The notes below the pieces were generated by a model. It searched no databases. It was given only the letters and a program-made list of their open reading frames with translations, and was not told the origin of the DNA. This document shows, piece after piece, positions 1 through 64,000 of a stretch of 64,000 bases of DNA (positions are counted from its first letter, which is position 1; every line of letters starts with the position of its first letter). The translations under genes and the position numbers were made by a program. The DNA lies in contig JASEHH010000007.1 in the NCBI GenBank assembly GCA_030017685.1, positions 1,824 to 65,823 on the forward strand. Reading direction: 5' to 3'. Origin of the DNA: Thermodesulfobacteriota bacterium (GTDB lineage: Bacteria > Desulfobacterota > BSN033 > UBA1163).

Positions 1-588
1 CTAAAATAGGGGTACGAACAACACCAGGGCATAAGACACTAACACGGGCTCCCATCTGGGCGGCTTCGGCCCGTAGTGATAGTGAAAGGCCTACGACTCC
101 ATACTTGGTTGTCGCATAGGCAACCGCTCCTGGTGAGACCATAAGTCCAGCCATTGAAGCAGTATTTACAATATGTCCGAATCCCTGGGCCATCATAATC
201 TTATAGGCTGCTTGGACACCATTTATCACCCCACGGAGATTGACATCTACAATTTGATTCCAATCTTCGATGCCGTAATGGCAAACGTTGCCACCGATTG
301 CAATTCCCGCATTGTTGAAAATGTAGTCTAATCGACCAGTACGATTGATGGTTTCTTGGACGAGCTGTTCCATCGCAGAGAAATCCGTTACCTCTATTTT
401 CACCGCCGTTGCTTTGCCTCCGGAAAGGCGGATTTCTGAGGCGACTTCTTCTGCCAATTCAATCTGAAGATCAGCCAATACCACCTCGCAGCCACGCTTC
501 GCTAATTCCTCAGCAAGGGCGCGACCAATTCCTGATGCTCCACCGGTGACAATCCCAGTGGCACCATCAAAAATACGAATCGTTTTAC
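1..588 (-). CDS. short-chain dehydrogenase/reductase (SDR), 3'-truncated by window edge
   Basis: Minus-strand translation starts MESSKTIRIFDGATGIVTGGASGIGRALAEEL with the TGxxxGxG NAD(P)-binding motif. The ATG is at 586-588. The ORF runs off the window start. Confidence 0.85.
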
Positions 589-837
589 TTGATTCCATAG
601 TACCCCCTGAAAAGTATTAAGAAATAAACGCATCCACAAGGTGAAGAGATCGGTTAACATTAAGGGTTGAGCTGTCTCCCGCCTGCCCCGGTGGGGAAAC
701 GACTTTTTCTCCAGAGATGGTCTCATCGACGTCAGCAACCTTTTCCAGTAAGGTTGTTAAATGTGATATACACCAATTCTGATTATTAAGGAAGCGGAAA
801 TTTAAAGCACTTATGCTCACTCCTATCATCTGCGACA

Positions 838-912
838 GTTTACCCCGATAGAAATAATGGCCCGCTCGGTTTCGAGTCGCAACGACTGGAATTTCTAACG
901 GGGTAAACTTGG
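838..912. repeat. small MITE-like element, family A (CCCCGWTAGAAAT ... ATTTCTAACGGGG ends)
   Basis: CCCCGATAGAAATAATGGCCCGCTCGG ... GACTGGAATTTCTAACGGGG. Both ends match the ends of the 127-bp element at 39766-39892. Confidence 0.45.
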
Positions 913-983
913 ATCTTCCTCGATTTTTCTGGTAACCCCAATTATTATCTCAGCCCCTCTGGAGTTAAAGGTGAGATTTTTCT

Positions 984-1018
984 TGACAAATAAATTTAGT
1001 ATGCTAAAGTTTAGCACA
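984..1018 (+). promoter_or_regulatory. putative sigma70-like promoter (TTGACA, 17 nt, TAAAGT) with a palindromic MarR-type operator TGCTAAAgTTTAGCA over the -10
   Basis: The hexamers and a perfect 7-bp inverted repeat were read directly upstream of the MarR gene start at 1041. Confidence 0.35.
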
Positions 1019-1040
1019 TAAAATATCATCCGAGGAGTTA

Positions 1041-1466
1041 ATGATGGCTGTTGAAGACCGGCTCATATTTTTAATTTCCAAGGTATATCAAAAGGTTATC
1101 ATAAATCTTCAAAAGGCTTTCTCAGAGGCTAATCTTGAGGTGACGCCGGTTCAGGCCATGGTACTCTTCTACCTTCAAAAGAAAGACGGTTCAAGTCTTA
1201 CGGAGATTAGCTCTGGTTTAATGTTAGAGAATCCGACTGTCACAGGCTTGATCGACCGATTGGAAAAATCAGGTTATGTGAAACGATCGGATCACCCCAG
1301 TGATCGACGTGTCTACCTGGTTTATCTCACTGAGAAAGGAAGCAGGGTAGCCAAGAGGGCATTGCCCATCATTAAGAGGTTAAACGAGCAAATAAAAGAA
1401 GGATACTCAGAGGAAGAGATTGAAAGCTTCAAAAAGGTATTGATCGGAGCATTTAATAAATTCTGA
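1041..1466 (+). CDS. MarR family transcriptional regulator
   Basis: A 141-aa winged-helix protein with the typical MarR core (TPVQAMVLFYL...DRR.YLV.LTEKG). Confidence 0.85.
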   Translation: MMAVEDRLIFLISKVYQKVIINLQKAFSEANLEVTPVQAMVLFYLQKKDGSSLTEISSGLMLENPTVTGLIDRLEKSGYVKRSDHPSDRRVYLVYLTEKGSRVAKRALPIIKRLNEQIKEGYSEEEIESFKKVLIGAFNKF

Positions 1467-1480
1467 TCGGGAGGATCTAT

Positions 1481-2233
1481 ATGGAGAAGATATTCGAAGA
1501 GATGACGAATTTGTTCGCTCGAAATAATATTCCTATTTTCGGCATTACCAGCGCTAAGTCACTCGAAAACGAGCCTTCAGGTTACAGACCGTCAGATATG
1601 CTTGCTTCAGGAAAAAGCGTCCTCTGCCTGGGGATACCCGTTCCTAAAGGAATATTCAAATGTCAGGAAAAATCAGAATGGATGTATTGGAGGGCTGCCA
1701 ATATTTACTATCGAAACATAGATATGGTTTTGATGCAGGTTGCACGTATCATCGAAGAAAGAGGTGAAACGGCCGTCCCTGTCTTCGGGTGATTTCCTTA
1801 CGACGTCCTTGGTAAGGGCGATTTTTGGGAGTATATGAGTTTGGTCAGAATGGCTGAGGTGACGGGTATTGGGAAGATAGGAAAAAATGGATTGCTCTTC
1901 AATTCCAGATATGGCCCCAGGTTAATGCTGGGAGGAATTGTCACAACAGCATCCTTACCCGCAATAGCCTGGCCGGAGAAGGATGAGAAAGGATGTCCTG
2001 AAGATTGCTACATTTGCCAAGAACAGTGTCCGATTCAGGCTATTGATAAAAGTGGAAAGGTGGATAGAGTGGCGTGCATTAAGTATTCAATGAAAAGCCC
2101 TATCTTTACAAATTTCATGGAGACCGCCAGCGCCGGTTCAGAAGACATTCAGATGATCAACCACCTGACAGCAGTGGATGACCACTCCATGTATCGTTGT
2201 ATTCGATGCGTCTCGGTCTGCCCTTATCTGTGA
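1481..2233 (+). CDS. QueG / reductive-dehalogenase-like Fe-S protein (DUF1730-like N-terminus plus two 4Fe-4S motifs), with one in-frame TGA at 1790-1792 (candidate selenocysteine, or pseudogene)
   Basis: ORFs 1481..1792 and 1835..2233 are in the same frame and separated only by a TGA. The similarity runs across it (..AVPVFG-TGA-FPYDVLGKGDFWEYMSLVRMAEVTGIGKIG..). A hairpin CCTTAC-N10-GTAAGG begins 4 nt after the TGA. The C-terminus has CPEDCYICQEQCP and CIRCVSVCP ferredoxin motifs. A good RBS (GGGAGGA) precedes 1481. Confidence 0.5.
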
Positions 2234-2259
2234 ATCTTTTTTATTAAGGAGAACGTGCT

Positions 2260-4488
2260 ATGAGCGAATGGCAAAAAACATCTTGTGTGCTGTGTTGTAA
2301 TAATTGCGGCCTTGAAGTCATCACCGAGGGCAGCAAGATTGTAAAGGTCAGGGGCGAAAAAGAAAATCCACGGTCACAGGGTTATCTTTGTAGAAAAGGA
2401 GTGAACATCGCCTATTTTCAAAATAACCCGGAGAGACTGAGATTTCCTCTGAAACGTGTTGGAGACCACTTTGAACGTATTTCTTGGGATCAGGCTCTGG
2501 ATGAAATAGCGGATAGACTCAGAGAAATGGTCCAAACCCATGGACCCCGCTCCATAGCTTACATGGGTGGAGGCGGCCAGGGTTGCCATTTTGAAGCAGC
2601 CTTCGGGGTTCGTTTTTTGAATGGGTTAGGTTCAAAAAATCATTATAGCCCCCTGGCCCAGGAGCTTACCGGGTTTTTCTGGGTGAGTGGCAAAGCATTT
2701 GGCCGCCAGAATATGCATTCCTTCCCCGATATCAACGGTTCAGACTTCCTTGTCTTCTGGGGAGCCAATCCCATGGTAAGCCACGATATACCCAATGCGC
2801 CGTCGGTGCTTCGCAACAAGAAAAAGGATCCTAGTTTCTTAATGGCTGTCATCGACCCGAGAGTGTCGGAGACAGCCAAACTTGCCGACATCCATCTACG
2901 GCTCAGGCCAGGGACAGACGCCCTGTTGTTCAAAGCAATGATCAAGATTTTGCTGACCGAGGGGCTTGTGGCCAAAGAATATCTATCAACTCAAGTCAAT
3001 GGTTTTGAAGCGATTCGAAGCTGGTTTGATGATGTAGAGGTTGAAGAAAACTGCCGTGTTTGTGGATTGGATTCAAATGCTGTCCGGGAATTCGCTCGGC
3101 TCTTTGCCACTCGGAAGACTGCCATGCGCAGTGACCTTGGCATCCTGATGGGACGGCACAGCACTCTTAATTCTTATTTGGAATTGATTTTGCTTACATT
3201 AACAGGCCGCATAGGAGCCAAAGGTGGCAACGTCTTTTTGGGTCATCTGATGCCAATGGGATCCCATACGCCGGAAGAAGATCCCAAAACATGGAAAACC
3301 CTCATGACAAATATTCCATTAATCATGGGGGTCTTCCCGCCCAACGTCATGCCTGAAGAGATCGATAACGATCACCCTCAGCGCATCCGCGGACTGATCG
3401 TCAGCGGCTCAAATCCCTTACGGTCTTACGCTGACACAAAGGCCTATGAGAAGGCTTTTGCAAAACTGGATCTCCTGGTCACCATCGAGGTCGCCATGAG
3501 TGAAACGGCTCTGCTATCCCATTATGTTTTGCCGGCCAGGTCAGGCTATGAGAAATGGGACGGCACATTTTTCCAATGGGGGTATCCGGACTACTATTTT
3601 GATATGCGCCGTCCTGTTGTGCAACCCGATGGAGAGCAGGTGGAGGAAGCGACCATCTTCGTAGAGCTCGCTCAAAAGTTGGGAATGATCCCGGATTATC
3701 CATCCAAACTTCGAGACCTGGCCAAGGACCGACTAAGTTTCGGCCTTGCGTTGATGGAATATATTCATGCTAATCCAAATGCGGAGCCGTGGTTACCTTA
3801 CATTTTGGCGAAGACCCTTGGGGAGGAATTGGGATCTAAAAATCTGTCTGCACTCTGGGGACTACTGGCACGATTTCCGATGATGCATCAAGAGGATGTT
3901 GCCCGCGCCGGTTACAAGGTGAGTCCTCTCACAGGAGAAGAAATATTTAGAAAGATCCTGAACACCCCGGGAGGCGTTAAGATCGGAGCAGTAGATTCGG
4001 AAAACAACCTTTCCGTGCTGAAGACCCCTGATAAGAAAATCCACGTCCATTTCCCTGAGATGGAATCATGGTTAAAAGAGGTAACACCTTCAGCCGAGGA
4101 GGCCCAATTGTTGAACAAAGATTATCCCATGGTTCTGATAGCCGGAAACCACATGGAGATGGTGGCTAATACCATCATGCGTGACCCGGCCTGGAATGAA
4201 GGAAGGCGTCCCTGCACCCTGCGGATACACCCAAAAGATGCAAAGGAGTTAGGAATTGACGATGGGGATTTCGCCCTTGTTGAGACCGAAGCAGGATCCA
4301 TCAGGATTGAAGCGGAGGTGACAGAGAGTTCATTCCAAGGCCAGGTTGTCATACCCCATGGCTTCGGGCTTGTGCACGGCGGAGAGGTACACGGAGTCAA
4401 TGTGAACCAGTTAGCTCCAGCGAAACACCGGGACCGTCTGGCAGCCACACCGCTCCATCGTTATATTCCCTGTCGAGTGACCAAATAA
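2260..4488 (+). CDS. molybdopterin oxidoreductase catalytic subunit (formate-dehydrogenase/BisC-like family)
   Basis: 742 aa. The N-terminal Cys cluster CVLCCNNCG...YLCRKG fits the 4Fe-4S domain of this family. There is no in-frame stop codon. Confidence 0.8.
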   Translation: MSEWQKTSCVLCCNNCGLEVITEGSKIVKVRGEKENPRSQGYLCRKGVNIAYFQNNPERLRFPLKRVGDHFERISWDQALDEIADRLREMVQTHGPRSIAYMGGGGQGCHFEAAFGVRFLNGLGSKNHYSPLAQELTGFFWVSGKAFGRQNMHSFPDINGSDFLVFWGANPMVSHDIPNAPSVLRNKKKDPSFLMAVIDPRVSETAKLADIHLRLRPGTDALLFKAMIKILLTEGLVAKEYLSTQVNGFEAIRSWFDDVEVEENCRVCGLDSNAVREFARLFATRKTAMRSDLGILMGRHSTLNSYLELILLTLTGRIGAKGGNVFLGHLMPMGSHTPEEDPKTWKTLMTNIPLIMGVFPPNVMPEEIDNDHPQRIRGLIVSGSNPLRSYADTKAYEKAFAKLDLLVTIEVAMSETALLSHYVLPARSGYEKWDGTFFQWGYPDYYFDMRRPVVQPDGEQVEEATIFVELAQKLGMIPDYPSKLRDLAKDRLSFGLALMEYIHANPNAEPWLPYILAKTLGEELGSKNLSALWGLLARFPMMHQEDVARAGYKVSPLTGEEIFRKILNTPGGVKIGAVDSENNLSVLKTPDKKIHVHFPEMESWLKEVTPSAEEAQLLNKDYPMVLIAGNHMEMVANTIMRDPAWNEGRRPCTLRIHPKDAKELGIDDGDFALVETEAGSIRIEAEVTESSFQGQVVIPHGFGLVHGGEVHGVNVNQLAPAKHRDRLAATPLHRYIPCRVTK

Positions 4489-4762
4489 GTGAAGGGCTTT
4501 ACAGGTTAGCGTAGGGTCTCAATAATCACTTTACAATCCGTTCGTGGTGAGCATGTCGAACCATGAACGGAACCCCTCGATATAGTTCACCCTTCGACGA
4601 ACTCAGGGCGAACGGGATATGTAAAGAAGTGTTAGACGCACTACACCAGTCATCATGGCAGAATGAACAAGTTGTGCCCCCTTTTTTATGATTGACACCT
4701 TCTTTGGGATTAGGTAGATTCCAGTCAGAAAATTTGTTCAATAAGAAATGAGGAGGGCCAAC

Positions 4763-5083
4763 ATGACAATAAAGGAGATCTTTGCCGAAATGCAGAAGAG
4801 GATGGATGCCAACCCTGGGAAGCTTGGAGGAATCAAGGCTGTGTTTCAGTTCGAGATCAGTGGAGCTGACCCCGGGAACTACTTTGTGGCTATTGGTGAT
4901 GGCAGTGCTAAGGTCAATGAGGGCGCTTCGGTTTCGCCAAACGTCACAGTTACCATGGCTTCCAACGACTTTGCTGACATGGTTGAGGGCAGGCTCGACA
5001 GCGTCGCCGCCTTTATGGGGGGGAAGCTTAAGGTGAAGGGCGATACGATGTTGGCGATGCAGCTGCAGAGCTTGCTCAAGTAA
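4763..5083 (+). CDS. SCP2 sterol-binding domain protein
   Basis: A small protein with the SCP2 fold signature (KAVFQFEISGADPGNYFVAIGDG...DFADMVEGRLDSVAAFMGGKLKVKGD). RBS GAGGAGGG precedes the ATG at 4763. Confidence 0.75.
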   Translation: MTIKEIFAEMQKRMDANPGKLGGIKAVFQFEISGADPGNYFVAIGDGSAKVNEGASVSPNVTVTMASNDFADMVEGRLDSVAAFMGGKLKVKGDTMLAMQLQSLLK

Positions 5084-5149
5084 AGTCGCTTGCAATAAGA
5101 AAAAAGGTTCTTCCGGCTTTTGTGTGGGTGCTTTCCCCCTCTTAAGTGT

Positions 5150-5198
5150 AACCCCCCTCTATTCCCCCCTTAAATTAAGGGGGGAATAGAGGGGGGTT
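5150..5198. repeat. perfect GC-rich palindrome (20-bp arms AACCCCCCTCTATTCCCCCC / GGGGGGAATAGAGGGGGGTT, 9-nt spacer)
   Basis: Read directly. It lies 12 bp upstream of the DUF559 gene. Confidence 0.8.
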
Positions 5199-5209
5199 AA
5201 TGGGGAGTT

Positions 5210-5587
5210 ATGAAATTCCTTCGGAATGATCCAACATTAAAGCAACGGAGACAGGAGTTGAGGCGTAATCAGACTGAAGCAGAGAAGGCCCTTTGGGCAC
5301 ACCTGCGAAACAAGCAGTTCTATGGAATAAAATTTTTTCGCCAATACAGCATCGGGTATTATATTTTAGACTTCTACTGTCCGACCATGAAACTCGCAGT
5401 AGAATTGGACGGTGGACAACACAACCAGTCCGAGAGTAAGGAGTATGAGGCAGTTCGTTCAGAATATCTGAGGGCGCAAGGAATTGAGGTAATGCGGTTT
5501 TGGAACCATGAGGTATTGCTTGATATGGAAAGCGTCCTGTCTGAACTGGGGCTGAAAGTAACCCCTCCACACCTCCCCTTAACATAA
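5210..5587 (+). CDS. DUF559 (Vsr-like PD-(D/E)xK) endonuclease-domain protein
   Basis: 125 aa. Motifs AEKALWAHLRNKQFYGIKFFRQYSIGYYILDFYCP...VELDGGQH...R.EYL...GI.V.RFWN are typical of DUF559. Confidence 0.8.
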   Translation: MKFLRNDPTLKQRRQELRRNQTEAEKALWAHLRNKQFYGIKFFRQYSIGYYILDFYCPTMKLAVELDGGQHNQSESKEYEAVRSEYLRAQGIEVMRFWNHEVLLDMESVLSELGLKVTPPHLPLT

Positions 5588-5924
5588 AGGGAGGTTACCC
5601 ACTCAATACACGGATGAACCAGAAGCAACAGCTTTTCTTGATTCTTCCTGAAATTCACAATCGGCGATTTTGCAAAGCATGTTTGATTTAAATCAATCAT
5701 GATGGGTACCTCTTTTTCTTGACACACAACCCTCTTTTTCATAAACTCAACTCACCACAAAGTGAGGTCTTTTCAGCATTCGTGAAAAGTTCGGACGAAG
5801 CATTACGGACACGGTTGCAAGAGATCATGATGGTAAGTCATCAGAAGGTGTGAAAAAATTGGTGCACTGTGCCTCGGCCTACAGGGTTGGGAGTGAAGAC
5901 GATTGAAGAGAAGGAGGCGCTAAT

Positions 5925-7160
5925 ATGGCGAGATTGAAGGAAGTGGTGGTTGTGGATGCGGTGCGGTCTGCTATTGGCAAATCGGGGTGGAAGGGAATGG
6001 AGAAAGGCGGCCAGCTCTGCCAGGCATCCGCTCAGGATCTCATGGCCAACACCCTCCGGGGATTACTGGGAAGGGTCCATTCTCGGTGCCCCAAATTCAA
6101 TGAAGCGGAGATTGAAAACGTGATCATTGGATGCCTGAGCCAAATCGGGGAGCAAGGCTCCAATATTGGGCGCATCGCATCACTCCTTGCCGGGATCCCC
6201 AAGGAGGCGGCGGGCTGCACAGTAAACCAGTACTGCAATGGCGGCCTCAAGGCTATCACCATCGCTGCGCACGAGATCATGGTGGGGGAAGGGGACATCA
6301 TGATCTGCGGGGGCGTGGAGATCATGTCCCACTACGGCATGATGTCCGACATTCAGGCAGCGATGCAGGCAAATTATCCAGTGCGAATGTCTTCTCGCCT
6401 CATGGAGAGCGGCATGACCGTGCCCCAGGGAGTCTGCGCCGAAATGATCTCTGCGGACCAAGGGCACACCCGGGAGGACCTGGAGCGCTTTGGCATGTGG
6501 AGTATGCAGAAGGCTGTCGAGGCCGAGCAAAAGGGGTGGTACTCAGATCATATAGTTCCATTCGAGTTCACCTGGGAGGGTATGACCCGTAAAGTGGAAA
6601 AGGACGAAGTCCTTCGGCCAAAGGCGGTTACGGACCCGGAAGCCTATCTCCAAAACCTCATGACGCTTCCTACGCCGTTCAAGGATAACGGGCTCGTCAG
6701 CCCGGGCAGTTCTTCGCAAATCGTGGATGGGGCTTCTGCGGTTCTACTCATGAGCGGTGCCAAGGCCGAGGCATTGGGACTCGACCCCCTATGCAGAATC
6801 GTAGCTTGTGCCGTAGCAGGAGGTGCGCCCGTGCCAATGCTTCTGGCGCCTATTCCGGCCGTGAGGAAAGCCCTCGAGCGGGCTGGCAAGACCATTGATG
6901 ACATGGACATTATCGAGCCCAACGAGGCATTCGCCTCCCCGTTGCTCCAGTTTGCAGACGAGCTGGGCTACGACCGATTAGATCCAAGAGTGAATCCGAC
7001 GGGTGGCGCCATTGCTCTGGGCCATCCCATTGGTGCGACCGGGGCCATATTCTTCGGAGAGATGGTCCACCACCTTAAGCGCACGGGCGGGAAAGCCGGC
7101 ATCCAGATGCTCTGCGGTGGTGGAGGAGTGGGTATTGCCGCCGTGGTAGAAGCCGTTTGA
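5925..7160 (+). CDS. thiolase-family acetyl-CoA C-acyltransferase (divergent)
   Basis: The N-terminus VVVDAVRSAIGK, the C-terminus NPTGGAIALGHPIGATGA and the CGGGGVGIAAVVE motif match the thiolase fold. Confidence 0.8.
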   Translation: MARLKEVVVVDAVRSAIGKSGWKGMEKGGQLCQASAQDLMANTLRGLLGRVHSRCPKFNEAEIENVIIGCLSQIGEQGSNIGRIASLLAGIPKEAAGCTVNQYCNGGLKAITIAAHEIMVGEGDIMICGGVEIMSHYGMMSDIQAAMQANYPVRMSSRLMESGMTVPQGVCAEMISADQGHTREDLERFGMWSMQKAVEAEQKGWYSDHIVPFEFTWEGMTRKVEKDEVLRPKAVTDPEAYLQNLMTLPTPFKDNGLVSPGSSSQIVDGASAVLLMSGAKAEALGLDPLCRIVACAVAGGAPVPMLLAPIPAVRKALERAGKTIDDMDIIEPNEAFASPLLQFADELGYDRLDPRVNPTGGAIALGHPIGATGAIFFGEMVHHLKRTGGKAGIQMLCGGGGVGIAAVVEAV

Positions 7161-7334
7161 TAGCCGGAAGACAACTTCTTGTGGTCTTTTATCTTTGTGT
7201 CACCGCTGGCTATTTCTACTCTCCGGTCTGACATCTGCCCGCAGCGCTTGCGCGGCGTGAGGTCTATAGTCTTACTGTCTGAATCACAGATTACTTCGCC
7301 AGATGATTAGAAAAGATGAAGGAGATGAGATAAA

Positions 7335-7835
7335 TTGAAAGAATTGTCCTTCAGCGAACAGAAAGACCTTCTGATCAAAGGTTGGATGTCTCATGATGCC
7401 AGGTGGTTTATGGCCGTGGCAGAGCGTTTCGGCACCGAAGAGGCGAATCGATTGAATCAGAAAGTGTGCAGGGAATTGGGAAAAGTAGAGATGAAACGAT
7501 TCATGAAGGCTTTTGGATTATTACCCCCTCAGACCGTTCATGAACATGTGAGGATGAATGATGCAGCGATCTCCCTCTATGGGCCAGATCTCATCGAATA
7601 CGACATCAAGGTTCTGGATCATCAATCCTATGAGATGCGTATCAAGAGATGCTTTGCTCATGAAAATGTGGTGCAGGCAGGAATTAAGGATCAATATCAA
7701 TGTGGCATCCTCGCAAGGGTCCAGGGGTGGATTGACGCCCAGGGGTTAGAGCACGAACTTACTCCATCCTTGGGCAAATGCATGAAAGTCTTAAGGAAGG
7801 AATGCAGTTATACGATCACACTTCGTTTTCATTAG
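7335..7835 (+). CDS. hypothetical protein (TTG start)
   Basis: A 166-aa ORF preceded by RBS AAGGAGATGAG. No family was recognised with confidence. Confidence 0.45.
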   Translation: MKELSFSEQKDLLIKGWMSHDARWFMAVAERFGTEEANRLNQKVCRELGKVEMKRFMKAFGLLPPQTVHEHVRMNDAAISLYGPDLIEYDIKVLDHQSYEMRIKRCFAHENVVQAGIKDQYQCGILARVQGWIDAQGLEHELTPSLGKCMKVLRKECSYTITLRFH

Positions 7836-7909
7836 ATGAGAAGTGGAATGGTGTAACCTTTCGGGGGTCATTTCCGTCTTATATACAAAAATAAAAGGAG
7901 GAAAGGACC

Positions 7910-8170
7910 ATGGACGAAAAATCAAAACTCTTGATCTGTTTAGGAGCAGCCACAGCAGCGAACTGTACCCCTTGTTTTGAGCACTACTTTGGAAAGGCCA
8001 AAGCTGGAGGTCTAAAAAATGAGGAAATTCAAGAGGCCGTCGATCTTGCCAGTCAGGTCAAAAAAGGAGCCCATTTGGCCATAAAGAATTGTATCAATGG
8101 TCTCATGGGTGAAGAAAAGGAGTATGCCTTGCCATGCGATAAGCAGGCCAGCAAATCATGCTGCGGATAA
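7910..8170 (+). CDS. carboxymuconolactone decarboxylase (AhpD-like) family small protein
   Basis: 86 aa with the CxxC-containing AhpD-like core (ANCTPCFEHY). Confidence 0.65.
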   Translation: MDEKSKLLICLGAATAANCTPCFEHYFGKAKAGGLKNEEIQEAVDLASQVKKGAHLAIKNCINGLMGEEKEYALPCDKQASKSCCG

Positions 8171-8312
8171 TTTATTAAGGGGAGCGTAATATTGCTTAGA
8201 TAAAATCAATCTTCCTGTAGGGCAGGTCTTTAGGCCTGCTCAAAGCAAGGCTAAAGCCTTGCCCTACAAGATGTAATCTATTTTATGATCCGAGCGGAAA
8301 GCAGGACTTAAG

Positions 8313-8882
8313 ATGAAATTTTGGGATATTTATGACCAGTTTTATACAAAGGTAAGAAAGTTTATCCTGGCCCTGGTGAAGGATGAATGTGTGGCCGATG
8401 ACTTAATCCAGGAGACCTTTTTAAGAGTACAGCAAAAAAGCAAAAGTCTGAGGGACCCCTCCAAATTGTCTTCCTGGATCTTTCGAATCGCATATAATCT
8501 TTGCCAGGACCATTTCCGTCAGTCAAAAAAATCAGCAAAGGAAGAAAGCATTGATCAAGACGAGAAAGAGGATTTTAATGAGGCTCTTATTCAAAAGGAA
8601 TTGGGTATTCAGAAAAAGTTGGAACAACGACAAATGGGGGAGTGCGTTCAGAACCAGATCCTCCTGCCCCCTAAATCCTTACGGGAAGTGATTATCTTTT
8701 CCGATATTATGGAGTTCAGCCAACAGGAGATGGCAGAGATCCTGGGAATCACCGTTGAAAATGTGAAGGTGCGGCTTCACAGGGCCCGCAGGAAGCTGGG
8801 GACTATTCTGGAAGAGAAATGCACGTTTGAAACGGATGAGAGAAATGTTTTGGTCTGTGAACCTAAAAAGGAGTGTCGATGA
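8313..8882 (+). CDS. sigma-70 family (ECF-type) RNA polymerase sigma factor with a Cys-containing C-terminal tail
   Basis: Region 2 (DLIQETFLRV...) and region 4 (MEFSQQEMAEILGITVENVKVRLHRARRKL) were recognised. Confidence 0.8.
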   Translation: MKFWDIYDQFYTKVRKFILALVKDECVADDLIQETFLRVQQKSKSLRDPSKLSSWIFRIAYNLCQDHFRQSKKSAKEESIDQDEKEDFNEALIQKELGIQKKLEQRQMGECVQNQILLPPKSLREVIIFSDIMEFSQQEMAEILGITVENVKVRLHRARRKLGTILEEKCTFETDERNVLVCEPKKECR

Positions 8883-9099
8883 CGAACGGTTCAGAGGGAC
8901 CAATTACTGTAGGTAAGGGAGCCCATTAGGGACACTTCCCATATTTTATTTATCAAATGGCCAATTGCTGAAATAATAAGAAAAAATTATTGCTGAATAC
9001 AAAAACATAGGTTTTAATTTAGGGAATAAAAAATATGGGGAAGTGGAAAGTGTTCCTTATTACCCTTGATTGCCCTGGTTACCCAGACAGGAGGAAAAT

Positions 9100-9699
9100 A
9101 TGAATGGGGTGAATCGATCGATCGTCTATTTTAATAAATCCGGGATTGGCAACACCGATGCGGTTGTAGACATCGTTTACAACCGCTTGAAAGAGAAAGA
9201 TATCAAGAGCGTGGTTGTGGCAAGCTCCCGGGGAGTCACAGGTCTCAAGTTTGCAAAAAAGATGGCCCGGGAGACGAACTTAGTGTTGGTAAGTTCCCAC
9301 CCGGGATTTTCTGCTCCTGGTGTCTGGAAGTTTGATCTGAAAATTTTGAAAGAAGTGGAATCTATGGGATGCAAGGTGGTGAAGCAAAGTCATATCCTCT
9401 CCGGTCTTGAGCGGTCCTTCAGTAATAAATTCTCCGGGGCCTCTCATACAGAGGTGCTTGCCGAGTCCCTTCGGTGTCTCTTCGGTGTGGGGATCAAAGT
9501 GGCGATCGAATGTGCCATCATGGCTGCGGACAGCGGCGCCATCCCCCTTGACAAGACGATTGCGGTGGCAGGCACTTCGTCATCAAAAGGAGGAGGGGCA
9601 GATTGTGCGATTGTCGTCTGGCCATCACACTGCAACAATTTTTTTGACTTCCGGGTCCTTGAGATCCTTGCCAAGCCCTTCAGGCGAGAAGCTGAGTAG
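9100..9699 (+). CDS. pyruvate-kinase C-terminal alpha/beta domain-like protein
   Basis: ATG at 9100 after RBS GAGGAAAA. Resemblance to PK_C-type domain proteins is weak and was judged from memory. Confidence 0.45.
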   Translation: MNGVNRSIVYFNKSGIGNTDAVVDIVYNRLKEKDIKSVVVASSRGVTGLKFAKKMARETNLVLVSSHPGFSAPGVWKFDLKILKEVESMGCKVVKQSHILSGLERSFSNKFSGASHTEVLAESLRCLFGVGIKVAIECAIMAADSGAIPLDKTIAVAGTSSSKGGGADCAIVVWPSHCNNFFDFRVLEILAKPFRREAE

Positions 9700-9714
9700 G
9701 TTTTCAACCAACCC

Positions 9715-9775
9715 ATTTTCGTTCACCGGTCGGTATCCATCCCCATCTCTTACCCCCGAGTTTGTTTATAGCCTT
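9715..9775. repeat. repeat family C, copy 1 (CCATCTCTTACCC ... CCTTRGGGAKGAT)
   Basis: Shares the CCATCTCTTACCC block and the CCTTAGGGATGAT block with copies at 10377-10432 and 11240-11295. Confidence 0.45.
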
Positions 9776-9975
9776 AGGGATGATCCTCCCCTCTATAGAG
9801 CAATTTGCACTACGTCCGCTGTGTTTGAGGGTAGGGGAATTCGCTTGGTGTGGTGACCTGGGCAAGTCAGGCAAACGTTACTTCCTGTAACTTTCTCTTC
9901 CCTAAATTGTGAATTGGGTGTATATTACAACCATAAGTGGACAACGGATAGCCCCAAAGTTAAAGAGAATAACAA

Positions 9976-10374
9976 ATGTCAGAATTAATAGCTAATTGCC
10001 CGCGCTGTGGAGCGAAGGAAATGACCTTTGACCTTTTGCACCAGGTCCCGATATATGTGAAATACAATTGGCAGTATTGGTTTGAAACATTTTGTATTTG
10101 CCGTGGCTGCAATAAGTCAACAACATTTGTCCTTAGTCAAAGCAGTCCGCTGCAATTCAAACGTTACTCACTCTTTCAACTCGTAATCTTCAATCCTTGG
10201 ATACGGTTCCCAGTAATGACTTGTGAGGTGAACTCGTTAGCCAGGACTTTGGTTGATAGTATCTGCGGACTTGAGTATCGTTCGGAACGGATAAGTGAAA
10301 TGGGTTTTTTGATCACTTGTACCGAGCGTTCTGAGATCTTAAAAGCTTCTGGCATACATCCTACGATGACGTAG
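9976..10374 (+). CDS. hypothetical Cys-rich (zinc-ribbon-like) protein
   Basis: 132-aa ORF with CPRCG...CICRGC. No family call. Confidence 0.4.
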   Translation: MSELIANCPRCGAKEMTFDLLHQVPIYVKYNWQYWFETFCICRGCNKSTTFVLSQSSPLQFKRYSLFQLVIFNPWIRFPVMTCEVNSLARTLVDSICGLEYRSERISEMGFLITCTERSEILKASGIHPTMT

Positions 10375-10376
10375 GC

Positions 10377-10432
10377 ATCCCTCCATTTACTCTCTTGAAA
10401 ACATGATCGCCTTGGGGAGGATGTAGCCCTTC
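10377..10432. repeat. repeat family C, copy 2
   Basis: CATCCCTCCATTTACTCTCTTGAAAACATGATCGCCTTGGGGAGGATG. About 80% identical to copy 3. It has imperfect inverted ends CATCCCTCC / GGAGGATG. Confidence 0.5.
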
Positions 10433-10512
10433 TCTCATAAAATAATTGACATGACAAACATAATTTTGTACAATGACGTACAGAATGATATTTGGTTGGA
10501 GGTTACCCAGTT

Positions 10513-10746
10513 ATGAAAATGGTTACATTCACGGAGTTCCGTCAGAACGCAGCAAGTTATTTCGATGCTGTTGAGGAAGGAGAAACAATAAAGGTTCTCC
10601 GCCATGGTAAACCCATTGCAGAGGTCGTTCCTGCCTCAGCTGAAGAAAGAGCCCTTTCCTGGAAACAATCCGGCTTAAGGTTATCTGTAAAAGGAGCCTC
10701 CTTAAGCAAGGAGATTCTTAGGGAAAGGAAACAATCTAAAAGATGA
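10513..10746 (+). CDS. type II antitoxin, Phd/YefM family
   Basis: MKMVTFTEFRQNAASYFDAVEEGETIKVLRHGKPIAEVVPA is a typical Phd/YefM N-terminus. The gene overlaps the downstream PIN gene by 4 nt (ATGA). Confidence 0.8.
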   Translation: MKMVTFTEFRQNAASYFDAVEEGETIKVLRHGKPIAEVVPASAEERALSWKQSGLRLSVKGASLSKEILRERKQSKR

Positions 10747-11156
10747 GGATTTTTTTCGACTCTTCAGCCTTTGCTAAAAGGTACATTGAAGAACCTGGCA
10801 GTGATAAAATAGAAGATCTTTGTGTTCAGGCTACTCTGTTAGGGATTAGCTCTGTTTGTTTGCCTGAAGTTATTTCTGGCTTATGCAGATTGAGCCGGGA
10901 TTCTATCCTAACGAAAAATCAATATGAGGTTACAAAGGGAGCCTTGTTGAAAGATTTTGAGGATATAACGGTTTGTAACATCACCCCAGCAGTGATTGGG
11001 AAAACAATTCACATCCTTGAAACAAATACGCTCCGGACCTTGGACGCATTACATATAGGCTGCGCCTTGGAGTGGAAAGCGGAAGTTTTTGTATCTTCCG
11101 ACCTTAGACAGATTTCAACTGCGAAAAAGATGGGTTTGAAAGTGGTGAAAGTGTAG
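10743..11156 (+). CDS. vapC: PIN-domain toxin VapC
   Basis: MRIFFDSSAFAKRY.. start with a conserved D, and a later ..SSD motif. Paired with the upstream antitoxin. Confidence 0.85.
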   Translation: MRIFFDSSAFAKRYIEEPGSDKIEDLCVQATLLGISSVCLPEVISGLCRLSRDSILTKNQYEVTKGALLKDFEDITVCNITPAVIGKTIHILETNTLRTLDALHIGCALEWKAEVFVSSDLRQISTAKKMGLKVVKV

Positions 11157-11239
11157 TAAACTCTTCAACCTCTAAGAGGGGTTCATCGTCTGGGCCTCGG
11201 AGCCGAAACTTGACCGCCACATCGTTTACGGACATGGTG

Positions 11240-11295
11240 AACATTTTTACCTCACCCATCTCTTACCCTCTTGAAATAGTGATCACCTTGGGGAG
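11240..11295. repeat. repeat family C, copy 3
   Basis: CTCACCCATCTCTTACCCTCTTGAAATAGTGATCACCTTGGGGAGGATATCC. It overlaps the stop of the minus-strand Fe-S subunit gene. Confidence 0.5.
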
Positions 11296-11808
11296 GATAT
11301 CCCCCCAACCGCCTCTTGCCTTTCTCTTTTCGAGAATCTTTTGCTCAATCTCGGCGGGGTCACCGAAGTAGATGCAGTGGGCGAGGCAGATATTATCCGC
11401 ACAGGCCGGATAGAGTCCCTTATCCACCCGGTGATGGCAGAGATTGCACTTAGTCACCGTCTTTTTTTCTTCGTCAAACCTAATGGCATGGTAAGGGCAT
11501 TCATCGATGCAAAGCTGACACCCGTTGCATTTATCGTAGTCAAGGATGACGATCCCGTCTTCTCTTTTTGTTATGGCTTCCACTGGGCATGCTTGTGCAC
11601 AGGGAGGGTCATCGCAGTGCTTGCAGACGTTCACACGCCACACGAAATCGAGCTTCCCGTTCATCAGTTTGGGGCCGTCCGGCCAGACAGACAGATACTT
11701 GATCCCATTGTCTGCATCGACGGAATTGTACTCCTGTTTGCAAGCCACTTCACAAGCCCTGCATCCCCAGCAGGCAAACTCTTCGATAATAATTGCGTGC
11801 TTACTCAT
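11263..11808 (-). CDS. 4Fe-4S dicluster electron-transfer subunit of molybdopterin oxidoreductase
   Basis: 181 aa with several CxxCxxCxxxCP ferredoxin motifs. Located immediately downstream of the minus-strand catalytic subunit. Confidence 0.85.
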   Translation of the reverse strand: MSKHAIIIEEFACWGCRACEVACKQEYNSVDADNGIKYLSVWPDGPKLMNGKLDFVWRVNVCKHCDDPPCAQACPVEAITKREDGIVILDYDKCNGCQLCIDECPYHAIRFDEEKKTVTKCNLCHHRVDKGLYPACADNICLAHCIYFGDPAEIEQKILEKRKARGGWGDILPKVITISRG

Positions 11809-11877
11809 GGTTGGCCCCCTGGTATAATCTTAAATAAAATTACGAATTATACCTGATTACTAAGATTATCAGACATC

Positions 11878-14046
11878 CTATTCTTTTTTTTCATAAGATG
11901 CTTTCTTTTCGGGATAGATCCTGCACAGAAGCGTCCTGATATTCGACGCACCCATTGCGGGGTCACAGCTTTCTAAGGCATTGTCAGTGAGGATATTGAT
12001 GTTGGATTCATGCCAGCCGTGACCTGGATCTTTCTTCTCGGGAAACCACCATCCATGCTGGGCTGCAACGATCCGGGGATCGCGGCCGAGGCTGAGCCTT
12101 ACCCGCTGTCTCACGATTCCTCGACGGGATTCAATGATGACCCAATCGCCCTCATGGATGCCTTCCTTTGCTGCTGCGTCGGGATGGATTTCAACGATTG
12201 GATCCCGATGAAGCTCTCTGAGCCGTCCGATCTGCCTGTTTTCTGTATGAAAGAATCCGGGCTGTCGCGCACCCGTAATCAGGATATAGGGATATTCCTT
12301 ATAGAGTTCCGGCGTACTGACCGGGCTTTCGGAGGGCTCCCTGTGCTGAGGGAGGGGATCGTATCCCATCTTTTCGAGCGTGGTGGAATAGAGCTCAAAT
12401 TTCCTTGTGGGAGTGGAGAATCCCCCTTCCTTATACTTGTAGTATTTCACCTCTCCTCTGATGTAATTCATCTTCTTAAAATCCTTCCAGGTGGTGTTCA
12501 TCGGATGGAGGATATAATCGAGGGCCTCTTCAAAGTTGTTCCACCAGTATTGGCCTTGGCCGATCCGGTGGGCGAGATCGTTCAGCATCTCATGGTCTGA
12601 GCGGCATTCGCCGACCTGGATGACCTTCCGGCGTGGCAGGATATAGCCGTGACGCTTCCAGAAGTCGCCGACGTAGTCCATCTCAAGCCAGGTGGCAGCA
12701 GGAAGAACGATGTCTGCAAGTTCTGCGGTGGGAGTGAGGAAGAAGTCAGCTACGGCCATGAAGTCGACCTTTTCAAGAGCACGGTAAACTTCTTTCGCAT
12801 TGGCACGGGTGATCACGGGGTTGGAGCTAATCAGAAATAGCATTTTGACCGGGTAGGGTTTTTCCTCGAGGATTGCATCCCAGACGCATTTCGGTTGAAG
12901 GATGGCGAATCGAGAAGCAAGACGAAAACGCTCCCCTCCCAATCGCTTTGCAAATTGGTCTTTCGGGAGCATGCCATGGGCGCCGAATTGACCTACGTTG
13001 ACGACATTTGGTGTCCGGTTGAGAACCTGACCACCGGGGGCGTCAATGTTGCCGGTTATCCCCATGAGGAACATGAGCAACCGGTCATTGTCAGCGCAGT
13101 TCGTCTGCTGCTCGATGGCCACACCCCACTGAATGGCCGCAGGTTTGGTTGTCGCAAAGAGCCGTGCTGCCTCTCTGATCTTTTCTTTGGGAACCCAGGT
13201 GATCTCCTGAACTCTCTCGAGGGGGTATTCATTCACCCTCTGGACAAATGGATCCCAGCCATGGGTATATTTTTCGACGAATTCTCTGTCGTAAAGCTCC
13301 TCATTGACGATCACATTGAGCATGCCGAGGGCGAGGGCAGCGTCTGTGCCAGGTCTGAGCTGGAGCCAGACATTCGCCCGTGCTGCGGGACGGGTGAGCC
13401 TTGGATCAACGACAATGAGCTTGGCGCCCTTGTCGAGAGCCACTGAAAAAGGTTCCCCTTTGTATTCGTCTGGATTACTGATCGTCACGTTGTTTCCCCA
13501 CATGATGATGCACTTGGGGAAATTCTCGTAGTCGACGATCGGATTCGTGCCGCAGGTGATGATGCTTGTACAGATACGGGGGCCGTAACAGAAGTGGCCT
13601 GCCGTGATCACATTGGGTGAACCAAGGACGTTGGCGATGCGATAGATCACTGCCTCATTTTCCCTGCCGGTCCCATAGCCGAATACGACAGATTCAGGCC
13701 CGTACTTTTCTTTATAGGTGAGGATTCGCTCCGCAATCGTGTCCAGGGCCTCATCCCATGAGATCCGTTCCCATTTGCCGCTTGCTTTGGGGCCGATCCT
13801 TTTGACAGGGTAGGTAAGTCTGTCTTTATGGTAGGCAAGCTGTGCCGAGGCAAGCCCTTTGGTGCACAGCGTCCCATGGGCAATGGGGCAATCCGGATCG
13901 CCGGCAATTTTTGCAACTTTGCCGTCTTTCACATAGACGATGACTCCGCAACCCCCATGGCACATTCGGCAGTGGCTTTTGACGAATGAATCGTATCCAT
14001 AGACTTCCATCTCGCGCTCTATGTTCGAGTGTCGAAACTCAGGCAT
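11878..14046 (-). CDS. molybdopterin/tungstopterin oxidoreductase catalytic subunit
   Basis: 722 aa. The N-terminal motif CRMCHGGCG...CTKG is the 4Fe-4S motif of the DMSO-reductase superfamily. Confidence 0.85.
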   Translation of the reverse strand: MPEFRHSNIEREMEVYGYDSFVKSHCRMCHGGCGVIVYVKDGKVAKIAGDPDCPIAHGTLCTKGLASAQLAYHKDRLTYPVKRIGPKASGKWERISWDEALDTIAERILTYKEKYGPESVVFGYGTGRENEAVIYRIANVLGSPNVITAGHFCYGPRICTSIITCGTNPIVDYENFPKCIIMWGNNVTISNPDEYKGEPFSVALDKGAKLIVVDPRLTRPAARANVWLQLRPGTDAALALGMLNVIVNEELYDREFVEKYTHGWDPFVQRVNEYPLERVQEITWVPKEKIREAARLFATTKPAAIQWGVAIEQQTNCADNDRLLMFLMGITGNIDAPGGQVLNRTPNVVNVGQFGAHGMLPKDQFAKRLGGERFRLASRFAILQPKCVWDAILEEKPYPVKMLFLISSNPVITRANAKEVYRALEKVDFMAVADFFLTPTAELADIVLPAATWLEMDYVGDFWKRHGYILPRRKVIQVGECRSDHEMLNDLAHRIGQGQYWWNNFEEALDYILHPMNTTWKDFKKMNYIRGEVKYYKYKEGGFSTPTRKFELYSTTLEKMGYDPLPQHREPSESPVSTPELYKEYPYILITGARQPGFFHTENRQIGRLRELHRDPIVEIHPDAAAKEGIHEGDWVIIESRRGIVRQRVRLSLGRDPRIVAAQHGWWFPEKKDPGHGWHESNINILTDNALESCDPAMGASNIRTLLCRIYPEKKASYEKKE

Positions 14047-14264
14047 TCTTCCCTCCTGACGATTCTTTCAAAGCGAAATAATAACCCATAAGTCTGATTT
14101 AGTGAAGCGAACAGATAAAGGGGGAGGCGTAAAGAGAAGGTTAGAAATGCTCCTCATATGGGATTTTCTTGATGAATTGACCTCGGGGGTATTTTCTTTT
14201 ATAAAGATGTCAAATGTCAACGAAAAAGAAAGGGTGTCTTAAAAAAATATCTTAAAAAATCCTC

Positions 14265-14293
14265 TTGACAACAAATTTGGGTTGTGTTACATA
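14265..14293 (+). promoter_or_regulatory. putative promoter of the aro operon (TTGACA, 17 nt, TACATA) with conserved spacer AAATTTGGGTTG shared with the trp promoter
   Basis: TCTTGACAACAAATTTGGGTTGTGTTACATA here versus TCTTGACAAGAAATTTGGGATGAGTTAAAGA at 25809-25840. Confidence 0.4.
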
Positions 14294-14428
14294 ACACCTC
14301 CAGAAGGTGAAAAATGGATCAGCTTCATCATCTTAATTTTAGCAGTGGGTTTTATTTTTATTGGTTCTTCTATGCCGGGATCTGCCCACTGCCTCGCGCT
14401 GATCATTAATAAATAAAAAAACAGTTAA

Positions 14429-14506
14429 GGCCGTGGGTAGATTAAATTCTACCCACGGCCTTTTTTATTTTCAGCCGTGGGAAAATCCTTCTCACGGCTT
14501 TTTTTA
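14429..14506 (+). terminator. two tandem intrinsic-terminator hairpins in the 5' leader of the aro operon (candidate attenuator)
   Basis: GGCCGTGGGTAG-ATTAAATT-CTACCCACGGCC then TTTTTTATTTT. Then AGCCGTGGG-AAAATCCTT-CTCACGGCT then TTTTTTTAT. The 3' arm of hairpin 1 is complementary to the 5' arm of hairpin 2. Confidence 0.55.
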
Positions 14507-14531
14507 TCCTGGAAAAGGAGGTCAGAGTCTC

Positions 14532-15332
14532 ATGATTGGGAAAAGGATTCGTCTGGAACGCATCATAGACCGGAACTCCGGCAAGACAGTGATCATACCC
14601 ATGGATCACGGAGTGACGGTAGGGCCAATGGCCGGGTTGATCAGAATCCAAGAGACGATCAATGCCGTCGCAATGGGCGGAGCGAGCGCCATCGTTATCC
14701 ATAAGGGACTGGTAGAGACCGGCCACCGGCGAGGCGGAAAGGATGTGGGGTTGGTCGTTCATCTTTCGGCGAGCACCCGGATCGCCCCTAATCCAAACTC
14801 CAAAACTATGGTATGCACGGTGGAGGAGGCGATCAAGTTAGGGGCGGATGGAGTTTCCATACATGTGAATCTTGGAGCTGAGGATGAAAGATCCATGCTG
14901 AATGATCTGGGTAATGTAGGGAGGGTGGCTATGGAATGGGGAATGCCGCTTTTAGCCATGATGTACACGCGAGGTCCCAAGATAAAGAATGAATATGATG
15001 TTGAGTTGGTAAAACATGCGGCTCGAGTAGGAGCTGAGCTCGGAGCAGATATCGTCAAGGTCCCCTATACGGGTTCTGTGGAGAGCTTTAGCGAAGTGGT
15101 GGAAGGTTGTCCTATTCCAGTGGTTATTGCCGGCGGGGAGAAGATGGGAAATGATCGGGATATTTTAAACATGGTTAAGGGAGCGATGGATGCAGGAGGG
15201 GCTGGAGTTTCCATCGGCAGAAATGTTTTCCAGCATAAGGACCCGAGGAGGGTCGTTCAGGCCATTTTCAAGATCGTTCACCATGGCTGCACGGTCGAGG
15301 AGGGACTGAAGGGTTTGGAGGAGGGAATATGA
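14532..15332 (+). CDS. aroA': 2-amino-3,7-dideoxy-D-threo-hept-6-ulosonate (ADH) synthase, class I aldolase DhnA family (archaeal-type first step of the shikimate pathway)
   Basis: ATG at 14532 after RBS AAGGAGG. IIPMDHG...[12 protein letters not shown]...ADIVKVPY is typical of the MJ0400-type aldolase. The next gene is DHQ synthase II. Confidence 0.75.
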
Positions 15333-16321
15333 AAAAGATCTGGGTAAAGTCGATTCCCTGGAACCAGGAGATCGCTCTCACGGCAATGGAGAGTGGGGCA
15401 GATGGACTCTGGATCCCGGCAGGGATGAGGGAAGAGGTGCGAAAGATAGGCATCATTTCTATCATCGCCGAGGATGGGGATTTGAAATTAGGCCATGATG
15501 TGGTGGAGAAAGAGATTCGGGAGAAGAGAGACGAAGAAGAGATTGTGACCTTAACCCTCTCGAAGAAAGTGGTGGTGAAAAATGGAGACTGGAGGATCAT
15601 CCCTCTGGAGAATTTATTAAGCAGGACCAATAACCTCTTCGTTGAGATCGACAACTTTTTGGAGGGGGAAACGGCACTGGGTATCCTTGAAAAGGGGGTA
15701 GATGGGGTGGTGATCAACAGTCCCGATCCAAATGTGGTGCGGGAGATCATCCACTCCCTCAAGAGAGAGGCCGAAAGATTTGAACTCCTTACGGCCAGGA
15801 TCAAGCAGATTAAACCCCTCGGCCTGGGAGACCGGGTCTGTATCGATACCTGTTCTTCAATGCTCCTGGGCGAAGGGATGTTGGTGGGCAATAGCAGCCA
15901 GGCCCTCTTTCTCGTTCATTCCGAGAGCATTGAGAACCCTTTTGTCAATACGAGACCTTTCCGGGTCAATGCCGGTCCTCTGCATTCCTATATTCGCTTG
16001 GCCGATGGCCAGACGAAGTATCTCTCAGAGATCTGTTCAGGCGATCGGGTTCTGATCGTCAATTTCGAAGGGAAGAGTTTCCCTGCAGTGGTGGGGAGGG
16101 CCAAGATAGAGAGGCGTCCTTTGGTCCTGGTGGAGGCCGAGGAAAACGACCAGGTCATTTCAATTATTCTGCAGAATGCAGAAACGATCAGGCTCACTCA
16201 GCCTTGTGGAAAAGCGATATCCCTGGTCGATCTCAAAGAGGGGAGCGAGGTCCTGGTCTATCGGGAGACATTCGCCAGACATTTCGGGGTCAAGATCGAC
16301 GAGACCATCGTGGAAAGGTGA
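15329..16321 (+). CDS. aroB': 3-dehydroquinate synthase II (archaeal type)
   Basis: 330 aa starting [30 protein letters not shown], characteristic of DHQ synthase II (MJ1249 family). Overlaps neighbouring genes. Confidence 0.75.
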
Positions 16322-16324
16322 GCC

Positions 16325-16996
16325 ATGCTCAAAATCTGCATCCCCATTATCGAGACCACTGTGGAGAAGGCTCGTCGCTCCATTGGAGAGGCTCACCAAT
16401 GGGCTGACCTCATTGAGCTTCGGGTCGATTATTTGAAAAAACCTGAACTCAAGCCACTCATGGACCATGGAGGAAAGTCTTTCATCGTTACGAACCGACG
16501 AAAGGAGGAGGGGGGAAGATACGAAGGGGACGAGAGGAGGAGATTCAGGATCTTGAGGGAGGCCGTGGAATTAGGCGCTCAATATGTGGATATCGAAGTG
16601 AAAAGCAGCCCCTTTTTTCTCCAGGACATGATTTCAAATAAAAAGAGGACACGAATGATTCTCTCCTTCCACAATTTTCAGGGAACCCCCTCCCCAGGAG
16701 AGTTGAGAAGGCTTTACGATCGTATGGTTCGATGGAGACCGGATGTCGTAAAGGTGGCAACCCTTGCCACGTCATGGGAGGATAATTTCAAGGTCCTGTC
16801 GCTTATCCCCTATGCGAGAAAAGAGAAGCAGAAGATCGTAGCCTTTTGTATGGGGGAGAAGGGAAGGATGAGCCGCATTTTTGCTCCCATGATGGGAGCC
16901 GGCTGGACCTATGCCTCTTTGAACAGGAATCGGATTTCAGCCCCCGGCCAATTGACCGTAACAGAATTGAGGGAAATCTGGGAGAGGTTGAGATGA
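16325..16996 (+). CDS. aroD: 3-dehydroquinate dehydratase, type I
   Basis: Ligand-binding motifs ELRVDYL and DIEVK, and about 220 aa in length. Confidence 0.85.
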   Translation: MLKICIPIIETTVEKARRSIGEAHQWADLIELRVDYLKKPELKPLMDHGGKSFIVTNRRKEEGGRYEGDERRRFRILREAVELGAQYVDIEVKSSPFFLQDMISNKKRTRMILSFHNFQGTPSPGELRRLYDRMVRWRPDVVKVATLATSWEDNFKVLSLIPYARKEKQKIVAFCMGEKGRMSRIFAPMMGAGWTYASLNRNRISAPGQLTVTELREIWERLR

Positions 16997-17862
16997 TCGA
17001 TGCTCAAACCGAGCTTTACGGAATCATCGGAAATCCGGTCCGGCACAGTCTGAGTCCGATCCTCCATAATGGGGTTTTTCGAAGGATGGAAATCAACGCC
17101 GTCTATCTGGCCTTGGAAGTCAAACATCTTAAAGAAGCCCTGAGTGGGATCAAAGCGTTGGGCCTACGGGGGGTGAGCGTGACGATCCCGTTTAAGACCG
17201 AGGTTTTCTCCCTGCTCGATGAAGTGGATGAGGTATCGGGAAAAATCAAATCGGTAAATACGATTGTCAATAAAGAGGGAAATTTGATCGGCTACAACAC
17301 CGATTGGCAGGGGGCAATGGAAGCCCTGGAGGAAAAGGTGAATTTAAAGGAAAAGAAGGTCCTTCTCCTCGGAGCCGGAGGTTCAGCTCGTGCCATAGGC
17401 TTTGGCCTGAAAGAGAAAATGTCCCAGATAATCGTATACAACCGATCACAGAATAGGGCTGAGGCATTGGCGAAGGAACTGGGATGCAACCATTGCCCGC
17501 TTTCATCGGTTGAGGAGATGGAGTGGGATATTATCGTCAATGCCACCTCTGTCGGTATGTATCCCCATGATGCGGAGAGCCCTATCCCGAAAGAGGTCTT
17601 GAAGAAAGGGATGGTTGTGATGGACATTGTCTATCAACCGCTACGGACGAGGCTCCTTCAGGAAGCTGAAGAACAGGGGTGTGTGACGATCGATGGGCTC
17701 GAAATGCTTGCCCGCCAGGGAGCGGCCCAGCTTGAAATCTGGATAGGTAGAAGACCTGATCTCAAGGAGATCAGGGAAGATCTGTGGCGAGCACTGGGGA
17801 GAGTTCCCCTCACCCCATCCCTCTCCCCAGCGGGGAGAGGGGAAGTCGCCGACGCGTCATAG
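16993..17862 (+). CDS. aroE: shikimate dehydrogenase
   Basis: MIDAQTELYGIIGNPVRHSLSPILHN and GAGGSARA Rossmann motif. The ATG at 16993 overlaps the aroD stop. Confidence 0.85.
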   Translation: MIDAQTELYGIIGNPVRHSLSPILHNGVFRRMEINAVYLALEVKHLKEALSGIKALGLRGVSVTIPFKTEVFSLLDEVDEVSGKIKSVNTIVNKEGNLIGYNTDWQGAMEALEEKVNLKEKKVLLLGAGGSARAIGFGLKEKMSQIIVYNRSQNRAEALAKELGCNHCPLSSVEEMEWDIIVNATSVGMYPHDAESPIPKEVLKKGMVVMDIVYQPLRTRLLQEAEEQGCVTIDGLEMLARQGAAQLEIWIGRRPDLKEIREDLWRALGRVPLTPSLSPAGRGEVADAS

Positions 17863-17902
17863 CTGCTTTGGCAACGGCGCGGATGAGGGAGTGATAAAAG
17901 GA

Positions 17903-19162
17903 ATGATTCAAATCAGACCGCTTGCTGATCTTGATGCAACCGTGACTATTCCGGGGTCAAAAAGCTTTACCCACCGGGCTCTCATCGTCTCTGCTTTGGG
18001 AGAGGGGGAGTCTGTTTTGATCCATGCCCTAAGAAGTGAGGATACGGAATATACAGTCCAAGCATTGAAAAGACTCGGAATTCAAATCTTCCTGGAAGGA
18101 GACCGGTTACATGTTCTTGGAGAAGGGGGGAGGCTGAAGCAAGAGGAAGGGGAAATTTTTATCGGTAACTCCGGGACCTCCATGAGGTTTTTAACGGCGT
18201 TGGTTGCCCTTAAGAAGGGGACCACTCTGCTGGATGGGAACGAACGGATGAGAAAACGACCCATGGCAGACCTCTTAGAGGGTTTGAGGGCATTAGGGGT
18301 CAAGGCCTATTTCAGAGAGGGGAATGACTGCCCTCCAGTGATGATCGAATCACAGGGACTCCTTGGAGGAAAGGCGACCATCCGGGGAGAAGAGAGCAGT
18401 CAGTTTCTATCCGGCCTCCTCATGGTGGCTCCCTATGCCCAGGAGGATGTTACCCTGGAAGTAACGGGTCACTTGGCTTCCAGGCCATATGTGGACATCA
18501 CCTGTGAGGTGATGAGAGACTTTGGCGTGAGAGTTCATCGCGATGGGAATCGATTTTTTTCTGTAAAGGCAGGACAGAGATATCATCCCCGGCGATACTT
18601 CGTCGAGGGAGATGCCTCCCACGCCTCCTATTTTTTTTCAGCAGCGGCGGTGACGAGAGGCAAGGTCAGGGTTAAAAACTTTCGTCCAGATTCGATCCAG
18701 GGAGATTCAGGCTTTCTCAATATCCTTGAAAGGATGGGGTGCGAAGTCCTCCGGGGAGATGAGTGGGCCGAAGTTCACGGCAAGGAACTGAAAGGAATAG
18801 AGGTTGATATGAATGAGATGCCTGATCTGGTTCCAACCCTTGCAGTCACCTCGGCATTTGCTTGTGGAAAGACGTTGATCAAGAATATCGGCCATCTCCG
18901 TCTCAAGGAATCGGATCGTATCGGGGTGTTGGCCAGGGAGCTGAGCCGGATTGGAATTCAAGTAGAAGAGGGAGAGGACTGGCTGAAGATCGAAGGCGGA
19001 AGAGGTCATGGAGCGGAGATCGACCCCCATAACGACCACCGCATCGCCATGAGCTTTGCCATCGCAGGACTGGTCATCCCTGGAATAAGGATTAAAGAAC
19101 CCCAATGTGTGAAGAAATCTTTTCCAGATTTTTGGGAAGTTTTTGGGAGGCTTTACCTATGA
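17903..19162 (+). CDS. aroA: 3-phosphoshikimate 1-carboxyvinyltransferase (EPSP synthase)
   Basis: TVTIPGSKSFTHRALIVSAL and LGNSGTSMRFL motifs. An alternative GTG start lies at 17891. Confidence 0.9.
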   Translation: MIQIRPLADLDATVTIPGSKSFTHRALIVSALGEGESVLIHALRSEDTEYTVQALKRLGIQIFLEGDRLHVLGEGGRLKQEEGEIFIGNSGTSMRFLTALVALKKGTTLLDGNERMRKRPMADLLEGLRALGVKAYFREGNDCPPVMIESQGLLGGKATIRGEESSQFLSGLLMVAPYAQEDVTLEVTGHLASRPYVDITCEVMRDFGVRVHRDGNRFFSVKAGQRYHPRRYFVEGDASHASYFFSAAAVTRGKVRVKNFRPDSIQGDSGFLNILERMGCEVLRGDEWAEVHGKELKGIEVDMNEMPDLVPTLAVTSAFACGKTLIKNIGHLRLKESDRIGVLARELSRIGIQVEEGEDWLKIEGGRGHGAEIDPHNDHRIAMSFAIAGLVIPGIRIKEPQCVKKSFPDFWEVFGRLYL

Positions 19163-19689
19163 ACCTTGTCTTAATCGGATTCAGGGCCGCAGGGAAAACC
19201 ACGGTGGGCAGAAGACTGTCGGCTTACCTGCGAAGGGTGTTTGTGGATTCAGATGATATGATTGAGAAACACCAGGGGACGACTATCAAAGATATTGTGG
19301 AAGGTCATGGATGGGACTATTTCAGAGCTATTGAGAGAGAAGTCATTTCGGAAGTTTCAAACGATGACAATCTGATTATTTCTGCAGGTGGAGGCGTGGT
19401 CATCGATCCCAAGAATGTAAATGCCCTAAGAAAGAAGGGCTTCATCATCTGGTTAAAGGCAGATGTTGAAGTCCTCCTGAGACGAATGGCTCAAGATCAT
19501 CGGACAATGACAGGAAGACCCAGTCTTACAGGAAAGGATTGCTTAAAAGAGTTCAGGGAGGTGCTCATCCAACGGGAACCACTCTACGAAAGGGCTTCAG
19601 AAGTCCAGGTGGATACATCGCTGTTGGATGTGGATGGGGTGGTCCATCAGGTTCTCTCTATCTTTGAGGAAAGGCTGGTGAGGGTTTAA
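19159..19689 (+). CDS. aroK: shikimate kinase
   Basis: MNLVLIGFRAAGKTTVGRRLS carries the P-loop. Confidence 0.85.
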   Translation: MNLVLIGFRAAGKTTVGRRLSAYLRRVFVDSDDMIEKHQGTTIKDIVEGHGWDYFRAIEREVISEVSNDDNLIISAGGGVVIDPKNVNALRKKGFIIWLKADVEVLLRRMAQDHRTMTGRPSLTGKDCLKEFREVLIQREPLYERASEVQVDTSLLDVDGVVHQVLSIFEERLVRV

Positions 19690-19690
19690 T

Positions 19691-20749
19691 TTGGGAGGAA
19701 ATTCATTCGGAAATCTTTTTAGGATCACGACCTGGGGGGAGTCCCATGGAAAGGCATTGGGTGTGGTCATTGACGGGTGCCCGTCTGGAATGGAACTTTC
19801 TGAAGAAGAGATTCAGAAAGAGATGGATAGAAGACGCCCGGGCCAGGGCCTGGGATCAAGTTCCAGAAAGGAGAGAGATCGGATTGAGATCCTCTCCGGT
19901 GTCTTCAAAGGAAAGACGACGGGAACGCCCATTTTTCTTCTGGTGAGAAATGAGGATGTGGATTCCAGTCCTTATGAGGAATGGAAAGAGGTCTTCAGGC
20001 CCGGTCATGCTGATTTTACCTATCAGGCCAAATACGGAATCAGGGACTATCGGGGGGGAGGCAGGGCTTCGGCGAGGGAGACCGTAGGAAGGGTGGCGGC
20101 TGGAGCGATCGCCAAGAAAATCTTAGCCCAAGAGAAGATCAACATCCTTGCTTACACGTTAGAACTCGGGGGAATCCGTGCTGACAAGGTCAATCTTGGT
20201 GAGGTGGAGAAGAATTTGCTCCGTTGTCCTGACCCACAGGCCGCTCTCGCAATGGAACGGAAGATTGAAGAAGCGAAACTCGAGGGCGATACGCTCGGAG
20301 GCATTGTAGAGATTCTTGTCCTTGGATGTCCTCCCGGGTTGGGGGAGCCTGTCTTCGATAAATTGGAAGCCGATCTGGCCAAAGGGTTGCTGAGCATCGG
20401 AGCCATACGAGGCGTGGAAATAGGAGCCGGATTTAAGGCTGCCCGGATGCTTGGATCAGAGTGTAATGATCCCCTGGGGCCGGACGGGTTCGAAAAAAAC
20501 GATTCGGGTGGAATTTTAGGAGGAATATCGAATGGAGAGGATATCCTGCTCCGAGTAGCCGTGAAGCCCATTCCCTCTATCTCGATGAAGCAAAAAACTG
20601 TGGATCATTCCATGAAGCCTGTGTCACTGCAAATCAAGGGGCGGCATGATGTTTCAGCCATCCCACGAATTAATTCTGTCTGTGAGGCCATGGTGGCCAT
20701 TGTTCTGGTCGATCATTTACTCCGGCAGAAAGCAATCGGGAGGACATGA
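19691..20749 (+). CDS. aroC: chorismate synthase (TTG start)
   Basis: FGNLFRITTWGESHG and RPGHADFTYQAKYG signature motifs. Confidence 0.9.
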   Translation: MGGNSFGNLFRITTWGESHGKALGVVIDGCPSGMELSEEEIQKEMDRRRPGQGLGSSSRKERDRIEILSGVFKGKTTGTPIFLLVRNEDVDSSPYEEWKEVFRPGHADFTYQAKYGIRDYRGGGRASARETVGRVAAGAIAKKILAQEKINILAYTLELGGIRADKVNLGEVEKNLLRCPDPQAALAMERKIEEAKLEGDTLGGIVEILVLGCPPGLGEPVFDKLEADLAKGLLSIGAIRGVEIGAGFKAARMLGSECNDPLGPDGFEKNDSGGILGGISNGEDILLRVAVKPIPSISMKQKTVDHSMKPVSLQIKGRHDVSAIPRINSVCEAMVAIVLVDHLLRQKAIGRT

Positions 20750-21828
20750 AGATGGGAAGGCAAGATAGGATTCAAGACCTTCGACAGAGGATTGATGCTT
20801 TAGACAGACAAATCCTCCACCTTTTGAATGAGCGGGCAGAGATAGTATTGGAGGTGGGGAAGGTGAAATTAGAAGAAAAAATAGGCTCCTATGACCCTGA
20901 TCGGGAGGCGGAGATTCTGCGACACCTCATTCAAGAACATTCCGGACCCTTTCCGAAGCAGGCCATTGTTCCAGTCTTTCGAGAGATCGTCTCAGCCTGT
21001 CGCCTCCTTGAAAGGAAATTAGCAGTTATCTATCTGGGGCCTCCTGCCAGCCATACCCATCAGGCCTGTGTCAAACATTTCGGGATCTCTATAGAGGCGA
21101 TCTCCAGTGAGAACATTTGGGACATCTTTGAAAGCGTGGAAAAGGAGAAAGTGGATTTTGGTATAGTGCCCATTGAAAATTCCACCGAAGGGGTCGTGAA
21201 CCAGACCTTAGACATGTTTATTGGATCTGAGGTTAAAATCTGGGGTGAGATCATGGTTCAGATTTCCCACGACCTTCTCTCAAAAAGCGGGAGGTGCCAA
21301 GACATTCGAAAAATAGTTTCCCATCCTTCAGCCCTCGCACAGTGCAGGGAATGGTTGAGAAAAAACTTTCCCGAGGTTGAGAAGGTGGAAACGGCCAGCA
21401 CGGCAAAGGCTGCCCAACTCGCCGTGCAGGACAAGGCTGTTGCAGCGGTTGCCGGTTCCCTTGCCGCCCGACTCTATGGCCTAAAGGTGATTGAATCAAA
21501 AATTGAAGATCACCTCCAGAATTATACGCGCTTCCTGATTCTCAGCCACCAGTTCAGGGAGAAGACAGGAAGGGATAGGACATCGATTCTTTTTTCGATT
21601 CCACATTCTCCGGGCTCCCTCTTCCGGGTGCTTAAACCCTTTGATGAGAGGAAGATTAATCTGACCAAGATCGAATCGCGACCTGTCAAAAATAAGCCAT
21701 GGGAATATATCTTCTTTTTAGATTTTGAGGGCCATGTCTCAGACGCTCACATTCACGAGACCTTGAAGGAGATGGAAGATAAAGTCCTTTTTATGAAGTT
21801 TCTGGGCTCTTACCCCAGGAACGCATAA
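20746..21828 (+). CDS. pheA: bifunctional chorismate mutase / prephenate dehydratase (P-protein) with C-terminal ACT domain
   Basis: N-terminal chorismate-mutase helix (LRQRIDALDRQILHLLNERAEI), PDT domain (AVIYLGPPASHTHQA...TRF) and ACT domain (TSILFSIPHSPGSLFRVL). Confidence 0.85.
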   Translation: MKMGRQDRIQDLRQRIDALDRQILHLLNERAEIVLEVGKVKLEEKIGSYDPDREAEILRHLIQEHSGPFPKQAIVPVFREIVSACRLLERKLAVIYLGPPASHTHQACVKHFGISIEAISSENIWDIFESVEKEKVDFGIVPIENSTEGVVNQTLDMFIGSEVKIWGEIMVQISHDLLSKSGRCQDIRKIVSHPSALAQCREWLRKNFPEVEKVETASTAKAAQLAVQDKAVAAVAGSLAARLYGLKVIESKIEDHLQNYTRFLILSHQFREKTGRDRTSILFSIPHSPGSLFRVLKPFDERKINLTKIESRPVKNKPWEYIFFLDFEGHVSDAHIHETLKEMEDKVLFMKFLGSYPRNA

Positions 21829-21865
21829 GAGCGAAAAGGGTGAGAGCCAATTTCGTGATGACAGA

Positions 21866-23551
21866 ATGGACTCCACCCTAAATCTTCCTCCGCTGGCCCG
21901 CCTGCCCCTGTGGATTTGGGATTCCCATGGATTTCTATCACAGGAAAAAAGATGTCTACGGAGGTCGAAAACGGTGAAATCAGAAGTTACGGGGATGGGG
22001 GAAAGGGTTAAGAGGGCGCGAATCGGCCTCAAGGATATGCTGACACTTGTGGATGTGACCCTTGAAGATCAGTTATGGGGTTCTGAGCACCTCTTCCCTT
22101 ATGATGTCTTCGAAGGGCTCCATGAGTTAATGGCGAGGACGATCCATGGAACGAAGATAGAGCGTTCCAGGCCAAAAAGCGGTAGTCAACCCTTTCACAC
22201 CTTCGAGATCCATACGGAAGAAGGGGATACCCTTGGCTATCTCAATATGATTTTTCTCAGAAAACCCATCCCCTGTTATTATTTGGTTTATGTGGAGGTC
22301 CTGGCTTCCTTTCGTGGCCGGGGACTGGGCAATAAGATCCTCAAGGCCTTCAAGGAGTTTGTGGAGAATAAAGAGGCCATGGGGCTTCTGGATAACATCA
22401 TTCCGAACGATGAACCGACCTACGATATTTATTCAAAACTCGGCTGGAAGGATATCGAAGAATGGATCGGCGAAAGCGTGGTCAATGGCGAGAGACACTA
22501 CATGGTCTTCATCCCAGCCTCCCTGGAATCCCTTGACCTGAGAGGCAGGTTGATCAAACTCCTGTTCAAAGTGAAGAAGAAGAGACCGATCATCGACATG
22601 CATGATAACGAGTCCATGGTCAGACGAACGATCTCCGAATTTCGATCGGTGTACGAAACCCTAAAGCACCTCTTCGATTTAGAGCTCTCAACCGGGACCC
22701 CAACACCATTTATGCGTTTCATGTTTACCAAGTTCATCACGAAAGTGCTTGGGTTCAGAAGGCGGATTACCACACTCCTCGGCTATACTGGCGGAGAGTC
22801 CCTTGATCAGATCTCCCTCTCGGAGCAAATCAAATCTCTTCCCCTTCAATCCTATTCTCTGTGGAGTTCGAAGGAAGGGCAGGCTGACCTATGGGGAGAG
22901 GAAAGAGTCATTCGGAACCTGCCCGAGGAGCTAAAAAGGGAACCTACCCTTTATATCGAGAGTCTCTTCTTCTATCGGAGGCCTTATCTCTCTTCCTGGT
23001 TTAGGGAAAAAGAAAAAGGAGAATCTCTTAACTTGAAGATTGCCGATATCCTTGATCTAGGATTCGATCCCACAAGGTTAAGGGAGTTCCAGCATGAAGG
23101 GGTGGAGTATATCTTCGAAAGATCAACTCCTCTTTTTCTATCCTCTATTGAAAAAAGAAGGGGCTTTCTGCCTAAAATCGCCGGGCATACCTCAGGGATG
23201 CGTTTTCGCCATGCCACGGTTCAGGTCAATCCACCCCTTGTCATTCTACAGGACAAAGGGAACGTTTACATCCTCCGCAGGAAATTGGAGGGAATACACT
23301 TCGAGGAAGCACTGGATCAGTTGAGAACTTCCACCCATTTGAAAGAGATGAATCGTACAGGAAGGATCGACCAGGCGATGATCCTGACCGTCCAGGAGAT
23401 TAAAAAAGAACTGAGGAAAAGGTTTGGATCGAACTTCTATGAGGAAATTGAGGATTTAACCTTCTTCATCCCCTGGAATCTTGAAAGTAATATGCCGAGG
23501 GTCACCGTGGATACCGCAAGTATCTTTCTGGATACCCTATGGATTGCTTGA
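21866..23551 (+). CDS. hypothetical protein with a GNAT-acetyltransferase-like segment (FRGRGLGNKIL) plus a large uncharacterised C-terminal region; start uncertain
   Basis: A 561-aa ORF. Only the acetyl-CoA-binding R-x-x-G-x-G motif was recognised. Confidence 0.45.
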   Translation: MDSTLNLPPLARLPLWIWDSHGFLSQEKRCLRRSKTVKSEVTGMGERVKRARIGLKDMLTLVDVTLEDQLWGSEHLFPYDVFEGLHELMARTIHGTKIERSRPKSGSQPFHTFEIHTEEGDTLGYLNMIFLRKPIPCYYLVYVEVLASFRGRGLGNKILKAFKEFVENKEAMGLLDNIIPNDEPTYDIYSKLGWKDIEEWIGESVVNGERHYMVFIPASLESLDLRGRLIKLLFKVKKKRPIIDMHDNESMVRRTISEFRSVYETLKHLFDLELSTGTPTPFMRFMFTKFITKVLGFRRRITTLLGYTGGESLDQISLSEQIKSLPLQSYSLWSSKEGQADLWGEERVIRNLPEELKREPTLYIESLFFYRRPYLSSWFREKEKGESLNLKIADILDLGFDPTRLREFQHEGVEYIFERSTPLFLSSIEKRRGFLPKIAGHTSGMRFRHATVQVNPPLVILQDKGNVYILRRKLEGIHFEEALDQLRTSTHLKEMNRTGRIDQAMILTVQEIKKELRKRFGSNFYEEIEDLTFFIPWNLESNMPRVTVDTASIFLDTLWIA

Positions 23552-23603
23552 AGGTTAACCTGCCAGTTGACCGAAAATTGAAGCAATAATAAGGTTAAAT
23601 CGA

Positions 23604-24767
23604 ATGGATTCAGTCGTCATCGTTTTAAAAGGAAAGGATCCGTATCTCACGACAAAAAAGGCACTTCAACAATTCCCCTTGCCGAATTTGAAGGGAAGAA
23701 GGGCCTTGATAAAACCGAATGCGGCTCGGTTGGCCGTCCCCGGTGAAGGAGTGACAACACATCCCGGGGTGGTTGAAGCCACGATCGATCATCTGAAAGA
23801 AAAAGGAGCAGGTGAGATTGCGATCGGTGAGAGTTGTATCTTTGGAGTGGATCCAGAGCAGGCCTTCCGGGCAACCGGCATGAAGGAGGTTTCGGAAAAA
23901 AAGAGGGTTGAACTCATACATTTAGACCGGGTTGCCCCGATGGAAATCAAAATCCCTGGAGGAAAGGTTCTAAAGAGCATTAGAGTGCCTGCCATCTTAA
24001 AAAAATTCGATTTCATCATCTCAATCCCTGTGATGAAAACCCACATGCATACCCGGGTTACATTAAGCATTAAAAATATGAAGGGGTTATTATGGCGAAG
24101 GGAGAAGGCAAGGCTACATCAACTCCGATGCAATGGGAAAGTTGCTCAAGGGGATAAGGCCCTGGATATTGCCATATCCGATATGGCCTCGGTCTTATTT
24201 CCCCATTTGGCCATCATCGATGGGACAACAGGACTGGAGGGAATGGGACCTGCTTATGGAAGAAAGAAAGAGGCGGGGCTTATCGTTTTAGGGAATGACC
24301 CCGTTTCCGCAGATGCTGTAGCCACACGACTGATGGGGTTTCCCCCGGAAGAAGTACCTCATCTAAGATTGTTAGCAGAAAGGGGACTGGGTGAAATCCA
24401 ATTTTCAAACATTTCAATCAAACCGGGGGATTTTTTAAAGTGGGAGACACATTTTGAGCTTCCACCTTCCAAACTCTCTTTCTCCTTTCCCGATGTCGTG
24501 ATTCACGATGAAGGATCATGCAGTGCCTGTCTTTCAACATTATTTGTTCTTCTTCATCGTTACAAGGATTTGCTTACTCCCCACCGCTTAGGGGATAATA
24601 AAATTCACATTGGCATTGGAAAACATCTGGAGAATATTTCCAGAGGGACGATCTTGATAGGTAACTGTACCCATAAGATGAAAAAGAGGGGCACCTTTGT
24701 CAAGGGATGCCCTCCTGTGGCTTCCGAGGTCCTGAGGTTATTATCCTCATTGGGTGTTTATGTTTAA
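23604..24767 (+). CDS. DUF362 domain protein
   Basis: 387 aa. Its layout (IKPNA...G..THP.VV...KTH....T...KN.KG) is typical of DUF362. Confidence 0.6.
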   Translation: MDSVVIVLKGKDPYLTTKKALQQFPLPNLKGRRALIKPNAARLAVPGEGVTTHPGVVEATIDHLKEKGAGEIAIGESCIFGVDPEQAFRATGMKEVSEKKRVELIHLDRVAPMEIKIPGGKVLKSIRVPAILKKFDFIISIPVMKTHMHTRVTLSIKNMKGLLWRREKARLHQLRCNGKVAQGDKALDIAISDMASVLFPHLAIIDGTTGLEGMGPAYGRKKEAGLIVLGNDPVSADAVATRLMGFPPEEVPHLRLLAERGLGEIQFSNISIKPGDFLKWETHFELPPSKLSFSFPDVVIHDEGSCSACLSTLFVLLHRYKDLLTPHRLGDNKIHIGIGKHLENISRGTILIGNCTHKMKKRGTFVKGCPPVASEVLRLLSSLGVYV

Positions 24768-24780
24768 GGAGGTGCCCTTT

Positions 24781-25815
24781 ATGATTTTTGATAGGCTTTC
24801 CGAGCGGGGGACAAGGTTCCTGAATGTAAAATACCCGATCATTTCAGGAGGGATGACCTGGGTGAGCAATGTGGCTCTCGTGAAGGCTGTTAGCCAGCAT
24901 GGGGTTTTCCCCGTTCTTGCAGGAGGGAATTTGCCACCTGATGCTTTTGAAAAGGAGGTGGATCAATGTCTTCAGGAACTGACCGGACCGTTCGCTGTGA
25001 ATCTGATCACCATTGCCCCAAATTATAAGACGCAGTTTGAAATTCTCCTTTCAAAAAAAGTTCCTTTTGTTGTTTTCGCTGGAGGTATTCCGCGGAAGGT
25101 GGATATCGAGCGAATGAAAAAGGTTGGCAAAAAAACCATGTCCTTTGCCTCGGATGAATCCATTGCCTCACAACAAATCCGTTTCGGTATCGATGCGCTC
25201 CTTCTCGAAGGAAGCGAGGCAGGAGGCCACATTGGCCATGTCTCACTGGTCATCCTTTTACAGCAGGTGCTTTTCCGATTCGATCAGGTTCCGGTTTTCG
25301 TTGCCGGCGGAATTGCGATAGGCAGGATGGTCGCCCATCTTTTGCTGATGGGTGCGGCGGGTTGCCAGCTCGGAACGAGATTTGCGATGAGTGAGGAGTG
25401 CACCGCACACCCGGATTTCAAAAAGACTCTCATGAGGGCCCGCGCCCGACAAGCCATCGCCACACCGCAATATGATTCCAAACTTCCTGTTGTCGCCGTC
25501 CGGGCCATCAAGAACAAAGGGACAGAGGATTTCGGGAGGCTCCAGTTGAGACTCCTCAGAGAACTTGAAGAAGGAAAGATCAGCCGGGAAAAAGCCCAGT
25601 ATGAGGTTGAAAATTTCTGGATGGGTGCGCTTCGGCGGGCAGTGGTCGAAGGAGATGTTGACCATGGATCATTAATGGTGGGACAGAGTGTGGGGTTGAT
25701 TCGCGAAATCTTGCCCATGAGAGATATCGTCGAAAACCTTGTCAGAGAGGCCGAAGAAGAATTGATAAGAATAAAGGAAGGGTTGGATGGAAAATTAGCC
25801 CACGAAACTTCTTGA
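24781..25815 (+). CDS. nitronate monooxygenase / FabK-like (NPD family) FMN oxidoreductase
   Basis: ATG after RBS AAGGAGG. YPIISGGMTWVSNVALVKAVSQHG and GSEAGGHIG motifs. Confidence 0.7.
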   Translation: MIFDRLSERGTRFLNVKYPIISGGMTWVSNVALVKAVSQHGVFPVLAGGNLPPDAFEKEVDQCLQELTGPFAVNLITIAPNYKTQFEILLSKKVPFVVFAGGIPRKVDIERMKKVGKKTMSFASDESIASQQIRFGIDALLLEGSEAGGHIGHVSLVILLQQVLFRFDQVPVFVAGGIAIGRMVAHLLLMGAAGCQLGTRFAMSEECTAHPDFKKTLMRARARQAIATPQYDSKLPVVAVRAIKNKGTEDFGRLQLRLLRELEEGKISREKAQYEVENFWMGALRRAVVEGDVDHGSLMVGQSVGLIREILPMRDIVENLVREAEEELIRIKEGLDGKLAHETS

Positions 25816-25840
25816 CAAGAAATTTGGGATGAGTTAAAGA
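25812..25840 (+). promoter_or_regulatory. putative trp operon promoter (TTGACA, 17 nt, TAAAGA) sharing spacer motif AAATTTGGG with the aro promoter
   Basis: See the 14265-14293 entry. The -35 hexamer overlaps the stop codon of the upstream gene. Confidence 0.4.
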
Positions 25841-25887
25841 AGTACTACTTTAATGGAGCATGTAACGTGAAGACTACCTTTGGATTG

Positions 25888-25950
25888 ATGAATAATAGCT
25901 GGTGGTGCTGGGCGAAAAAAGAGGAGGAGGTCTGTCCGGTGCCACAATAA
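25888..25950 (+). CDS. trpL: trp leader peptide MNNSWWCWAKKEEEVCPVPQ (three Trp codons)
   Basis: A 20-codon ORF located between the putative promoter and a terminator hairpin, 130 nt upstream of trpE. Weak SD (GGA). Confidence 0.5.
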   Translation: MNNSWWCWAKKEEEVCPVPQ

Positions 25951-25979
25951 CCATTTGAATCGAAAGTAAAGGCCATGGA

Positions 25980-26027
25980 CAGCTTCTCTCTTGCTCCCAT
26001 GGCCTTTTTTGTTTTTTAGGGAATATC
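25980..26027 (+). terminator. intrinsic terminator / attenuator hairpin (GGCCATGG..CCATGGCC then TTTTTTGTTTTTT)
   Basis: An 8-9 bp GC-rich stem followed by two U-runs. Confidence 0.6.
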
Positions 26028-26036
26028 AACCTTAAC

Positions 26037-26066
26037 CTCAACCTCAACCTCAACCTTTTTATTCAT
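26037..26066. repeat. hexanucleotide tandem repeat (CAACCT)x5 with one TAACCT variant, followed by TTTTT
   Basis: Read directly, 16 bp upstream of the trpE start. Confidence 0.8.
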
Positions 26067-26081
26067 CCTGGAGGATTAACC

Positions 26082-27560
26082 GTGGCGACTCCATCTTTAG
26101 AAGATTTTAAGAGACTGGCTGCTCAGGGCAACCTCATTCCCATCTTTAAGGAGGTTCACTTTGACTGGGAGACACCCCTCTCAGCATTCCGGAAGATCGA
26201 CGATGGAAAGTTTTCTTTCCTCCTCGAAAGCGCAGAAGGAGGGGAGAAATGGGGCCGATACAGTTTTCTTGGCTCAGGACCCTCTCTTCTCTTCCGAACA
26301 AAAGGAGAGGAGTTCGAAATCCTTAAGAATGGAGAGGTTCTTCGAGAGGGGAAGGATAAGGATCCGCTCCGTGCGCTGGAGGGTCTCCTGAAGCATTACC
26401 GTCCTGTTCTTCATGATTCCCTTCCACGTTTTTTCGGAGGAGCAGTTGGGTATGTCAATTATGATGTGGTCAGGTCTTTTGAGAAACTTCCGGAACAGCT
26501 CCCTCAGGACATAGGTCTTTATGACTCCTATTTCATGGTCACCGATACCCTGCTCGTCTTCGACAATGTGAAGCAGAAGGTCAAGGTGATTTCCAATACA
26601 TTCTTAGATGGCCAAAAACCCTTGGAAGAGGTCTACCGAGAAGCTCAGGAGAAGATTAAAAACATCATTGTCAAGATCCAAAGCCCAGCGCCCACTTCTC
26701 CCGTGCAAAAATTTTTCTCTCTCTCTTCTCTTCACTCAAACTTCAGCCGGGAAGATTTTATGAAAGGGGTGGAAAGGGCTAAGGAATATATTAAAGCGGG
26801 TGATGTTATTCAGGTGGTCCTCTCACAACGGTTCTCTACAGAGATCCATTGTCAGCCCTTTGATATCTATCGTGCCCTGAGGTCAATCAACCCTTCCCCT
26901 TATCTTTTTTATTTGAAGATGGATGATATTGTCCTTCTGGGGGCTTCACCCGAGGTGATGGTCCGTCTGGAAGACAGGCAGATTGAGCTCCGGCCACTCG
27001 CTGGAACTCGCAGAAGAGGAAGGACTGAGGAGGAAGATAGATCGATGGAAAGGGACCTACTGGCGGATGAGAAGGAAAGGGCGGAGCACATCATGCTGGT
27101 TGACCTTGGCCGAAATGACGTGGGCCGAGTAGCCGAGATCGGCTCGGTTGAAGTTACGGAATTGATGGGTGTGGAACGCTACTCCCACGTCATGCATATC
27201 GTCTCTCATATCCGTGGATCTCTGGCACAAGATAAAAACGCTTTCGACGTCTTCAGGGCAGCTTTTCCTGCCGGGACGGTATCCGGTTCCCCTAAGATTC
27301 GGGCCATGGAGATCATCGAGGAGCTGGAACCTGTCCGGCGCGGGCCTTACGCCGGAGCGGTGGGTTACTTCAGTTTTTCCGGAAACATGGACACCTGTAT
27401 CACGATTCGTTCCATTCTCATCAAAGACGGCAAGGCTTACGTCCAGGCAGGCGCAGGGATTGTCGCTGACTCGGATCCGGAGAAAGAATACGACGAGACC
27501 CTGAATAAGGCGCAGGCCGTCTTCAAGGCCATTCAACTTGCCGAGGAGGGATTGAGATGA
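26082..27560 (+). CDS. trpE: anthranilate synthase component I
   Basis: 492 aa with chorismate-binding domain motifs (LESAEGGEKWGRYSF, GAVGYFSFSGNMDTCITIR). Confidence 0.9.
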   Translation: MATPSLEDFKRLAAQGNLIPIFKEVHFDWETPLSAFRKIDDGKFSFLLESAEGGEKWGRYSFLGSGPSLLFRTKGEEFEILKNGEVLREGKDKDPLRALEGLLKHYRPVLHDSLPRFFGGAVGYVNYDVVRSFEKLPEQLPQDIGLYDSYFMVTDTLLVFDNVKQKVKVISNTFLDGQKPLEEVYREAQEKIKNIIVKIQSPAPTSPVQKFFSLSSLHSNFSREDFMKGVERAKEYIKAGDVIQVVLSQRFSTEIHCQPFDIYRALRSINPSPYLFYLKMDDIVLLGASPEVMVRLEDRQIELRPLAGTRRRGRTEEEDRSMERDLLADEKERAEHIMLVDLGRNDVGRVAEIGSVEVTELMGVERYSHVMHIVSHIRGSLAQDKNAFDVFRAAFPAGTVSGSPKIRAMEIIEELEPVRRGPYAGAVGYFSFSGNMDTCITIRSILIKDGKAYVQAGAGIVADSDPEKEYDETLNKAQAVFKAIQLAEEGLR

Positions 27561-28120
27561 TTCTGGTTATCGATAATTATGACTCCTTTACATATAACCT
27601 GGTTCAATACCTCGGTGAACTGGGATCAACATGCGTAGTCTATCGGAACGATGAGATCGATCTTCAGACCATCGAAGAGAAGAATCCGAACCATCTGGTC
27701 ATCTCCCCGGGCCCTTGCACCCCAAGAGAAGCGGGCATCTCCGTACAGGCAATCCTCCGGATGGCCGGGAAGATTCCCATTCTCGGAGTCTGCCTGGGAC
27801 ATCAGTGTTTGGGGGCTGCTTTCGGAGGAGAGATCGTTCAGGCCAAACGCCTGATGCATGGGAAAGGTTCTCTAATCTATCATGATGGAAAGACGATCTA
27901 TAAAGACCTTCCTAACCCTTTTCAGGCCATCCGGTATCACTCGCTTCTCATTGAGCGAAAGAGCCTGCCAGATTGCCTGGAGATTTCTGCGGAGACTCAA
28001 GAAGGGGAGATTATGGGCGTGAGGCACAAACGATTTTCCATCGAAGGGGTCCAATTCCACCCCGAATCAATCATGACGGAAGGAGGAAAAATCCTTCTTA
28101 AGAATTTCTTAGAAATATAA
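27557..28120 (+). CDS. trpG: anthranilate synthase component II (glutamine amidotransferase)
   Basis: MILVIDNYDSFTYNLVQYL, GVCLGHQ and HPES triad. Confidence 0.9.
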   Translation: MILVIDNYDSFTYNLVQYLGELGSTCVVYRNDEIDLQTIEEKNPNHLVISPGPCTPREAGISVQAILRMAGKIPILGVCLGHQCLGAAFGGEIVQAKRLMHGKGSLIYHDGKTIYKDLPNPFQAIRYHSLLIERKSLPDCLEISAETQEGEIMGVRHKRFSIEGVQFHPESIMTEGGKILLKNFLEI

Positions 28121-28393
28121 TCCCCCCATCCCCCCCTTTCGGAGAGGGTGTCGTAATGGAGTTAATGGGCAACTCTTGGCAGAGCAGGTGGTCGGGTTCC
28201 TCACCTTTAGAATGCGGGTCTTTTAAGTTAGAGGGAAGAGGACTTTTAGATAATTCAATGTTTTCATAAGTTTGGAGCGACAGAGCTTAACAACGAAAGG
28301 TTTCCGCTCTAAAGGTTCGTCACCCAACCACCCGCTCCGCCTCTTATATAGGTGGCTTTTGGTGGATTATGACACAGTCTCCAAAGGGGGGGA
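28121..28393. repeat. MITE-like element, family B, copy 1 (inverted ends CCCCCCCTTTCGGAGAGGGTGTCGTAAT / ATTATGACACAGTCTCCAAAGGGGGGG)
   Basis: Fills the entire trpG-trpD intergenic spacer. Its terminal inverted repeats match those of the element at 30219-30454. Confidence 0.5.
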
Positions 28394-28409
28394 TTAGAAT
28401 TAGAGGAGG

Positions 28410-29435
28410 ATGGCCATGTTTAAAGAGCTCATTAAACGATTGGTGGAAGGGAAGGACTTAAGGGAAGATGAGGCTTATGAGGCCATGTCATCCATCATGG
28501 ACGGGAAAGCCCTGCCCACCCAGATCGCTTCGTTTCTCACTGCCCTGAGGATGAAGGGGGAGACGGTCCCGGAGATTACCGGATTCGCACGGGCGATGAG
28601 AGCCCGAGCTCTCCCGATCCGATCAGCGAACGGGGAATATGTTGTGGACACTTGTGGTACCGGTGGGGATGGAAACAACACCTTTAACATTTCCACTGCT
28701 GTGGCTTTCGTTGCCGCTGGCAGTGGGTTAACCGTGGCCAAACATGGGAACCGTTCGGTGTCGAGCCAGTGCGGAAGCGCTGATGTTTTGGAGGCTTTAG
28801 GGGTTAACATCAATCTCGTCCCTGAGAGGGTGGAGCGTTGTTTGCTGGAGGTCGGCATGGCTTTTCTCTTTGCCCCTCTTTTTCATCCCGCCATGATGTA
28901 CGCCATCGGCCCACGAAGGGAGATGGGATTCCGCACGGTCTTCAACCTCCTCGGCCCCCTGACCAATCCAGCCGGAGCCAACGTTCAGGTTATAGGGGTT
29001 TACCGTAAGGATCTCGTTGGGCCAATCGCGGAGGTATTGAGAAATCTCGGATGCAAAGGAGCCCTGGTCGTCCATGGAGAGGATCATTGCGATGAGATCA
29101 GCATTACGGGGAAAACATTCATTGTCCAGCTTCAGAGGGGGAGGATTGAAAGTTATGAGGTTGAGCCCGAAGATATCGGCCTGAAGAGGAGGACCTTAGA
29201 GCAGATCCGGGGGGGAGGAGCGCAGGAGAATAAAAATATTCTCCTGGAGATTTTGGAGGGAGTCCATGGCCCCAGGCGGGAGGTTGTCCTTTTAAATGCA
29301 TCGGCTGTCTTTATGGCCGCAGAAAGGGTTTCAAACTTAAGGGACGGAATGGAAATGGCTGAAGAGTCCATTGACTCGGGCCGGGCAATGAGAAAACTTA
29401 AAGAGCTCATCCAATTTACGAATCGTGAGGGGTGA
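28410..29435 (+). CDS. trpD: anthranilate phosphoribosyltransferase
   Basis: GTGGDG and HGNRSVSS motifs, and about 340 aa. Confidence 0.9.
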   Translation: MAMFKELIKRLVEGKDLREDEAYEAMSSIMDGKALPTQIASFLTALRMKGETVPEITGFARAMRARALPIRSANGEYVVDTCGTGGDGNNTFNISTAVAFVAAGSGLTVAKHGNRSVSSQCGSADVLEALGVNINLVPERVERCLLEVGMAFLFAPLFHPAMMYAIGPRREMGFRTVFNLLGPLTNPAGANVQVIGVYRKDLVGPIAEVLRNLGCKGALVVHGEDHCDEISITGKTFIVQLQRGRIESYEVEPEDIGLKRRTLEQIRGGGAQENKNILLEILEGVHGPRREVVLLNASAVFMAAERVSNLRDGMEMAEESIDSGRAMRKLKELIQFTNREG

Positions 29436-30217
29436 TGAAGATGTTTCTAAGAAAAATCGTCGAGAAAAAAAAGGAAGAGGTCGAAGTGAGAAAAAAGATC
29501 TTCTCCATTAGGGAGAGGGAGGAAGGGATTTCAAACCTTTCCCTTCCCCGGGATTTGATGGAGGCGATCTCTCAACATGCCCCCATGGCACTCATTGCTG
29601 AAATTAAGTTTGCCTCCCCCTCTGCCGGAGTGATCAAGACGGATGGAGATCCTCGCCAAATCGCAAGCGAATATGAGTCGGCAGGAGCCTCAGCCATTTC
29701 GGTTCTCACAGAACCCAATTTTTTCAAAGGGGATCTTTCCTATCTGGGCTTGGTGAAAGAGAAAACCTCCCTCCCCGTCCTTCAAAAGGATTTCATCATC
29801 GATCCTTTCCAGATTTTTGAAGGAAGGGCCGCGGGGGCGGATGCAGTCCTTCTCATCGCTGCCATTCTCGATCGAGAACAACTCAACGATTTTGTGGACC
29901 TGGCAACAAGCCTCCGGATGGTCCCTCTGGTTGAAATTCACGATGAGGACGATCTTGAAAAGATATCAACTCTCTCTCTTCCTCTGATAGGGATTAATAA
30001 CAGGAACTTGAAAACGTTTGAAGTTGACCTAAGGACGACCCTTCGGCTAAAGAAGGAGATTTCCTCGAGATCAAAAGTGATCAGTGAGAGCGGAATTAAG
30101 AGTTCCCATGAGGTGAGAGTACTTAGAGAAGCAGGAGTGGATGGCATTCTGGTGGGAGAGATTTTGATGAGAAGTTCCGATCCCACCTCAAAAATTAAGG
30201 AGCTTCTCAAGGGATGA
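29435..30217 (+). CDS. trpC: indole-3-glycerol phosphate synthase
   Basis: ALIAEIKFASPSAG and LLIAAIL motifs. Its start overlaps the trpD stop. Confidence 0.85.
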   Translation: MKMFLRKIVEKKKEEVEVRKKIFSIREREEGISNLSLPRDLMEAISQHAPMALIAEIKFASPSAGVIKTDGDPRQIASEYESAGASAISVLTEPNFFKGDLSYLGLVKEKTSLPVLQKDFIIDPFQIFEGRAAGADAVLLIAAILDREQLNDFVDLATSLRMVPLVEIHDEDDLEKISTLSLPLIGINNRNLKTFEVDLRTTLRLKKEISSRSKVISESGIKSSHEVRVLREAGVDGILVGEILMRSSDPTSKIKELLKG

Positions 30218-30218
30218 C

Positions 30219-30454
30219 CACCCCCACCCATCCCTCCCCCCTCGGGAGACTGTGTCGCAATTGGGGAAATGGTCAAAAATGTCATGCTTTGAACCAGGTG
30301 CTGAACTTGTTTCAGTATTGTTTCAGCATCTCATAGAATCAACTACTTACGAGACCCTGAAATAAATTCAGGGTGACAAAATAATTATTACGACACAGTC
30401 TCTCGGAAGGGGAGGGTGAGCCTGCCTGCCGCAGGCAGGGGTGGGGGAGGAGAA
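30219..30454. repeat. MITE-like element, family B, copy 2, inserted at the trpC/trpF junction and flanked by direct repeat GATGA(CC)
   Basis: Left end CCACCCCCACCCATCCCTCCCCCCTCGGGAGACTGTGTCGCAAT. The right end is its inverted complement. The left flanking repeat contains the trpC TGA stop and the right one contains the trpF ATG. Confidence 0.55.
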
Positions 30455-30455
30455 G

Positions 30456-31088
30456 ATGACCTGGATTAAGATCTGCGGGATCACTAATATTGAAGACGGC
30501 TTAGAGGCTGTTTCGCTGGGAGTTAATGCACTGGGCTTTATCTTCGCTCCCAGCCCGAGAAGGGTTGAGCCTTCTGTAGCGAAGGAGATCATTTCGGTTC
30601 TTCCTGAAACGCTTTTAAAAGTGGGAGTCTTTGTGAATGAAGATCCGGAAGAAGTCCTGCGAGTTGCTGAATATTGTGGCCTCAATGTCCTTCAATTTCA
30701 TGGACAGGAGTCACAGGAGTATTGTCAGAAATTTTTTATTCCGGTCTTCAAGGCCATTCGCATAAAGAATTTGGAAAGCTTAAAAGATATTGAGAATTAT
30801 CACGATGTGACCATCCTTCTTGATACCTACAGTCCTGTACAAGCGGGTGGAACGGGGAATCCCTTTCCAGGGGAGATCGCACTAAAAGCGAAAGAGGAAA
30901 GAGACTTTATCCTCTCCGGAGGACTGAGCCCATCGAATGTGGGAGAAGCCATCAAGAAAGTGAGGCCCATGGGAGTGGATGTTTGCTCAGGTGTGGAGGT
31001 AACTCCGGGAAAGAAAGATCCATTAAAAATGAGGGATTTTATAAAGGAGGTCAGAAAAGCGGATGAGCAGGATCGATCAAACATTTAA
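30456..31088 (+). CDS. trpF: phosphoribosylanthranilate isomerase
   Basis: MTWIKICGITNIEDGLEAVSLGVNALGFIF is typical of PRAI. Confidence 0.85.
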   Translation: MTWIKICGITNIEDGLEAVSLGVNALGFIFAPSPRRVEPSVAKEIISVLPETLLKVGVFVNEDPEEVLRVAEYCGLNVLQFHGQESQEYCQKFFIPVFKAIRIKNLESLKDIENYHDVTILLDTYSPVQAGGTGNPFPGEIALKAKEERDFILSGGLSPSNVGEAIKKVRPMGVDVCSGVEVTPGKKDPLKMRDFIKEVRKADEQDRSNI

Positions 31089-31878
31089 AAAATTGAAAAA
31101 TAAATTTCGGGCGGCTTTGATCCCTTTTATCGTTGCCGGTGATCCGGATCTCGGTACAACAGAGGCGCTCATATTCAAAATGGTCGAAAACGGAGCGGAT
31201 ATGATCGAACTGGGCGTCCCTTTTCCAGAGCCGATTGCAGATGGCCCCACCATTCAGGCGACACACAAGCGAGCCCTCCAAAATGGAATCGGTCTAAAAG
31301 AGATACTCCGTATGACAGAGAGATTAAGAGACAGAATCCCACCTCTGATCCTGATGACCTACTTAAACCCTGTCTTAGAGTATGGCCTAAGAGATTTTGC
31401 AAAGGACTGCAAAGAGAATGGCGTCGATGGAGTCATTATCCCTGATCTAACTCCTGAAGAAGCAATGAAATGGGTCCGGGAAGCCCGAAGAACCGATTTA
31501 GACACTATTTTTCTTATTAACCCGGACAGTCCACTAGAACTTGTGAGATGGGCGAGCCGATCCAGTCGTGGATTTATTTACTATGCCACGGTGGCCGGTG
31601 CCACCGGTATAAGAGAGACTTTGCCAGAAGATCTCGAACGGTCTGTCAAGCGAATAAAAGAACAGAGTCAGAAGCCGGTGGCCGTCGGCTTCGGCATTTC
31701 CACTCCGGAACAGGCGAAGACGATCAGCCGTTTTGCTGATGGAGTTGTTGTGGGAAGCGCGATTGTGAAGATCATCGAGGAGAACCTCAAAAATCCGAAT
31801 ATGGTTAAAAGAGTAGGAGATTTCCTTGCCTCTTTTGCCAGGGCATTAAAAGGAAGTGGAAGGGAAATTAAATCATGA
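31063..31878 (+). CDS. trpA: tryptophan synthase alpha chain
   Basis: ALIPFIVAGDPDLGTT..ADMIELGVPFPEPIADGP motif. Confidence 0.9.
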   Translation: MSRIDQTFKKLKNKFRAALIPFIVAGDPDLGTTEALIFKMVENGADMIELGVPFPEPIADGPTIQATHKRALQNGIGLKEILRMTERLRDRIPPLILMTYLNPVLEYGLRDFAKDCKENGVDGVIIPDLTPEEAMKWVREARRTDLDTIFLINPDSPLELVRWASRSSRGFIYYATVAGATGIRETLPEDLERSVKRIKEQSQKPVAVGFGISTPEQAKTISRFADGVVVGSAIVKIIEENLKNPNMVKRVGDFLASFARALKGSGREIKS

Positions 31879-32528
31879 TCCTATCTTTAGCAACGATTGG
31901 AGGCATCTCATTTGTATTGGCCCTATCCGGGGCTCTTACACCTGGGCCCCTTTTGACGATCACTATTAGTGAGTCAATGAGAAGAGGATTTATCACGGGT
32001 CCCTTACTCATTTTAGGCCATGGGATTTTGGAATTGACCTTGATCGTAGCCATTGTGAATGGGTTAGGGACTTTTTTAAAGAAAGGTCCTGTCATGGGCA
32101 CTGTGGCCATCATCGGTGGGCTGGTCCTTCTTTGGATGGGTTGGAAAATGGTTAAAGAGACTAAAGGAGTTTACCTTTCCTTTAAAGAACGGCCAGTTGA
32201 AAGATCGAAAACCTTACATCCGGTTTGGAGTGGCATTCTTGTCAGTCTCTCTAACCCTTACTGGTCCCTTTGGTGGGCCACTGTGGGGCTGAGCTATATG
32301 ATGACCGCCATGGAATATGGATTAATGGGTTTGATTGTCTTTTTTGTGGGTCACATATCGGCTGATTTCCTCTGGTTCAGTTTGGTCTCCTATGGAGTTA
32401 GCACCGGACGGAAAGTATTCAGTGAGAAATTATATCAGAGGATAGTGGAGGGCTGCGGACTTTTTCTACTCCTATTTGGAGTCTGGTTTCTTGTGGTGGG
32501 ATTGAGATATTTTTTTCGCTTAGGATAG
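31875..32528 (+). CDS. LysE/RhtB family amino-acid exporter
   Basis: A 217-aa polytopic membrane protein with the LysE-type N-terminus (TPGP). Confidence 0.7.
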   Translation: MILSLATIGGISFVLALSGALTPGPLLTITISESMRRGFITGPLLILGHGILELTLIVAIVNGLGTFLKKGPVMGTVAIIGGLVLLWMGWKMVKETKGVYLSFKERPVERSKTLHPVWSGILVSLSNPYWSLWWATVGLSYMMTAMEYGLMGLIVFFVGHISADFLWFSLVSYGVSTGRKVFSEKLYQRIVEGCGLFLLLFGVWFLVVGLRYFFRLG

Positions 32529-32744
32529 AAGCTACAGAGTAAAAAGAAAAGATCCTCCTATGGGTATGGTCATTTAATAGTATTTTTCAAGACAAAAAAT
32601 GTCACTATTTTGCATCCCGTAAAATTTTAATTTTTAATTTAGCCAATAGAAATCAAAGGGTTTCCTTATTTTATCTCTTTTGGTATTAAAGTTGCTAATA
32701 TATTAACCAGGATAAATTTTTTTACATTATAGATTTGTCGATAA

Positions 32745-33010
32745 AGCCAAACCACGAGCAATCGTGGGGCGCCTGCCGCCGTAACGGTGGGGGGGCCCGC
32801 CGCTCCAGAAATGTGGAGGCGGGGAAAGCCACGCCTGCGTGCCGAAACGCCTGGCTACCGCAGGCAGGCAAATCAGCATGCGGGAGTGCTTGTAAGCCGA
32901 TACGCCAACCTAACATTGGCAGCACTACGGCATGCAGGCACGGGTCCCTCAGGGAAGCCGGGTTGCCGAAGCGAAAGGAATTTTGCGGCCCGTGGTCTAT
33001 ATTGACACGG
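32745..33010. ncRNA. GC-rich, highly self-complementary intergenic element of unknown class (candidate structured RNA)
   Basis: About 62% GC and roughly 265 nt, sitting in an AT-rich spacer. It contains several nested hairpins (CCACGAgcaaTCGTGG, GCCTGCG..CGCAGGC, GCATGCGGGAGTGC..GCACTACGGCATGC, GCCAA..TTGGC, CCGTGG..CACGGG). There is no credible ORF here. The overlapping ORFs on both strands are artefacts of the GC-rich sequence. Confidence 0.3.
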
Positions 33011-33082
33011 GCTTTTCTCTTTAAGAAACTCTTCAAACAAGAAGCAAATGAAGCAGAATGAACTTCACAAAAGGGGGATAAG

Positions 33083-34192
33083 ATGGCAGAGAATAACGTA
33101 GAAAAAAAAATATCCGTTTTAGAAAATTTTCTACCTGAGCTTGTCCACAGATTAAATAACCATCTGGGGTCTATACTCGGATATGGCCAGCTTTTACTGC
33201 CTAAAATGACTGATTCAGAGTCGAAGAAATATCTGGAGAGGATCATTGAGGAAGCTCATCGCTCATCTCACGTCATTAAAGACCTCGTGGACTTTATAAG
33301 AAAAAGAAAACCACAAAAAGAAGTTATTGATCTTAACGAGTTAATTGAGTCTGTACTTAAAATGAAAATCCGGGAATTAGATGCCAGGAGGATTGAAGTG
33401 GTAAAGGAATTGTCCCCATCTATTCCCCTTACTCTGGTTGATCCGAAACAAATCCAGGTGGCTTTAGCCAATCTTATTAACAATGCTGAAGAGACGATAA
33501 CGGAATTCCACGGATTTGGTGAAATCAGAGTAAAAACCTGTGAGATGGAGGGTCAGATAGAGATAGTTATCTCGGATGACGGACCTGGAATACCAGCAGA
33601 AAACATTTCTAAAATCTTCGACCCCTTTTGTATGACGATTAAGGGTAGAGGGACTGGACTTGAGCTTACGATTTCTCATGACACGGTCATCGAACATGGT
33701 GGCACAATGATTGTGGAAAGTGAATGGGGAAAGGGAACAACCTTCATTATTACCCTTCCGATCGCTGAAGGTGAAAAGAAAAAGGGGGAGGGGAAACGTA
33801 CTGAAATGAATCTAAGGGGACTGAAAGGGTTAGTGATCGATGATGAACGCACATTTCTCGATGTCGTTTCTAAATATTCGGAACTTATGGGATGTAAGAT
33901 CACTACGGCCTTGGATGCCAAGACAGCTTTAGCAAGCATTGAGAGTGAGGACTTTGACTTTGTGATCTGCGATATAAGAATGCCGAAGATGAGTGGAATC
34001 GAATTTTACGGCATTATAAAAGAAAAGAAACCCTCTTTAAAGGACCGAATCATCTTTTCTACAGGCGATGTCCTGAGTGATACGACACGTGAATTCATGG
34101 AATCGATCGACAATCCCTGCATAGAAAAGCCTTTTGACATGAGTGCACTTAAGGAGGTTATTATTAAAATTGTTGGAAACAACAGAAATTAA
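33083..34192 (+). CDS. cytoplasmic hybrid histidine kinase (HisKA + HATPase_c + C-terminal receiver)
   Basis: An H-box (LNNHLGSILGY), ATPase G-boxes (DDGPGIP, GTGLEL) and a receiver domain with a conserved D (DFVICDIRMPKMSG). Confidence 0.8.
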   Translation: MAENNVEKKISVLENFLPELVHRLNNHLGSILGYGQLLLPKMTDSESKKYLERIIEEAHRSSHVIKDLVDFIRKRKPQKEVIDLNELIESVLKMKIRELDARRIEVVKELSPSIPLTLVDPKQIQVALANLINNAEETITEFHGFGEIRVKTCEMEGQIEIVISDDGPGIPAENISKIFDPFCMTIKGRGTGLELTISHDTVIEHGGTMIVESEWGKGTTFIITLPIAEGEKKKGEGKRTEMNLRGLKGLVIDDERTFLDVVSKYSELMGCKITTALDAKTALASIESEDFDFVICDIRMPKMSGIEFYGIIKEKKPSLKDRIIFSTGDVLSDTTREFMESIDNPCIEKPFDMSALKEVIIKIVGNNRN

Positions 34193-34463
34193 GCGAACTC
34201 TTACCAAATCATTCTTATCAGTTAAGGGTATCCTGGCCGTCTTTTTCCTACCAAAATTGTAAACTTTAAAACAAAAATGTCTTTTCCCAGAATAATTTCG
34301 ATTTTTAATTCTTATCCAAAAATTGGATTTTTACTTAGAAATTAAATACTTACGCAATCGAAACCATTAAACCTATTAATTTGGCATATATTTTGCTTTC
34401 AATTAAAGTAAGATAAAACAAATTATAACAAAATGGGGTGAGTTAATGGCGGCAATGTCGGCA

Positions 34464-34667
34464 ATGAAAGATGATAACGTTTTAACCACAGATGAGGCAG
34501 CCCAATACCTGAAAATCTCAAAAGCAACTTTATTAAACCATATCCATCAGAGGAAGATAAAGGCTAAGAAAGTAGGAAGGAGTTGGAGAGTTCTCCAATC
34601 AGAAATATACCGATTTTTAAAGGAAGAGGAAGGAAAATCATATCATAGAAGTGACTTTCGAGATTAG
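34464..34667 (+). CDS. excisionase-family helix-turn-helix DNA-binding protein (start 34446 or 34464)
   Basis: LTTDEAAQYLKISKATLLNHIHQRKIKAKKVGRSWRV fits the MerR/excisionase-type HTH_17 pattern. Confidence 0.55.
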   Translation: MKDDNVLTTDEAAQYLKISKATLLNHIHQRKIKAKKVGRSWRVLQSEIYRFLKEEEGKSYHRSDFRD

Positions 34668-35183
34668 CTTGGGAGTACAAGAATGCAATCGACTATAAAA
34701 GGTATTTAGGGGGACTAAATGCTCTTAAGATTAGCGGCACAAAACTTGCTTCTCTCTCCCTCCTCTCTCTTCTCTTGTTGCCTGCCTAAAACGCACGATC
34801 TCTCTCACCTTAATTGGAATTAAGGGGGTGAGCGAGGAGTTGGAACTATCTGTTTTCATTATATCTAAAAAATTGCTTCATACCTTAAACCTTAATATAA
34901 CAGAAAAAAATAAGACAGTTTTTGTGGAGGAATTCATGGATCGCTTTTTCACCGGGCATTTTTGAACAGATGGGGCAAGATCAGTATTGCTTTGCTTATA
35001 ATCTGAATTGTGATTGTGGCTGGTTTAAGGATTGTTATTTCAGTGAGAAACTATCTATAAGGAAAGAATTCCAAAACAGGACATTCAAGTAAGGCGGCTG
35101 CCTGCCTGAGTTGATCAAAAGATTTTTGGGATGAGACACTTAATCTGTGTAATCAGATAATCTTTTCCCATGGAGAAGACAAA

Positions 35184-36215
35184 ATGAGCGGCGAAGTTAA
35201 AACAAAAAAGTTATTCCAATATACATATCTTCTTTTGATAGGGGGAGTCATAGCGCTACTGGTTGGTTATTTTTGGCTCAGTCAGAAACAACAAAGACCA
35301 GGTGAGCCGCTTGAAAAAGTAACCCTTGCTGAACCAACCCAACCAAGTGCGGGACCTGTATATATCGCTTACATAAAAGGCTACTTCAAAGATGAAGGGC
35401 TTGATGTAACGCTTCAACCTCACACATCAGGAAAGGCCGCCCTCAATGCAGTATTGGAGGGAAAAGCAGATTTAGCAGTTGTTGCAGAAACCCCGATCAT
35501 GTTTGCTGTGATGAGGGGAGAGAAAATATACGCGATAGCTACACTATTTACCTCGGAGAAAAATATGGCGATTATTGCGAGAAAGGATAGGAAAATTTCT
35601 CTACCCGCCGACCTTAAAGGCAAAAGAATTGGAGTGAGTATCGGGACAAATGGAGAGTTCTTCATGGATGCGCTCTTAGTGATGCATGGAATACCTGTGA
35701 AAGAAGTTAAAGCAGTTAGTTTGACACCGGAGGAAATGTTTGACTCTTTAGTAAAAGGTGAAGTTGATGCCGTATCAACCTGGCACCCCCACCTGATCCG
35801 CTTACAAAAGAAATTTGGTGAAAGGGCAATAACATTCTACGGCGATGGGATATATACCTGGACATTTAACGTCGCTGTCATGCAAGAGTTTGCTCATAAA
35901 AATCCAGAAGTTATTCAAAGGGTTCTCCGGACTCTGATTAAGGCGGTAGAATTTATTAGAGAAAATCCAGATGAATCGCGCAAGATCATAGCAGACTATA
36001 TCAGGATGGATGAATCCCTGCTTCGTGAACTATGGGGCATCTATAACTTCGGCATAACGCTGGAACAATCTCTTTTAATAAACTTAGAGAATCAAACGCG
36101 ATGGGCAATAAAGAACAAGTTAACCGATAAAACAAAGGTTCCAAACTACCTTAATTTTATCTATCTTGACGGGTTGAAGGCGGTGAAACCTGAAGCGGTG
36201 ACAATTATCAGGTGA
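35184..36215 (+). CDS. membrane-anchored NMT1/THI5/SsuA-like periplasmic substrate-binding protein (copy 1)
   Basis: N-terminal transmembrane helix followed by an ABC-type substrate-binding fold. It is 100% identical at the protein level to the ORF at 62762..63793 on the minus strand. Confidence 0.7.
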   Translation: MSGEVKTKKLFQYTYLLLIGGVIALLVGYFWLSQKQQRPGEPLEKVTLAEPTQPSAGPVYIAYIKGYFKDEGLDVTLQPHTSGKAALNAVLEGKADLAVVAETPIMFAVMRGEKIYAIATLFTSEKNMAIIARKDRKISLPADLKGKRIGVSIGTNGEFFMDALLVMHGIPVKEVKAVSLTPEEMFDSLVKGEVDAVSTWHPHLIRLQKKFGERAITFYGDGIYTWTFNVAVMQEFAHKNPEVIQRVLRTLIKAVEFIRENPDESRKIIADYIRMDESLLRELWGIYNFGITLEQSLLINLENQTRWAIKNKLTDKTKVPNYLNFIYLDGLKAVKPEAVTIIR

Positions 36216-36221
36216 TGAATT

Positions 36222-38618
36222 ATGAAGATTAGGACCAGACTACAAATTATCGCAATCTTTTCTTTAGCAATAGCCCTTGTAATCGGCTTAGTTCTCTTTC
36301 TGACAGCTCAGAGGGTGAATAAAGAAATTAGTGGGCTAAAAATAGCAGATGAGATAGCAAAAGGGGTATTTGAGCTGAATATCATAACTTATGAATATTT
36401 ATTACACCATGAAGAGCGGATGCAGACACAGTGGCAGTTAAGGCATGACTCTCTAACGAAGTTGCTAACAGGGGAAGAATTCAAAAGTCCCGAAAGGCGA
36501 CTTATTTTAGACAGGATGCATCAGAATCTTGAGAGCCTTAAAGCTCTTTTTTCCCAACTGGTCGAAAATTACAAAAGGCGTGGGAGAAAAGAATCTGCTC
36601 TGTCACGGGAATTAGAAGAGAGATTGGCGGGCCAGTTATTGGTGAAGTCTCAAGCTATGGTTTCTGATGCCTCGCAGTTGGCCGAGGCAAGTCGGGCAGA
36701 GGTAGCAATTGCTCAACAAAGGTCCAGTCTGCTTGTTATGGTGTTTGTTGCAATCATGGCAGCAATTATTGCAGCGGTTTCATTTATGTTTGGCAGAAGT
36801 GTTGTAAAGCCGATCAGGAAGCTCCACGAGGGAACCGAAATCATCGGCGCTGGCAATCTGGATTACAGGGTGGGCACAACCGCAAAGGATGAGATCGGCC
36901 AGCTTTCCAGGGCATTTGATGAGATGATCGGAAAGCGCAAGCGTGCAGAGGAAGAAGTTCGACTCCTCCAAACCATCACATTTGCGATCAGCGAAACCGG
37001 AGATGTTCATTCCGCATTGAAGATTGTGCTCCAGAAGGTGTGTGAAGCTACAGGGTGGATCATGGGGGAGGCATGGGTTCCCAATTCTGATGGGACAAAC
37101 CTCGAATGCAGTCCAGCGTGGTATAGCAGGGTGGAAGGTCTGGAGAAATTTAGAAAGGAATCAGAGAAGTTTACATTCCCTCTCGGGATCGGACTTCCTG
37201 GCAGGGCCTGGTCTTCTAAGAAACCCGTATGGGTGGGAAATGTTACTCTGGATTCGAATTTTCCGAGAGCGGAGATTGCGAAAGGAGTTGGTCTCAAAAC
37301 AGCGATGGCCATTCCTGTTCTCATCGGCGACGAGATTGTTGCAGTGATGGATTTTTTTGTTTTCGAAGCCCGGAAAGAGGATGAACGACTCCTTGAAATC
37401 ATTTCATCGGTTGCCAGTCAATTGGGGTCCCTCATTCAGAGAAAGCGAGCGGAACAAGAGGTAAGAGTCCTGGAAGAACAACTTCGGCAGTCTCAGAAGA
37501 TGGAGGCCATTGGTCGTTTGGCGGGCGGCATTGCCCATGACTTCAATAATCTCCTGACCATTATAAAGGGTTATAGCCAGCTCTCCTTCGGTGAACTCAA
37601 AGAGGGCGATCCCCTGAGAGAAAACATCGAAGAGATCAGAAAAGCGGCGGATCGGGCCGCAGACCTGACCCGGCAACTGCTTGCCTTCAGTCGCCGCCAG
37701 GTGATGGAGGTGCAAGTTCTTGATCTGAACACCGTCTTAAAGAACCTGGATAAGATGCTCCGTCGGATGATCGGTGAAGACATCGAACTGACGACTTTAT
37801 TATTTGAGGATTTGGGAAGAGTCAAAGCCGATCCCGGACAGATTGAGCAGGTGATCATGAACCTTATAGTCAATGCAAGGGATGCGATGCCCCGGGGAGG
37901 AAAACTCACCATTGAGACGGCCAATGTGGAATTGGATAAGGAGTATGCCCGTACTCATGTCGCAGTGACTCCGGGTCCACATGTGATGCTTGCGGTAAGT
38001 GATACAGGGGTGGGAATGACTCCAGAAATCAAGGCAAAGATCTTTGAACCATTCTTTACGACCAAAGAGAAGGGAAGGGGGACAGGGTTGGGTCTTTCGA
38101 CCGTCTATGGGATTGTGAAACAGAGTGGGGGAAATATCTGGGTTTACAGTGAGCCTGGAAGAGGAACAACATTTAAGATTTATCTGCCGAGAGTGGATGA
38201 GCTTGCTGAGGAATTAAGAGTGAAGGTTGAGGGACCAGAACTTCCCAGAGGTAGTGAGACCATTCTCATCGTTGAGGATGATGAAAAGGTCCGGAAACTG
38301 GCTCTAAAGATATTGGAGAAGCAAGGATATGAGGTATTGGAGGCGGGAGGCGGAAATGAGGCTCTTGAGATTTGTAGGGGTTTGGAAAAGCCTATTCATG
38401 TTGTCCTCGCCGATGTGGTAATGCCCGGCATGGATGGTCGCCAGTTTGCGGAGAAACTGAGGGAAGTTTGTCAGGGGTTTAAGGTCCTTTATATGTCGGG
38501 CTATACGGATAATACCATTGCCCACCACGGGATTCTTGATGAGGGGTTGGATTTTATTCAGAAGCCTTTGTCCGTGGATGGACTGGTGAGAAAAGTCAGA
38601 GAGGTGTTGGATAAATAA
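36222..38618 (+). CDS. hybrid sensor histidine kinase (transmembrane - HAMP - GAF - HisKA - HATPase_c - receiver), copy 1
   Basis: 798 aa. The first roughly 240 aa and last roughly 400 aa are near-identical to the 60494..62755 protein. The central GAF-like segment ([15 protein letters not shown]...GIGLPGRAW...[17 protein letters not shown]) is unique to this copy. Confidence 0.85.
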
Positions 38619-38737
38619 TTCTTGAGGGTTTCAACCTAAGCTTTTTTATCATCAGATCAACCTCGATCAACGAGCCCCTATTTGAATTATGGTTTTTCAC
38701 GGTTAGGTTTAGATATTTTTAGCCACGGACATCCGAA

Positions 38738-39097
38738 TCATTTTTTAGAATTTAAAATTTCCTCCACCAAAATCTTCATACTCGAGAGATCTAAGGGTTT
38801 TGCCAGAAAGGCATCGGCTCCTGCTTCTCTGAAAAAAGGTTCTCCCACCCCGGACCCAGAAATTATCAAAATCGATAAGGAAGGGTCGTACCCCTTTAGG
38901 CGTCTTATTAATTCAATTCCATCCATTTTGGGCATCATATAATCTGTTACCACCAGATCGTATCCCTTTTCCTTCACCTTTTTCATCGCCGTCTCACCAT
39001 CTTCAACGGTATCCACCTCATATCCATTTAAAAGAAAATATTTCGATAAAAGATTTCTTATCTCTTTATGATCCCCGACGACCAAAATTCTTTTCAT
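38738..39097 (-). CDS. single-domain response regulator (CheY-like receiver)
   Basis: MKRILVVGDHKEIRNLL...DLVVTDYMMPKMDG. The acidic pocket and the phospho-accepting D were recognised. Confidence 0.8.
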   Translation of the reverse strand: MKRILVVGDHKEIRNLLSKYFLLNGYEVDTVEDGETAMKKVKEKGYDLVVTDYMMPKMDGIELIRRLKGYDPSLSILIISGSGVGEPFFREAGADAFLAKPLDLSSMKILVEEILNSKK

Positions 39098-39238
39098 CAC
39101 GTTAACTCCATTTAACAGATATCTTAAAATTACAACCAATAATTGTAATTGTCAAGAACAAAATACAACCATAGGTTTATGGACATTCTCCTCATGTCCA
39201 CTATAAATGGTGAATGAAATCGTTTAGGGTGATATATT

Positions 39239-39667
39239 ATGATAAAAACTCATAAGGAAATAGGCAGCGAGATCAAGAGAATACGAAAAGCCTTGGGGAT
39301 GTCTCAGATGAAGTTGGCTGAAGGGGTAGGGGTTTCCTTTCAGCAGATCCAGAAATATGAAAAGGGTGTAAATAAAATTTCCATGGAGATGATCCAGCAT
39401 ATAGCGAGGGCTTTGGGTATTTCAGTAAACACATTTTTTGAGAAAGAAAAGGCGCCCGTCATATCAGAACCTCCCATGAAATATTACTCTAAAAAGAAGA
39501 ATTTAATAGATGAGATTTCTTTACCATTAAATCAAGAGGAAATCACGCTGCTCCAACTTTTTCGAAAGATTGAAAACAAGAAAATCAGGGAAGGGCTGAT
39601 CAAGCAATTGAGTGGGATCGTAGAATTAGAAAGGGAAAAAAGCGTATCAAATCATTTAACCAGGTAA
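39239..39667 (+). CDS. XRE-family helix-turn-helix transcriptional regulator
   Basis: IKRIRKALGMSQMKLAEGVGVSFQQIQKYEKG is a canonical Cro/C1 HTH. Confidence 0.8.
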   Translation: MIKTHKEIGSEIKRIRKALGMSQMKLAEGVGVSFQQIQKYEKGVNKISMEMIQHIARALGISVNTFFEKEKAPVISEPPMKYYSKKKNLIDEISLPLNQEEITLLQLFRKIENKKIREGLIKQLSGIVELEREKSVSNHLTR

Positions 39668-39765
39668 CCCAAATTGTCTCTGTTGAATCGTCAAAAATGT
39701 AACCGCAGAGGGTAACAGTCTTTTATAGGGGTTAACTATAGGGGTTAACCCTTTCCGTTCTTTTA

Positions 39766-39892
39766 CCCCGTTAGAAATAATGCCCCGCTGCTCCCTCCGG
39801 GCCAGAGGCCCTCTGGGCCGGCGGCTGTAGTGGGGTTACATTTCAGATTAATTCCGGTGGGGTTTAATGTCCCGCTGGAATTTCTAACGGGG
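39766..39892. repeat. MITE-like element, family A (ends CCCCGTTAGAAAT / ATTTCTAACGGGG, internal palindrome CCGGGCCAGAGGCCCTCTGGGCCGG)
   Basis: 127 bp. Both ends match the 75-bp element at 838-912. Related modules occur at 41703-41810. Confidence 0.5.
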
Positions 39893-40341
39893 TTTACTCT
39901 TCTTTTCGTATACCTCCTCCCACCTACCGCTCTTCTAAGGCCTCAGGAGCCTGTCAATCGTTGCCGAACCTATATCAAACAACTTCTTTGCAAGAGCATC
40001 CGATATCCTCAGCTCACCCATACCTCTTAAACCCTCTCTAACTCCGCCTCAATGATTGGCCTCAGTCTCTGCTCGCAGGAATGGCCAAAGACTTTCCACA
40101 GATTGAATGCATATCCACCCTCCACCTGTCCATGTAAACCAACTTCCATCGAAAGGATTTGGATTACATTTTAGATGATTTAATGCGGTTTGTTGACAAA
40201 TTATTTGAATTCCATTATTATTGGTCAAAATAATTTGGGTTAAAAATGGTTTAAGTTTTTTTTACTGTAGAGTGAAAGCTACAAACTATGCAGAACTACC
40301 CGATTTTTAAAGATTATCATAACTGTATCTAAAAGAGAAAC

Positions 40342-40569
40342 GTGTACCGCAACTTTGAAGAAATCTTGACAAAGGCAAAAGAACGAGGCCCTTGTAGGGT
40401 TTCCATCCTCTTCCCTGATGACCCGGATATTATGCGGGTGGCAGTAGACGGAATGAGGGAGGGACTGATTGAGCCTGTTTTGGTGGGCCATTATAAGCGG
40501 ATCAAGGCAATAGCCCAGGAGGCAAATTTACCCCTAAAAAATAGGTGCTTCCTGTTTTTGAATGGGTGA
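40342..40569 (+). pseudogene. duplicated 5' fragment (about 65 codons plus upstream region) of the phosphate butyryltransferase gene at 49630
   Basis: 40300-40545 is about 93% identical at nucleotide level to 49588-49830, including about 45 nt upstream of the start. The reading frame ends after 75 codons (...NRCFLFLNG). Confidence 0.6.
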
Positions 40570-40795
40570 CCCCTATTATATAATAGTGGTTGAAGTTAGG
40601 CGGCTGCTCTGACGGGCTATGTGGGAGCCCATTTTCGCAGCCAAAATCTGAAAAGGATAAAGAATTCGTAAATGTTATTTTGCCGTCTTAACTGTCTCCA
40701 CCAGTTTGGACCATTTGGAAATTTGGTATCGTAATTTATTTCGTATCTTGTATTTTGTGCTTCTGATTTATTCTTGTCCGGGTTAGGAGGGAAAA

Positions 40796-41656
40796 ATGGA
40801 GATGAAAAGAGTGTGTGTCGTGGGTATGGGAACCATGGGGAGTCAAATCGGTATTGTCTGCGCCAGGGCTGGATTTCAGACCTTCATGGTAGATATCTTA
40901 GAGGAGCAGGTAGGAAAAGGACTACAAAGTATAGAGTCCTTTTTAAAAACCCAAGAGAAAAAGGGGAAAGTGGATAGGGAGGCAATTGATAGGATCTCAT
41001 CTTTTATTAAGACCGGCATAGATATGGGAGAGGCCCTCTCTGATGCTGACCTTGTAATTGAGGCAGTATACGAGGACATAAAAGTGAAAAAGGAGGTTTT
41101 TAAAAAAATGGATGAGGTGAGCCCGAGCCGAACAATTTTTGCCAGTAATACCTCGACCCTTTGGATTGCCGAACTGGGTGCGGTGACAGATCGTCCAGAA
41201 AAGTGCATCGGTACTCACTTTTTGATCCCTGCAGCACTCACGCCCCTTGTAGAAGTTGTCCGGAGCATTGAAACCTCAGACGAAACCCACGAGACAGTGT
41301 TAGAGTTTCTTCGAAAGTGTGGAAAGGAGACTGTAACAGTTGCAGACTCCCCTGGTTTTGTCATCAATAGACTCTACCTGCCAATGGTGAACGAGGCATT
41401 TTTTGCGCTTGAAACAGGTCTTGCCAGTGCCGAAGAGATTGACAGGAGCTGCACGAGAGGTCTCGCGTTTCCGCTAGGTCCCTTGGCGGCTGCAGATGCC
41501 TTTGGCTTAGATATACTGCTTGCCTCCATGGAGACTTTCCATAGGGAACTGGGGGAGAAATATCGGCCTGCTCCCCTGCTTGTAAAACTGGTCAAGGCCG
41601 GTCGTCTGGGAAGGAAGACAGGACGAGGCGTTTATAACTACAGTAAACCCCATTAG
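40796..41656 (+). CDS. 3-hydroxybutyryl-CoA / 3-hydroxyacyl-CoA dehydrogenase (NAD-binding)
   Basis: VCVVGMGTMGSQIG Rossmann motif, plus the conserved FASNTS and HF.P motifs. Confidence 0.85.
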   Translation: MEMKRVCVVGMGTMGSQIGIVCARAGFQTFMVDILEEQVGKGLQSIESFLKTQEKKGKVDREAIDRISSFIKTGIDMGEALSDADLVIEAVYEDIKVKKEVFKKMDEVSPSRTIFASNTSTLWIAELGAVTDRPEKCIGTHFLIPAALTPLVEVVRSIETSDETHETVLEFLRKCGKETVTVADSPGFVINRLYLPMVNEAFFALETGLASAEEIDRSCTRGLAFPLGPLAAADAFGLDILLASMETFHRELGEKYRPAPLLVKLVKAGRLGRKTGRGVYNYSKPH

Positions 41657-41702
41657 AAAGTCTTCGACTTTCCAACGGGGAGGCTCATTCACCCCTTTAG
41701 AG

Positions 41703-41810
41703 AAAGTCTCTAACGGGGCAAGCGGGGTATTAAACCCCTTGTTCGGTCTAAAAGGAATTATACCTTTATCCCCGCTGCAAGTAATGGGGCTTTCTAACGG
41801 GGTAAATAGG
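41703..41810. repeat. composite family-A-related repeat (TCTAACGGGG-CAAGCGGGG ... CCCCGCTGCAAG-...-TTTCTAACGGGG)
   Basis: The terminal modules are shared with the elements at 838 and 39766. It has internal inverted symmetry. Confidence 0.4.
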
Positions 41811-41830
41811 GTAGTGGAGGAAGATTTAAA

Positions 41831-42979
41831 ATGTCTCATTTCAATGAAGAACAGAGGATGATTCAGGAGATGGTCAGCAGATTGATGCGAGATAAAATAG
41901 TTCCTTTAGCCAAAGAGGCTGACCTCTCCGGCCATTCATCACCTGAGATTGTAAGACTTCTAAGCAAAAATGGGCTGTTGAAGATGGCCCTGCCTGAGCA
42001 GTACGGAGGGATCGGCGCTAACTACACCACCATTGCCTTAGTGGTAGAAGAGATGGCACGGGTAGATGCCTCAACAGCCATGATCTTTTTTGTGACCCAA
42101 TCACTCACTCAGATCCTGAAACAGTGGGGGAGTGAAGAGCAGAAGGGGCGTTTCTTTGGGGAGATGTCTGTTGGTGACAAGATAAACGCCTTTTCTCTCA
42201 CTGAACCTAATTATGGGTCTGAATCCGCCTCCATTCAAACAAGGGCCATCCTGGATGGAGATCATTTCATAATCAATGGCACTAAGATCTTTGTCACCAA
42301 TGCCGACATAGCCGATTTTATACTGGTTTTTGTACGAACAGGAGGGGGAGAAAGGCAAAAGGGACTTTCGGCGCTGGTCGTGGAGAAAGATACCCCTGGC
42401 CTTTCATTAGGAAAGCATGAGGATAAGCTGGGGCTGAGAGGGTCAGATTTATCAGAATTGATTTTTGAAAATGCGGAGGTACCAAGAGAGAATCTATTGG
42501 GGAAACTGGATCAGGGGTTTGATATCCTCACGAGTGGTGGGGCGGACATGAGGGCTTACGGACCGGGGGCCATGGCGGTAGGTCTGGCTCAAGGTGCTCT
42601 GGACTATGCCGTCTCTTACGCCAGACAGAGGGTCCAGTTCGGGGGGCCTATCGCCAATCTCCAGGCTATCCGGTTCATGCTGGCCGATATGTCCATACAG
42701 GTTGAAGCGGCTCGAGCCCTCCTTTATAGGACTACAGTACTCCTGGACTCAAGTTCTGAAGACAAAAGGATGCGGGACCGCTTCGTTTCAGCGACAAAGT
42801 GCTTTGCCTCAGATACTGCCATGAGAGTGACCACCGATGCAGTGCAGATCCTTGGTGGATACGGGGTCATGAAGGACTATCCTGTTGAAAGGATGATGCG
42901 GGACGCCAAGATGATCCAGATCTTTGATGGCACCAATCAGATACAGCGGGTTATTGTAGCCAGGAGTTTATTGTCATGA
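41831..42979 (+). CDS. acyl-CoA dehydrogenase
   Basis: 382 aa with a full three-domain ACAD layout (FSLTEPNYGSE...GTKIFVTNA...QIFDGTNQIQR). Confidence 0.85.
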   Translation: MSHFNEEQRMIQEMVSRLMRDKIVPLAKEADLSGHSSPEIVRLLSKNGLLKMALPEQYGGIGANYTTIALVVEEMARVDASTAMIFFVTQSLTQILKQWGSEEQKGRFFGEMSVGDKINAFSLTEPNYGSESASIQTRAILDGDHFIINGTKIFVTNADIADFILVFVRTGGGERQKGLSALVVEKDTPGLSLGKHEDKLGLRGSDLSELIFENAEVPRENLLGKLDQGFDILTSGGADMRAYGPGAMAVGLAQGALDYAVSYARQRVQFGGPIANLQAIRFMLADMSIQVEAARALLYRTTVLLDSSSEDKRMRDRFVSATKCFASDTAMRVTTDAVQILGGYGVMKDYPVERMMRDAKMIQIFDGTNQIQRVIVARSLLS

Positions 42980-43013
42980 AAAATGGAAATCAATTAATTA
43001 GCAGGGAGGAAAA

Positions 43014-43874
43014 ATGAAAGCAATTGATGTTCATGTCCATCCGAGTACAGCTCTTTTCTCCTATGAGCGAAGGTGGGGGAAAGAAGTGGCTGAGTTTATG
43101 CCCAGGTATTACCGAATGGAAGAGAGGATCAGGACCGATGAAGAGATGGCCGAAGAATTCAGGGATCTGGATCTAAAGGCCCTTTTAGTTGGATGGGATG
43201 CCCAGGCAGAGAGTGGTCATGAAACTTCGGCTTTAAATGATGAAGTGGCCCGGCTCATCAAAAAATTCCCGGATGTTTTCATCGGGGGATGGGCCATGAT
43301 CGATCCATGGAAAGGGAAATGGGCGGTTAAGGAATTGGAAAGGTGCATTAAAAAACTGGGACTCACGGGTTTAAAATTCCAGCCTTCCGCTCAAGGATTT
43401 TTCCCAAATGATCGAAAATTCTACCCCCTCTATGAAAAGTGTCTCGAATTAAATGTTCCAGTTAGCTTTCATACAGGGACAACTGGCCTCGGAGCCGGGA
43501 TGCCGGGAGGATATGGTTACCGATTAAAATATGTCAGACCCCTTTATATCGACGATGTGGCGGCTGACTTTCCTGACTTGACCATCATCATGATCCATCC
43601 TGCCTGGCCGTGGATTGATGAACAAATCGCCATTTTGCTTCACAAGGCCAATGTCTATTGCGACCTTTCTGGTTGGGCACCCAAATATTTTCCAGAAAAT
43701 CTCAAAAGGGAGATCAATGGCAGGCTTCAGGATAAATTTATGTATGCCTCTGATTATCCGGAAATCCCTCCCAGACGCTGGCTTGAGGAGTTTAAGGCAG
43801 GGGGCTACAGAGATGAGGTGATGGAGAAAGTTTTATATAAAAATGCCCAGAGGATATTGAAATTGAAGATATGA
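43014..43874 (+). CDS. amidohydrolase-2 family (TIM-barrel metal-dependent hydrolase/decarboxylase)
   Basis: MKAIDVHVHP...IMIHPAWPW fits the PF04909-type pattern. Confidence 0.7.
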   Translation: MKAIDVHVHPSTALFSYERRWGKEVAEFMPRYYRMEERIRTDEEMAEEFRDLDLKALLVGWDAQAESGHETSALNDEVARLIKKFPDVFIGGWAMIDPWKGKWAVKELERCIKKLGLTGLKFQPSAQGFFPNDRKFYPLYEKCLELNVPVSFHTGTTGLGAGMPGGYGYRLKYVRPLYIDDVAADFPDLTIIMIHPAWPWIDEQIAILLHKANVYCDLSGWAPKYFPENLKREINGRLQDKFMYASDYPEIPPRRWLEEFKAGGYRDEVMEKVLYKNAQRILKLKI

Positions 43875-43964
43875 ATCGTTAAGTCGATAGTTATTTAACT
43901 GCAAATCTTAAAAATATGAATAAGGGTGGTTAGTGAATTCTAGACCCTGTTCTTGGAGAATGAG

Positions 43965-44840
43965 ATGAAGATTGGCAATATATTGATTATTGGAGCAGGT
44001 CTAATGGGGAGCGGCATTGCTCAGGTCTGTGCTCAGGCCGGAATCCAGGTCTTCATGAACGATGTCAGTCAGGAGATTCTCAACCATGCCTTGAAGGGTA
44101 TCCGCTGGTCAGTGGGGAAATTGATTGAGAAAGGGAAATTGAAAGAAGATCTGGAGAAGATCATGGCACGGATTTCCCCGGTAACCGATTTTAACCAGAC
44201 CTCTCAAGTGGACCTGGCCATTGAAGCGGTCTTTGAAAAGCTCGAACTGAAACAGGAGATCTTCAAAAAGCTGGATCAATTCGGTCGGCCAGAAACCCTC
44301 TTTGCCAGCAACACCTCTGCCATTCCCACTACAGAAATTGCAGCGGTAACCCAGCGGCCAGAGAGGGTCCTCGGTCTCCATTTCTTCAACCCTGTCCCCA
44401 TGATGGAAGTGGTCGAAGTCGTCAAGGGGATGAAGACTTCCGAAGAGACGATGCGGGCAGGAGTAGAGTTTGTCAGGAGTATCGGTAAGGAGCCCATCCG
44501 GGTCGAAAGCGATGTGCCAGGTTTTTTGCTCAATCGGATCAATCTCGTAGGCTATATTGAGGCCATTCGTCTGTTAGAACAGGGAATAGGGACTGTGGAG
44601 GATATTGACAAAGGGGTTCGGCTCGCTTTTGGTAGGAGAATGGGGCCTTTTGAGACAGGAGACTTGGTGGGATTGGATGTGTCTTATGGGGCGTTGACAG
44701 CCATCTATGAAGAAAGTAAGGATGCGCGATATTACCCCCCACAACTTTTAAGGCGCAAGGCCAAGGCTGGAGAGCTTGGTCGTAAGACCGGTCGAGGCTG
44801 GTATGAGTATAACCGGAATGGAAGCAAGAAGGAGAAGTAG
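43965..44840 (+). CDS. 3-hydroxyacyl-CoA dehydrogenase (second paralog)
   Basis: IGNILIIGAGLMGSGIA motif, and paralogous to 40796..41656. Confidence 0.85.
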   Translation: MKIGNILIIGAGLMGSGIAQVCAQAGIQVFMNDVSQEILNHALKGIRWSVGKLIEKGKLKEDLEKIMARISPVTDFNQTSQVDLAIEAVFEKLELKQEIFKKLDQFGRPETLFASNTSAIPTTEIAAVTQRPERVLGLHFFNPVPMMEVVEVVKGMKTSEETMRAGVEFVRSIGKEPIRVESDVPGFLLNRINLVGYIEAIRLLEQGIGTVEDIDKGVRLAFGRRMGPFETGDLVGLDVSYGALTAIYEESKDARYYPPQLLRRKAKAGELGRKTGRGWYEYNRNGSKKEK

Positions 44841-45799
44841 ATGGAGCAGAAACTTGCATATTATGAGATTAGGGATCAAATCGCTATTGTCACCATCGAT
44901 CATCCTCCCATGAATGCCTTGGATGCGGCCACGAAAGAGGCCATTGTCGATGTATTCAAGGAGCTTGATGACCGGAGACAAGAAATCAGAGCAGTCATAT
45001 TACACGGGGCAGGAGAGAAAGCGTTTGCCGCGGGGGCTGATATCAAGACATTTTTGGAATTAAAACCCGGCACGGCCAAGAGACGTATTTCCCGTACTCA
45101 TCAAATTTATTCCATGGTCAGAGCCGTCCAAATTAGCTCGAATTCTTATGACTACCCCTTGAAATTATTACCTTTTTGGACAAGTTTTGGCTGTTTTGAA
45201 AATCAGGTTTCCTTTTTCTTTTTTTATGTATCCATTATGCTGTCCAAAATAGGCCGTTTTTAAAAACCTAATTTGGACAAGAGTGTTCCATGGTAGAAAA
45301 TTTTGAGTGGCCTGTGATCGCTGCGATCCATGGTTTTTGTTTAGGTGGGGGTCTGGAACTGGCACTCTGTTGCGATATCCGTTACGTGGAAGAGACTGCC
45401 AAATTAGGTTTTCCTGAAGTCAATCTATCCGTTTTTCCGGGAAACGGAGGGATATGGCGCTCTATGTATCATATCCCTCTGGGGAAATTGAAGGAATTGG
45501 TTTACAGCGGCGAGATGATCGATGCGATGGAGGCATTCAGGCTCGGTTTGGTGGAAAAGGTTGTTCCACCGGGGCAGGTGATGGTCGCTGCCATGGAGCG
45601 TGCCGCCAAGATTATGGAGAAAGGTCCTTTGGCCGTGGCAGCGGCTAAGAAAGTGATCAATCGGGGCAGAGACCTCTCACTTCAACATGGACTGGAACTT
45701 GAGTCTGAACTCTGGGCCAATCTAACAGCCACAGAAGATATGAAAGAGGGCGCCCGGGCCTTTATCGAGAAGAGAAAACCAGAATATAGAAATCGATAA
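44841..45799 (+). pseudogene. enoyl-CoA hydratase/isomerase (crotonase) gene interrupted by a 167-bp MITE
   Basis: The two ORFs (44841..45263 and 45290..45799) together encode one crotonase-fold protein. The fold appears when 45119-45294 is removed: ...THQIYSMV|ENFEWPVIAAIHGFCLGGGLELAL.... Confidence 0.7.
45119..45285. mobile_element. 167-bp MITE (ends CAGAGCCGTCCAAATTAG / CTAATTTGGACAAGAGTG) with 9-bp target-site duplication TTCCATGGT
   Basis: Direct repeats TTCCATGGT sit at 45110-45118 and 45286-45294. Imperfect terminal inverted repeats with an 11-bp perfect core GTCCAAATTAG. There is no ORF of useful size inside. Confidence 0.7.
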
Positions 45800-45810
45800 G
45801 GAGAAAGGCA

Positions 45811-47055
45811 TTGAAAGAGGCAGTCATTATTAGTGCAATCCGTACCCCTGTAGGGAGTTACATGGGAGCTTTTAAAGAAGTCCCGGCCTATGATCTGGCA
45901 GCTCTCGTTTTGAATGAAGCTGTGAAGAAAGCAAGAGTGAATTCAGCTGATGTGGATGAGGTCATTTTAGGCCAGTCCTATCAGAATGGTGAGTATGTCA
46001 ATATTGCCCGCATGGCACTATTGAAGGCTGGGTGGCCCGATTCCATTCCTGGTGTGGTCATGGATCGACGCTGTTGCACCGGACTGGATGTTGTCTGTTT
46101 TGCTGCGATGAAGATCCAATCCGGAAATGCGGATATTGTTGTGGCCGGGGGTGTTGAGAGCATGAGCACGGCTGAATTTTATGTCCCCGGAGATATCAAA
46201 TGGGGGATCGGAGGTAAAAGGGGGATGCCGAGAGGACACGGAGACCTCTCTCTCTGGGGCATACCCTTTTACGATCGAATTCAGAGAGCCCGGGTCATGT
46301 CCCAGCCTGAAGAGCGGTATGGGGTTCTCCCTTCCATGATGTCCTGGGCAGAGACGGCTGCAAAGGAGGAGGGGATCTCACGAGAAGAGTGTGACCAATG
46401 GTCTCTGGCGAGCCACCAAAAAGCCTGCGCAGCCATTAAGGCTGGCAAATTCAAAGAAGAGATTGTTCCCGTTCCAGTTTCCCGGGGCAAAGGGGATGTT
46501 GTGATCGTGGATCAAGATGAAGGCCCCAGGCCAGATACTTCATTGGAAAAACTATCTCAGCTTAAACCTGTGTTAGGAGGGGTCTGCACGGCGGGGAATT
46601 CATCATCCGAAAACGATGGAGCGGCTGCAGTGGTTGTGACATCGAAGGAGAAGGCAAAAGAACTCGGCCTTGAGCCACTCGGCAAGTTGAGATCCTTTGC
46701 TGTGGTCGGGGACGATCCCAGGCGGACATATAAAACCATACCGAAGGCAGTCATCAAAGCGCTTCAAAAGGCTAATCTTACCCCTGATCAGATGGACCTC
46801 ATTGAGATTCAGGAGACATTTGCCGCACAGGTGCTGGCTGATTTAAAGGAAATGGGTATGACAAAAAAGGATTATCCTAAGATAAATGTAAATGGTTCAG
46901 GCATCTCCTTAGGCCATCCCATTGCCTGTACAGGGACCAGGGTATTGGTCACCTTGCTGAATGAGATGAAGAGAAGAGACATTAGATTTGGCTTAGAATG
47001 TATCTGTGGCGGAGGCGGACTGGGTATAGCAGCGATCTTTGAAAGAAGTCAATGA
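45811..47055 (+). CDS. acetyl-CoA C-acyltransferase (thiolase), TTG start
   Basis: AVIISAIRTPVGSY, NGSGISLGHPIACTG and CGGGGLGIAAIFE motifs. Confidence 0.85.
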   Translation: MKEAVIISAIRTPVGSYMGAFKEVPAYDLAALVLNEAVKKARVNSADVDEVILGQSYQNGEYVNIARMALLKAGWPDSIPGVVMDRRCCTGLDVVCFAAMKIQSGNADIVVAGGVESMSTAEFYVPGDIKWGIGGKRGMPRGHGDLSLWGIPFYDRIQRARVMSQPEERYGVLPSMMSWAETAAKEEGISREECDQWSLASHQKACAAIKAGKFKEEIVPVPVSRGKGDVVIVDQDEGPRPDTSLEKLSQLKPVLGGVCTAGNSSSENDGAAAVVVTSKEKAKELGLEPLGKLRSFAVVGDDPRRTYKTIPKAVIKALQKANLTPDQMDLIEIQETFAAQVLADLKEMGMTKKDYPKINVNGSGISLGHPIACTGTRVLVTLLNEMKRRDIRFGLECICGGGGLGIAAIFERSQ

Positions 47056-47124
47056 TAGAAATTTAAGATCGAATCGATCAAGAAAAGCCCTGGTCGATTG
47101 ATCAGCAGGAAAAGTGAGTGGATT

Positions 47125-47358
47125 ATGTTCTTCGAACTGAATGATGAGCAGAAGGAGTTTCAAAGAAAGGTTCGGGAAATTTACGAGAGAGAAGTAGGCC
47201 CTCTGGTCGAGGAGTACGGGAAAAAGGAGGCCTTCCCGATTCAACTCTTCCGAATACTGGGGGAAGAAAGACTTCTGTGTCTCCGGTGTCCCGAGAAATA
47301 TGGCGGGCCTGGTTTGGAAAAGATTTCTGAATGTATCTCGAGGGAGTTGGGGCTTTAG
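47125..47358 (+). pseudogene. N-terminal remnant (about 75 aa) of an acyl-CoA dehydrogenase gene
   Basis: MFFELNDEQKEFQRKVREIYEREVGPLVEEYGKKEAFP is a typical ACAD N-terminal domain start. The ORF stops after 77 codons. Confidence 0.5.
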
Positions 47359-47368
47359 GGGGAAGAGG

Positions 47369-48217
47369 ATGGATTTTGAATTATCCGATGAGCAGAAGGA
47401 TGTTCAAAAAGCGGCGATGGAGTTTTCCAAAGGGGAGTTCGATCCGGATCTTGCCCTGGAACTGGATCGGAACGGGCAGTTCCCAGAATTGATATGGAAG
47501 AAGGCCTGCCAGTTAGGATTCATTGGGATTCATTATCCTGAGGAGTTTGGAGGTCAGGGGTTGGGCCTCTTTGAGACTCTTCTGGTCATCGAAGCATTCT
47601 GCAGGGTTGACTCTGGAATTGGGGGCGCTCTGAGCACTGTAGATTTGGGCTCAGAGGTCATTCTAAAATTCGGTTCCCATGAACAGAAAAAAGATTTTCT
47701 TCTTCCCTTGGCAAGAGGAGAGAAAAGGTTGAGCGTTGCCTTTGCCGAATCGGAAGATGGGAAAGACCTCTCCTCCGTCTCCACTGTTGCAGAGAGAAGG
47801 GGTGAGGGGTACCTCATCCATGGGAGAAAAAGGTTTGTGCTCAATGTTTCTTTATCAGATGCCTTCATCAATCGTTGCAAGGAGCCCAAAGAAGGGTGGA
47901 TCACTTTGATTGTAAAGAAAGAAAATGGTGGGATGGAAGTCCATCCTATTGAGAAGATGGGGTTGAGGATGATTCCATTTGGAGATCTTCACTTCAAAGA
48001 AGTACGGGTGCCCCTTGAGAGTCGGGTGGGACGTGAAGATGAAGGGAGGGTCCATGCTCACCACTGCCATCAGGCGATGGAACTCAAAAGCGTTGCTAAA
48101 TCTTTCTCCTTCCCGCCCTACTCTAAATTATTTGGGGGGAAGTGTCTCACTTTCATTGGCACAGAGGGTAAGCGGCGGGGAATAAGCCCTAAAGTGATTC
48201 AAGGAGGTACAAGATGA
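47369..48217 (+). pseudogene. acyl-CoA dehydrogenase lacking a recognisable C-terminal catalytic domain (truncated or degenerate)
   Basis: It starts MDFELSDEQKDVQKAAMEF with good N-terminal and middle domains (GFIGIHYPEEFGGQG...AFAESEDGKD). After about 230 aa the sequence loses ACAD character (..GRVHAHHCHQAMELKS..) and ends at 283 aa. Confidence 0.45.
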
Positions 48218-49344
48218 TTGATTTTTCGTTTACTAAAGAGCAAGAGGAGTTCAGGGAAAAGGTAAGGGAGTTTGCCCAGAAAGAGGTAGAGCCAAGAAGG
48301 AAAGAATGGGATAGAGAGGGAAAATCGGCCCTGCCCATAAACGAGAGGCTTGCAGCATGGGGCCTTTTAACAGCGGATATGGACAATATCACCAGGGGCA
48401 TCCTTACGGAAGAGGTCGCTTATGTGGACTTTAACAGCGCCATGCCCTTAGTGTGGGCTACCATGCCATTTGTTTTACATCAACTCCCCGGAGTGCCGGA
48501 AGAGGTTAAAAAGCCGATCCAGGAAGGGATACTGAGTGGCAAGAGCTTTCTTGCGCTCTGTTTCGCTGAGTCGGGTGCGGGTACGGATATGGCCGGAATC
48601 AAGACCTCGGCAGTGAGGGATGATGAAGGATGGGTCATAAACGGCACCAAGAATACCATTAGCTGGGTGAATGCCGATTACTATTTTGTCTGTGCCAAGA
48701 CGGGAGATGAGGAAGAAGGGATATGGGCCCTAACCAATTTTCTGGTGCCTGCCTCTTTTCCCGGTGTCAGCAAACCCAAGATATGGAAGGATATGGGATC
48801 TAAGGGGGCGGTTCGAGGTACGGTCAATTTTACGAATGTGAGGGTCCCGTTGAACTATATGATCGGGGAGATGGGCAAGGGTTATCTTTTGGCTGCAGAG
48901 TTCTTTGACACCAATCGTGCGTTTATCGGCCTAAAATGCATTGGAGCGGCCCAGGCCTCTGTGGACGAGTCATGTCTATATGCCAAAAAGAGGGGAGTTA
49001 TGGGGAAGCCTATCGCCGGATATCAGGCCATCAGTTTCCCCCTTGCCGAGGCCCAAACCCTGCTCGAAGCAGCCAGGTTGTTGTGCTACAAGACACTCTG
49101 GATGGCGGATAAGGGAGTACGGCACACCACCGAAGGGGCTATGTGCAAGTGGTGGATTCCGGAGATCACCTTTGAGATCGTGCGCAAGGGCCTCCTTACA
49201 CATGGTCAGTATGGCTATACCGAAGAACTTCCTTTTGAACAGAGGCTGAGGGACATCCTCGGCTGGCAGATAGGTGATGGCACGGCGGAACCGTCCAAAC
49301 TCCTGATTGCCAGGAGTATGATGGGCAAAGAGTATGTGGGCTAA
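48214..49344 (+). CDS. acyl-CoA dehydrogenase (intact)
   Basis: 376 aa and complete through the C-terminal domain (...ILGWQIGDGTAE). Confidence 0.85.
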   Translation: MIDFSFTKEQEEFREKVREFAQKEVEPRRKEWDREGKSALPINERLAAWGLLTADMDNITRGILTEEVAYVDFNSAMPLVWATMPFVLHQLPGVPEEVKKPIQEGILSGKSFLALCFAESGAGTDMAGIKTSAVRDDEGWVINGTKNTISWVNADYYFVCAKTGDEEEGIWALTNFLVPASFPGVSKPKIWKDMGSKGAVRGTVNFTNVRVPLNYMIGEMGKGYLLAAEFFDTNRAFIGLKCIGAAQASVDESCLYAKKRGVMGKPIAGYQAISFPLAEAQTLLEAARLLCYKTLWMADKGVRHTTEGAMCKWWIPEITFEIVRKGLLTHGQYGYTEELPFEQRLRDILGWQIGDGTAEPSKLLIARSMMGKEYVG

Positions 49345-49629
49345 ATAAAAGGATAAGGAATGACCGTTTTTGGCTACGTAGTGGAATTAAGTTAAGCAGA
49401 TTTTGTGTGGGGTTTTTTTCATCCTGATTTAATCTAATCCTAATTAATGCCAAAAACTAAAAATTGAGGGAAAGGGGGTTATTGTCCCCCTGGAGATTTA
49501 TTCAACTAACATTTGGACAGTAGTGGTATTCCATTATTATTGAATAAAATCATTTTAGAGTAAAACTTGCCAAGTTACCAGAACTATTTAATTTTTAAAG
49601 ATTATCATAACAGGATCTAAAAGAGAAAC

Positions 49630-50511
49630 ATGTACCGCAACTTTGAAGAAATCTTGACAAAGGCAAAAGAACGAGGCCCTTGTAGGGTTTCCATCCTCTT
49701 CCCTGATGACCCGGATATCATGCGGGTGGCAGTAGATGGAATGAGGGAGAAACTGATTGAACCGGTTTTGGTGGGCCATTATAATCGGATCAAGGCAATA
49801 GCCCAGGAGGCAAATTTGCCTCTAAGCAAAATAGAGATTCGGGAAAAGAAAGATCCTCAGGAAGCGGCCAATTTATGTTTGGATATGGCGAAGAAAGGGG
49901 AAGTTACCTTCGTGGTCAAGGGCAATATTTTGACGACATATCTTTATAAGGCATTGATCAGGATTACCAAGAAGTTCTCGCTTGATCAGATACCTTGCGC
50001 ACTCTGTTTCCATCACATCGCGGGTATTGAGAAGATCTTTGTCATTACTGACGGTGGAGTAAACATCCACCCCAATCTCGAAACGAAAAAGAAGATTCTC
50101 GCCAACGCCATAAGCGTATTACAGAGGCTGGGTTGTAAACGACCTCGAATAATGATCCTTGCCGCCCCTCGCTTCCTTGATGAAGCCTCTTCTTATTCTC
50201 GGGATGCTGACATTCTTCGAAGACTGAGCCTGGGGGGAGACCTGGGCCAGTGTGAGATAGATATTGCTAAAAATCTCCACGAGGCCTTCCCTGACAGGTC
50301 CATACGAACGGAGACATTCCCTGACGTTTTTCTGGTTCCCAATATCGAAACTGGAAACATCCTGGTCAAGAGTATTGATCATCTGGGCATAGGCATACGC
50401 CAATGTGTGACGGTCGGAGCAGGTATATTTGTCCTTACCCCCTCACGATCAGATGGATATGAGGCCCGTATGATGAATTTATCACTGGGAATCGTCCTTG
50501 CCACATCATGA
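49630..50511 (+). CDS. ptb: phosphate butyryltransferase / phosphotransacylase (PTA_PTB family)
   Basis: 293 aa in the PTA_PTB fold, followed by a second ptb-like gene and a butyrate kinase. Confidence 0.75.
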   Translation: MYRNFEEILTKAKERGPCRVSILFPDDPDIMRVAVDGMREKLIEPVLVGHYNRIKAIAQEANLPLSKIEIREKKDPQEAANLCLDMAKKGEVTFVVKGNILTTYLYKALIRITKKFSLDQIPCALCFHHIAGIEKIFVITDGGVNIHPNLETKKKILANAISVLQRLGCKRPRIMILAAPRFLDEASSYSRDADILRRLSLGGDLGQCEIDIAKNLHEAFPDRSIRTETFPDVFLVPNIETGNILVKSIDHLGIGIRQCVTVGAGIFVLTPSRSDGYEARMMNLSLGIVLATS

Positions 50512-50518
50512 GAGGTAG

Positions 50519-51400
50519 TTGGAGATGGATCTCGATTTTAATGCCGTGATAGGGTTTGCCAGGCAAGGTGGAAAGAAGAAGGTAGTGATCTCCGGTCAAA
50601 AAGATCTGGCAGCTCTGGCTTCTCTCTCTGAGGCGAAAAGAGAAGGTTGGGTAGAACCCCTTGCAATCGGTCGCTCCTTTGCAGATATGGATGGGGAGAT
50701 GGAGATTGCTTTCTCTTCGGTCGATGTTGATGAGGCAAGGCTTAGGGCCCTGAACCTCATTCAATCCGGTAAAGCAGAAATCCTCATGGACACGGGTCCA
50801 TTGGAGAAAAGATTTTTCTCATTACTCTTTGATCAAATCAAGGGAATCGGTGGAGGTGAGATAATAAGCTATGTAAGCCTTTTGATACCTCCAGGAACAG
50901 GTCGACTCACTTTATTCACCGATACCCTGATCCACCGCTCTCCCAGGCTGAAAGATAAGGTGGGTATTGTGGAGAATGTCATAAAGTTTGCGGGGAGACT
51001 GGGAATTGAGAGGCCCAAGGTCGCGGCCCTGGCTCCCCTGGAGCTGGTTAATCCGGCTTTGGAATCGACCCTGGATGCAGCCATTCTATCAAAGATGTCA
51101 GAACGGGGCCAGTTTGGTCAGGCTATCGTTGAGGGGCCACTGGCGATGGACAACGCAGCCTCTGCTTCTGCAGCCCGCCACAAAGGGATCATGAGCGTGG
51201 TGCCAGGGAATGTGGATATCTACCTCTTCCCCGATCTGGAATCGGCTCACCTGACAGCCCAATTTTTGGCCTGGGTGGGGCGTCTCCAATTTGGGGGAAT
51301 ACTCCTTGGAACACCATTTCCCATTGCTATTCGATCTCCTTTGGAGCGACCTGACTCCTGGCTTATCAACCTGGCCTTGGCCTGCTCCTCGAAGGGATGA
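50519..51400 (+). CDS. second phosphotransacylase paralog (PTA_PTB family)
   Basis: 293 aa and distantly similar to the preceding gene. Confidence 0.7.
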   Translation: MEMDLDFNAVIGFARQGGKKKVVISGQKDLAALASLSEAKREGWVEPLAIGRSFADMDGEMEIAFSSVDVDEARLRALNLIQSGKAEILMDTGPLEKRFFSLLFDQIKGIGGGEIISYVSLLIPPGTGRLTLFTDTLIHRSPRLKDKVGIVENVIKFAGRLGIERPKVAALAPLELVNPALESTLDAAILSKMSERGQFGQAIVEGPLAMDNAASASAARHKGIMSVVPGNVDIYLFPDLESAHLTAQFLAWVGRLQFGGILLGTPFPIAIRSPLERPDSWLINLALACSSKG

Positions 51401-51403
51401 GGA

Positions 51404-52474
51404 ATGTTTCGAATCCTTGTGATCAATGTCGGCTCAACCTCCCTGAAGATAGGGGTCTTTTCTAATAATAAACCTCTCTTTAAAGAGACTGTAGATTGTG
51501 GAGGGAAAGAATCGAAAAAAACGGAGGAGATAAATGAGCAAATTCTCTATTACCGGAAGGTGATTGACAAAATTTTATCCAGTCACAGTGAGATTGAAAA
51601 TAAGTTTGATCTGATCGTAAGCCGAGGAGGCTTAACCCGTCCTCTTAAGAGTGGAGCCTACCTCATTAATGAGGCCATGTGCAGGGATTTGAGGACAGGG
51701 AGGTATGGCTTTCATCCAAGCAACTTTGGACCCCTATTGGCCCATGAGATCGCTTCGAGAATGGGCACCCAGGCCATCATCTTTGATTCACCGGTGACAG
51801 ATGAAATGAAACCCATTGCCAGGATATCGGGATTAAAAGGGATCGAGCGGAGGGCTGGATTTCATGTTCTCAGTCAAAAGGCAGCCGGAAGGAAAGCGGC
51901 CAGAGAATTAAGGGCCCTCTATGAGAATCTGAATCTCGTCATTGCCCATTTAGGGGGAGGAATTACCATCTGCGCCCATCAAAAAGGTAGAATCATCGAT
52001 GGGACACATGGTCTCAGTGAGGGGCCTTTTACTCCCCAGCGAACAGGGGCCCTTCCTCTGGAAGCTGTGATTGAGCTCTCTTTTTCAGGCCGATTTGCAA
52101 CGGAAGGAGAGTTAGGGGCCTATCTTTTGGGCAATGGGGGCCTGATATCTTATCTGGGCACATATGATATACCCGAGATTGAGGCACAGATCAGATCCGG
52201 AGATAAAGAGGCGGATCTGATACTCCGGGCGATGTGCTATCAAATAGGAAAAGAGATTGGAGCAATGGCTGCGGTTCTAAAGGGAAGGGCAGATGCGATC
52301 GTCCTGACAGGAAATATGTGTTATTCGTCATTCATCGTGAATGAGATTAAATCTTATATCGATTTTCTTGCCCCTGTTTATGTATTTCCCGGTGATGATG
52401 AGCTCGAAAATTTAGCCCTTGGAGGCTTAGCGGTTTTGAAGTCTGGGGATTTTCCCTCTATTCAAAAATATTAA
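51404..52474 (+). CDS. buk: butyrate kinase (acetate/butyrate kinase family)
   Basis: MFRILVINVGSTSLKIGVF, HLGGGITICAH and the C-terminal glycine-rich motif. Confidence 0.85.
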   Translation: MFRILVINVGSTSLKIGVFSNNKPLFKETVDCGGKESKKTEEINEQILYYRKVIDKILSSHSEIENKFDLIVSRGGLTRPLKSGAYLINEAMCRDLRTGRYGFHPSNFGPLLAHEIASRMGTQAIIFDSPVTDEMKPIARISGLKGIERRAGFHVLSQKAAGRKAARELRALYENLNLVIAHLGGGITICAHQKGRIIDGTHGLSEGPFTPQRTGALPLEAVIELSFSGRFATEGELGAYLLGNGGLISYLGTYDIPEIEAQIRSGDKEADLILRAMCYQIGKEIGAMAAVLKGRADAIVLTGNMCYSSFIVNEIKSYIDFLAPVYVFPGDDELENLALGGLAVLKSGDFPSIQKY

Positions 52475-52500
52475 GTCATCATTCATTGAGGGGGTAAAAA

Positions 52501-52938
52501 ATGCTATTTCAGGAATGTCTCTGTTTTATTGTTGGGAAGGCTTCAAGAAACATGGTTAAGATCGTGAGGGATAAGGTTTCACCCTATGGCCTTACCCCTA
52601 CCCAGTTCTTCTTATTAATCGCCCTCTATGAAGAAAATGGAATCCTCATTACCGCACTGGCAAAGAAGGTAGCCCTGGACAAATCCACGCTGACCAGTCT
52701 CTTAGATCATTTGGAACGGAATGAGCTGATCCAGAGGAGCGCCCATCCCACGGACAGGAGGATCATACAGATTTATCTGACTCCGAAGGCAGAAGCCATG
52801 AGGGAAGATCTAATCCGAATTTATCACGAAATCAATGGACTCTTTCTCTCTCGATTGGCACCAGAAGAGCTGAAAATTTTTGAAGGGATTATTAATAAAC
52901 TCGAAATCGGGAAACAGGAGAGTGAAGAAGAGATTTAA
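52501..52938 (+). CDS. MarR family transcriptional regulator
   Basis: LTPTQFFLLIALYEENGILITALAKKVALDKSTLTSLLDHLERNELIQRSAHPTDRR. Confidence 0.8.
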   Translation: MLFQECLCFIVGKASRNMVKIVRDKVSPYGLTPTQFFLLIALYEENGILITALAKKVALDKSTLTSLLDHLERNELIQRSAHPTDRRIIQIYLTPKAEAMREDLIRIYHEINGLFLSRLAPEELKIFEGIINKLEIGKQESEEEI

Positions 52939-53370
52939 ATGCATCCCAACTCATTCTTATTTTTTGGAAGGGATTTAAGCAAGTTTAGAGAGGTGATGGA
53001 AGGGTCAATCCTTCCCCCCAATGCTTTACTTCTGGGTTTAGATGGGGCTGTGCTTTTATCGATACCGGAGTGGAAAGGGTTTCCCAATTTTTTTGAAGAA
53101 GGGAATAAGGGTTTTGACCATCTTGCCCACTGGGAAAACCATTTCCTGGGTGGAGAGCTCTTCTGCATAGTGCTTGATATCAAATGGAGTAATGGCCATC
53201 ATTTGAAATTGGGTTTCATCTATCCCCACTACAGAAGGATTCTGTTTCACATCTGGAAAAATAAGAGGATAGGCCTTCTGGATAAGCCTTTGAAGAATGG
53301 GACCCCGGATCCTAAATCAAGGTGTATCCTTGTAAAAAACCTTCCGGCCTGGAGCACCGAGGTGGTTTGA
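52939..53370 (+). CDS. hypothetical protein
   Basis: A 143-aa ORF with no recognised family. Confidence 0.35.
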   Translation: MHPNSFLFFGRDLSKFREVMEGSILPPNALLLGLDGAVLLSIPEWKGFPNFFEEGNKGFDHLAHWENHFLGGELFCIVLDIKWSNGHHLKLGFIYPHYRRILFHIWKNKRIGLLDKPLKNGTPDPKSRCILVKNLPAWSTEVV

Positions 53371-53422
53371 TCGATGAGGGATAGGACCTTGGCAAGGTTG
53401 AGAATTTGGAGGATTAATTTTT

Positions 53423-55507
53423 ATGGATAAATTGTTTTCTCCCCAAAGGGTAGCAGTGATTGGAGTTTCAGACCAGCCGGAAAACTTGGCAAGGCACATC
53501 GTTGAAAATCTCTTCAAATTTGGTTTTCCGGGAGAAGTCTACATGGTGGGGAAGTCTCAAGGAGTCATTTTCGGGCAGAGAATTCTCTCCTCTGTCAGTG
53601 AGCTACCCTTAGGTTTGGATTTGGCCATTGTCCTCACCCCCGCCCATACTGTCCCAGGAATTATAGAAGAATGTGGGTTAAAGGAAATACCATGGGTTGT
53701 CGTAGAGAGTGGTGGTTTTGGTGAATACTCTGAGGAAGGAAAGAAAATCGAGGAGGACCTCCTAACCGCTGCTCGAAAATGGGGGATGAGGATTGTGGGG
53801 CCCAATGGCATCGGAGTAATGAACCCAGGTTATGGCCTGGTCTGCCCCTTCTTTCCCATCCATAACGAAGCGCTCAAACCGGGCAAAGTGGCTGTACTCT
53901 CCCAAAGCGGAGGCGCCCTTTTGGCCCTTCTCAACCTCCTCGGAAGTGGGAATATCGGGATCAGCAAAGCCATAAGCATGGGAAACAAACTGGACTTGAA
54001 TGAAGTGGACTACCTAAAATATCTCATAGAGGATCGAGAGACCGAAATTATAGCGATCTATCTCGAAAGCATCGCCGATGGCCGCAGATTCATGGAAATT
54101 GCCCGAGGATGCCAAAAACCTATTATTCTTCAAAAGGTCAATACCTCATCATCAAGCGCCGAGATTGCCCGGTTTCATACCTCGGCCTTAGCAGGGGATG
54201 ACAGGGTATTGGATGCGGTGATGAGGCAGTGTGGGGTCATAAGGGTAAAGGACTTTCGAAGCATGGTGAACCATGTCAAGGTCTTCAGCCTCCCTCCGAT
54301 GAAGGGGAATCGGTTGGTCATCATCTCCCGTTCCGGTGGAATGGCCATTGTTGCTGCCGATCTGGCAGAGGAGTGTGGATTTCATCTGGCACCCCTTTCC
54401 AATGCCTTTCTTGAGAAGGTCCAGAGTTCTTTCCGAGCCAAGGTGATTCGACCGACCAATCCATTGGATTTGGGAGACCTATTTGATTTTAAATTTTACA
54501 CCGAGATTGCGGAGGAAGTTTTGAGAGGGCCGGGTGTGGATGGCATTCTCTTTCAGCATGCCTTTGCGCCAGGCCAGGAGACGGAGAAGTCCATCAAACT
54601 GGCAAATGCTCTTCACCACCTTTCAGAAACTTATAAAAAACCTCTCGCCATCTGTTATCTTTCTGATGAGCGGGGCATGGCCTTTGTGAAGAAGTCTGTG
54701 ACATTTCCACTCTTCACCGAGCCAGGGGAGGCCCTTCCAGCCCTGGCTTCGTATTATAGACATTGTCAGAGAATAAAGAGTTCCGAGGACTCTAAACATC
54801 CATCTTTAAGGAATGATAAAATTCAATCCCTCATTGAGAATCTATCCCAATGTGAAGGCAGACTCCTGCTCCACGAAGCCTTAGAGATTGTGGCAGCTTC
54901 TGGGATCGACGTTGCTCCATATTCCCTTGCAAACGATCCGGAGGAAGCCCTGAGAAAGGCTCGTGAGTTGGGTTATCCAGTGGTATTAAAGCTCAATCTT
55001 CCCAGTATTCTCCATAAGACGGAATTGAATGGTTTAATATTAAACATCCAGGATGAAGATCAACTGCGGATTGGATTTCACGAGATGATGGAGAGGTCAA
55101 AGAAAGGACGATCAGATCACTCCTCTTCAGGTCTTCTCATACAGAAGATGGTCACGGGTGGAAAGGAATTGATCCTGGGAGGGAAACACGATCCAAGTTT
55201 TGGACCAATCGTTCTCATTGGGCTGGGAGGAATTTACGCTGAGATCTTCAAGGATATTTCCCTTCGAGCAGCCCCTATTACTGAAAGAGAGGCCATCGAG
55301 ATGATCGAAGAGTTAAAGGGGATCGAAATCCTCCAGGGAACGAGGGGGAGTTTCCCCTCGGATTTGGGATCTATTAAAGAAGCCCTTTTAAAGCTCTCCC
55401 AACTGATGGTTGGTTTCCCCCAGATCAAAGGGATCGATATTAATCCTCTGATTGTATTGGAAAAAGGGGATGGATCCATGGCTGTGGACGCCCGAATCAT
55501 CTTTTAG
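53423..55507 (+). CDS. ADP-forming acyl-CoA synthetase (fused CoA-binding, ligase and ATP-grasp domains)
   Basis: RVAVIGVSDQPENLARHI (CoA-binding), GPNGIGVMNP...VAVLSQSGG and a C-terminal ATP-grasp (YPVVLKL). Confidence 0.85.
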   Translation: MDKLFSPQRVAVIGVSDQPENLARHIVENLFKFGFPGEVYMVGKSQGVIFGQRILSSVSELPLGLDLAIVLTPAHTVPGIIEECGLKEIPWVVVESGGFGEYSEEGKKIEEDLLTAARKWGMRIVGPNGIGVMNPGYGLVCPFFPIHNEALKPGKVAVLSQSGGALLALLNLLGSGNIGISKAISMGNKLDLNEVDYLKYLIEDRETEIIAIYLESIADGRRFMEIARGCQKPIILQKVNTSSSSAEIARFHTSALAGDDRVLDAVMRQCGVIRVKDFRSMVNHVKVFSLPPMKGNRLVIISRSGGMAIVAADLAEECGFHLAPLSNAFLEKVQSSFRAKVIRPTNPLDLGDLFDFKFYTEIAEEVLRGPGVDGILFQHAFAPGQETEKSIKLANALHHLSETYKKPLAICYLSDERGMAFVKKSVTFPLFTEPGEALPALASYYRHCQRIKSSEDSKHPSLRNDKIQSLIENLSQCEGRLLLHEALEIVAASGIDVAPYSLANDPEEALRKARELGYPVVLKLNLPSILHKTELNGLILNIQDEDQLRIGFHEMMERSKKGRSDHSSSGLLIQKMVTGGKELILGGKHDPSFGPIVLIGLGGIYAEIFKDISLRAAPITEREAIEMIEELKGIEILQGTRGSFPSDLGSIKEALLKLSQLMVGFPQIKGIDINPLIVLEKGDGSMAVDARIIF

Positions 55508-55583
55508 ATGAGTACTTGGGGAAAGGTGTCCAATCTAACGAGAATGGAGGAATTTACTTTTACACCCTAAAGGAGGTGATATC

Positions 55584-55988
55584 ATGGCCAGGATGCCAAG
55601 GGAGGTTATGGATGTTTTCAATGATCCCAGAAGTGCAAAGGTTTTAGCCACAGCAGGCACTATTTTAGAAATCAATGTGGTTCCGAAGGGAAGTCTGAGG
55701 GCAATAGATGAAGAGACCTTAGCCTTTGCTGACATTTTTGGGGACAAAACAAACAAGAATCTGGAGGTCAATAAAAAGGTGGCGGTTCTTGCCTTTAAGA
55801 TGGATCCCGTTTCGGGTTATCAGATAAAGGGTACCCTTCAGGGATTTCAGACCTCGGGTGAACTGTTTGATAAATTTGCGAAGGAGATAAGAGGGAGGAT
55901 AAAGTTGGATATGAGGGCGGTAGGCACCATAAGGGTTGATGAGGTTTATGCCGTAGCCCCGCCCCATCCAGGCAGAAAGATTGCCTGA
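55584..55988 (+). CDS. pyridoxamine-5'-phosphate-oxidase-like FMN-binding split-barrel protein
   Basis: Only the overall pattern was recognised. Low specificity. Confidence 0.5.
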   Translation: MARMPREVMDVFNDPRSAKVLATAGTILEINVVPKGSLRAIDEETLAFADIFGDKTNKNLEVNKKVAVLAFKMDPVSGYQIKGTLQGFQTSGELFDKFAKEIRGRIKLDMRAVGTIRVDEVYAVAPPHPGRKIA

Positions 55989-56031
55989 TGGTTATACGTG
56001 ACAGGAAAAAATTTCTTTTGAGAGGGAAAAG

Positions 56032-57072
56032 TTGAAGAGAATCTCTTATAAAGATGCGGGTGTGGATATTGAGAAAGGAAACTCATTTGTCCAGGCAATC
56101 AAGCCGATGGTAGAGTCGACCTTTCGACCTAAGGTATTGACTAAGATCGGTGGGTTTGCTGGTTGCGTATCCCTCAACATGGAACGTTATAAAAAACCGA
56201 TCTTGGTCTCCTCTACCGATGGCGTGGGCACGAAACTGGAGATTGCCTTCCTCATGGATCGCCATGATACCGTGGGGGTCGATCTGGTGGCAATGTGTGT
56301 CAATGACATCGTGGTCAGTGGAGCCAAGCCCCTCTTCCTTTTGGATTATTTAGCCACTTCTCAACTGGACCCAGAAAAGGCGAAGGAGATCGTTTCAGGC
56401 ATTGTCAAAGGATGTGTGGAGGCGGAATGCTCCCTCATCGGAGGGGAGACCGCGGAGATGCCGGGTTTTTATAAAAAAGGGGAGTACGATCTGGCTGGAT
56501 TTGTCGTTGGAATTGTGGAGGATGCTCAATTGATCGATGGGTCGAGTGTGACCGTGGGCGATAAATTGATAGGGATTGCCTCCAGCGGCCTTCACAGCAA
56601 CGGTTATTCCTTAGTGAGGAAGGTGCTCATTGAACATCACAAATTGGATCTTGGGAAAAGAGTTGAAGGGATCGGAGAGATATTAGGAGAAGAACTCCTC
56701 CGGCCAACTAAGATCTATGTCAAGACCATCCTCAACCTTGTCAGAGACTTCACCATTGGAGGAATAGCTCATATCACGGGTAGGGGCATCACGGGAAATC
56801 TTCCAAGGGTTATTCCAAAGGGTTGTAAAGCCATCGTGCGAAAAGGGTCATGGGATATTCCTCCCATCTTCTCCTTCCTGAAGGAGATGGGGAATATTTC
56901 TGAGGATGAAATGCTTCGGACTTTTAACAACGGAATTGGGATGATCCTCATCGTCAGGGCAAAAGAGGCGGAGGACATCCTGGCAAGGCTTCGCTCCATG
57001 GGTGAGAAGGTTTTTATGATCGGCGAGATCGTGAAATCGGAGAAGGAACAAGAGAGAATCGAATTTGTCTGA
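56032..57072 (+). CDS. purM: phosphoribosylformylglycinamidine cyclo-ligase (AIR synthetase), TTG start
   Basis: YKDAGVDIEKGN, GGFAG and DGVGTKL motifs. Confidence 0.9.
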   Translation: MKRISYKDAGVDIEKGNSFVQAIKPMVESTFRPKVLTKIGGFAGCVSLNMERYKKPILVSSTDGVGTKLEIAFLMDRHDTVGVDLVAMCVNDIVVSGAKPLFLLDYLATSQLDPEKAKEIVSGIVKGCVEAECSLIGGETAEMPGFYKKGEYDLAGFVVGIVEDAQLIDGSSVTVGDKLIGIASSGLHSNGYSLVRKVLIEHHKLDLGKRVEGIGEILGEELLRPTKIYVKTILNLVRDFTIGGIAHITGRGITGNLPRVIPKGCKAIVRKGSWDIPPIFSFLKEMGNISEDEMLRTFNNGIGMILIVRAKEAEDILARLRSMGEKVFMIGEIVKSEKEQERIEFV

Positions 57073-57241
57073 CCCCCTTTGGGTCACTCCTTTTTCTACA
57101 AAAATTTTTAGTGGGACAAACTTCTACTTATAATGTTTCTTGAAATACCCCAACCAACTATCAACAGCGGCACGCAACATCAATGTGTCTTGCTTTTCTT
57201 ACTACCGCAGCACAGCTATTTTGAAAGGTGGTTAACAAGTC

Positions 57242-58216
57242 ATGGAAGTGAATTCTAAGAGGTCCATACAAATACCAGCGAGAGATACCAGGTCAAGAGG
57301 CAAAACCATCAAAGGATGGATCCAACTATCCCGCCCCCCATTTCATCTGGTGGGTCTGCTTCCGTTTGTCCTGGGTGCGCTGTTAGCCTGGTATATATAT
57401 GGGGTGTTCAACTGGACTGTTTTTGTTTGGAGCACAGCCGCCGTACTCTTAATTATGCTTTCTACCTACTATAGCGGAGAGTATCACGACCTTAAAGAGG
57501 ACAAACTCTCTGCCGAGATTGAGAGGAATGTTTTTTCTGGTGGAAGTCAGGCTATAGTAAAGAATCTGATGTCCCATAAACAGGCTAAAATCGCCGGATA
57601 CGTAACACTGGTTCTGGCAGGAATAATCGGGCTCATCCTTCATTTCTATTACAAGACTGGCTTTTGGACAATTCCGCTAGGGGTTATTGGCATGACCGCC
57701 GGATTTTTCTATTCCACCCCGCCGCTACGTTGGGTAAAGAGAGGAGTCGGGGAGATTATCATTGGGTTCTGTTACGGATGGCTTCCGGTGGCTACTGCCT
57801 TCTATCTACAGACTGGCACGATAGACAATATTGTCCACTGGATTTCCATCCCCATCGCCTGCACTATCTTCAATGTAATCCTCATAAACGAGTTTCCGGA
57901 CTATCCCGCTGATATGAGTGAGGGGAAAAGGAATCTGGCGGTAAGGCTGGGGAAAGACACCGCCGCCTTCCTTTATATCGCGATGACAGTCATCGCCTGG
58001 ATCGCGTTCGGATTGGCGGTGAGTCAGGGGTTGCCAGCGGTGGGCTTACTATTCTACCTTCCGGTTTTCTTAATTGCCTTGTGGTTAGTTTTTTTGATAT
58101 CTAAAAAGGATTACCTCAATAAAAAGCGGCTGGAGTTGATTTGCGGACTCACTATAGTTGTCAATCTGGGGACCGCACTGGCATATATTCTGGCTCTCTG
58201 GTTGGGAGGTTTTTAA
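57242..58216 (+). CDS. UbiA-family aromatic prenyltransferase
   Basis: A polytopic membrane protein with the UbiA-type Asp-rich motif region (YYSGEYHDLKED). Confidence 0.75.
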   Translation: MEVNSKRSIQIPARDTRSRGKTIKGWIQLSRPPFHLVGLLPFVLGALLAWYIYGVFNWTVFVWSTAAVLLIMLSTYYSGEYHDLKEDKLSAEIERNVFSGGSQAIVKNLMSHKQAKIAGYVTLVLAGIIGLILHFYYKTGFWTIPLGVIGMTAGFFYSTPPLRWVKRGVGEIIIGFCYGWLPVATAFYLQTGTIDNIVHWISIPIACTIFNVILINEFPDYPADMSEGKRNLAVRLGKDTAAFLYIAMTVIAWIAFGLAVSQGLPAVGLLFYLPVFLIALWLVFLISKKDYLNKKRLELICGLTIVVNLGTALAYILALWLGGF

Positions 58217-58222
58217 GTCAAA

Positions 58223-59449
58223 ATGCAAAGACCCTCCATATTCAATTGGCCGCTAAAATCAATATTCTGGCCCCCAAGTTTAATAGCAAAACAACTGGGA
58301 AGCGTGCTCTATTTGAAACATCTGCTCAAATGGAACAAATTCCCATCCTGGTTCCTCAATCATAGTATTAAGTCCTTACCTGTGGCTGCCGGTTCCCTCG
58401 GTATGGGCTGCATTGGTTTCCCGCCGCATCCAGCCTGGGAGGTGACGGCCGCCTGCAATCTGCGCTGTATACATTGCCATGCAGCGAGCAGCAAACCAGC
58501 CAGAGACGAACTGACAACCGATGAAGCTAAAAGATTCATAGACGAGTTGGCCAGGATAGATGAATTTCGGACGCTGGTCTATACCGGCGGAGAGCCTTTG
58601 GTGCGCCCCGACCTGCTCGAACTTCTGCAGTATTCCCAAAAGGCTGGCCTGACCAATGTTATCGCTACCAACGGCACCTTGATAAACGAGGAGGTCGCCT
58701 TTAAGCTCAGGGAGGTTGGCGTCGTCGGGGCAGCAGTCAGCCTCGATTCCTCACAGAGTGCAATCCATAATCATATCCGTAGAAACGATAATGCTTTTGA
58801 ACTGGCCATGCGAGGCATACAAGCATTAAAAAAGGCGGGCATTCTCTTGCAGATAAACGTTACGGCGATGGAGTACAACTTCTCCAGTCTTGACGAATTG
58901 ATTGAGCTAACTGATAGAGAGGGGGCAGGGATTATGCTGATGTATCAATTGGTGCCAGTGGGGCGAGGAAGCTCTATTGAAGAGGCCACGCTCGATGTCA
59001 ACCAAAACGAGAAATTGCTGAAATTCTTAGCCCGCAAGCAGAGAGAGGTTTCCACCATCATCGAACCTGTGGCTGGCCCTCAGTACTGGCCCTATTTAAT
59101 CGAGCAGCGTGGCAAGTCGAATGGCATCTGGTTCAAACTTGCCGAGCAATTATTCCACGGCTGTGCCGCAGGCCGAGGATTCGTTTACATTAAAGCCAAT
59201 GGCGATGTGTGGCCCTGTCCCTTTGTGGGAATAAATGCTGGGAATGTTAGAATGAAATCTTTCGAGAACATCTGGCAGCATGGCGAGGTGTTTGTCAATT
59301 TGAGAAAACGAGAGCATATACTGAAAGGGGACTGTGGCAAGTGCAAATATCGAACGATATGTGGCGGGTGCCGCGGGCGGGCCTTAGCCTATCATGGGGA
59401 CTATCTGGCTGAAGACCCCTCGTGTTTTCTGCATTCCAAATCCTGTTAG
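58223..59449 (+). CDS. radical SAM protein with C-terminal SPASM-like Cys cluster (true start probably near 58403)
   Basis: CNLRCIHC (CxxxCxxC), then a C-terminal cluster CPFVG...CGKCKYRTICGGCRGRA. Confidence 0.75.
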   Translation: MQRPSIFNWPLKSIFWPPSLIAKQLGSVLYLKHLLKWNKFPSWFLNHSIKSLPVAAGSLGMGCIGFPPHPAWEVTAACNLRCIHCHAASSKPARDELTTDEAKRFIDELARIDEFRTLVYTGGEPLVRPDLLELLQYSQKAGLTNVIATNGTLINEEVAFKLREVGVVGAAVSLDSSQSAIHNHIRRNDNAFELAMRGIQALKKAGILLQINVTAMEYNFSSLDELIELTDREGAGIMLMYQLVPVGRGSSIEEATLDVNQNEKLLKFLARKQREVSTIIEPVAGPQYWPYLIEQRGKSNGIWFKLAEQLFHGCAAGRGFVYIKANGDVWPCPFVGINAGNVRMKSFENIWQHGEVFVNLRKREHILKGDCGKCKYRTICGGCRGRALAYHGDYLAEDPSCFLHSKSC

Positions 59450-59610
59450 ATTCTAATCATCCCAATTTGATCACAAAGGTAGGAAAGTTCGTTTCAAGTA
59501 TAAACGACTCCTTAAAATCATAAAGGGTTTACTATAGGCTTGACATTGGGGAGGGGAATTGGGTATCTCTAAAGCATGGGCAGCAAAATACTTTTTACCC
59601 TGAAGGAGAA

Positions 59611-60471
59611 ATGATGGAACTCGTGCGCAAGGTATCCGGGATGCAGGGAATATCTGATAGGCTGATGAAGGAAGGAAAAAAAATTGGGTTCGTCCCGACC
59701 ATGGGGTATCTCCACGAGGGACACCTATCTTTGGTCAGAAAGGCAAAAGAGTTATGCGATTCTGTGGTGGTCTCAATATTCGTTAATCCCACTCAATTTG
59801 TACCGGGAGAAGATTATGAACGATATCCCCGTGATGAAGAAAGAGACAGGGTGTTACTTGATGCGGCAGGCGTTGACTTCCTTTTTATCCCAGAAGTGAT
59901 GGAGGTGTATCCCTCCGGATATCAGACCTATGCGGAGGTGACAGAAGTTTCAAAAGGACTCTGTGGCAATTTTAGACCGGGGCATTTCAGGGGTGTCGCT
60001 ACGGTCGTGGCCAAGCTTTTTAATATGGTGAAACCACACCTGGCCGTTTTTGGAGAGAAGGATTTCCAGCAGCTCCTTGTGATTAAAAGGATGGTTGAGG
60101 ATCTGAATTTTGATATTGAAATCATCCCAGGAGTCACCGTGAGAGAAGAGGACGGCATTGCGATGAGCTCAAGAAATGCCTATCTTTCTCCTGAAGATAG
60201 GAAAAAGGCTGCGGTTCTCTATCGATCTCTTATGAAAGGGAAAGAGTCTTTTGAATCCGGTGAGAGGCATGCCTCCATCCTATGCAGAACTGTTAAAGAT
60301 AGCCTGGAATCGGTGAGTGGGATTTCTTTTCAATATGTGGAGATTCGGGACGCTGGAACACTCGAGAAAATCGAGGTAGTTAATCGGCCTACCGTGATTG
60401 CCCTTGCTTCAATCGTGGGAGGTGTGAGGCTCATCGATAATATCATCATTGGCAGGGAGAAACCTTTCTGA
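59611..60471 (+). CDS. panC: pantoate--beta-alanine ligase
   Basis: VPTMGYLHEGHLSLV HIGH motif and FGEKDFQQL. Confidence 0.9.
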   Translation: MMELVRKVSGMQGISDRLMKEGKKIGFVPTMGYLHEGHLSLVRKAKELCDSVVVSIFVNPTQFVPGEDYERYPRDEERDRVLLDAAGVDFLFIPEVMEVYPSGYQTYAEVTEVSKGLCGNFRPGHFRGVATVVAKLFNMVKPHLAVFGEKDFQQLLVIKRMVEDLNFDIEIIPGVTVREEDGIAMSSRNAYLSPEDRKKAAVLYRSLMKGKESFESGERHASILCRTVKDSLESVSGISFQYVEIRDAGTLEKIEVVNRPTVIALASIVGGVRLIDNIIIGREKPF

Positions 60472-60493
60472 TATTTGTTGCCTTGAATTAGGA

Positions 60494-62755
60494 TTATTTA
60501 TCCATTACTTCCCTCACTTTTCTGACCAGTCCTTCCACAGATAGGGGCTTCTGGATAAAGTTCAACCCGCTTTCAAGAATACCGTGATGGGAAATGGCAT
60601 TATCCGTATAACCCGACATATAAAGAACCTTAAAACCATGACAGACTTCCTTAAGCTTCTCAACCAGTCGGCGACCATCCATTCCAGGCATCACCACATC
60701 GGTCAGGACAAGATGTATAGGCTTTTTCCCCTCCTTACCAATCTCAAGGGCCTCATCTCCGCTTCCCGCTCCCAGCACCTCATATCCATGCTTCTCCAAT
60801 ATCTTCATGGCGAGTTTCTGGACCTTCTCGTCGTCCTCAACGAGAAGGATGGTCTCACTGCCACGGGGAAGCTCCCTTTGAACCACCTTCTCACCCACCT
60901 CCTCCGGAGGCTCATCCACTCGCGGAAGGTAAATTTTAAAGGTCGTCCCTTTCCCCGGCTCACTATAGACCCAGATGTTTCCGTCACTCTGTTTCACGAT
61001 TCCATAGACAGTCGAAAGACCCAATCCCGTTCCTTTCCCCTTTTCTCTAGTCGTAAAGAAGGGCTCAAAGATCTTTTCCTTGACTTCCGGAGTCATCCCC
61101 ACTCCGGTATCGCTTACGGAGAGCATCACGTAAGGTCCCGGCTTCACTGCAATATGATTGCGGGCATAATTCTCATCCAGTTCCACATTGGATGTCTCAA
61201 TGGTGAGTTTCCCTCCCTTCTGCATCGCATCTCTCGCATTGACCGCAAGGTTCATCACCACCTGCTCGATCTGTCCGGGATCGGCCTTCACCATTCCTAA
61301 ATCATCTGCCAATAGAGTAACCAGCCCGATATCCTCACCAATGACCCGTTGTAACATCTTATCCAGATCTCGTAAAATGGTGTTGAGATCTAACACTCTC
61401 ATCTCCAACACCTGGCGCCGGCTGAAGGCCAAAAGTTGTCGGGTGAGAGCGGCTGCCCGGTCAGCCGCATTCTGAACCACCTCGATATTTTCTCGCAAAG
61501 GATCACCTGCTTTCATTTCCATGAGGGAGAGCTGACTGTTTCCCTTGATGATGGTGAGAAGATTGTTAAAATCATGGGCCACCCCACCGGCTAACTGGCC
61601 AATGGCCTCCATCTTCTGAGACTGACGAAACTGTTCTTGAAGGACACGCTTTTCTTCTTCCGCACGCTTGCGTTCGGTAATATCACGGACAATATGGACA
61701 ACGCCTTTCATCGCTCCGGAGTTATCGTGGATTGGATCTACCGTTACCTGAAGCCAGATCCCTCGCTCTCCATCGTAGAATTCAAAATCTTCACGGATAT
61801 TGGTTTGTCTCACCCGTTTAAAGGGACATCCCTCAATAAAATCAGATGTGCAATGAGCAATTCTGTAACAATGTTTGCCTAATACGTCTTCGGTTTTTAT
61901 TCCCAATAAACGTTCATAAACTCCGTTTGATTGTATGACTCTTCCTCCTGAGTCAAGAAGCCATATGCCATCTGATATTGCATTGAAAGTATTTTTCCAG
62001 TTTTCCAATGCTATTCCTAATGCCTCCTCGGCCTGCTTGCGCTTTCCGATCATCTCATCAAAAGCCCTCGAAAGCTGTCCAACCTCATCCTTTGCGGTTG
62101 TGCCCACCCTGTAATCCAGGTTGCCAGCGCCGATGATTTCGGTTCCCTCGTGAAGCTTCCTGATCGGCTTTACAACACTTCTGCCAAACATAAATGAAAC
62201 CGCTGCAATAATTGCTGCCATGATTGCAACAAACACCATAACAAGCAGACTGGACCTTTGTTGAGCAATTGCTACCTCTGCCCGACTTGCCTCGGCCAAC
62301 TGCGAGGCATCAGAAACCATAGCTTGAGACTTCACCAATAACTGGCCCGCCAATCTCTCTTCTAATTCCCGTGACAGAGCAGATTCTTTTCTCCCACGCC
62401 TTTTGTAATTTTCGACCAGTTGGGAAAAAAGATCTTTAAGGCTCTCAAGATTCTGATGCATCCTGTCTAAAATAAGTCGCCTTTCCAGACTTTTGAATTC
62501 TTCCCCTGTTAGCAACTTTGTTAGAGAGTCATGCCTTAATTGCCACTGTGTCTGCATCCGCTCTTCGCGGTGCAATAAATATTCATAAGTTATGATATTC
62601 AGCTCAAATACACCCTTGGCTATCTCATCTGCTATTTTGAGTCCAATAATTCCTTTATTCACCCTCTGAGATGTCAGAAAGAGAACTAAGCCGATTGCAA
62701 GGGCTATTGCTACAGAAAAGATTGTGATCATTTGTAGTCTGGTCTTAATCTTCAT
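60494..62755 (-). CDS. hybrid sensor histidine kinase (transmembrane - HAMP - PAS - HisKA - HATPase_c - receiver), copy 2
   Basis: 753 aa. It is the paralog of 36222..38618 but carries a PAS-like segment ([31 protein letters not shown]...) in place of the GAF segment. Confidence 0.85.
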
Positions 62756-62761
62756 AATTCA

Positions 62762-63793
62762 TCACCTGATAATTGTCACTGCTTCAGGTTTCACAGCCTT
62801 CAGCCCGTCAAGATAGATAAAATTAAGGTAGTTTGGAACCTTTGTTTTATCGGTTAACTTGTTCTTTATTGCCCATCGCGTTTGATTCTCTAAGTTTATT
62901 AAAAGAGATTGTTCCAGCGTTATGCCGAAGTTATAGATGCCCCATAGTTCACGAAGCAGGGATTCATCCATCCTGATATAGTCTGCTATGATCTTGCGCG
63001 ATTCATCTGGATTTTCTCTAATAAATTCTACCGCCTTAATCAGAGTCCGGAGAACCCTTTGAATAACTTCTGGATTTTTATGAGCAAACTCTTGCATGAC
63101 AGCGACGTTAAATGTCCAGGTATATATCCCATCGCCGTAGAATGTTATTGCCCTTTCACCAAATTTCTTTTGTAAGCGGATCAGGTGGGGGTGCCAGGTT
63201 GATACGGCATCAACTTCACCTTTTACTAAAGAGTCAAACATTTCCTCCGGTGTCAAACTAACTGCTTTAACTTCTTTCACAGGTATTCCATGCATCACTA
63301 AGAGCGCATCCATGAAGAACTCTCCATTTGTCCCGATACTCACTCCAATTCTTTTGCCTTTAAGGTCGGCGGGTAGAGAAATTTTCCTATCCTTTCTCGC
63401 AATAATCGCCATATTTTTCTCCGAGGTAAATAGTGTAGCTATCGCGTATATTTTCTCTCCCCTCATCACAGCAAACATGATCGGGGTTTCTGCAACAACT
63501 GCTAAATCTGCTTTTCCCTCCAATACTGCATTGAGGGCGGCCTTTCCTGATGTGTGAGGTTGAAGCGTTACATCAAGCCCTTCATCTTTGAAGTAGCCTT
63601 TTATGTAAGCGATATATACAGGTCCCGCACTTGGTTGGGTTGGTTCAGCAAGGGTTACTTTTTCAAGCGGCTCACCTGGTCTTTGTTGTTTCTGACTGAG
63701 CCAAAAATAACCAACCAGTAGCGCTATGACTCCCCCTATCAAAAGAAGATATGTATATTGGAATAACTTTTTTGTTTTAACTTCGCCGCTCAT
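62762..63793 (-). CDS. membrane-anchored NMT1/THI5/SsuA-like periplasmic substrate-binding protein (copy 2)
   Basis: Protein identical to 35184..36215, and the nucleotide sequence is identical where spot-checked. Confidence 0.7.
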   Translation of the reverse strand: MSGEVKTKKLFQYTYLLLIGGVIALLVGYFWLSQKQQRPGEPLEKVTLAEPTQPSAGPVYIAYIKGYFKDEGLDVTLQPHTSGKAALNAVLEGKADLAVVAETPIMFAVMRGEKIYAIATLFTSEKNMAIIARKDRKISLPADLKGKRIGVSIGTNGEFFMDALLVMHGIPVKEVKAVSLTPEEMFDSLVKGEVDAVSTWHPHLIRLQKKFGERAITFYGDGIYTWTFNVAVMQEFAHKNPEVIQRVLRTLIKAVEFIRENPDESRKIIADYIRMDESLLRELWGIYNFGITLEQSLLINLENQTRWAIKNKLTDKTKVPNYLNFIYLDGLKAVKPEAVTIIR

Positions 63794-64000
63794 TTTGTCT
63801 TCTCCATGGGAAAAGATTATCTGATTACACAGATTAAGTGTCTCATCCCAAAAATCTTTTGATCATCTCAGGCAGCCGCTTTCCTTGAATGTCCTATTTT
63901 GGAATCCTTTCCTTATAGATTGTTTCTCACTTTTTTCGATATAATGAAAACAGATAGCTCCCAATCCTCGCTCCCCCCCTTAATTCCAGTTTAGATGAGT

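Follow-up and report, generated by a model that had tools for sequence, protein, structure and literature searches.

The his operon leader (hisL) of E. coli and Salmonella is a leader-peptide attenuator of six segments, modelled as AB/CD/EF in the off state, where EF is the terminator, and as BC/DE in the on state (PMC10989985). The pheA and trp leaders of Enterobacteria are ribosome-mediated attenuators as well, sensing an aromatic amino acid by a run of its codons (PMC11802643, PMC3082878); pheL (RF01859) and trpL each serve one amino acid and one terminal branch, with four segments and a single terminator. Concerning the common aromatic pathway, the passage of PMC11802643 on the Corynebacterium glutamicum aroR leader, located 5′ of aroF (DAHP synthase), describes attenuation through a Phe-Tyr-Phe peptide with a response to Phe and not to Tyr (after Neshat et al. 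2014), and that passage does not mention tandem terminators. For the deltaproteobacterium D. vulgaris, a terminator/antiterminator was predicted in 2005 before an aroA′-led aromatic supraoperon (PMC1173090, Table 7); the entry is a database listing that describes no leader peptide, sensing mechanism or structure, and is compared here by its description.

The leader studied here, about 235 nt long, precedes an aro operon of the order aroA′-aroB′-aroD-aroE-aroA-aroK-aroC-pheA (aroA′ being ADH synthase) within the window, by which we mean the whole 64-kb stretch of DNA that was analysed and to which all coordinates refer. The AroA′ protein translated from 14532 gives a full-length match of 407 bits to the ADH synthase model NF005556, whose cutoff is 241. 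The original prediction had assigned the leader to an aro operon and had read it as an attenuator with mutually exclusive hairpins, most likely sensing aromatic amino acids. Each feature that it described is present in the sequence where it had been placed, the operon assignment is confirmed, and the attenuator reading, itself predictive, is one that we share. We consider it very probable that the leader is a ribosome-mediated transcription attenuator tying the aro operon to charged tRNA-Phe, tRNA-Tyr and tRNA-Trp.

As in the his leader, the run of regulatory codons lies at or just past segment A. There, however, it consists of seven His codons, whereas the aro leader has codons for Phe, Tyr and Trp; the middle hairpin of the his leader is only a structural relay, whereas C:D of the aro leader has a U-tract of its own, resulting in two tandem terminators; and an extra outer stem, P0, links the start and the end of the leader ORF. 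In contrast to pheL and trpL, codons for all three aromatic amino acids are mixed and the common (chorismate) pathway would be controlled. The aroR leader, as presented in PMC11802643, is similar in that a mixed-aromatic leader peptide attenuates the first step of the common pathway, but it has three regulatory residues without Trp where the aro leader has eight including Trp. Its host, an actinobacterium, has a DAHP synthase of the classical kind, and the two leaders are unrelated in sequence. The D. vulgaris listing, going by Table 7 of PMC1173090, agrees with the aro leader in both the kind of operon and the kind of control. Searching the literature for aroA′ or Syntrophus attenuators and for tandem terminators with leader peptides, we found nothing specific, and a paper on delta-proteobacterial regulons (PMC545781) leaves aromatic leaders unmentioned. 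The attenuation mechanism is ordinary; for this family of aro leaders, with two terminators in a row, we found no earlier description.

The leader-peptide reading frame

The elements that surround and make up the leader ORF, all on the forward strand, are as follows.

14264..14293, + strand: promoter, with the −35 element CTTGACA at 14264-14270 and, around the invariant GTTA (14286-14289), a −10-like region
14303..14309, + strand: Shine-Dalgarno sequence GAAGGTG of the leader ORF, 4 nt 5′ of its ATG, read from the sequence
14314..14409, + strand: leader-peptide ORF, 31 codons and TAA, followed by a second in-frame TAA
14350..14373, + strand: regulatory codons TTT TAT TTT TAT TGG TTC TTC TAT (F Y F Y W F F Y)
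14515..14534, + strand: aroA′ ribosome-binding site and start, AAGGAGG at 14515-14521 and ATG at 14532, read from the sequence

CTTGACA and GTTA are unchanged in 19 related aro leaders and in the window's own trp leader. A consensus scan did not call this promoter, because its −10 hexamer, TACATA, is weak. Transcription would be expected to start at about 14297-14301. Upstream lies a divergent gene (minus strand, 11878-14046).

The predicted sensor, which we regard as real and which the original prediction overlooked, is the ORF at 14314-14409. As in known attenuators, the first structural gene is preceded by a short ORF that has a start codon and a ribosome-binding site of its own, and this ORF is rich in codons for the amino acids that the pathway yields as end products. 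Codons 13-20 encode FYFYWFFY, eight consecutive Phe, Tyr or Trp residues. Over all six frames of the 64-kb window, no other stretch of eight codons has six or more aromatic residues, and none of 20,000 shuffles of the local sequence reached eight aromatic codons out of eight. Among relatives, the ATG and an SD-like motif are conserved, with A.GGT/AGG kept at the Shine-Dalgarno position in alignments A1 and A2. Indels within the ORF measure 6, 3 and 6 nt, whereas past the stop codon they are of arbitrary length. The aromatic positions swap between F, Y and W and also vary synonymously (TTT/TTC, TAT/TAC).

Sensing had originally been attributed to another frame, read from GTG 14433 in phase with aroA′, such that ribosomes starting there would sense Phe, Tyr and Trp codons of the U-tracts and the T2 stem and so decide between the hairpins. 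This frame is indeed open into aroA′ (ORF 14433..15332) and translates as had been quoted, albeit with seven aromatic codons (F, Y, F, W, F, F, Y) rather than six. The AAGG noted before the GTG is likewise present (14427-14430), but at a spacing of just 2 nt and, together with the start codon, inside the 15-bp stem of terminator 1. Comparison with relatives, which the original prediction had called for, confirms the hairpins and goes against the frame: the equivalent of GTG 14433 is in phase with aroA′ in 8 of 26 related two-hairpin leaders, the one in three expected by chance, and both in frame and open into aroA′ in four of the 26. In the closest relative (L001, AroA′ 93% identical) the frame is out of phase and stops after 13 codons. 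A similar peptide (HGLFYF..PWE..SHGFF) is readable in several relatives because the hairpin and U-tract nucleotides are conserved, and the aromatic codons themselves arise trivially from the tails of the terminators, whose many T residues read as UUU (Phe) and UAU (Tyr), and from the UGG of the invariant stem GCCGUGGG. Since any U-tract reads as Phe and Tyr, an aromatic ORF across terminators is no proof of sensing. Moreover, a ribosome passing through hairpin and U-tract would trail the decision point of the polymerase and abolish termination instead of sensing, and a far better sensor ORF lies upstream. We have rejected the GTG frame as sensor, as it is not conserved in relatives, and consider this explanation extremely improbable.

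A further ORF, starting with TTG (14282-14416, 44 aa), was dismissed as a chance ORF: it begins 5′ of the presumed transcription start, within the −10 region, and has no aromatic run.

Alternative helices and the two terminators

The pairing segments between the start of the leader ORF and aroA′ are listed below.

14317..14323, + strand: P0 5′ arm, GATCAGC, pairing with 14398-14404
14342..14349, + strand: segment A, GCAGTGGG, with 14385-14392 (CCCACTGC) of segment B as its off-state partner
14380..14394, + strand: segment B, ATCTGCCCACTGCCT, of which 14385-14392 pairs with A, and 14380-14389 (plus 14391-14394) with C
14398..14404, + strand: P0 3′ arm, GCTGATC, immediately 5′ of the leader stop codon
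14427..14471, + strand: terminator 1 (T1), with segment C 14427-14441, loop, segment D 14448-14462 and U-tract 14461-14471, TTTTTTATTTT
14473..14507, + strand: terminator 2 (T2), with segment E 14473-14483, loop, segment F 14489-14499 and U-tract 14499-14507, TTTTTTTAT

The leader folds at −88.8 kcal/mol (z = −7.4), and none of 200 shuffles folded as well. The long-range stem that the original prediction had drawn between GATCAGC and GCTGATC (14317-14323 with 14398-14404), comprising P0 and A:B, is present in both the MFE and the centroid fold and encloses the leader ORF. The A:B hairpin has an energy of −18.4 kcal/mol, or −25.5 kcal/mol with P0. The two tandem terminators, also claimed previously, were both recovered on the plus strand by a consensus scan: T1 at 14427-14462 with 15 bp, tail TTTTATTTTC and a hairpin energy of −29.6 kcal/mol, and T2 at 14473-14499 with 11 bp, tail TTTTTTATCC and −16.7 kcal/mol for E:F. 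Against these two plus-strand sites, shuffles of the 800-nt stretch contained 0.9 terminator-like sites on average. Between leader ORF and structural gene there are thus two predicted intrinsic terminators, where an attenuator would have at least one, and a hairpin with a T-rich tail occurs in nearly all type A and type B relatives.

These off-state helices are well preserved. Across 21 relatives, the off state (P0, A:B, T1, T2) is 94.8% paired, compared with 35-59% in slid controls. Individually, P0 has 95.2% of cells paired (21 relatives) with two pairs altered on both sides, A:B is 95.8% paired, T1 96.1%, and T2 92-96% with compensatory changes. For T1 and T2 together, the broader set gives 93.4% pairing, with 11 pairs altered on both sides.

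A second, mutually exclusive set of helices is conserved to a similar degree. The B:C antiterminator (14380-89 with 14433-42; −24.4 kcal/mol) shares bases with A:B and with T1; in relatives it is 97-98% paired, and in the broader set 5 of its 10 pairs are altered on both sides. The second is D:E, formed by CCCACGGC (14452-14459) and GCCGTGGG (14474-14481) at −14.1 kcal/mol. The original prediction had already noted that the second arm of T1 can pair with the first arm of T2; the match proved to be a perfect 8-bp complement, with 97-98% of cells paired in relatives. Together, B:C and D:E are 97.9% paired in the close type A set, where neither shows double-sided covariation because their bases are nearly invariant. 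In the broader protein-selected set they are 96.9% paired and 8 of 18 pairs are altered on both sides, a covariation that derives from more distant members, for which the alignment is less certain; none of 500 shuffles reached this, and slid controls gave 37-40%. One antiterminator pair occurs as AU 12 times, as GC 4 times and as GU 4 times. All pair counts come from protein-selected alignments.

In co-transcriptional snapshots, B:C is the MFE structure of the RNA 3′ of the stalled ribosome until segment D is transcribed, and with B:C locked, D:E is the MFE structure until F emerges. At equilibrium, by contrast, the off state of the whole leader is always favoured (−67.6 vs −28.7 kcal/mol), and therefore the attenuator model rests on kinetics, as in all such attenuators. 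Equilibrium folding with the ribosome footprint masked was dropped in favour of the snapshots, as T1 was present in every resulting MFE and the states were not discriminated.

A ribosome covers about 12 nt beyond its A site. With this footprint assumed, stalls at codons 13-18 leave B wholly free. Segment A adjoins the regulatory codons, so a ribosome stalled there would occupy the A-B loop, a placement that follows from the coordinates and the established footprint size. The model thus obtained would have the logic of an attenuator, in that the antiterminator excludes the terminator and is itself excluded by a helix that the stalled ribosome is predicted to disrupt.

We propose the following sequence of events. 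Transcription would begin near 14298 from the conserved TTGACA promoter, and a ribosome would load at AAGGTG/ATG 14314 and translate the 31-codon ORF. The six segments would behave as in the his operon, with A:B, C:D (T1) and E:F (T2) forming in the off state, and B:C and D:E in the on state. When amino acids are plentiful, or the ORF is not translated, A (14342-49) would pair with B (14385-92), clamped by P0 (14317-23 with 14398-404), while C:D would make terminator 1 and E:F terminator 2; transcripts would end at about 14468-71, and those escaping T1 at about 14505-08. When any of the aromatic amino acids is scarce, the ribosome would stall on 14350-14373, in the A-B loop, where it would mask segment A or exclude it topologically, and A:B would be unable to close. 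B (14380-89) would then capture C (14433-42) as soon as C is made, blocking T1, and the freed D (14452-59) would capture E (14474-81) before F is made, blocking T2. With both terminators blocked, RNA polymerase would continue into aroA′. A ribosome at the leader stop codon (14407) leaves B uncovered, so termination in plenty would need A:B to re-form, and C:D to form while B is within the ribosome.

How far T2 takes part in regulation is the point at which another reading deserves weight, namely that attenuation occurs at T1 and T2 is an unregulated back-up which lowers basal read-through. The stems of T1 and T2 are near-repeats (GGCCGTGGG/CCCACGGCC vs AGCCGTGGG/CTCACGGCT), which on that reading makes D-E complementarity automatic, and D:E could be a by-product of duplication. 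Further, E:F is slightly more stable than D:E and the MFE goes to T2 after F is transcribed, even with B:C locked, so T2 may be relieved only in part; type C relatives, too, cope with a single terminator. Yet an efficient unregulated T2 would cap induction, and the pair is kept in nearly all type A and type B leaders; D:E, moreover, is the MFE structure in the interval before F is transcribed. Three relatives (L033, L035 and L054) retain all six segments with a hairpin 1 that has lost its U-tract, so that the sole terminator can be reached only via the relay from B:C to D:E, which any regulation there would require. L054 carries the altered core GCCATGG/CCATGGC in the two hairpins jointly and GTCTATGGCC as segment B, with all four helices, D:E among them, intact. 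We consider restriction of control to T1 rather unlikely, and a relay that includes both terminators the better account.

The off-state helices also bear on whether the small ORF encodes a functional hydrophobic or aromatic peptide, with the hairpins acting as ordinary terminators or insulators between divergent units. The peptide ends are conserved among relatives (MDQL..., ...PLPLADR), which could suggest function, but they coincide with the arms of P0 and A:B (GAUCAGC/GCUGAUC and GCAGUGGG/CCCACUGC), and RNA pairing explains their conservation. The leader peptides of aro types A, B and C and of the window's trp leader have no NCBIfam or Pfam match at E ≤ 10, none of the exact-sequence cluster members carries a name, and the aromatic run tracks the downstream pathway. 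T1 scores as a terminator on the minus strand too, but the upstream gene is divergent, and therefore no gene requires a terminator here. We consider this explanation extremely improbable, and a leader peptide acting by ribosome stalling is preferred.

Near its 5′ end, ACCUCC (14296-14301) pairs with the aroA′ Shine-Dalgarno sequence in the MFE fold. Translational control by this pairing was rejected, the 5′ sequence being unconserved among relatives.

Distribution of the module and its codons

Among 80 protein-selected genome loci, 37 have an aromatic-run leader ORF within 450 nt 5′ of aroA′, the run being defined as six or more aromatic codons in eight. All 37 belong to Syntrophaceae, Thermodesulfobacteriota or deltaproteobacterial MAGs, and none of the Planctomycetota loci among the 80 has such an ORF. 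The aromatic-run leaders fall into three sequence types (A, B and C), and the two-hairpin module is found in about 30 of the 37 loci; type C relatives have a single terminator. In metagenomes, the double-hairpin module occurs 3′ of Phe/Tyr/Trp-rich leaders where the gene that follows is aroA′ or a DAHP synthase of class I-beta or I-alpha, and 3′ of Trp-only leaders (SWWWW, CWWWW, CWWW) where it is trpE. In agreement with this, trpE of the window itself is preceded by a WWCW leader, and the terminator core there is related. Since a pattern scan on the invariant core selected the metagenome matches, they serve here to read leader codons and neighbouring genes and do not enter the covariation counts; of the 125, about 70 lack an aromatic leader and may be unrelated hairpin repeats.

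This distribution is informative about control by factors other than the ribosome, whereby the terminators would be governed by a T-box or tRNA contact, a TRAP-like RNA-binding protein or a small-molecule riboswitch, and the small ORF would be incidental. A long and highly structured leader (z = −7.4) with parts nearly invariant in relatives (GCCGTGGG, CCCAC) resembles a protein- or ligand-binding RNA, although near-invariance is explained by bases that each serve two alternative helices. No Rfam family reached its gathering score anywhere in the 64-kb window. Among the best sub-threshold matches on the leader were His_leader (RF00514), spanning 14325-14466 over the full model with 25.1 bits (E = 0.077) against a gathering score of 49, and Phe_leader (RF01859), with 23 bits (E = 0.23) against 55; at these scores the leader belongs to neither family. 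In line with the original prediction, which saw no T-box motif, there is no T-box among the 29 Rfam matches listed at E ≤ 10 for 14000-14700. An incidental ORF would not keep its ATG, Shine-Dalgarno sequence and frame (indels of 3 or 6 nt), would not retain an aromatic run with F, Y and W swapping across three divergent sequence types, and would not turn Trp-only before trpE. We therefore judge such control to be very unlikely and retain ribosome-mediated attenuation.

More tentatively, as a reading that we hold to be slightly less likely than not, we suggest that one leader peptide governs two successive intrinsic terminators via an alternative-helix relay, and that the module is ancient, portable and retargeted by codon change. 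If so, the double gate would keep basal expression very low and make the response steeper than it would be with one terminator. The core of the module, GCCGTGGG...CCCACGGC...GCCGTGGG, would be an ancient, portable expression platform of Thermodesulfobacteriota and neighbours, for which new leader codons would have been enough to pass from one specificity to the other, 'any aromatic amino acid' or 'tryptophan only'.

For annotators, the family adds an element absent from Rfam, Pfam and NCBIfam, an aromatic-run leader ORF followed by the GCCGTGGG double hairpin. In the related genome loci and the metagenome contigs, this element is a marker of operons for aro, DAHP synthase and trp genes. The family would offer a natural case of attenuator retargeting via codon replacement, and a his-type relay in which the middle hairpin is a terminator. 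In uncultured syntrophic Thermodesulfobacteriota, the archaeal-type aroA′/aroB′ route to chorismate would thus stand under classical ribosome-mediated attenuation that reads all three aromatic amino acids together.

Leader peptide and its aromatic codons

The leader region (14296-14534) has on its 5′ side a molybdopterin oxidoreductase gene in divergent orientation (11878-14046, minus strand) and on its 3′ side a long plus-strand operon. This begins with AroA′ (ADH synthase, 14532-15332; 407 bits against a curated cutoff of 241) and AroB′ (3-dehydroquinate synthase II; 442 against 392), followed by AroD, AroE, AroA, AroK, AroC and chorismate mutase/prephenate dehydratase. Within the long-range stem of the leader lies a small ORF (14314-14409) for a 31-residue peptide, preceded by AAGGTG and closed by two stop codons, of which codons 13-20 (14350-14373) are eight aromatic codons in a row. 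None of 20,000 shuffles of the local AT-rich sequence attained such a run, and elsewhere in the 64-kb window, in all six frames, no 8-codon stretch holds even six aromatic residues.

The original prediction, an attenuator that senses aromatic amino acids and has mutually exclusive hairpins, stands in kind; its proposed sensor, a frame read from GTG 14433 into aroA′, does not. This frame is indeed open into aroA′ in the window. Of 26 relatives, 8 have it in phase with aroA′, the level expected by chance, on which ground we rejected it; just 4 have it open, and the closest relative is not one of them. The sensor is instead very probably the overlooked ORF at 14314-14409, for which the strongest argument is that regulatory codons track the pathway regulated.

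A search with AroA′ returned 80 genome loci (67-93% identity), 37 of which carry a short ORF with at least six of eight aromatic residues no more than 450 nt upstream of aroA′. These belong to Syntrophaceae, Syntrophorhabdus, Thermodesulfobacteriota, Desulfobacca, Syntrophobacterales and Desulfofervidaceae MAGs; the Planctomycetota loci among the 80 have no aromatic-run ORF there. Three sequence types recur.

Leader peptide types upstream of aroA′
Type A (includes the window's leader): MDQLR.FNFSSGFNFYWFYYAQVYPLPLADR
Type B: ..GGYYFGWFYYAGVYPPPGS
Type C: ..YYYFSYYYFRGLSCASTFKR

In type A, F, Y and W interchange at the aromatic positions, synonymous variation occurs, and indels measure 6, 3 and 6 nt within the ORF against arbitrary lengths past the stop, all of them signs of translation. 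The conserved peptide ends (MDQ..., ...ADH/R; SSG, PLP) occupy the same positions as the arms of the outer stem P0 and of A:B, and are therefore explained by RNA pairing.

Alternative pairings and the proposed switch

Pairings among leader segments A to F, with calculated energies
Nested long-range stem: 14317-23 with 14398-404, 14342-49 with 14385-92; A:B -18.4 kcal/mol, P0 + A:B -25.5 kcal/mol
T1 (C:D), 14427-14462, + strand: terminator-like hairpin, -29.6 kcal/mol
T2 (E:F), 14473-14499, + strand: terminator-like hairpin, -16.7 kcal/mol
B:C antiterminator, on state: B = ATCTGCCCAC, 14380-89; C = GTGGGTAGAT, 14433-42; -24.4 kcal/mol
D:E helix, on state: D = CCCACGGC, 14452-59; E = GCCGTGGG, 14474-81; -14.1 kcal/mol

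The two hairpins, the nested stem and a perfect 8-bp complement between the T1 3′ arm and the T2 5′ arm were all found as first described, and the fold of the leader is far more stable than that of shuffled sequence (z = -7.4). Almost every leader of types A and B has both hairpins, with T-rich tails. Across 21 sequences, the off state (P0, A:B, T1, T2) is 94.8% paired, compared with 35-59% for slid controls. The on state is 97.9% paired in the same sequences, with zero double-sided changes because its bases are almost invariant. A broader set, 20 sequences selected by protein, gives 96.9% pairing for the on state, with 8 of 18 pairs altered on both sides (matched by 0 of 500 shuffles; slid controls 37-40%); 11 pairs of T1 and T2 are altered in this way in that set. 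Locus L054, the most divergent member, now carries the shared core as GCCATGG/CCATGGC in both hairpins and segment B as GTCTATGGCC, and all four helices are kept. In L054, L033 and L035, hairpin 1 lacks a U-tract, leaving E:F as the sole terminator, reachable only through the relay from B:C to D:E.

As whole conformers, the off state reaches -67.6 kcal/mol against -28.7 for the on state, and T1 always forms at equilibrium; the switch must therefore be kinetic, a property of all attenuators. Stalling on the aromatic codons would place the ribosome in the 35-nt A-B loop where, given its established footprint size, it would cover A or sterically prevent A:B from closing. In folding calculations, B:C is the MFE structure of the RNA 3′ of that ribosome until D is transcribed. 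Once B:C has formed, the MFE structure is D:E up to the transcription of F, after which E:F is ahead by ~3 kcal/mol; relief of T2 is thus plausible, though it may be partial. We consider ribosome-mediated attenuation at this leader very probable, and put relief of T2 through the D:E relay at roughly even chances.

The MFE fold also pairs the 5′ end ACCUCC (14296-14301) with the aroA′ Shine-Dalgarno GGAGGU (~14517-14522). That 5′ sequence is unconserved in relatives, so the pairing is probably fortuitous and was set aside.

The trp leader of the window

A further leader-peptide attenuator, distinct from that of the aro operon, is predicted from sequence upstream of trpE (26082); the leader ORF of this gene contains WWCW.

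Elements of the trp leader, 25867-26015, + strand
GTG 25867 (or ATG 25888) to TAA 25948-50, +: leader ORF, VKTTFGLMNNSWWCWAKKEEEVCPVPQ, three Trp codons
25972-26003: terminator core GCCATGG...CCATGGC, followed by CTTTTTTG; tail CTTTTTTGTTTTTT

The core of its terminator matches the L054 variant. On the plus strand of the 64-kb window, the core motif matches only this terminator and T1; both matches are palindromic and appear on the minus strand too. The aro (14264-14293) and trp (25810-25839) promoter regions are near-identical on the plus strand (TCTTGACAACAAATTTGGGTTGTGTTACAT and TCTTGACAAGAAATTTGGGATGAGTTAAAG), and CTTGACA and GTTA are invariant in 19 related aro leaders. The spacer common to both promoters, AAATTTGGG, may serve as a regulator site or reflect mere common ancestry.

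Downstream of the trp terminator, ahead of the trpE ribosome-binding site, is a tandem hexamer (TCAACC x 5.2, 92% matches; 26026-26056, +), whose repeated CCUC could pair with the trpE GGAGG. The trp cluster (26082-31878, +) runs trpE, trpG, trpD, trpC, trpF, trpA, with trpB absent between trpF (30441-31088) and trpA (31063-31878). Three genes separate pheA from trpE: an unassigned 561-aa ORF (21866-23551), a 387-aa ORF (23604-24767; far under every family cut-off) and a FabK-like ORF (24754-25815; under cut-off). Elsewhere, two small overlapping neighbour ORFs of 84 and 137 aa (10492-11156, +) are, judged by eye, a candidate antitoxin/PIN-domain toxin pair.

A wider family and its relation to known attenuators

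An exact-pattern metagenome scan for the double-hairpin core gave 125 matches in 120 DNA stretches, with aromatic-run leader ORFs upstream of ~43 and Trp-run leaders upstream of ~10; the remaining ~70, without an aromatic leader, may be unrelated.

Genes downstream of double-hairpin matches, where present
aroA′
Class I-beta DAHP synthase: L087, L093, L182 (Phe/Tyr-rich leaders); L121 (leader GWRWWW)
Class I-alpha DAHP synthase: L190
trpE: L096 (CWWWW), L155 (SWWWW)

From these contexts and the window's own trp leader, it follows that the choice of regulatory codons goes with the regulated pathway. Four metagenome loci (L122, L134, L141, L157) combine a degenerate type A-like leader (e.g. MDQLNISNLSSGYNFYWDCWAKKVYPLSPADQ) and the double hairpin with a downstream ORF of ~100-120 aa (KVIIDRKVKKGKE...SKGYISGETL...WQSADDW) that is not aroA′; the one searched, from L122, had no NCBIfam match at a strict 1e-15 cut-off.

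No Rfam family reached threshold anywhere in the window, His_leader (25.1 vs 49 bits) and Phe_leader (23 vs 55 bits) being sub-threshold look-alikes. Neither NCBIfam nor Pfam has a family that matches the leader peptides, which are also without names in a large protein collection. A literature search, with most subscription journals outside its coverage, found neither the family nor the tandem-terminator arrangement described. The his leader follows the same six-segment logic, with AB, CD and EF set against BC and DE (PMC10989985). Functionally, the nearest precedent is the C. glutamicum aroR leader peptide (Phe-Tyr-Phe), which precedes aroF (PMC11802643). For the aroA′-led supraoperon of D. 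vulgaris, a prediction-database listing (2005) gives a putative upstream attenuator, with the mechanism absent from that entry (PMC1173090). The aro element is very probably a classical his-type leader-peptide attenuator, set for all three of Phe, Tyr and Trp, with two terminators, and is part of a widespread, unannotated family.

Follow-up and report, generated by a model that had tools for sequence, protein, structure and literature searches.

Ribosome-mediated trp attenuation, in which a leader peptide is translated, is best known from Escherichia coli and other enterobacteria. The E. coli trpL leader has 14 codons. In the enteric his leader more than four segments pair alternately, and the last helix alone acts as the terminator. 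Regulation by TRAP needs 9-11 (G/U)AG triplets, placed 2-3 nt apart and overlapping the antiterminator. Both Proteobacteria and Actinobacteria have established attenuators of the leader-peptide type (PMC2965389, PMC1262725). The amino-acid attenuator families in Rfam are described as essentially gamma-proteobacterial (PMC3766115), and broader attenuator predictions were made by Lopatovskaya et al. 2010 (cited in PMC4833913). In Sinorhizobium, the leader peptide (peTrpL) and the attenuator RNA (rnTrpL) have both been shown to act in trans (PMC6614838, PMC7298713). A study of delta-proteobacterial regulons does not mention tryptophan (PMC545781), and our literature search turned up no description of a trp attenuator from delta-proteobacteria, from Syntrophus or from Desulfovibrio; a prediction may already be contained in Lopatovskaya et al. 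2010.

The window, by which we mean the whole 64-kb stretch of DNA that was analysed, comes from an uncultured Thermodesulfobacteriota lineage and carries a trp operon in the order trpE-G-D-C-F-A, with trpE first and the downstream genes recognized by family matches. The features found between the preceding gene and trpE are the following.

24754-25815, + strand: FabK/nitronate-monooxygenase-like gene, directly upstream of the leader.
25812-25817, + strand: -35 hexamer TTGACA, overlapping the stop codon of the FabK-like gene (sequence reading).
25834-25839, + strand: -10-like hexamer TTAAAG, 16 nt after the -35 hexamer, in a sigma-70-like promoter.
25855-25858, + strand: Shine-Dalgarno sequence GGAG, 8 nt 5′ of GTG 25867.
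25867-25950, + strand: leader ORF of 27 codons, (M)KTTFGLMNNSWWCWAKKEEEVCPVPQ*, taken from the ORF list and from the start in relatives.
25900-25911, + strand: regulatory codons TGG TGG TGC TGG, with Trp as codons 12, 13 and 15.
25902-25913, + strand: segment 1 (GUGGUGCUGGGC), which pairs with segment 2 (MFE fold).
25922-25945, + strand: segment 2, inside the ORF at codons 19-27 (constrained folds, pair counts).
25968-25992, + strand: segment 3, with 25968-78 as the terminator 5′ arm and 25971-86 (to 25992) as the antiterminator 3′ side.
25997-26017, + strand: segment 4 (CCAUGGCCUUU) and U-tract UUUUUUGUUUUUU, forming the intrinsic terminator with segment 3.
26022-26069, + strand: G-free spacer separating the terminator from the trpE ribosome-binding site.
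26070-26075, + strand: trpE ribosome-binding site GGAGGA (sequence reading).
26082-27560, + strand: trpE with a GTG start (NCBIfam TIGR00564, 584 bits).

Relatives' loci, designated below by L numbers, were fetched by TrpE from genomes and metagenomes. When their leaders were read, TTCTTGACA was found to be kept at the -35 position in the same place, followed at equal -10 spacing by GTTAAAT, GTTAAAG, GTTATAA or GTTACAA, and transcription of the window's leader would start near 25846-25848. An inverted-repeat search also returned a 21-bp near-palindrome (25805-25825) with TTGACA at its centre. A generic scan for promoters and terminators called neither the leader promoter nor its terminator, the former because the -10 hexamer matches the consensus at only 3 of 6 positions and the latter because its loop is 18 nt long when the scan permits 3-8; the miss is a limit of the scan and not evidence against the leader element. 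On the other side of the terminator, the G-free spacer contains five tandem AACCTY hexamers at 26028-26057 (TRF: period 6, 5.2 copies, 92% matches), and similar repeats in another copy number occur in L081 and L139. We also observed a perfect 9-nt complement between 25887-95 and 26059-67, the latter just 5′ of the trpE ribosome-binding site; chance alone would give about 0.2 matches of this kind in the region, and by eye the complement is only loosely kept in L081.

A preliminary description of this DNA had pointed to a small ORF at 25888-25950 with three Trp codons within four positions. These codons are present (TGG at 25900, 25903 and 25909), and no other small ORF in the 64 kb has three Trp in four positions. 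Read from ATG 25888 to TAA 25950, the ORF encodes MNNSWWCWAKKEEEVCPVPQ*, which is in frame with and internal to the 27-codon ORF; the frame first proposed for the leader is thus the right one, whereas its start is not, the leader having 27 codons from GTG 25867 and not 20 from the ATG. At the homologous start position, L081 and L080 have ATG and the other leaders GTG, with a purine-rich GGAG, GGGA or AGGA about 5-11 nt 5′ of this codon, the internal ATG is missing from L001, L091 and L162-L166, and the full-length in-frame leaders of the main clade are all 27 codons long (11 of 11). It is from this length, the homologous starts and the missing internal ATG that we place the leader start at GTG 25867. 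The distance from the -10 hexamer (TTAAAG, 25834-39) to the ATG, given earlier as 40 nt, is about 48 nt. A short translatable ORF with clustered Trp codons lies between promoter and structural gene, and its stop codon (25948-50) falls 3 nt past segment 2. The exact sequence AAGGCCRTGG is found in the window in two attenuators only, those of the trp and aro leaders, and this restriction, along with conservation in close relatives, sets the predicted leader element beyond chance.

The GC-rich hairpin and U-tract that had been noticed before trpE are real, even though the coordinates given for them (25980-26027) were about 10 nt off, the stem running from 25968 and the U-tract to 26017. The two arms, AAAGGCCATGG (25968-25978) and CCATGGCCTTT (25997-26007), make up 11 bp of 100% complementarity, and the tail TTTTTTGTTTTTT (26005-26017) carries a U-tract of the form U6GU6 that ends 64 nt 5′ of trpE; an intrinsic terminator, GC-rich stem with U-tract, stands before the first structural gene. 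Segment 2 has two possible partners, since 25934-45 pairs with segment 1 and 25927-43 (extended from 25922) with segment 3. As isolated hairpins the helices have energies of -19.7 (1:2), -16.7 (2:3) and -20.2 kcal/mol (3:4). The unconstrained MFE fold of the full-length leader consists of 1:2 (25902-13 with 25934-45) and 3:4, and the z-score of the leader fold is modest (-1.96). A search for alternative antiterminator pairings, suggested in the preliminary description, was positive: with the Trp codons masked and the RNA cut before segment 4, the 2:3 antiterminator forms at -22 to -24.5 kcal/mol under masked segment 1 and excludes 3:4, and with the stop codon masked in the full-length leader only the terminator is formed. 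The antiterminator excludes the terminator, and the codon-holding helix 1:2 in turn excludes the antiterminator; six relatives fold alike under the same ribosome-footprint constraints. When the full-length leader is folded with a stalled ribosome, the terminator fold is more stable (-30.3 kcal/mol) than the forced antiterminator (-23.2 kcal/mol), so that read-through must rest on 2:3 forming first (kinetic trapping), a kinetic logic that is accepted for the E. coli attenuator. The geometry is suited to such a choice: the core of segment 2 (from 25927-25934) lies 16-23 nt past the end of the last Trp codon (25911), and with an assumed ribosome footprint of about 12-15 nt on each side, a stalled ribosome would mask segment 1 but leave segment 2 exposed, and one standing at the stop codon would mask segment 2.

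We consider it very probable, from sequence and folding models, that this element is a ribosome-mediated (leader-peptide) transcription attenuator of trpEGDCFA. Transcription would begin near 25847, a ribosome would load at GGAG/GTG 25867, and it would translate the 27-codon leader with RNA polymerase ahead of it. If charged tRNA-Trp is plentiful, the ribosome would clear the Trp codons and reach the stop codon at 25948-50 with its footprint over segment 2 (25934-45); with segment 2 masked, segments 3 and 4 would pair, and the 11-bp stem and U-tract would end transcription near 26010-26018, before trpE. If there is no translation at all, 1:2 would form, and the terminator would form too. If charged tRNA-Trp is scarce, the ribosome would stall at codons 12-15 (25900-11), covering segment 1 and leaving segment 2 free to pair with segment 3 once this is made, in which case no terminator would arise and the operon would be transcribed. 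The hallmarks of ribosome-mediated trp attenuation upstream of trpE, as first proposed for this locus, are present and conserved; from them we infer the response to Trp, through coupling to tRNA-Trp charging, as well as actual termination and read-through.

The closest TrpE records belong to Deltaproteobacteria bacterium CG03, Syntrophaceae bacterium, RBG_16_47_11/48_10 and Thermodesulfobacteriota bacterium, and there are at least 120 TrpE clusters at 74% or more identity. Seven leaders were used to build a covariance model (R1), which matched the element 5′ of the trp operon at 12 loci, with 90-148 bits, and in 8 of 8 further loci reached via TrpE homologues 76-82% identical. The leader was found beside trpE in every close relative that retains upstream DNA (TrpE 73-90% identical). 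No leader was found within the 292 nt of upstream DNA of L002 (TrpE 79% identical), which can be explained by the near-identical L088, where mobile repeats separate leader and trpE, because the L002 contig ends inside these repeats. The orthologous leaders keep their tandem Trp codons, as had been asked of them: 16 of 17 distinct leaders hold 2-4 clustered in-frame Trp codons, and the other one (L139) is frame-broken, a 5-nt gap separating its Trp triplets from the reading frame of its single start codon, possibly through a sequencing error as the contig measures only 2.3 kb. The leader of L159, whose 5′ end is cut by the locus end, has an early stop three codons past WWRW. A second subgroup, found downstream of pheA, has the motifs ...QWWWS..., ...RWWWC..., ...IWWWR... 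and ...CWWWR.... The leader peptides read in the window and in other loci are listed here.

Window and L079: MKTTFGLMNNSWWCWAKKEEEVCPVPQ
L081: MKITFELMINRWWWCWEKREAEVCPVP
L088: MKITLELMMNLWWRWEKRGGEVYPVPS
L001: MKEIFESKRSNLWRWEKKDVEVCPVPS
L080: MKGLFDFEMNGWWCWEKIEAGVCPVPQ
L091: MKNIFRLNGNHWWCWERKVEEVYPAPL
L164: MGNIFQMKQGNWWCWEKKVVEVCPVPL
L163: MEIILRIKQSNWWCWANIEKEACPVPL
L162: MENIFKIKQGNWWRWQNIEREVCPVPS
L161: MENIFRIKQGNWWWWQNIKREVCPVPS
L166: MESLFCKNRGYWWWRQNIEREVCPVPS

The gene upstream of the leader varies among these loci. It is FabK-like in the window and L079, pheA in L086, L089, L160 and L165, vapBC in L162 and an opposite-strand gene in L164; in L080, L091, L159, L161 and L166 an extra trpD-like gene stands between the leader and trpE. 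The predicted leader travels with the trp operon and not with the upstream gene. This bears directly on the simplest alternative, in which the hairpin, lying about 150 nt past the stop codon of the FabK-like gene (24754-25815) on the same strand, would be the plain terminator of that gene and the Trp-rich ORF would be there by chance. Small W..W ORFs do arise by chance, since 4 of the 27 unrelated, distant TrpE loci used as a control had one within 500 nt upstream of trpE, none of which resembles the leader. However, a conserved promoter lies between the FabK-like gene and the leader ORF, the ORF and hairpin follow the trp operon as a unit when the upstream gene differs, and the relatives keep the Trp cluster and the ORF length as well as the 1:2 and 2:3 pairings. 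A plain terminator appears already largely refuted by synteny, and we give this alternative hardly any credit.

Support for the attenuator helices also comes from pair counts across relatives. In an alignment of 9 distinct sequences, 92.8% of the cells of 1:2 and 3:4 were paired compared with 34-59% in slid controls, and 89.6% of those of 2:3 compared with 33-56%. With 14 sequences, 1:2 was paired at 94.8% and 3:4 at 96.0%, the slid range over all four helices of the terminated form being 35-61%, and 2:3 was paired at 95.2%, with a slid range of 29-55% over all three helices of the read-through form. Over both alignments, the ranges were 89-95% for 1:2, 96-97% for 3:4 and 89.6-95.2% for 2:3. 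Four pairs of 1:2 and 3:4 have changed on both sides in the 9-sequence set, and no shuffle attained the observed covariation score; in the 14-sequence set, three pairs of 2:3 have changed on both sides. The column-shuffle control on the 9-sequence set did not separate 2:3 from chance. Many stem positions are invariant, which limits covariation, and the structural support consists mainly of conserved pairing with some compensation, not of heavy covariation. The compensation can be followed inside the coding sequence, where third-position changes in codons 22-24 (GTC/GTT, TGT/TGC, CCG/CCA) are matched in segments 1 and 3.

Only two parts of the peptide are conserved, the Trp cluster and the part whose codons also form RNA segment 2, the N-terminal half varying freely. 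The conserved tail of the peptide, CPVP, falls on segment 2, and since the Pro codons CCA/CCG are the reverse complement of the Trp codon UGG, P-x-P opposite W-x-W would be expected from the RNA alone. This pattern should be kept in mind when asking whether the main product could be a functional small peptide or a trans-acting sRNA (the terminated leader of about 170 nt), with cis attenuation secondary. The C-terminal EVCPVP is conserved in the leader peptides, as a functional peptide would lead one to expect, and action in trans is possible both for RNAs derived from attenuators and for leader peptides (PMC6614838, PMC7298713). Nevertheless, the limits of peptide conservation just described do not favour such a product, and a function in trans would add to cis attenuation and not replace it; as an account of the main product, we find it quite improbable.

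Alternatively, the attenuator might answer to another signal, through a TRAP-like protein, a T-box, a metabolite riboswitch or a TnaC-like peptide sensing free Trp. An Rfam cmscan of 25000-27000 at E<=10 returned neither the Trp_leader model (RF00513) nor a T-box, and its sole riboswitch-model match, to the SAM/SAH aptamer at 25805-25860, scored 15.4 bits (E = 2.5) where the gathering threshold is 40, no better than chance; no T-box, riboswitch or other cis-regulatory model matched beyond that level at this threshold. Since there is no Rfam match to Trp_leader, T-box or riboswitch, the leader is lineage-specific and not a homologue of the enteric one. Three adjacent GAG triplets (25920-25928) recall a TRAP target, but three contiguous triplets are far from the required spaced array. 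In principle, Rho could load on the G-free, C-rich tract at 26022-26069. However, an intrinsic terminator with a mutually exclusive antiterminator requires no further factor. As for a nascent-peptide sensor, the leader residues W12 and P24 stand at the positions of W12 and P24 in E. coli TnaC. We rejected a TnaC-like sensor on the grounds that in a biosynthetic operon induction by Trp, as in tna, would have the wrong sign, that the stop codon does not come after P24, and that complementarity to the Trp codons in 1:2 already explains the Pro codons. Signals of any of these kinds seem to us quite unlikely here, and we retain ribosome-mediated attenuation.

In 13 relatives, the first terminator is followed by a small hairpin and then by another terminator (AAAAGGCTATGG..CCATAGCCTTTT and a U-tract). 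The window has a clean deletion, about 70 nt long, by which the two terminators were fused, since its post-terminator sequence matches that found after the second terminator of L088. In these relatives segment 5 forms the 5′ arm of the second terminator, and segment 4 can pair with it; this 4:5 pairing is 94.9% paired but invariant, and hence beyond covariation testing, and segment 6, which has a single partner, is the only arm that varies. With a stalled ribosome and with segment 5 out but not segment 6, the MFE fold was 2:3 plus 4:5 in four of five trp leaders (L079, L081, L088 and L139, but not L001). These folds suggest a hypothetical relay that would switch off both terminators at once: a stalled ribosome would free segment 2, 2:3 would form and release segment 4, and the released segment 4 would pair with segment 5, so that neither 3:4 nor 5:6 would terminate. 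If true, such a relay would lower basal read-through and leave induced expression undiminished. A larger scheme can be built on it, in which an ancestral relay attenuator with one peptide and two terminators, kept in the 13 relatives and analogous in the aro leader, belongs to a modular family with swappable regulatory codons, and the window's trp copy is a deletion variant with a single hybrid terminator. We put this scheme forward tentatively, as a possibility with the odds somewhat against it.

The preliminary description had also noted a promoter motif in common with the aro operon. The motif is real, although it does not stand alone, being part of a whole paralogous attenuator upstream of that operon. 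The aro leader (14262-14508) begins with the promoter stretch CTCTTGACAAcAAATTTGGGtTGtGTTAcAtAA at 14262, which shows few differences from the trp promoter; its ORF (14315-14410) encodes 31 residues with Phe/Tyr/Trp codons and is followed by two tandem terminators, at 14427-14470 and 14473-14505. The operon downstream comprises ADH synthase, DHQ synthase II, aroD, aroE, aroA, aroK, aroC and pheA. The R1 model matches the aro leader at 55 bits, and the z-score of its fold is -8.1. With promoter, segment 2 and terminator stem in common, the aro leader is, as predicted from its sequence, a complete attenuator paralogous to the trp leader. The first aro gene cannot start at GTG 14433, the start given by the ORF finder, because this codon lies inside a terminator. 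We also considered a shared repressor operator, either in the aro-like promoter motif or in the 21-bp palindrome over the -35 hexamer, and found it the less likely reading, the spacer not being conserved in the trp promoters of relatives. Shared ancestry within the genome is a simpler and more likely origin of the motif common to trp and aro than a shared operator.

The classical, experimentally defined design of trp attenuation would thus extend to an uncultured and environmentally abundant deltaproteobacterial clade, in which the design is kept while operon order and neighbour genes change. For annotation, the start of the leader ORF is corrected and the aro gene start GTG 14433 is ruled out. 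From an evolutionary point of view, the CPVP tail of the leader peptide offers a clean case of a by-product of RNA pairing, and two operons of one pathway would be served by paralogous attenuators that differ in their regulatory codons.

Compared with the trpL of E. coli and other enterobacteria, the leader described here shares a promoter-proximal short ORF, adjacent Trp codons in segment 1, the 1:2, 2:3 and 3:4 helices built from four segments, an intrinsic terminator before trpE, and a stop codon that lets a terminating ribosome mask segment 2. It differs from E. coli trpL in having no detectable sequence or structure homology (Rfam, E<=10), in its longer leader peptide of 27 codons, in its three Trp codons within four positions where trpL has two, in its stop codon, which comes after segment 2 and not before it, and in its host, an uncultured Thermodesulfobacteriota (deltaproteobacterial) lineage. 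The his leader offers another likeness: the window's relatives have six segments, pairing as 1:2/3:4/5:6 or as 2:3/4:5, and two tandem terminators are analogously present in the aro leader of the window itself. Unlike in the his leader, 3:4 and 5:6 of the relatives both have U-tracts and make two terminators, and the window's trp leader has lost segments 5 and 6.

With the TRAP system of Bacillus and with T-boxes, the trp leader shares the regulatory goal and likewise a mode of action by choice between terminator and antiterminator, and it differs in having neither a spaced (G/U)AG array (only the three GAG triplets at 25920-25928) nor a T-box match. A TRAP-like array was seen, as a separate matter, upstream of trpE in a distant Thermincola locus (L003). 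Closer in kind are the trpE(G) leader of Sinorhizobium (PMC6614838) and the trpL1/trpL2 leaders of Pseudomonas aeruginosa with their RWRWR motif (PMC13434334), which likewise have W or WxW leader ORFs, independent in appearance, and a terminator before trpE or trpG; the LWRWE of L001 even has the W-R-W spacing of the Pseudomonas leaders. In contrast to these, the present leader has another sequence and belongs to another lineage, and a single leader serves the near-complete trpEGDCFA. The leader-peptide attenuators predicted in Actinobacteria (PMC1262725) are likewise lineage-specific and were likewise drawn from comparative genomics outside the enterics. The trp leader belongs to a well-known kind of regulator, of which it is an ordinary representative, and does not overturn current understanding: it is a lineage-specific trp leader of a known mechanistic class, in an uncultured Thermodesulfobacteriota clade.

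In 13 relatives, represented by loci fetched through their TrpE homologues (L-numbers), the trp leader carries a first terminator, a small covarying hairpin and then a second terminator, the last formed by AAAAGGCTATGG..CCATAGCCTTTT and followed by a U-tract. This two-terminator region occupies:

L079, 2113-2227
L081, 2337-2447
L088, 2071-2183
10 further loci

The layout is missing from the window at 26005-26020, and the window's trp leader has lost about 70 nt by a deletion joining both terminators into one. Segments 4 and 5 of the relatives' leaders (the 3′ arm of the first terminator and the 5′ arm of the second) are mutually complementary, so that a relay from the 2:3 antiterminator to a 4:5 pairing would be allowed in two-terminator leaders.

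A second leader-peptide attenuator, paralogous to the trp one, precedes the aro operon at 14262-14508. The covariance model built from seven trp leaders (R1) matched it at 55 bits, and its fold has a z-score of -8.1. Its parts are:

Promoter, CTCTTGACA...TTACAT
14315-14410, leader ORF encoding a 31-residue peptide with a Phe/Tyr/Trp codon run
14427-14470 and 14473-14505, two terminators in tandem

The listed start of the first aro gene, GTG 14433, falls within the attenuator terminator, and the NCBIfam match of the ORF read from this codon starts only at residue 34; the true start is thus likely near 14530. The operon itself (14433-21828) has an archaeal-type entry into the shikimate pathway, comprising 2-amino-3,7-dideoxy-D-threo-hept-6-ulosonate (ADH) synthase and 3-dehydroquinate synthase II, after which come aroD, aroE, aroA, aroK, aroC and chorismate mutase/prephenate dehydratase.

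Around the trp leader, the -35 hexamer forms the centre of a 21-bp near-palindrome, AAACTTCTTGaCAAGAAATTT (25805-25825), which is only partially retained among relatives and could be an operator or a coincidence. A G-free tract of 48 nt (26022-26069) separates the attenuator's terminator from the ribosome-binding site of trpE and contains five tandem AACCTY hexamers (TRF: period 6, 5.2 copies). Similar repeats occur elsewhere in differing copy number, with three in L081 and four in L139, where an additional duplicated copy flanks an insertion. The tract is a possible unstructured standby site or Rho loading site. Within the window's trp operon, MITE-like elements that carry terminal inverted repeats (such as ...CCCCCCTTTCGGAGAGGGTGTCGTAAT ... 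ATTATGACACAGTCTCCAAAGGGGGGG) occupy two intergenic gaps; in L079, L088/L002 and L139, repeat elements other than these are inserted between the trp leader and trpE. The window's two elements are listed here with the two overlapping genes that end the operon:

28120-28410, MITE-like element, trpG-trpD gap
30217-30441, MITE-like element, trpC-trpF gap
30441-31088, trpF
31063-31878, trpA

No trpB lies between trpF and trpA (30441-31878), and a search of every frame of the 64-kb window for H[TS]G[AS]HK.N, the signature of the PLP site of TrpB, found no match; trpB must be located elsewhere. Several relatives have an extra trpD-like gene (370-380 aa, Glycos_transf_3) between the trp leader and trpE:

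L080, 1325-2464
L091
L159, 369-1481
L161, 325-1449
L166, 325-1449

L080 and L159 also possess the usual trpD after trpG, a place taken by an acyl-CoA dehydrogenase gene in L161, L162, L163 and L166.

Upstream of trpE in a distant genome, that of Sediminispirochaeta (L011, 2611-2760), a small ORF ends in ...NTNLYWWAWR*, where Trp takes three of four successive codons, and may represent an independent trp leader. In the corresponding region of a Thermincola genome (L003, 2750-2930, partly N-masked), a long TAG/GAG triplet array (GTTAGAGTTAGTTAGAG...) is followed by a terminator-like hairpin; the array looks like a TRAP binding site.

Follow-up and report, generated by a model that had tools for sequence, protein, structure and literature searches.

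Sequence comparison points to a stepwise nest of small repeats between trpC and trpF in a Thermodesulfobacteriota genome

RESULTS

An insert separates overlapping trpC and trpF codons

The 64,000-nt stretch of DNA analyzed here (hereafter, the window) carries trpE, trpG, trpD, trpC, trpF, and trpA, all recognized by NCBIfam models (Table 1). Between trpC and trpF, the heptamer GATGACC occurs twice with 235 nt between the copies (30220–30454); the trpC TGA (30215–30217) lies inside the left copy and the trpF ATG (30456–30458) inside the right copy. These positions bear out an initial annotation of this DNA, which had described a direct repeat flanking an element of ~236 bp, with the stop codon in one repeat and the start codon in the other. 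The N-terminus of TrpF (MTWIKICG) is the same as in relatives, and the protein matches MDI6761962.1, encoded by a Thermodesulfobacteriota metagenome-assembled genome (MAG), with 100% identity.

Table 1. Coordinates of trp genes, repeats, and inserted layers within the window
Feature	Position	Strand	Basis
trpE	26082–27560		NCBIfam
trpG	27557–28120		NCBIfam
trpD	28410/28416–29435		NCBIfam
trpC (indole-3-glycerol-phosphate synthase)	29432–30217	+	NCBIfam NF001377, 308 bits (cut-off 260)
trpF (phosphoribosylanthranilate isomerase)	30456–31088	+	NCBIfam NF002298, 227.6 bits (cut-off 215)
trpA	31063–31878		NCBIfam
Left 7-bp target duplication, GATGACC	30213–30219	+	Single-copy site in five relatives
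Outer palindrome, left C-rich arm, ACCCCCACCCATCCCTCCCCCC	30220–30241		Inverted repeats; triplex-motif layout once inner layers are removed
TCGG, left copy (duplication by inner element; former palindrome loop)	30242–30245	+	Single TCGG at the center of the L130 hairpin
Inner element, 157 nt, classed as non-autonomous IS1182-family element (MITE)	30246–30402		Core matches; subfamily alignment A1; IS partners with the same termini
TCGG, right copy	30403–30406	+	Sequence; comparison with L130 and L140
Outer palindrome, right G-rich arm and tail: AAGGGGAGGGTGAG, 18-nt insert, GGGTGGGGGAGGAGAA	30407–30454		Inverted repeats; alignment; block layout
18-nt palindromic insertion in right arm (third layer), CCTGCCTGCCGCAGGCAG	30421–30438		Absent from L130, L133, and L140 (alignment A4)
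GGAGG, candidate Shine-Dalgarno of trpF, in tail of outer palindrome	30446–30450	+	Sequence
Right GATGACC copy, including trpF ATG	30455–30461	+	Sequence; alignment with relatives
E2, 277-nt insert with C-run/G-run outer arms	28117–28393		trpG/trpD junction
E2, inner core element	28142–28381		Core matches
E2, left flank, TTAGAAAT	28109–28116
E2, right flank, TTAGAATT	28394–28401
Motif copy at aroE/aroA junction, CCCTCTCCC-cgctg-GGGAGAGGG-atg-GGGTGAGGG	17807–17841	−	Near-perfect triplex-motif blocks

Alignment of the junction with related genomes (alignment A2) revealed a clean 242-nt gap relative to the window in five relatives (L001, L002, L005, L006, and L007), lying exactly between GATGAC(C/T) and TGGAT. 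The TrpF proteins of these empty-site relatives (L001, L002/L004, L005, L006, and L007) are 79–88% identical to that of the window. All five empty sites read ...GATGAC(C/T)TGGATCAAGATCTGCGG, i.e., a 4-nt ATGA overlap of trpC and trpF, and the uninterrupted overlap has the form ...GATGACCTGGAT..., which is the coupled junction that removal of the element had been expected to restore. In a junction survey, the trpC/trpF gap was −4 nt in 39 of the loci in which both gene ends could be placed, some of them with only 40–50% TrpF identity. Because empty sites occur in relatives and the −4 overlap extends to distant loci, we take the ATGA overlap to be ancestral and the insertion to be real. Both trpC and trpF are undamaged by the 242-bp insertion that splits their overlapping stop and start codons.

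The trpC/trpF insert is composed of three layers

The initial annotation had interpreted the insert (E1) as one MITE. Its entry into the ATGA overlap stands, but the single-MITE interpretation needs revision because the insert has three layers, the outermost of which is found alone in locus L130. The outer layer is a palindrome whose inverted repeat may alternatively be read from 30218; its C-rich left arm is identical in L130, L133, and L140, and its GGAGG-bearing tail, GGAGGAGAAGATG, is common to L130 and L140. Enclosed by this palindrome is the inner element, the interior of which comprises two hairpin modules plus an expansion of ~25 nt at ~30289–30317. The small palindrome in the right arm reads CCTGCCTGCCGCAGGCAGG, with 9-bp arms at 30421–30429 and 30431–30439. 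It had been noticed before, with one wrong central base in the quoted string, and had been assigned to the element itself; the palindrome is real, but it represents a separate, third insertion that L130, L133, and L140 lack.

The outer layer has the layout of a BoxC/PIT/triplex motif

Once the inner layers are removed, E1 fits the arrangement C-block/loop/G-block/linker/G-block on both strands with ≤2 mismatches per 9-nt block, the reference blocks being those of the E. coli motif in Table 1 of PMC4666352, where an example reads CCCTCGCCCC-TTT-GGGGAGAGGG-TTA-GGGTGAGGGG (Holder et al. 2015, PMC4666352). The hairpin-only inserts of L130, L144, L145, and L148 also fit this layout, and the same test on 20 shuffles of the window gave 0 hits. 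By these criteria, the outer unit is a BoxC/PIT/G/C-rich intrastrand triplex motif. Such motifs have been reported to be always intergenic, to be without association with mobile elements, and to be linked to local sequence turnover (PMC4666352). The resemblance extends to the order of the blocks (C-block, short loop, G-block, 2–4-nt linker, G-block), to their near-identical sequences, to the intergenic location, to the occurrence also as palindromic pairs, and to the tie with local sequence turnover. There are two differences: the trpC/trpF copy is a symmetric double form, known here from sequence alone, and it came with a 7-bp duplication, whereas Holder et al. saw no link to mobile elements.

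A near-perfect copy of the motif lies elsewhere in the window, on the (−) strand at the aroE/aroA junction (Table 1), where relatives have an ATGA overlap. A related perfect palindrome was observed at 5149–5199.

The inner element is related to IS1182-family insertion sequences

The ends of the inner element are inverted repeats of 16 nt, GAGACTGTGTCGCAAT and ATTACGACACAGTCTC, which are complementary at 15 of 16 positions. It is 157 nt long and non-coding, being overlapped only by spurious antisense ORFs from the neighboring genes, and TCGG borders it on both sides; the hairpin of L130, which houses no such element, has this tetramer once. Four matches to the terminal core GAGACTGTGTCRYAAT were counted in the 64-kb window versus 0.22 expected by chance; two of them bound E1 and two lie in the 290-nt gap between trpG and trpD, indicating two copies of the element. 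We scanned a genome collection (one genome per species) with the pattern CCCCN{3,8}GAGACTGTGTCRYAAT and obtained at least 120 loci, so that the further copies of the terminal repeats expected by the initial annotation exist, as do the empty sites; the absence of both was the outcome that it had named as fatal to its proposal. The hosts among the matches listed were mostly Thermodesulfobacteriota/Syntrophales MAGs, and the remainder included Nitrospirota, Binatia, Aminicenantes, Planctomycetota, and further phyla. Among the same matches, several MAGs had 4–5 core-bearing contigs each, and many matches were located at contig ends. The interior of the element belongs to a conserved subfamily; in alignment A1, a copy from a Nitrospirae MAG reaches 95.6% identity across 68 nt.

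Next, we examined the borders of the core-bearing units. The matches listed included 76 plus/minus core pairs separated by less than 400 nt; from core to core, the most frequent length was 130–132 nt. In 48 of 74 paired copies among these matches, the 3 nt to the left of GAGAC were the same as the 3 nt to the right of GTCTC (~1 of 74 expected); these trinucleotides were of 22 different kinds and were inverted in only 2 of the 74. Because of these variable 3-nt direct repeats and the comparison of L130, L140, and L133 (see below), we consider GAGAC...GTCTC to be the mobile unit. As judged from these borders, the unit enters the loops of C-rich/G-rich palindromes, usually with a 3-bp duplication. 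The 3-bp flanking repeat was absent from E2 and from two full-length IS copies.

Full-length partners with cores ~1.75 kb apart were found in L094 (5109–6854, encoding a 480-aa transposase) and L046 (6189–7943, 496 aa). The partner transposase scored 376 bits against the NCBIfam model NF033551 (IS1182 family; cut-off 270) and contains the Pfam domains DUF772, DDE_Tnp_1_6, and DDE_Tnp_1. Transposase fragments adjoin the core in L050, L074, and L093, and the MAG to which L094 and its full-length IS belong also includes the core-bearing contigs L033 and L079. Within the 64-kb window, no transposase for the inner element was found. By the criteria tested, namely length, coding content, termini, target duplication, and full-length partners, the inner unit is a MITE of the IS1182 family.

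A second nested insert occupies the trpG/trpD junction

The second copy (E2) is located between trpG and trpD, two genes that overlap in L005 and L006. It costs trpG ~6 codons and provides a new end of this gene (ATA TAA), and the native GGAGG of trpD is intact. The 8-bp repeat flanking E2 matches at seven of eight positions, so that the two sites with empty-site relatives have flanking duplications of 7 bp (trpC/trpF) and 8 bp (trpG/trpD). Hairpin-only triplex-motif units elsewhere in the loci examined had no evident flanking duplications. The interior of E2 is ~70% identical to elements in L103, L114, L021, and L084, and an insert in L134 has the same right junction. The homopolymeric arms of E2 fail the triplex-motif block test.

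Related junctions suggest an order of events

Other filled trpC/trpF junctions were retrieved by a metagenome scan with TrpF and by the junction survey. The insert of L130 amounts to a 60-nt gap (counting one GATGACC copy) that reads GATGA, CCACCCCCACCCATCCCTCCCCCCTCGGAGGGGGAGGGTGAGGGTGGGGGGGAGGAGAAG, ATGACC; its junctions coincide with those of the window, and it has a single TCGG in the center of its hairpin and no GAGAC...GTCTC unit. In L140, the outer arms and core termini are as in the window, but the interior is different and the duplication is CGG instead of TCGG, which by sequence marks an independent insertion into the same loop. L133 has an interior of the window type without the 25-nt expansion and without the 18-nt palindrome (alignment A4).

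These comparisons suggest that assembly of the insert would have proceeded in steps. Initially, a BoxC/PIT/triplex-motif palindrome would have entered the overlap at ...GATGACC... and duplicated 7 bp, as the comparison of filled and empty sites indicates, leaving the trpC TGA in the left copy and the trpF ATG in the right copy. The 157-bp IS1182-derived unit would then have inserted into the 4-nt loop of the palindrome and duplicated TCGG, a step to which both the comparison with L130 and the statistics of the family point. The 18-nt palindrome and the internal expansion of ~25 nt were probably added afterwards. L130 could also be a product of precise excision instead of the pre-insertion state.

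Filled sites are scattered among empty ones on the TrpF tree. Among the window, L001, L130, and L140, the 5′ half of trpC is 93–100% identical and the 3′ half 65–88%, and descent is blurred by recombination because trpC is such a mosaic. Since trpC and trpF are recombination mosaics, the TrpF tree does not decide between one and several origins of the outer layer: a single arrival with repeated loss by precise excision and several arrivals are both compatible with it.

The inserted DNA supplies a candidate Shine-Dalgarno sequence

The initial annotation had placed the G-rich end of the element 5 nt before the trpF ATG as its ribosome-binding site, and a GGAGG that derives from the inserted DNA indeed occupies this position. 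Its use as the trpF Shine-Dalgarno is plausible. The insert is probably tolerated because both reading frames are intact and the G-rich tail puts GGAGG 5 nt before the ATG.

The RNA from 30195 to 30480 has a predicted minimum free energy of −120.2 kcal/mol (z = −5.8). In the predicted fold, G30446–47 pair with C30221–22 and GAGAAG (30450–55) pairs with CUUCUC (30203–08) in the last trpC codons, while the trpC TGA and the trpF AUG are unpaired. The same pairing is predicted for the RNA of L130; L133 has not conserved the pairing of CUUCUC with GAGAAG. The candidate Shine-Dalgarno GGAGG is thus predicted to be sequestered in a hairpin of the operon mRNA. If the insert forms this long hairpin, GGAGG would be buried; a ribosome that ends at the trpC stop codon, which abuts the stem, would melt the hairpin at its base, making GGAGG accessible. 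Translation of trpF would thus hinge on termination at trpC, and translational coupling would be restored in a form. We infer the Shine-Dalgarno and coupling steps from the sequence together with the thermodynamic fold.

A promoter/terminator scan of 27900–30700 gave nothing above shuffles. Rfam 15 yielded no match in the whole window at gathering scores and chance-level matches alone (E ≥ 0.1) in 28000–30600 at permissive thresholds. Inverted repeats kept up for binding by a transposase would themselves imitate covariation of an RNA. As a separate observation, ORFs began just outside the G-rich ends at 42 of 192 ends, a count made without a proper control.

Alternative explanations

We put the probability at about 0.75 that the 242 bp between trpC and trpF are a stepwise nest of selfish repeats, including the origin of the GGAGG tail and the proposed coupling. 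The reading of the initial annotation, a single MITE with C/G-rich terminal inverted repeats of ~45 bp and a 7-bp (or 5-bp) GATGACC duplication, would account for the exact 7-bp direct repeat around the whole insert, for arms that extend the inverted repeat of the core outward, and for the 8-bp repeat (7/8 matching) that flanks E2. It also accords with the core being mostly embedded in similar arms in other genomes among the matches listed, an apparent link to C/G-rich flanks that is biased because the scan demanded CCCC beside one arm. A single unit is hard to reconcile with L130, where this site is occupied by the arms but no core is present, and with L140, in which the same arms enclose another interior and another inner duplication. 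The variable 3-nt repeat between arm and core, direct and not inverted in 48 of the 74 copies listed, is the mark that a separate insertion leaves; the full-length ISs terminate at GAGAC...GTCTC with flanks that are not C/G-rich, and direct repeats of 6–12 nt outside the arms of 70 other copies are roughly at chance level (6–8-mers, by a rough estimate). We therefore consider a single MITE unlikely.

Two further explanations dispense with selfish DNA or with the insertion itself. A regulatory RNA of the trp operon selected by the host (a processing site, an attenuator, or a hairpin for translational control) would fit the very stable predicted hairpin that masks the putative trpF ribosome-binding site beside the trpC stop codon, as well as the filling of this junction by related inserts in several lineages. 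It is very improbable given that copies of these sequences are found at unrelated loci across many phyla, including the Nitrospirae copy with 95.6% identity over 68 nt, and that the insert is absent from the closest relatives by TrpF identity (L001, 85%; L002, 88%). In addition, the RNA has no Rfam match at either threshold, the junction inserts of other lineages belong to unrelated repeat families, and PIT/triplex motifs showed neither promoter nor terminator activity in previous studies, to the extent that these are cited in PMC4666352. We give still less credence to a repeat-induced chimera in the assembly. The window does derive from a MAG, and repeats of this family appear to break assemblies, since many copies among the matches listed sit at contig ends in other assemblies; against an artefact, both flanks line up to the exact base with the operon in relatives, and L130, L133, and L140, independent assemblies of other samples, share the junction sequences. 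A nest of separately acquired repeats thus remains our preferred reading.

DISCUSSION

Both layers of the nest belong to known kinds by the sequence criteria applied, an IS1182-family MITE and a BoxC/PIT/triplex motif, and the trpC/trpF insert is a tidy, though in essence unremarkable, instance of selfish DNA. The closest parallels for the inner unit are IS1272 and TnSha1, IS1182-family elements of staphylococci that insert into hairpins or inverted repeats with no primary-sequence specificity; for IS1272, no duplication is reported, and part of the target is deleted or replaced (PMC4923244, PMC5678879). The partners of the inner unit likewise encode an IS1182-family DDE transposase (NF033551), the targets are likewise hairpins, and one hairpin (here, the trpC/trpF palindrome) can be hit repeatedly. 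The units described here differ in being non-autonomous derivatives of 130–280 bp that have only a terminus of ~16–30 nt in common with the full-length IS, in landing in the loop, where they usually duplicate 3 bp and leave both target arms intact, and in being hosted by Thermodesulfobacteriota and further phyla of sediment and groundwater instead of staphylococci. In the literature searched, we found no description of an IS1182-derived MITE and none of insertion sequences that target triplex motifs, including residence in motif loops with a 3-bp duplication.

A comparable landing habit is known from the enterobacterial IS3-family elements IS1397 and ISKpn1, which target the loops of palindromic REP/BIME units and produce a 3–4-bp duplication. 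As with the inner unit, the loop of an abundant intergenic palindrome is the landing site, but the transposase family is another one, the target repeats are unrelated, and the elements are full-length ISs, not MITEs. Correia elements of Neisseria and ERIC elements of enterobacteria are short inverted-repeat elements found between co-transcribed genes, where their RNA forms long hairpins able to alter processing or translation of neighboring genes. They differ from the present element in sequence, which is unrelated, and in their target duplications (TA for Correia).

To our knowledge, the origin and spread of BoxC/PIT/triplex motifs have lacked an explanation since the 1990s. A general scheme may be put forward, which we regard as rather doubtful: the motifs would insert in a transposition-like manner with duplications of 7–8 bp, their loops would attract IS1182 elements across phyla, and their G-rich arms would supply ribosome-binding sites, so that the nests could occupy translationally coupled gene junctions with the operon still working.

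In this organism, three junctions between genes for aromatic amino acid and tryptophan synthesis (aroE/aroA, trpG/trpD, and trpC/trpF) have been colonized by small repeats with no gene destroyed. The trpC/trpF case illustrates that a target duplication is able to regenerate an overlapping stop and start codon. The analysis also defines a widespread and apparently undescribed family of IS1182-derived MITEs that clearly favors hairpin loops as insertion sites and occurs in Thermodesulfobacteriota as well as other anaerobic phyla, and ties this family physically to BoxC/PIT/triplex motifs, which had not been connected to any mobile element before. If the general scheme is true, transposition of the motifs and landing in their loops would explain in concrete terms how the "genomic instability" described near them comes about. 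The comparison of filled and empty states at two sites offers a testable handle on how triplex motifs arrive.

Repeat insertions at gene junctions

Small repeats have settled repeatedly at the trpC/trpF junction, which in the window carries a nested element (a small IS1182-family-derived element inside a G/C-rich palindrome). Other relatives have inserts of unrelated repeat families, 129 to 227 nt in length, at this junction, several of them with GTCATTCCGG...CCGGAATCC-type hairpin modules; the ends TCGTAAAAAGT / ACTTTTTACGA were likewise found in several of these inserts. The window holds another nested element, from the family of its trpC/trpF element, which splits the trpG/trpD overlap; trpG has lost ~6 codons to it and now terminates at an element-derived stop codon. 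At trpG/trpD in other genomes, locus L134 hosts an insert with a right junction identical to that of the window element, and a hairpin-only form is present in locus L130.

The aroE/aroA junction is the third colonised junction of the same gene cluster in the window. It contains a near-perfect BoxC/PIT/triplex motif, a known G/C-rich palindromic repeat, located where the aroE ORF is extended at its 3′ end; aroE and aroA of the relative L006 share an ATGA overlap. Elsewhere in the window, a perfect intergenic palindrome with 25-bp arms (TAACCCCCCTCTATTCCCCCCTTAA/TTAAGGGGGGAATAGAGGGGGGTTA) lies shortly upstream of a gene start (GGGGAG-ATG), and its C6-linker-C6 / G6-linker-G6 layout is reminiscent of the triplex motif. 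The aromatic-biosynthesis operon of the relative L005 harbors an IS110-family transposase gene, flanked by the gene for shikimate kinase on one side and that for chorismate synthase on the other. In the same operon, the gene calls for EPSP synthase and chorismate synthase are each in two pieces.

Coordinates of repeats, insertions and duplications in the window and in relatives
Feature	Sequence	Positions
trpG/trpD nested element	window	28117-28393
aroE ORF	window	16846-17862
aroE/aroA motif	window	17807-17841
Perfect palindrome	window	5149-5199
trpC/trpF inserts, unrelated families	L138	3310-3500
	L157	3276-3500
	L159	3278-3500
	L153	288-514
	L160	958-1086
Aromatic-biosynthesis operon	L005	150-1383, 2347-3417, 3743-4802
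Inverted duplication, 98%	window	35102-36952 vs 62025-63875
Inverted duplication, 77%	window	37443-38622 vs 60490-61669
Direct repeat	window	40268-40537 vs 49556-49825
CTGGAATTTCTAACGGGGTAAACT	window	886-909, 39875-39898, 41785-41808
CTGGAATTTCTAACGGGGTAAACT inverted partners	window	837-855, 41504-41539

Other duplications and repeats in the window

The two halves of a large inverted duplication, which includes genes for an SsuA-like substrate-binding protein and an ~800-aa hybrid histidine kinase, have diverged very unequally. One copy of a 270-nt direct repeat (91% identity), at 40268-40537, looks like an orphan fragment of the gene at 49630-50511, corresponding to its 5′ part. The window has three copies of the motif CTGGAATTTCTAACGGGGTAAACT, a possible operator; they lie near acyl-CoA metabolism-like genes and are partly arranged as inverted pairs.

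Gene order and mosaic identity of the trp genes

In the trp region (26082-32528), trpA directly follows trpF, and tblastn detected no trpB in the whole window; the gene order in the relative L007 is trpF, trpB, trpA. Across 29432-31088, identity to loci L001, L130, L132 and L140 is mosaic: lineages that are 93–100% identical over the 5′ half of trpC reach 65–88% over its 3′ half, and trpF has an internal block at 97–100% identity to L001. The pattern suggests recombination among the populations represented by the window and these four loci.

Follow-up and report, generated by a model that had tools for sequence, protein, structure and literature searches.

Two convergent inverted sensor operons with a near-identical input half, probably homogenised by recombination, in a Thermodesulfobacteriota genome

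Two gene pairs, each consisting of a substrate-binding protein gene and a hybrid histidine kinase gene, face each other in the right-hand part of the 64-kb window analysed here (64,000 nt in total), and the question raised by this locus is whether they bound a mobile or invertible catabolic island or represent sensor paralogs that have exchanged sequence. The inverted repeat itself was recovered as predicted, between 34804-38622 (+) and 60490-64000 (-), and comprised four arm pairs. Specifically, these were a 1851-nt pair at 98% identity (35102-36952 / 62025-63875), a 1180-nt pair at 77% (37443-38622 / 60490-61669), a 72-nt pair at 88% (34804-34875 / 63928-63999), and a 63-nt pair at 92% (35042-35104 / 63869-63931). 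The original prediction of a 3.8-kb duplication thus describes the length spanned, but not a uniform repeat: it is a three-layer mosaic of a near-identical input part, a non-homologous centre (~490 nt in copy 1, 36953-37442, vs. 355 nt in copy 2, 61670-62024), and a diverged kinase core and receiver, the 3' 1.18 kb being just 77% identical.

The upstream non-coding region of copy 1 (34804-35183, +) is ~88-92% identical to that of copy 2 (63794-64000, -), which is cut by the window end. As had been proposed, these regions are related and carry an indel, with ~166 nt in copy 1 (34876-35041) absent from copy 2. Similarity on the left does start at 34804 (GGAATTAAGGGGG...), which pairs with 63999/64000; this is not the true end of the repeat, however, since a position opposite the last bases of the window has its boundary set by the window edge.

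The binding-protein genes, located at 35184-36215 (+) and 62762-63793 (-), had been described as identical. Their 343-aa products are so, and the longest perfect run between the copies reaches 1062 nt on opposite strands (35112-36173 vs. 62804-63865), covering 72 nt of leader and the first 990 nt of the gene, but the genes themselves differ at three positions near the 3' end (36174, 36182, and 36197); because all three changes are synonymous, the proteins are the same. The protein belongs to the NMT1/THI5-like, SsuA/TauA-type class II periplasmic binding proteins (Pfam PF09084, E 2e-39), has an N-terminal membrane anchor, and has relatives in the PDB under 3qsl, 6ssy, and 2x26. It also matched Phosphonate-bd weakly (PF12974, E 8.7e-8), and its score against TIGR01728 (SsuA_fam), 130 bits, fell under the cut-off of 163.5. 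The nearest relatives showed 64-66% identity, the exact protein being absent from the contig index searched, and no close relative of the source genome was found. The domain scan of neighbouring ORFs exposed no ABC permease or ATPase genes adjoining either binding-protein gene.

The open reading frames of the two kinases are both full-length, yet what the proteins have in common is narrower than the duplicated hybrid kinase gene that had been inferred. Residues 1-244, encoded at 36222-36953 (+) in kinase 1 and 62024-62755 (-) in kinase 2, form an input module of TM1, a periplasmic four-helix bundle, TM2, and HAMP, in which 231 of 244 residues are identical. Beyond it, kinase 1 carries a GAF module (36954-37442, +; Pfam GAF_2, E 7.8e-13), with RKRAEE linker motifs on both sides (aa 239 and 407), which has no homology to its counterpart in kinase 2, where a PAS module stands in its place (61670-62023, -; Pfam PAS, E 1.3e-11) with a GC3 of 0.34, unusually low within the window. 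This difference falls exactly between two RK(R/Q)AEE linker motifs. The remaining transmitter and receiver halves (37443-38618, +; 60494-61669, -) each comprise HisKA, HATPase_c, and Response_reg; they share 77% of nucleotides and 79.3% of amino acids, with a longest perfect run of 26 nt, compared with 74-76% aa identity for the top matches among at least 8000 metagenomic database proteins with varied sensors. These halves are old paralogs within a very large conserved family, a case of ordinary family-level paralogy. Their NCBIfam score was CckA-like, under the cut-off, and TorS equivalog models gave the kinases 131-143 bits against a cut-off of 676.5. No Hpt gene that could serve as phosphorelay partner was seen.

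The divergence between the copies is far from even. Estimates of dS rose from 0.013 in the binding-protein gene to 0.12 in the N-terminal part of the kinase (residues 1-244) and 1.18 in its C-terminal part, so that synonymous divergence spans ~90-fold along one contiguous unit. As the kinase cores, at 79% aa identity and a dS of 1.18, are barely closer to each other than to unrelated metagenomic kinases of their family, recent sharing is restricted to the ~2-kb input half (leader, binding-protein gene, and kinase residues 1-244), which is 98-100% identical between copies. Even within the near-identical arm, differences are clustered, amounting to 0/1062 nt, then 24/313 nt, then 0/279 nt (a second perfect tract, at 36545-36823 within the input module of kinase 1), and then ~8%. 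Given the 34 mismatches in the 1851-nt arm, the probability that 1062 nt or more in a row would match perfectly under uniform mutation is ~1e-7, which excludes chance. This unevenness, with perfect tracts alternating with ~8% divergent stretches, supports the predicted recent gene conversion, and there is strong indication of it or of some other recent transfer by recombination.

Gene conversion is thus the most likely source of the near-identity of two input halves that are joined to different internal sensor domains. In such a history homologous recombination would have copied the input cassette between, or homogenised it across, two already distinct kinases; the ~10% synonymous divergence in the cassette would date from one or more older events, newer conversion tracts would have generated the perfect 1062-nt and 279-nt runs, and conversion would end where homology does, at the linker before GAF or PAS. 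The sequence fits both a recent cassette transplant followed by conversion and a whole-operon duplication followed by 5' homogenisation and a domain swap. Overall, we consider it probable that the locus consists of two paralogous, convergent, inverted two-gene sensor operons which encode binding-protein-dependent kinases and in which the input half was homogenised by recombination. Histories of this kind are well known from the evolution of bacterial paralogs, and the locus is neither a mobile island nor a demonstrated DNA switch.

The nearest competitor is a single recent segmental duplication, whereby an input cassette of ~2.2 kb was copied once before an existing kinase and then changed by plain mutation, with no ongoing conversion. 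It would account for a common segment that ends sharply at a domain linker and for transmitter halves that are mere family-level paralogs, and the lower GC3 of the input modules (0.40-0.46, vs. 0.53-0.55 in the transmitter halves) hints at separate histories. However, one event followed by mutation does not produce the clustered differences described above, nor an upstream non-coding region that is ~90% identical with an indel beside a perfectly matching gene; the pattern calls for no fewer than two events, and of different ages, and we regard this history as unlikely.

The intervening segment between the two operons (38619-60493; 21,875 nt) begins with a receiver-only gene (-), followed by an XRE regulator, two beta-oxidation-type gene sets, two ptb genes and buk, a MarR gene, and then, in order, genes for an ADP-forming acyl-CoA synthetase, a PNPOx-like protein, purM, a UbiA-family protein, a radical-SAM/SPASM protein, and panC. 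All except the receiver-only gene are on the + strand. A MITE-like insertion splits one hydratase gene, and a 300-nt promoter/ptb duplication lies internal to the interval. Across the 64-kb window, the ORFs scanned held no integrase, transposase, or invertase domain, an excisionase-family HTH ORF being the sole recombination-related feature found, and the window contains no tRNA gene.

A kilobase of perfect inverted identity can legitimately serve as substrate for RecA-type crossover. Were crossover to occur, ~25-29 kb would be flipped and the two differing promoter regions exchanged, with both operons left intact and no gene broken. A stronger proposal, that flipping of the ~25-kb catabolic segment or swapping of the kinase promoters acts as a heritable switch creating population heterogeneity, draws on this same geometry, but the ORFs scanned included no recombinase gene nearby, and the repeats are whole genes rather than short recombinase sites. 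Moreover, the interval genes, all but one, follow the strand and GC skew of the left flank, in keeping with a stable orientation (though skew here mostly tracks the coding strand), and inverted paralogs of the tufA/tufB kind exist without a switch role. We therefore hold a functional switch to be very improbable.

Still less credible is a horizontally acquired catabolic island or a composite-transposon-like unit mobilised by its bounding inverted repeats. The repeats do bracket a cluster in which beta-oxidation, ptb/buk, and acyl-CoA synthetase genes abound, and the MITE-like insertion and the internal ptb duplication could be read in its favour, but the compositional check gave an interval GC the same as that of the flank and a mean GC3 not distinguishable from it (20 interval genes, 0.51 ± 0.05; left flank, 0.54 ± 0.06; P = 0.10 by Mann-Whitney test), housekeeping-type purM, panC, UbiA-family, and radical-SAM genes lie inside, the ORFs scanned held no transposase or integrase gene and the window no tRNA gene, and the repeats encode sensor proteins rather than insertion sequences; the island label was accordingly dropped. 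Least credible of all is a false second copy from a collapsed or chimeric assembly repeat, which ~1 kb of perfect identity can resemble and which the position of copy 2 at the window edge, its far side beyond inspection, would suit, because the copies run on into different, intact, in-frame sequence (GAF vs. PAS, then the 77%-identical transmitters), the arm and upstream region differ by scattered substitutions and an indel, and neither kinase frame is broken.

Under the favoured reading of homogenised sensor operons, the function of the shared cassette was considered in relatives. In ~44 of the 46 loci for which the binding protein was the seed, drawn from many phyla, its gene was followed directly by one for a homologous four-helix-bundle/HAMP sensor, and the same arrangement appeared in 3/3 loci seeded with the sensor. 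Among 35 such sensors, outputs varied: 34 had HAMP, 26 HATPase, ~15 PAS, 3 GAF, 7 a receiver, 1 GGDEF, and 1 HisKA_3. Retention of the cassette with such varied outputs points to a putative binding-protein-dependent sensor, and where a binding protein activates a sensor kinase, the two genes often lie side by side (PMC11113362; PMC8050422). We found no characterised member of this NMT1/SsuA-type binding protein and four-helix-bundle/HAMP type, and a 2021 review of binding protein-kinase sensing has 0 occurrences of the NMT1 family (PMC8050422). Tandem cassette paralogs in relatives showed ordinary divergence (40-61% aa), hence cassette homogenisation is no general family trait, and other kinase segments were homogenised in relatives (L002 at 85%, L006 at 97%).

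The binding protein would bind an extracytoplasmic ligand and dock onto the periplasmic four-helix bundle in the way that XylFII docks on LytS; from there the signal may pass through TM2 and HAMP, be modulated by a cytoplasmic cue at GAF or PAS, and control autophosphorylation as well as transfer to the receiver that is fused to the kinase. Given the common input half and the GAF vs. PAS difference, one external ligand would thus be read by two kinases, which, if true, would each integrate it with a different internal signal.

Among known systems, the closest genetic parallel is tufA/tufB of Salmonella enterica, whose 1185-nt inverted copies co-evolve by RecA-dependent conversion, with large heterology blocking tracts (PMC5485169). 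Both cases involve two inverse copies on one chromosome that are nearly identical, at synonymous sites too, over ~1.1-1.2 kb, and in both, conversion tracts end with homology (PMC5485169). In contrast to the tuf genes, which are 762 kb apart, the sensor copies are ~22-25 kb apart; what is homogenised is the input cassette of a sensor, not a housekeeping gene with high expression; and the homogenised part ends within a gene, at a domain linker, which makes the two proteins chimeric relatives.

In the case of sensing, XylFII-LytS of Clostridium beijerinckii likewise pairs a periplasmic binding-protein-fold partner with an adjacently encoded kinase bearing an extracytoplasmic four-helix bundle, to which the binding protein docks side-on (PMC8050422). 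The AlphaFold2 model of the kinase 1 input module (pLDDT 88) matched the LytS N-terminal domain in 5xsj at E ~1e-2 with a target TM-score of 0.80, and QseE (of QseG-QseE) at a similarly weak E. Unlike XylFII (Peripla_BP_4), the binding protein here is of the NMT1/SsuA type and its interaction is predicted, and unlike LytS, these kinases have HAMP, GAF or PAS, and a fused receiver. AioX-AioS and TorT-TorS likewise have adjoining binding-protein and kinase genes and a binding protein that acts in signalling, not transport, a role that is putative here. The AioX family is Phosphonate-bd, the weak second match above, whereas AioS has an sCache-like sensor domain; TorS, also a hybrid kinase, has a periplasmic domain that is helical, but its sensor is a double four-helix bundle, and its models scored far under their cut-offs here. 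The top Foldseek match was the NarQ sensor-TM-HAMP fragment 5jgp (E 6e-6), and the order of TM1, four-helix bundle, TM2, and HAMP is that of NarQ/NarX-type sensors; sequence identity to NarQ is, however, 13%, the input module had no match to NarX/NarQ family models, and NarQ takes nitrate directly, without a partner binding protein. Finally, histidine kinases evolve within two-component systems by lineage-specific expansion and domain shuffling. The locus shares with this process a conserved transmitter and receiver found on many sensor modules and an input cassette found on many outputs, and differs from the usual case in that a single genome lets the shuffling be read at nucleotide resolution, its breakpoints lying on a linker motif that is repeated.

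The original prediction described an inverted duplication, each copy comprising a binding-protein gene and a hybrid histidine kinase gene, and self-BLAST recovered a genuine repeat with facing copies (copy 1, 34804-38622, plus strand; copy 2, 60490-64000, minus strand). However, a 100-column identity profile and an ungapped mismatch list revealed that the repeat is a mosaic and not a uniform duplication. The left start of similarity that had been quoted as its boundary is a window-edge effect, since its partner is formed by the final bases of the window. The upstream regions were related with indels, as had been anticipated, with non-coding DNA approximately 88-92% identical and copy 2 lacking about 166 nt (34876-35041) of copy 1. 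Next came 1062 nt of perfect identity (35112-36173 paired with 62804-63865, on opposite strands), a run that includes 72 nt of non-coding leader. The binding-protein genes (copy 1, 35184-36215, plus strand; copy 2, 62762-63793, minus strand) had been considered identical over at least 1 kb; the perfect run and the single encoded protein agree with this, but the genes carry three synonymous differences, all at the 3′ end. At the start of the kinase genes, 24 mismatches between copies fell within 313 nt; a further 279 nt (36545-36823 in copy 1 coordinates) were then perfectly matched, beyond which divergence climbed up to kinase codon 244-247. A non-homologous block (copy 1, ~490 nt; copy 2, 355 nt) then separated this region from a final 1180 nt at 77% identity, which ended 4 nt beyond both stop codons. 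A soluble hybrid kinase encoded at 33083-34192 was rejected as a third copy, having ~30% identity and no input module.

Nei-Gojobori estimates of divergence were strongly layered, with dS of 0.013 and dN of 0 for the binding-protein gene, dS of 0.12 and dN of 0.024 for kinase residues 1-244, and dS of 1.18 and dN of 0.13 for the C-terminal 388 residues of the kinases. The two perfect tracts were embedded in stretches that are ~8% divergent, and the probability of 1062 or more consecutive matches within a 98% identical arm is ~1e-7 under uniform mutation, which calls for a minimum of two recombinational events that differ in age. Protein-level selection can be ruled out as the cause of the identity, because synonymous sites and the leader are also identical. 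Recent gene conversion between the copies, as proposed initially, is therefore well supported by the sequence pattern, including the uneven dS, and the identity tracts across synonymous and non-coding sites, with more divergent borders, are as expected of inverted paralogs in concerted evolution.

The 3′ portion of the repeat had a different character. The transmitter/receiver halves shared 79.3% protein identity between copies, and the longest perfect run in this tract was 26 nt, making it a poor recombination substrate. A database search with the transmitter/receiver half returned at least 8000 proteins with E < 1e-60; among the matches listed, the best were 74-76% identical, and these carried many different sensor domains. 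Thus, the 3′ 'duplication' is ordinary paralogy in a very conserved and hugely expanded module. For the binding protein, the closest relatives in genome and metagenome collections reached 64-66% amino acid identity, and 71-75% over partial fragments only; a contig look-up with the exact protein had no match.

The two kinases (kinase 1, 798 aa; kinase 2, 753 aa) had the same overall architecture, namely a first transmembrane helix (TM1), a periplasmic region, a second transmembrane helix (TM2), HAMP (aa 190-236), a cytoplasmic module, HisKA, HATPase_c, and a receiver. HisKA, HATPase_c, and Response_reg scored above Pfam cut-offs in both, identifying them as hybrid histidine kinases, and H439 (AHDFNN) and D731 (DVVMPGMDG) were invariant in a three-kinase alignment. 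A linker motif, RK(R/Q)AEE, occurred twice per kinase, after HAMP (aa 239) and before HisKA (kinase 1, aa 407; kinase 2, aa 362). The first motif marked the end of the near-identical tract and the second the beginning of the 77% tract, while the slot between them was occupied by a GAF domain in kinase 1 and a PAS domain in kinase 2. GC3 was 0.34 in the PAS module, 0.40-0.46 in the input modules, and 0.53-0.55 in the transmitter halves, which fits separate histories of the kinase modules. The PAS module (61670-62023, minus strand), with GC3 of 0.34 versus ~0.5 in neighboring genes and 0.49 in the GAF module of kinase 1, is compositionally foreign. It also contains a Cys/His-rich stretch, a possible cofactor or redox site.

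The binding protein (343 aa) belonged to the NMT1/THI5-like, SsuA/TauA-type class II periplasmic binding proteins (Pfam PF09084, E 2e-39), scored under the cut-off of every NCBIfam equivalog, and had sulfonate-, taurine-, and nitrate-binding proteins as its sequence relatives in the PDB. A hydrophobic N-terminal anchor was evident from direct reading of the sequence. For the periplasmic domain of the kinases, a sequence search against the PDB gave no significant match, so that a fold search was needed. An AlphaFold2 model of kinase residues 1-250 (23 homologues, mean pLDDT 88) predicted a four-helix bundle between the two membrane helices, running on into HAMP, and together with Foldseek it placed an extracytoplasmic domain of ligand-binding type between two TM helices. 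The best solved match of the input module was to sensor-TM-HAMP fragments of NarQ (5jgp, E 6e-6). Weaker matches, each with E about 1e-2, were to the N-terminal domain of LytS, from the XylFII-LytS complex, and to QseE, from the QseG-QseE complex.

In both copies the binding-protein gene adjoined the kinase gene, with a 6-nt gap. To the extent that loci seeded by the binding protein had enough downstream sequence, about 44 of 46 (a manual count, from one-genome-per-species and metagenome collections) had the binding-protein gene followed immediately by a four-helix-bundle/HAMP homologue, the intergenic gap ranging from -114 to +255 nt. Reciprocally, the binding-protein gene was upstream in all three sensor-seeded loci. 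This cassette occurred in MAGs labelled Nitrospiraceae/Nitrospirae, Thermodesulfovibrionales, Desulfobacterales, and Gammaproteobacteria, as well as Alphaproteobacteria (Dongiaceae, Thalassospiraceae, and Bradyrhizobium). Among 35 cassette sensors, HAMP was found in 34, HATPase_c in 26, PAS in ~15, and a receiver in seven, with GAF (three), GGDEF (one), and HisKA_3 (one) being rarer. The input cassette is therefore a conserved two-gene unit with variable outputs. No ABC transporter domains were detected in the window genes neighboring the binding-protein genes, and the adjacency, its conservation across genomes, and the missing ABC permease and ATPase are as expected of a binding-protein-dependent sensor kinase. 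Collectively, this genomic context supports a role of the binding protein as a putative co-sensor of the kinase, a known principle (PMC11113362; PMC8050422). The NMT1 family goes unmentioned in the sensor-kinase review (PMC8050422). For this combination of NMT1/SsuA-type binding protein and four-helix-bundle/HAMP sensor, which spans several phyla, we found no characterized member.

Related loci from other genomes contained at least two cassettes in tandem and in direct orientation, with ordinary divergence (L015, 1828-7402; L032, 6651-13061; L010, 7475-18000), which shows lineage-specific expansion of the cassette. Homogenization of cassette paralogs was rejected for the relatives L015, L032, L029, and L005, in which tandem cassettes were 40-61% identical at the amino acid level, and cassette homogenization appears specific to the present genome. 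On two further related MAG contigs, the 3′ halves of distinct kinase genes together with the next receiver gene were 83-85% (L002, 2998-4160 and 7828-8990, also 15909-16754) and 97% (L006, 10086-11306 and 12669-13889) identical at the nucleotide level; there, it is the output modules that are homogenized rather than the input modules.

Inversion of the interval between the copies via homologous recombination is possible in principle, as it is for tufA/tufB (PMC5485169). A crossover in the perfect tract would invert everything between the 3′ parts of the two binding-protein genes, leaving both operons intact with exchanged upstream regions, and would reverse about 20 genes relative to the orientation of the flank. 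GC skew was discarded as a test of past inversion, because it tracks the coding strand everywhere, including in the minus-strand copy 2, and cannot discriminate. Programmed inversion of the Hin, Gin, Fim, or shufflon kind did not match the locus: a scan of the main ORFs of the 64-kb window detected no recombinase, integrase, or transposase domains, leaving the segment with no site-specific recombinase in or beside it, and in place of short inverted sites (tens of nt) the repeats are whole kilobase-length genes with graded identity.

Ahead of copy 1, an AT-rich spacer of 1 kb encodes a 73-aa excisionase-family helix-turn-helix ORF (34446-34667, plus strand; TIGR01764, 48.9 bits versus a cut-off of 28.8), with no partner integrase gene. 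A sigma-54-like TGGCATATATTTTGCT lies at 34382; such motifs were uninformative as to promoters upstream of the operons, the window containing 24 matches versus 23.9 expected by chance, and sigma-70 and terminator scans were at chance level overall. Further upstream, a ~275-nt GC-rich (~62%) block at 32737-33010 (plus strand) sits in an AT-rich intergenic region ahead of the kinase gene at 33083-34192. Its folding is unusually stable on the plus strand (z = -4.5) and less so on the minus strand (z = -2.2), and 32737-32784 had a sub-threshold match to the c-di-GMP-I-GGC riboswitch (25.7 bits versus 59), while an Rfam scan of the window returned nothing at gathering thresholds. A leader or a structured RNA of unclassified type may lie here.

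The interval (38619-60493; 21,875 nt) had been interpreted as a catabolic island, an interpretation its content and composition did not sustain. It encodes a receiver-only protein (38738-39139, minus strand) and an XRE regulator; two 3-hydroxyacyl-CoA dehydrogenases, acyl-CoA dehydrogenases, an amidohydrolase, a split enoyl-CoA hydratase, and a thiolase; two ptb and buk, then MarR; an ADP-forming acyl-CoA synthetase and a PNPOx-like protein; and the housekeeping genes purM (450 bits versus a cut-off of 236) and panC, with a UbiA-family and a radical-SAM/SPASM protein. Base composition resembled that of the flank (GC 0.42-0.49 versus 0.43-0.54; GC3 0.51 versus 0.54 in the left flank, P = 0.10), and was not atypical in the manner of a genomic island or composite transposon. 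The tRNA scan found no tRNA genes in the window, and the scanned ORFs of the window had no integrase or transposase domains. The left flank, which shares its strand with the interval, is devoted to shikimate/tryptophan biosynthesis. It includes a DeoC-type aldolase and 3-dehydroquinate synthase II (14433-16321), which we take to be the alternative, archaeal-type entry to the shikimate pathway, with aroE, aroA, aroC, pheA, and trp genes downstream, all on the plus strand.

Several smaller features were evident within the interval. A direct repeat of ~300 nt at 90-91% identity (40202-40544 and 49521-49834) spans a promoter-like region (TTGACA-17-TATTAT, 40193-40221) and the first ~65 codons of the first ptb; a copy of this ptb promoter/5′ segment precedes the hbd/acyl-CoA dehydrogenase operon, leaving a 75-aa ptb remnant ORF (40342-40569). 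The duplicated promoter regions lie at 40193-40340 and 49521-49629, and the two catabolic operons may share promoter and operator. The enoyl-CoA hydratase gene is present as two ORFs (44841-45263 and 45290-45799) parted by a ~150-nt AT-rich insertion with 11-nt inverted repeats at its ends (GTCCAAATTAG, 45126-45136; CTAATTTGGAC, 45268-45278), which looks like a MITE and is single copy in the window. Lastly, a 305-aa acyl-CoA dehydrogenase ORF (47300-48217), with N-terminal and middle domains only, overlaps the start of the full-length acyl-CoA dehydrogenase gene (48214-49344) and may represent a truncated paralog or, alternatively, one subunit of a heteromeric enzyme.

We regard the locus as a clean, nucleotide-resolution case of modular sensor-kinase evolution in bacteria, with an input cassette identical between paralogs, a recombination boundary on a repeated signalling-helix linker, and two different cytoplasmic sensor domains in one slot. 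The pairing of the NMT1/SsuA-type binding protein with the four-helix-bundle/HAMP module is, moreover, a candidate for ligand discovery. A more elaborate scenario, which we consider very improbable, is that of a coupled pair: ongoing conversion would keep the input identical so that one extracellular ligand is read via GAF- and PAS-gated kinases, and occasional RecA-mediated flips of 25-29 kb would swap promoters and reverse the fatty-acid/butyrate operons relative to replication, giving heritable subpopulations, with the cassette representing a widespread uncharacterized sensor class. Gene conversion between inverted paralogs, and their capacity to mediate inversion, belong to the textbook dynamics of bacterial genomes. 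The locus reveals no new mechanism, and adds one more example to a known kind, in which inverted paralogs have one module in concerted evolution and domain-shuffled kinases.
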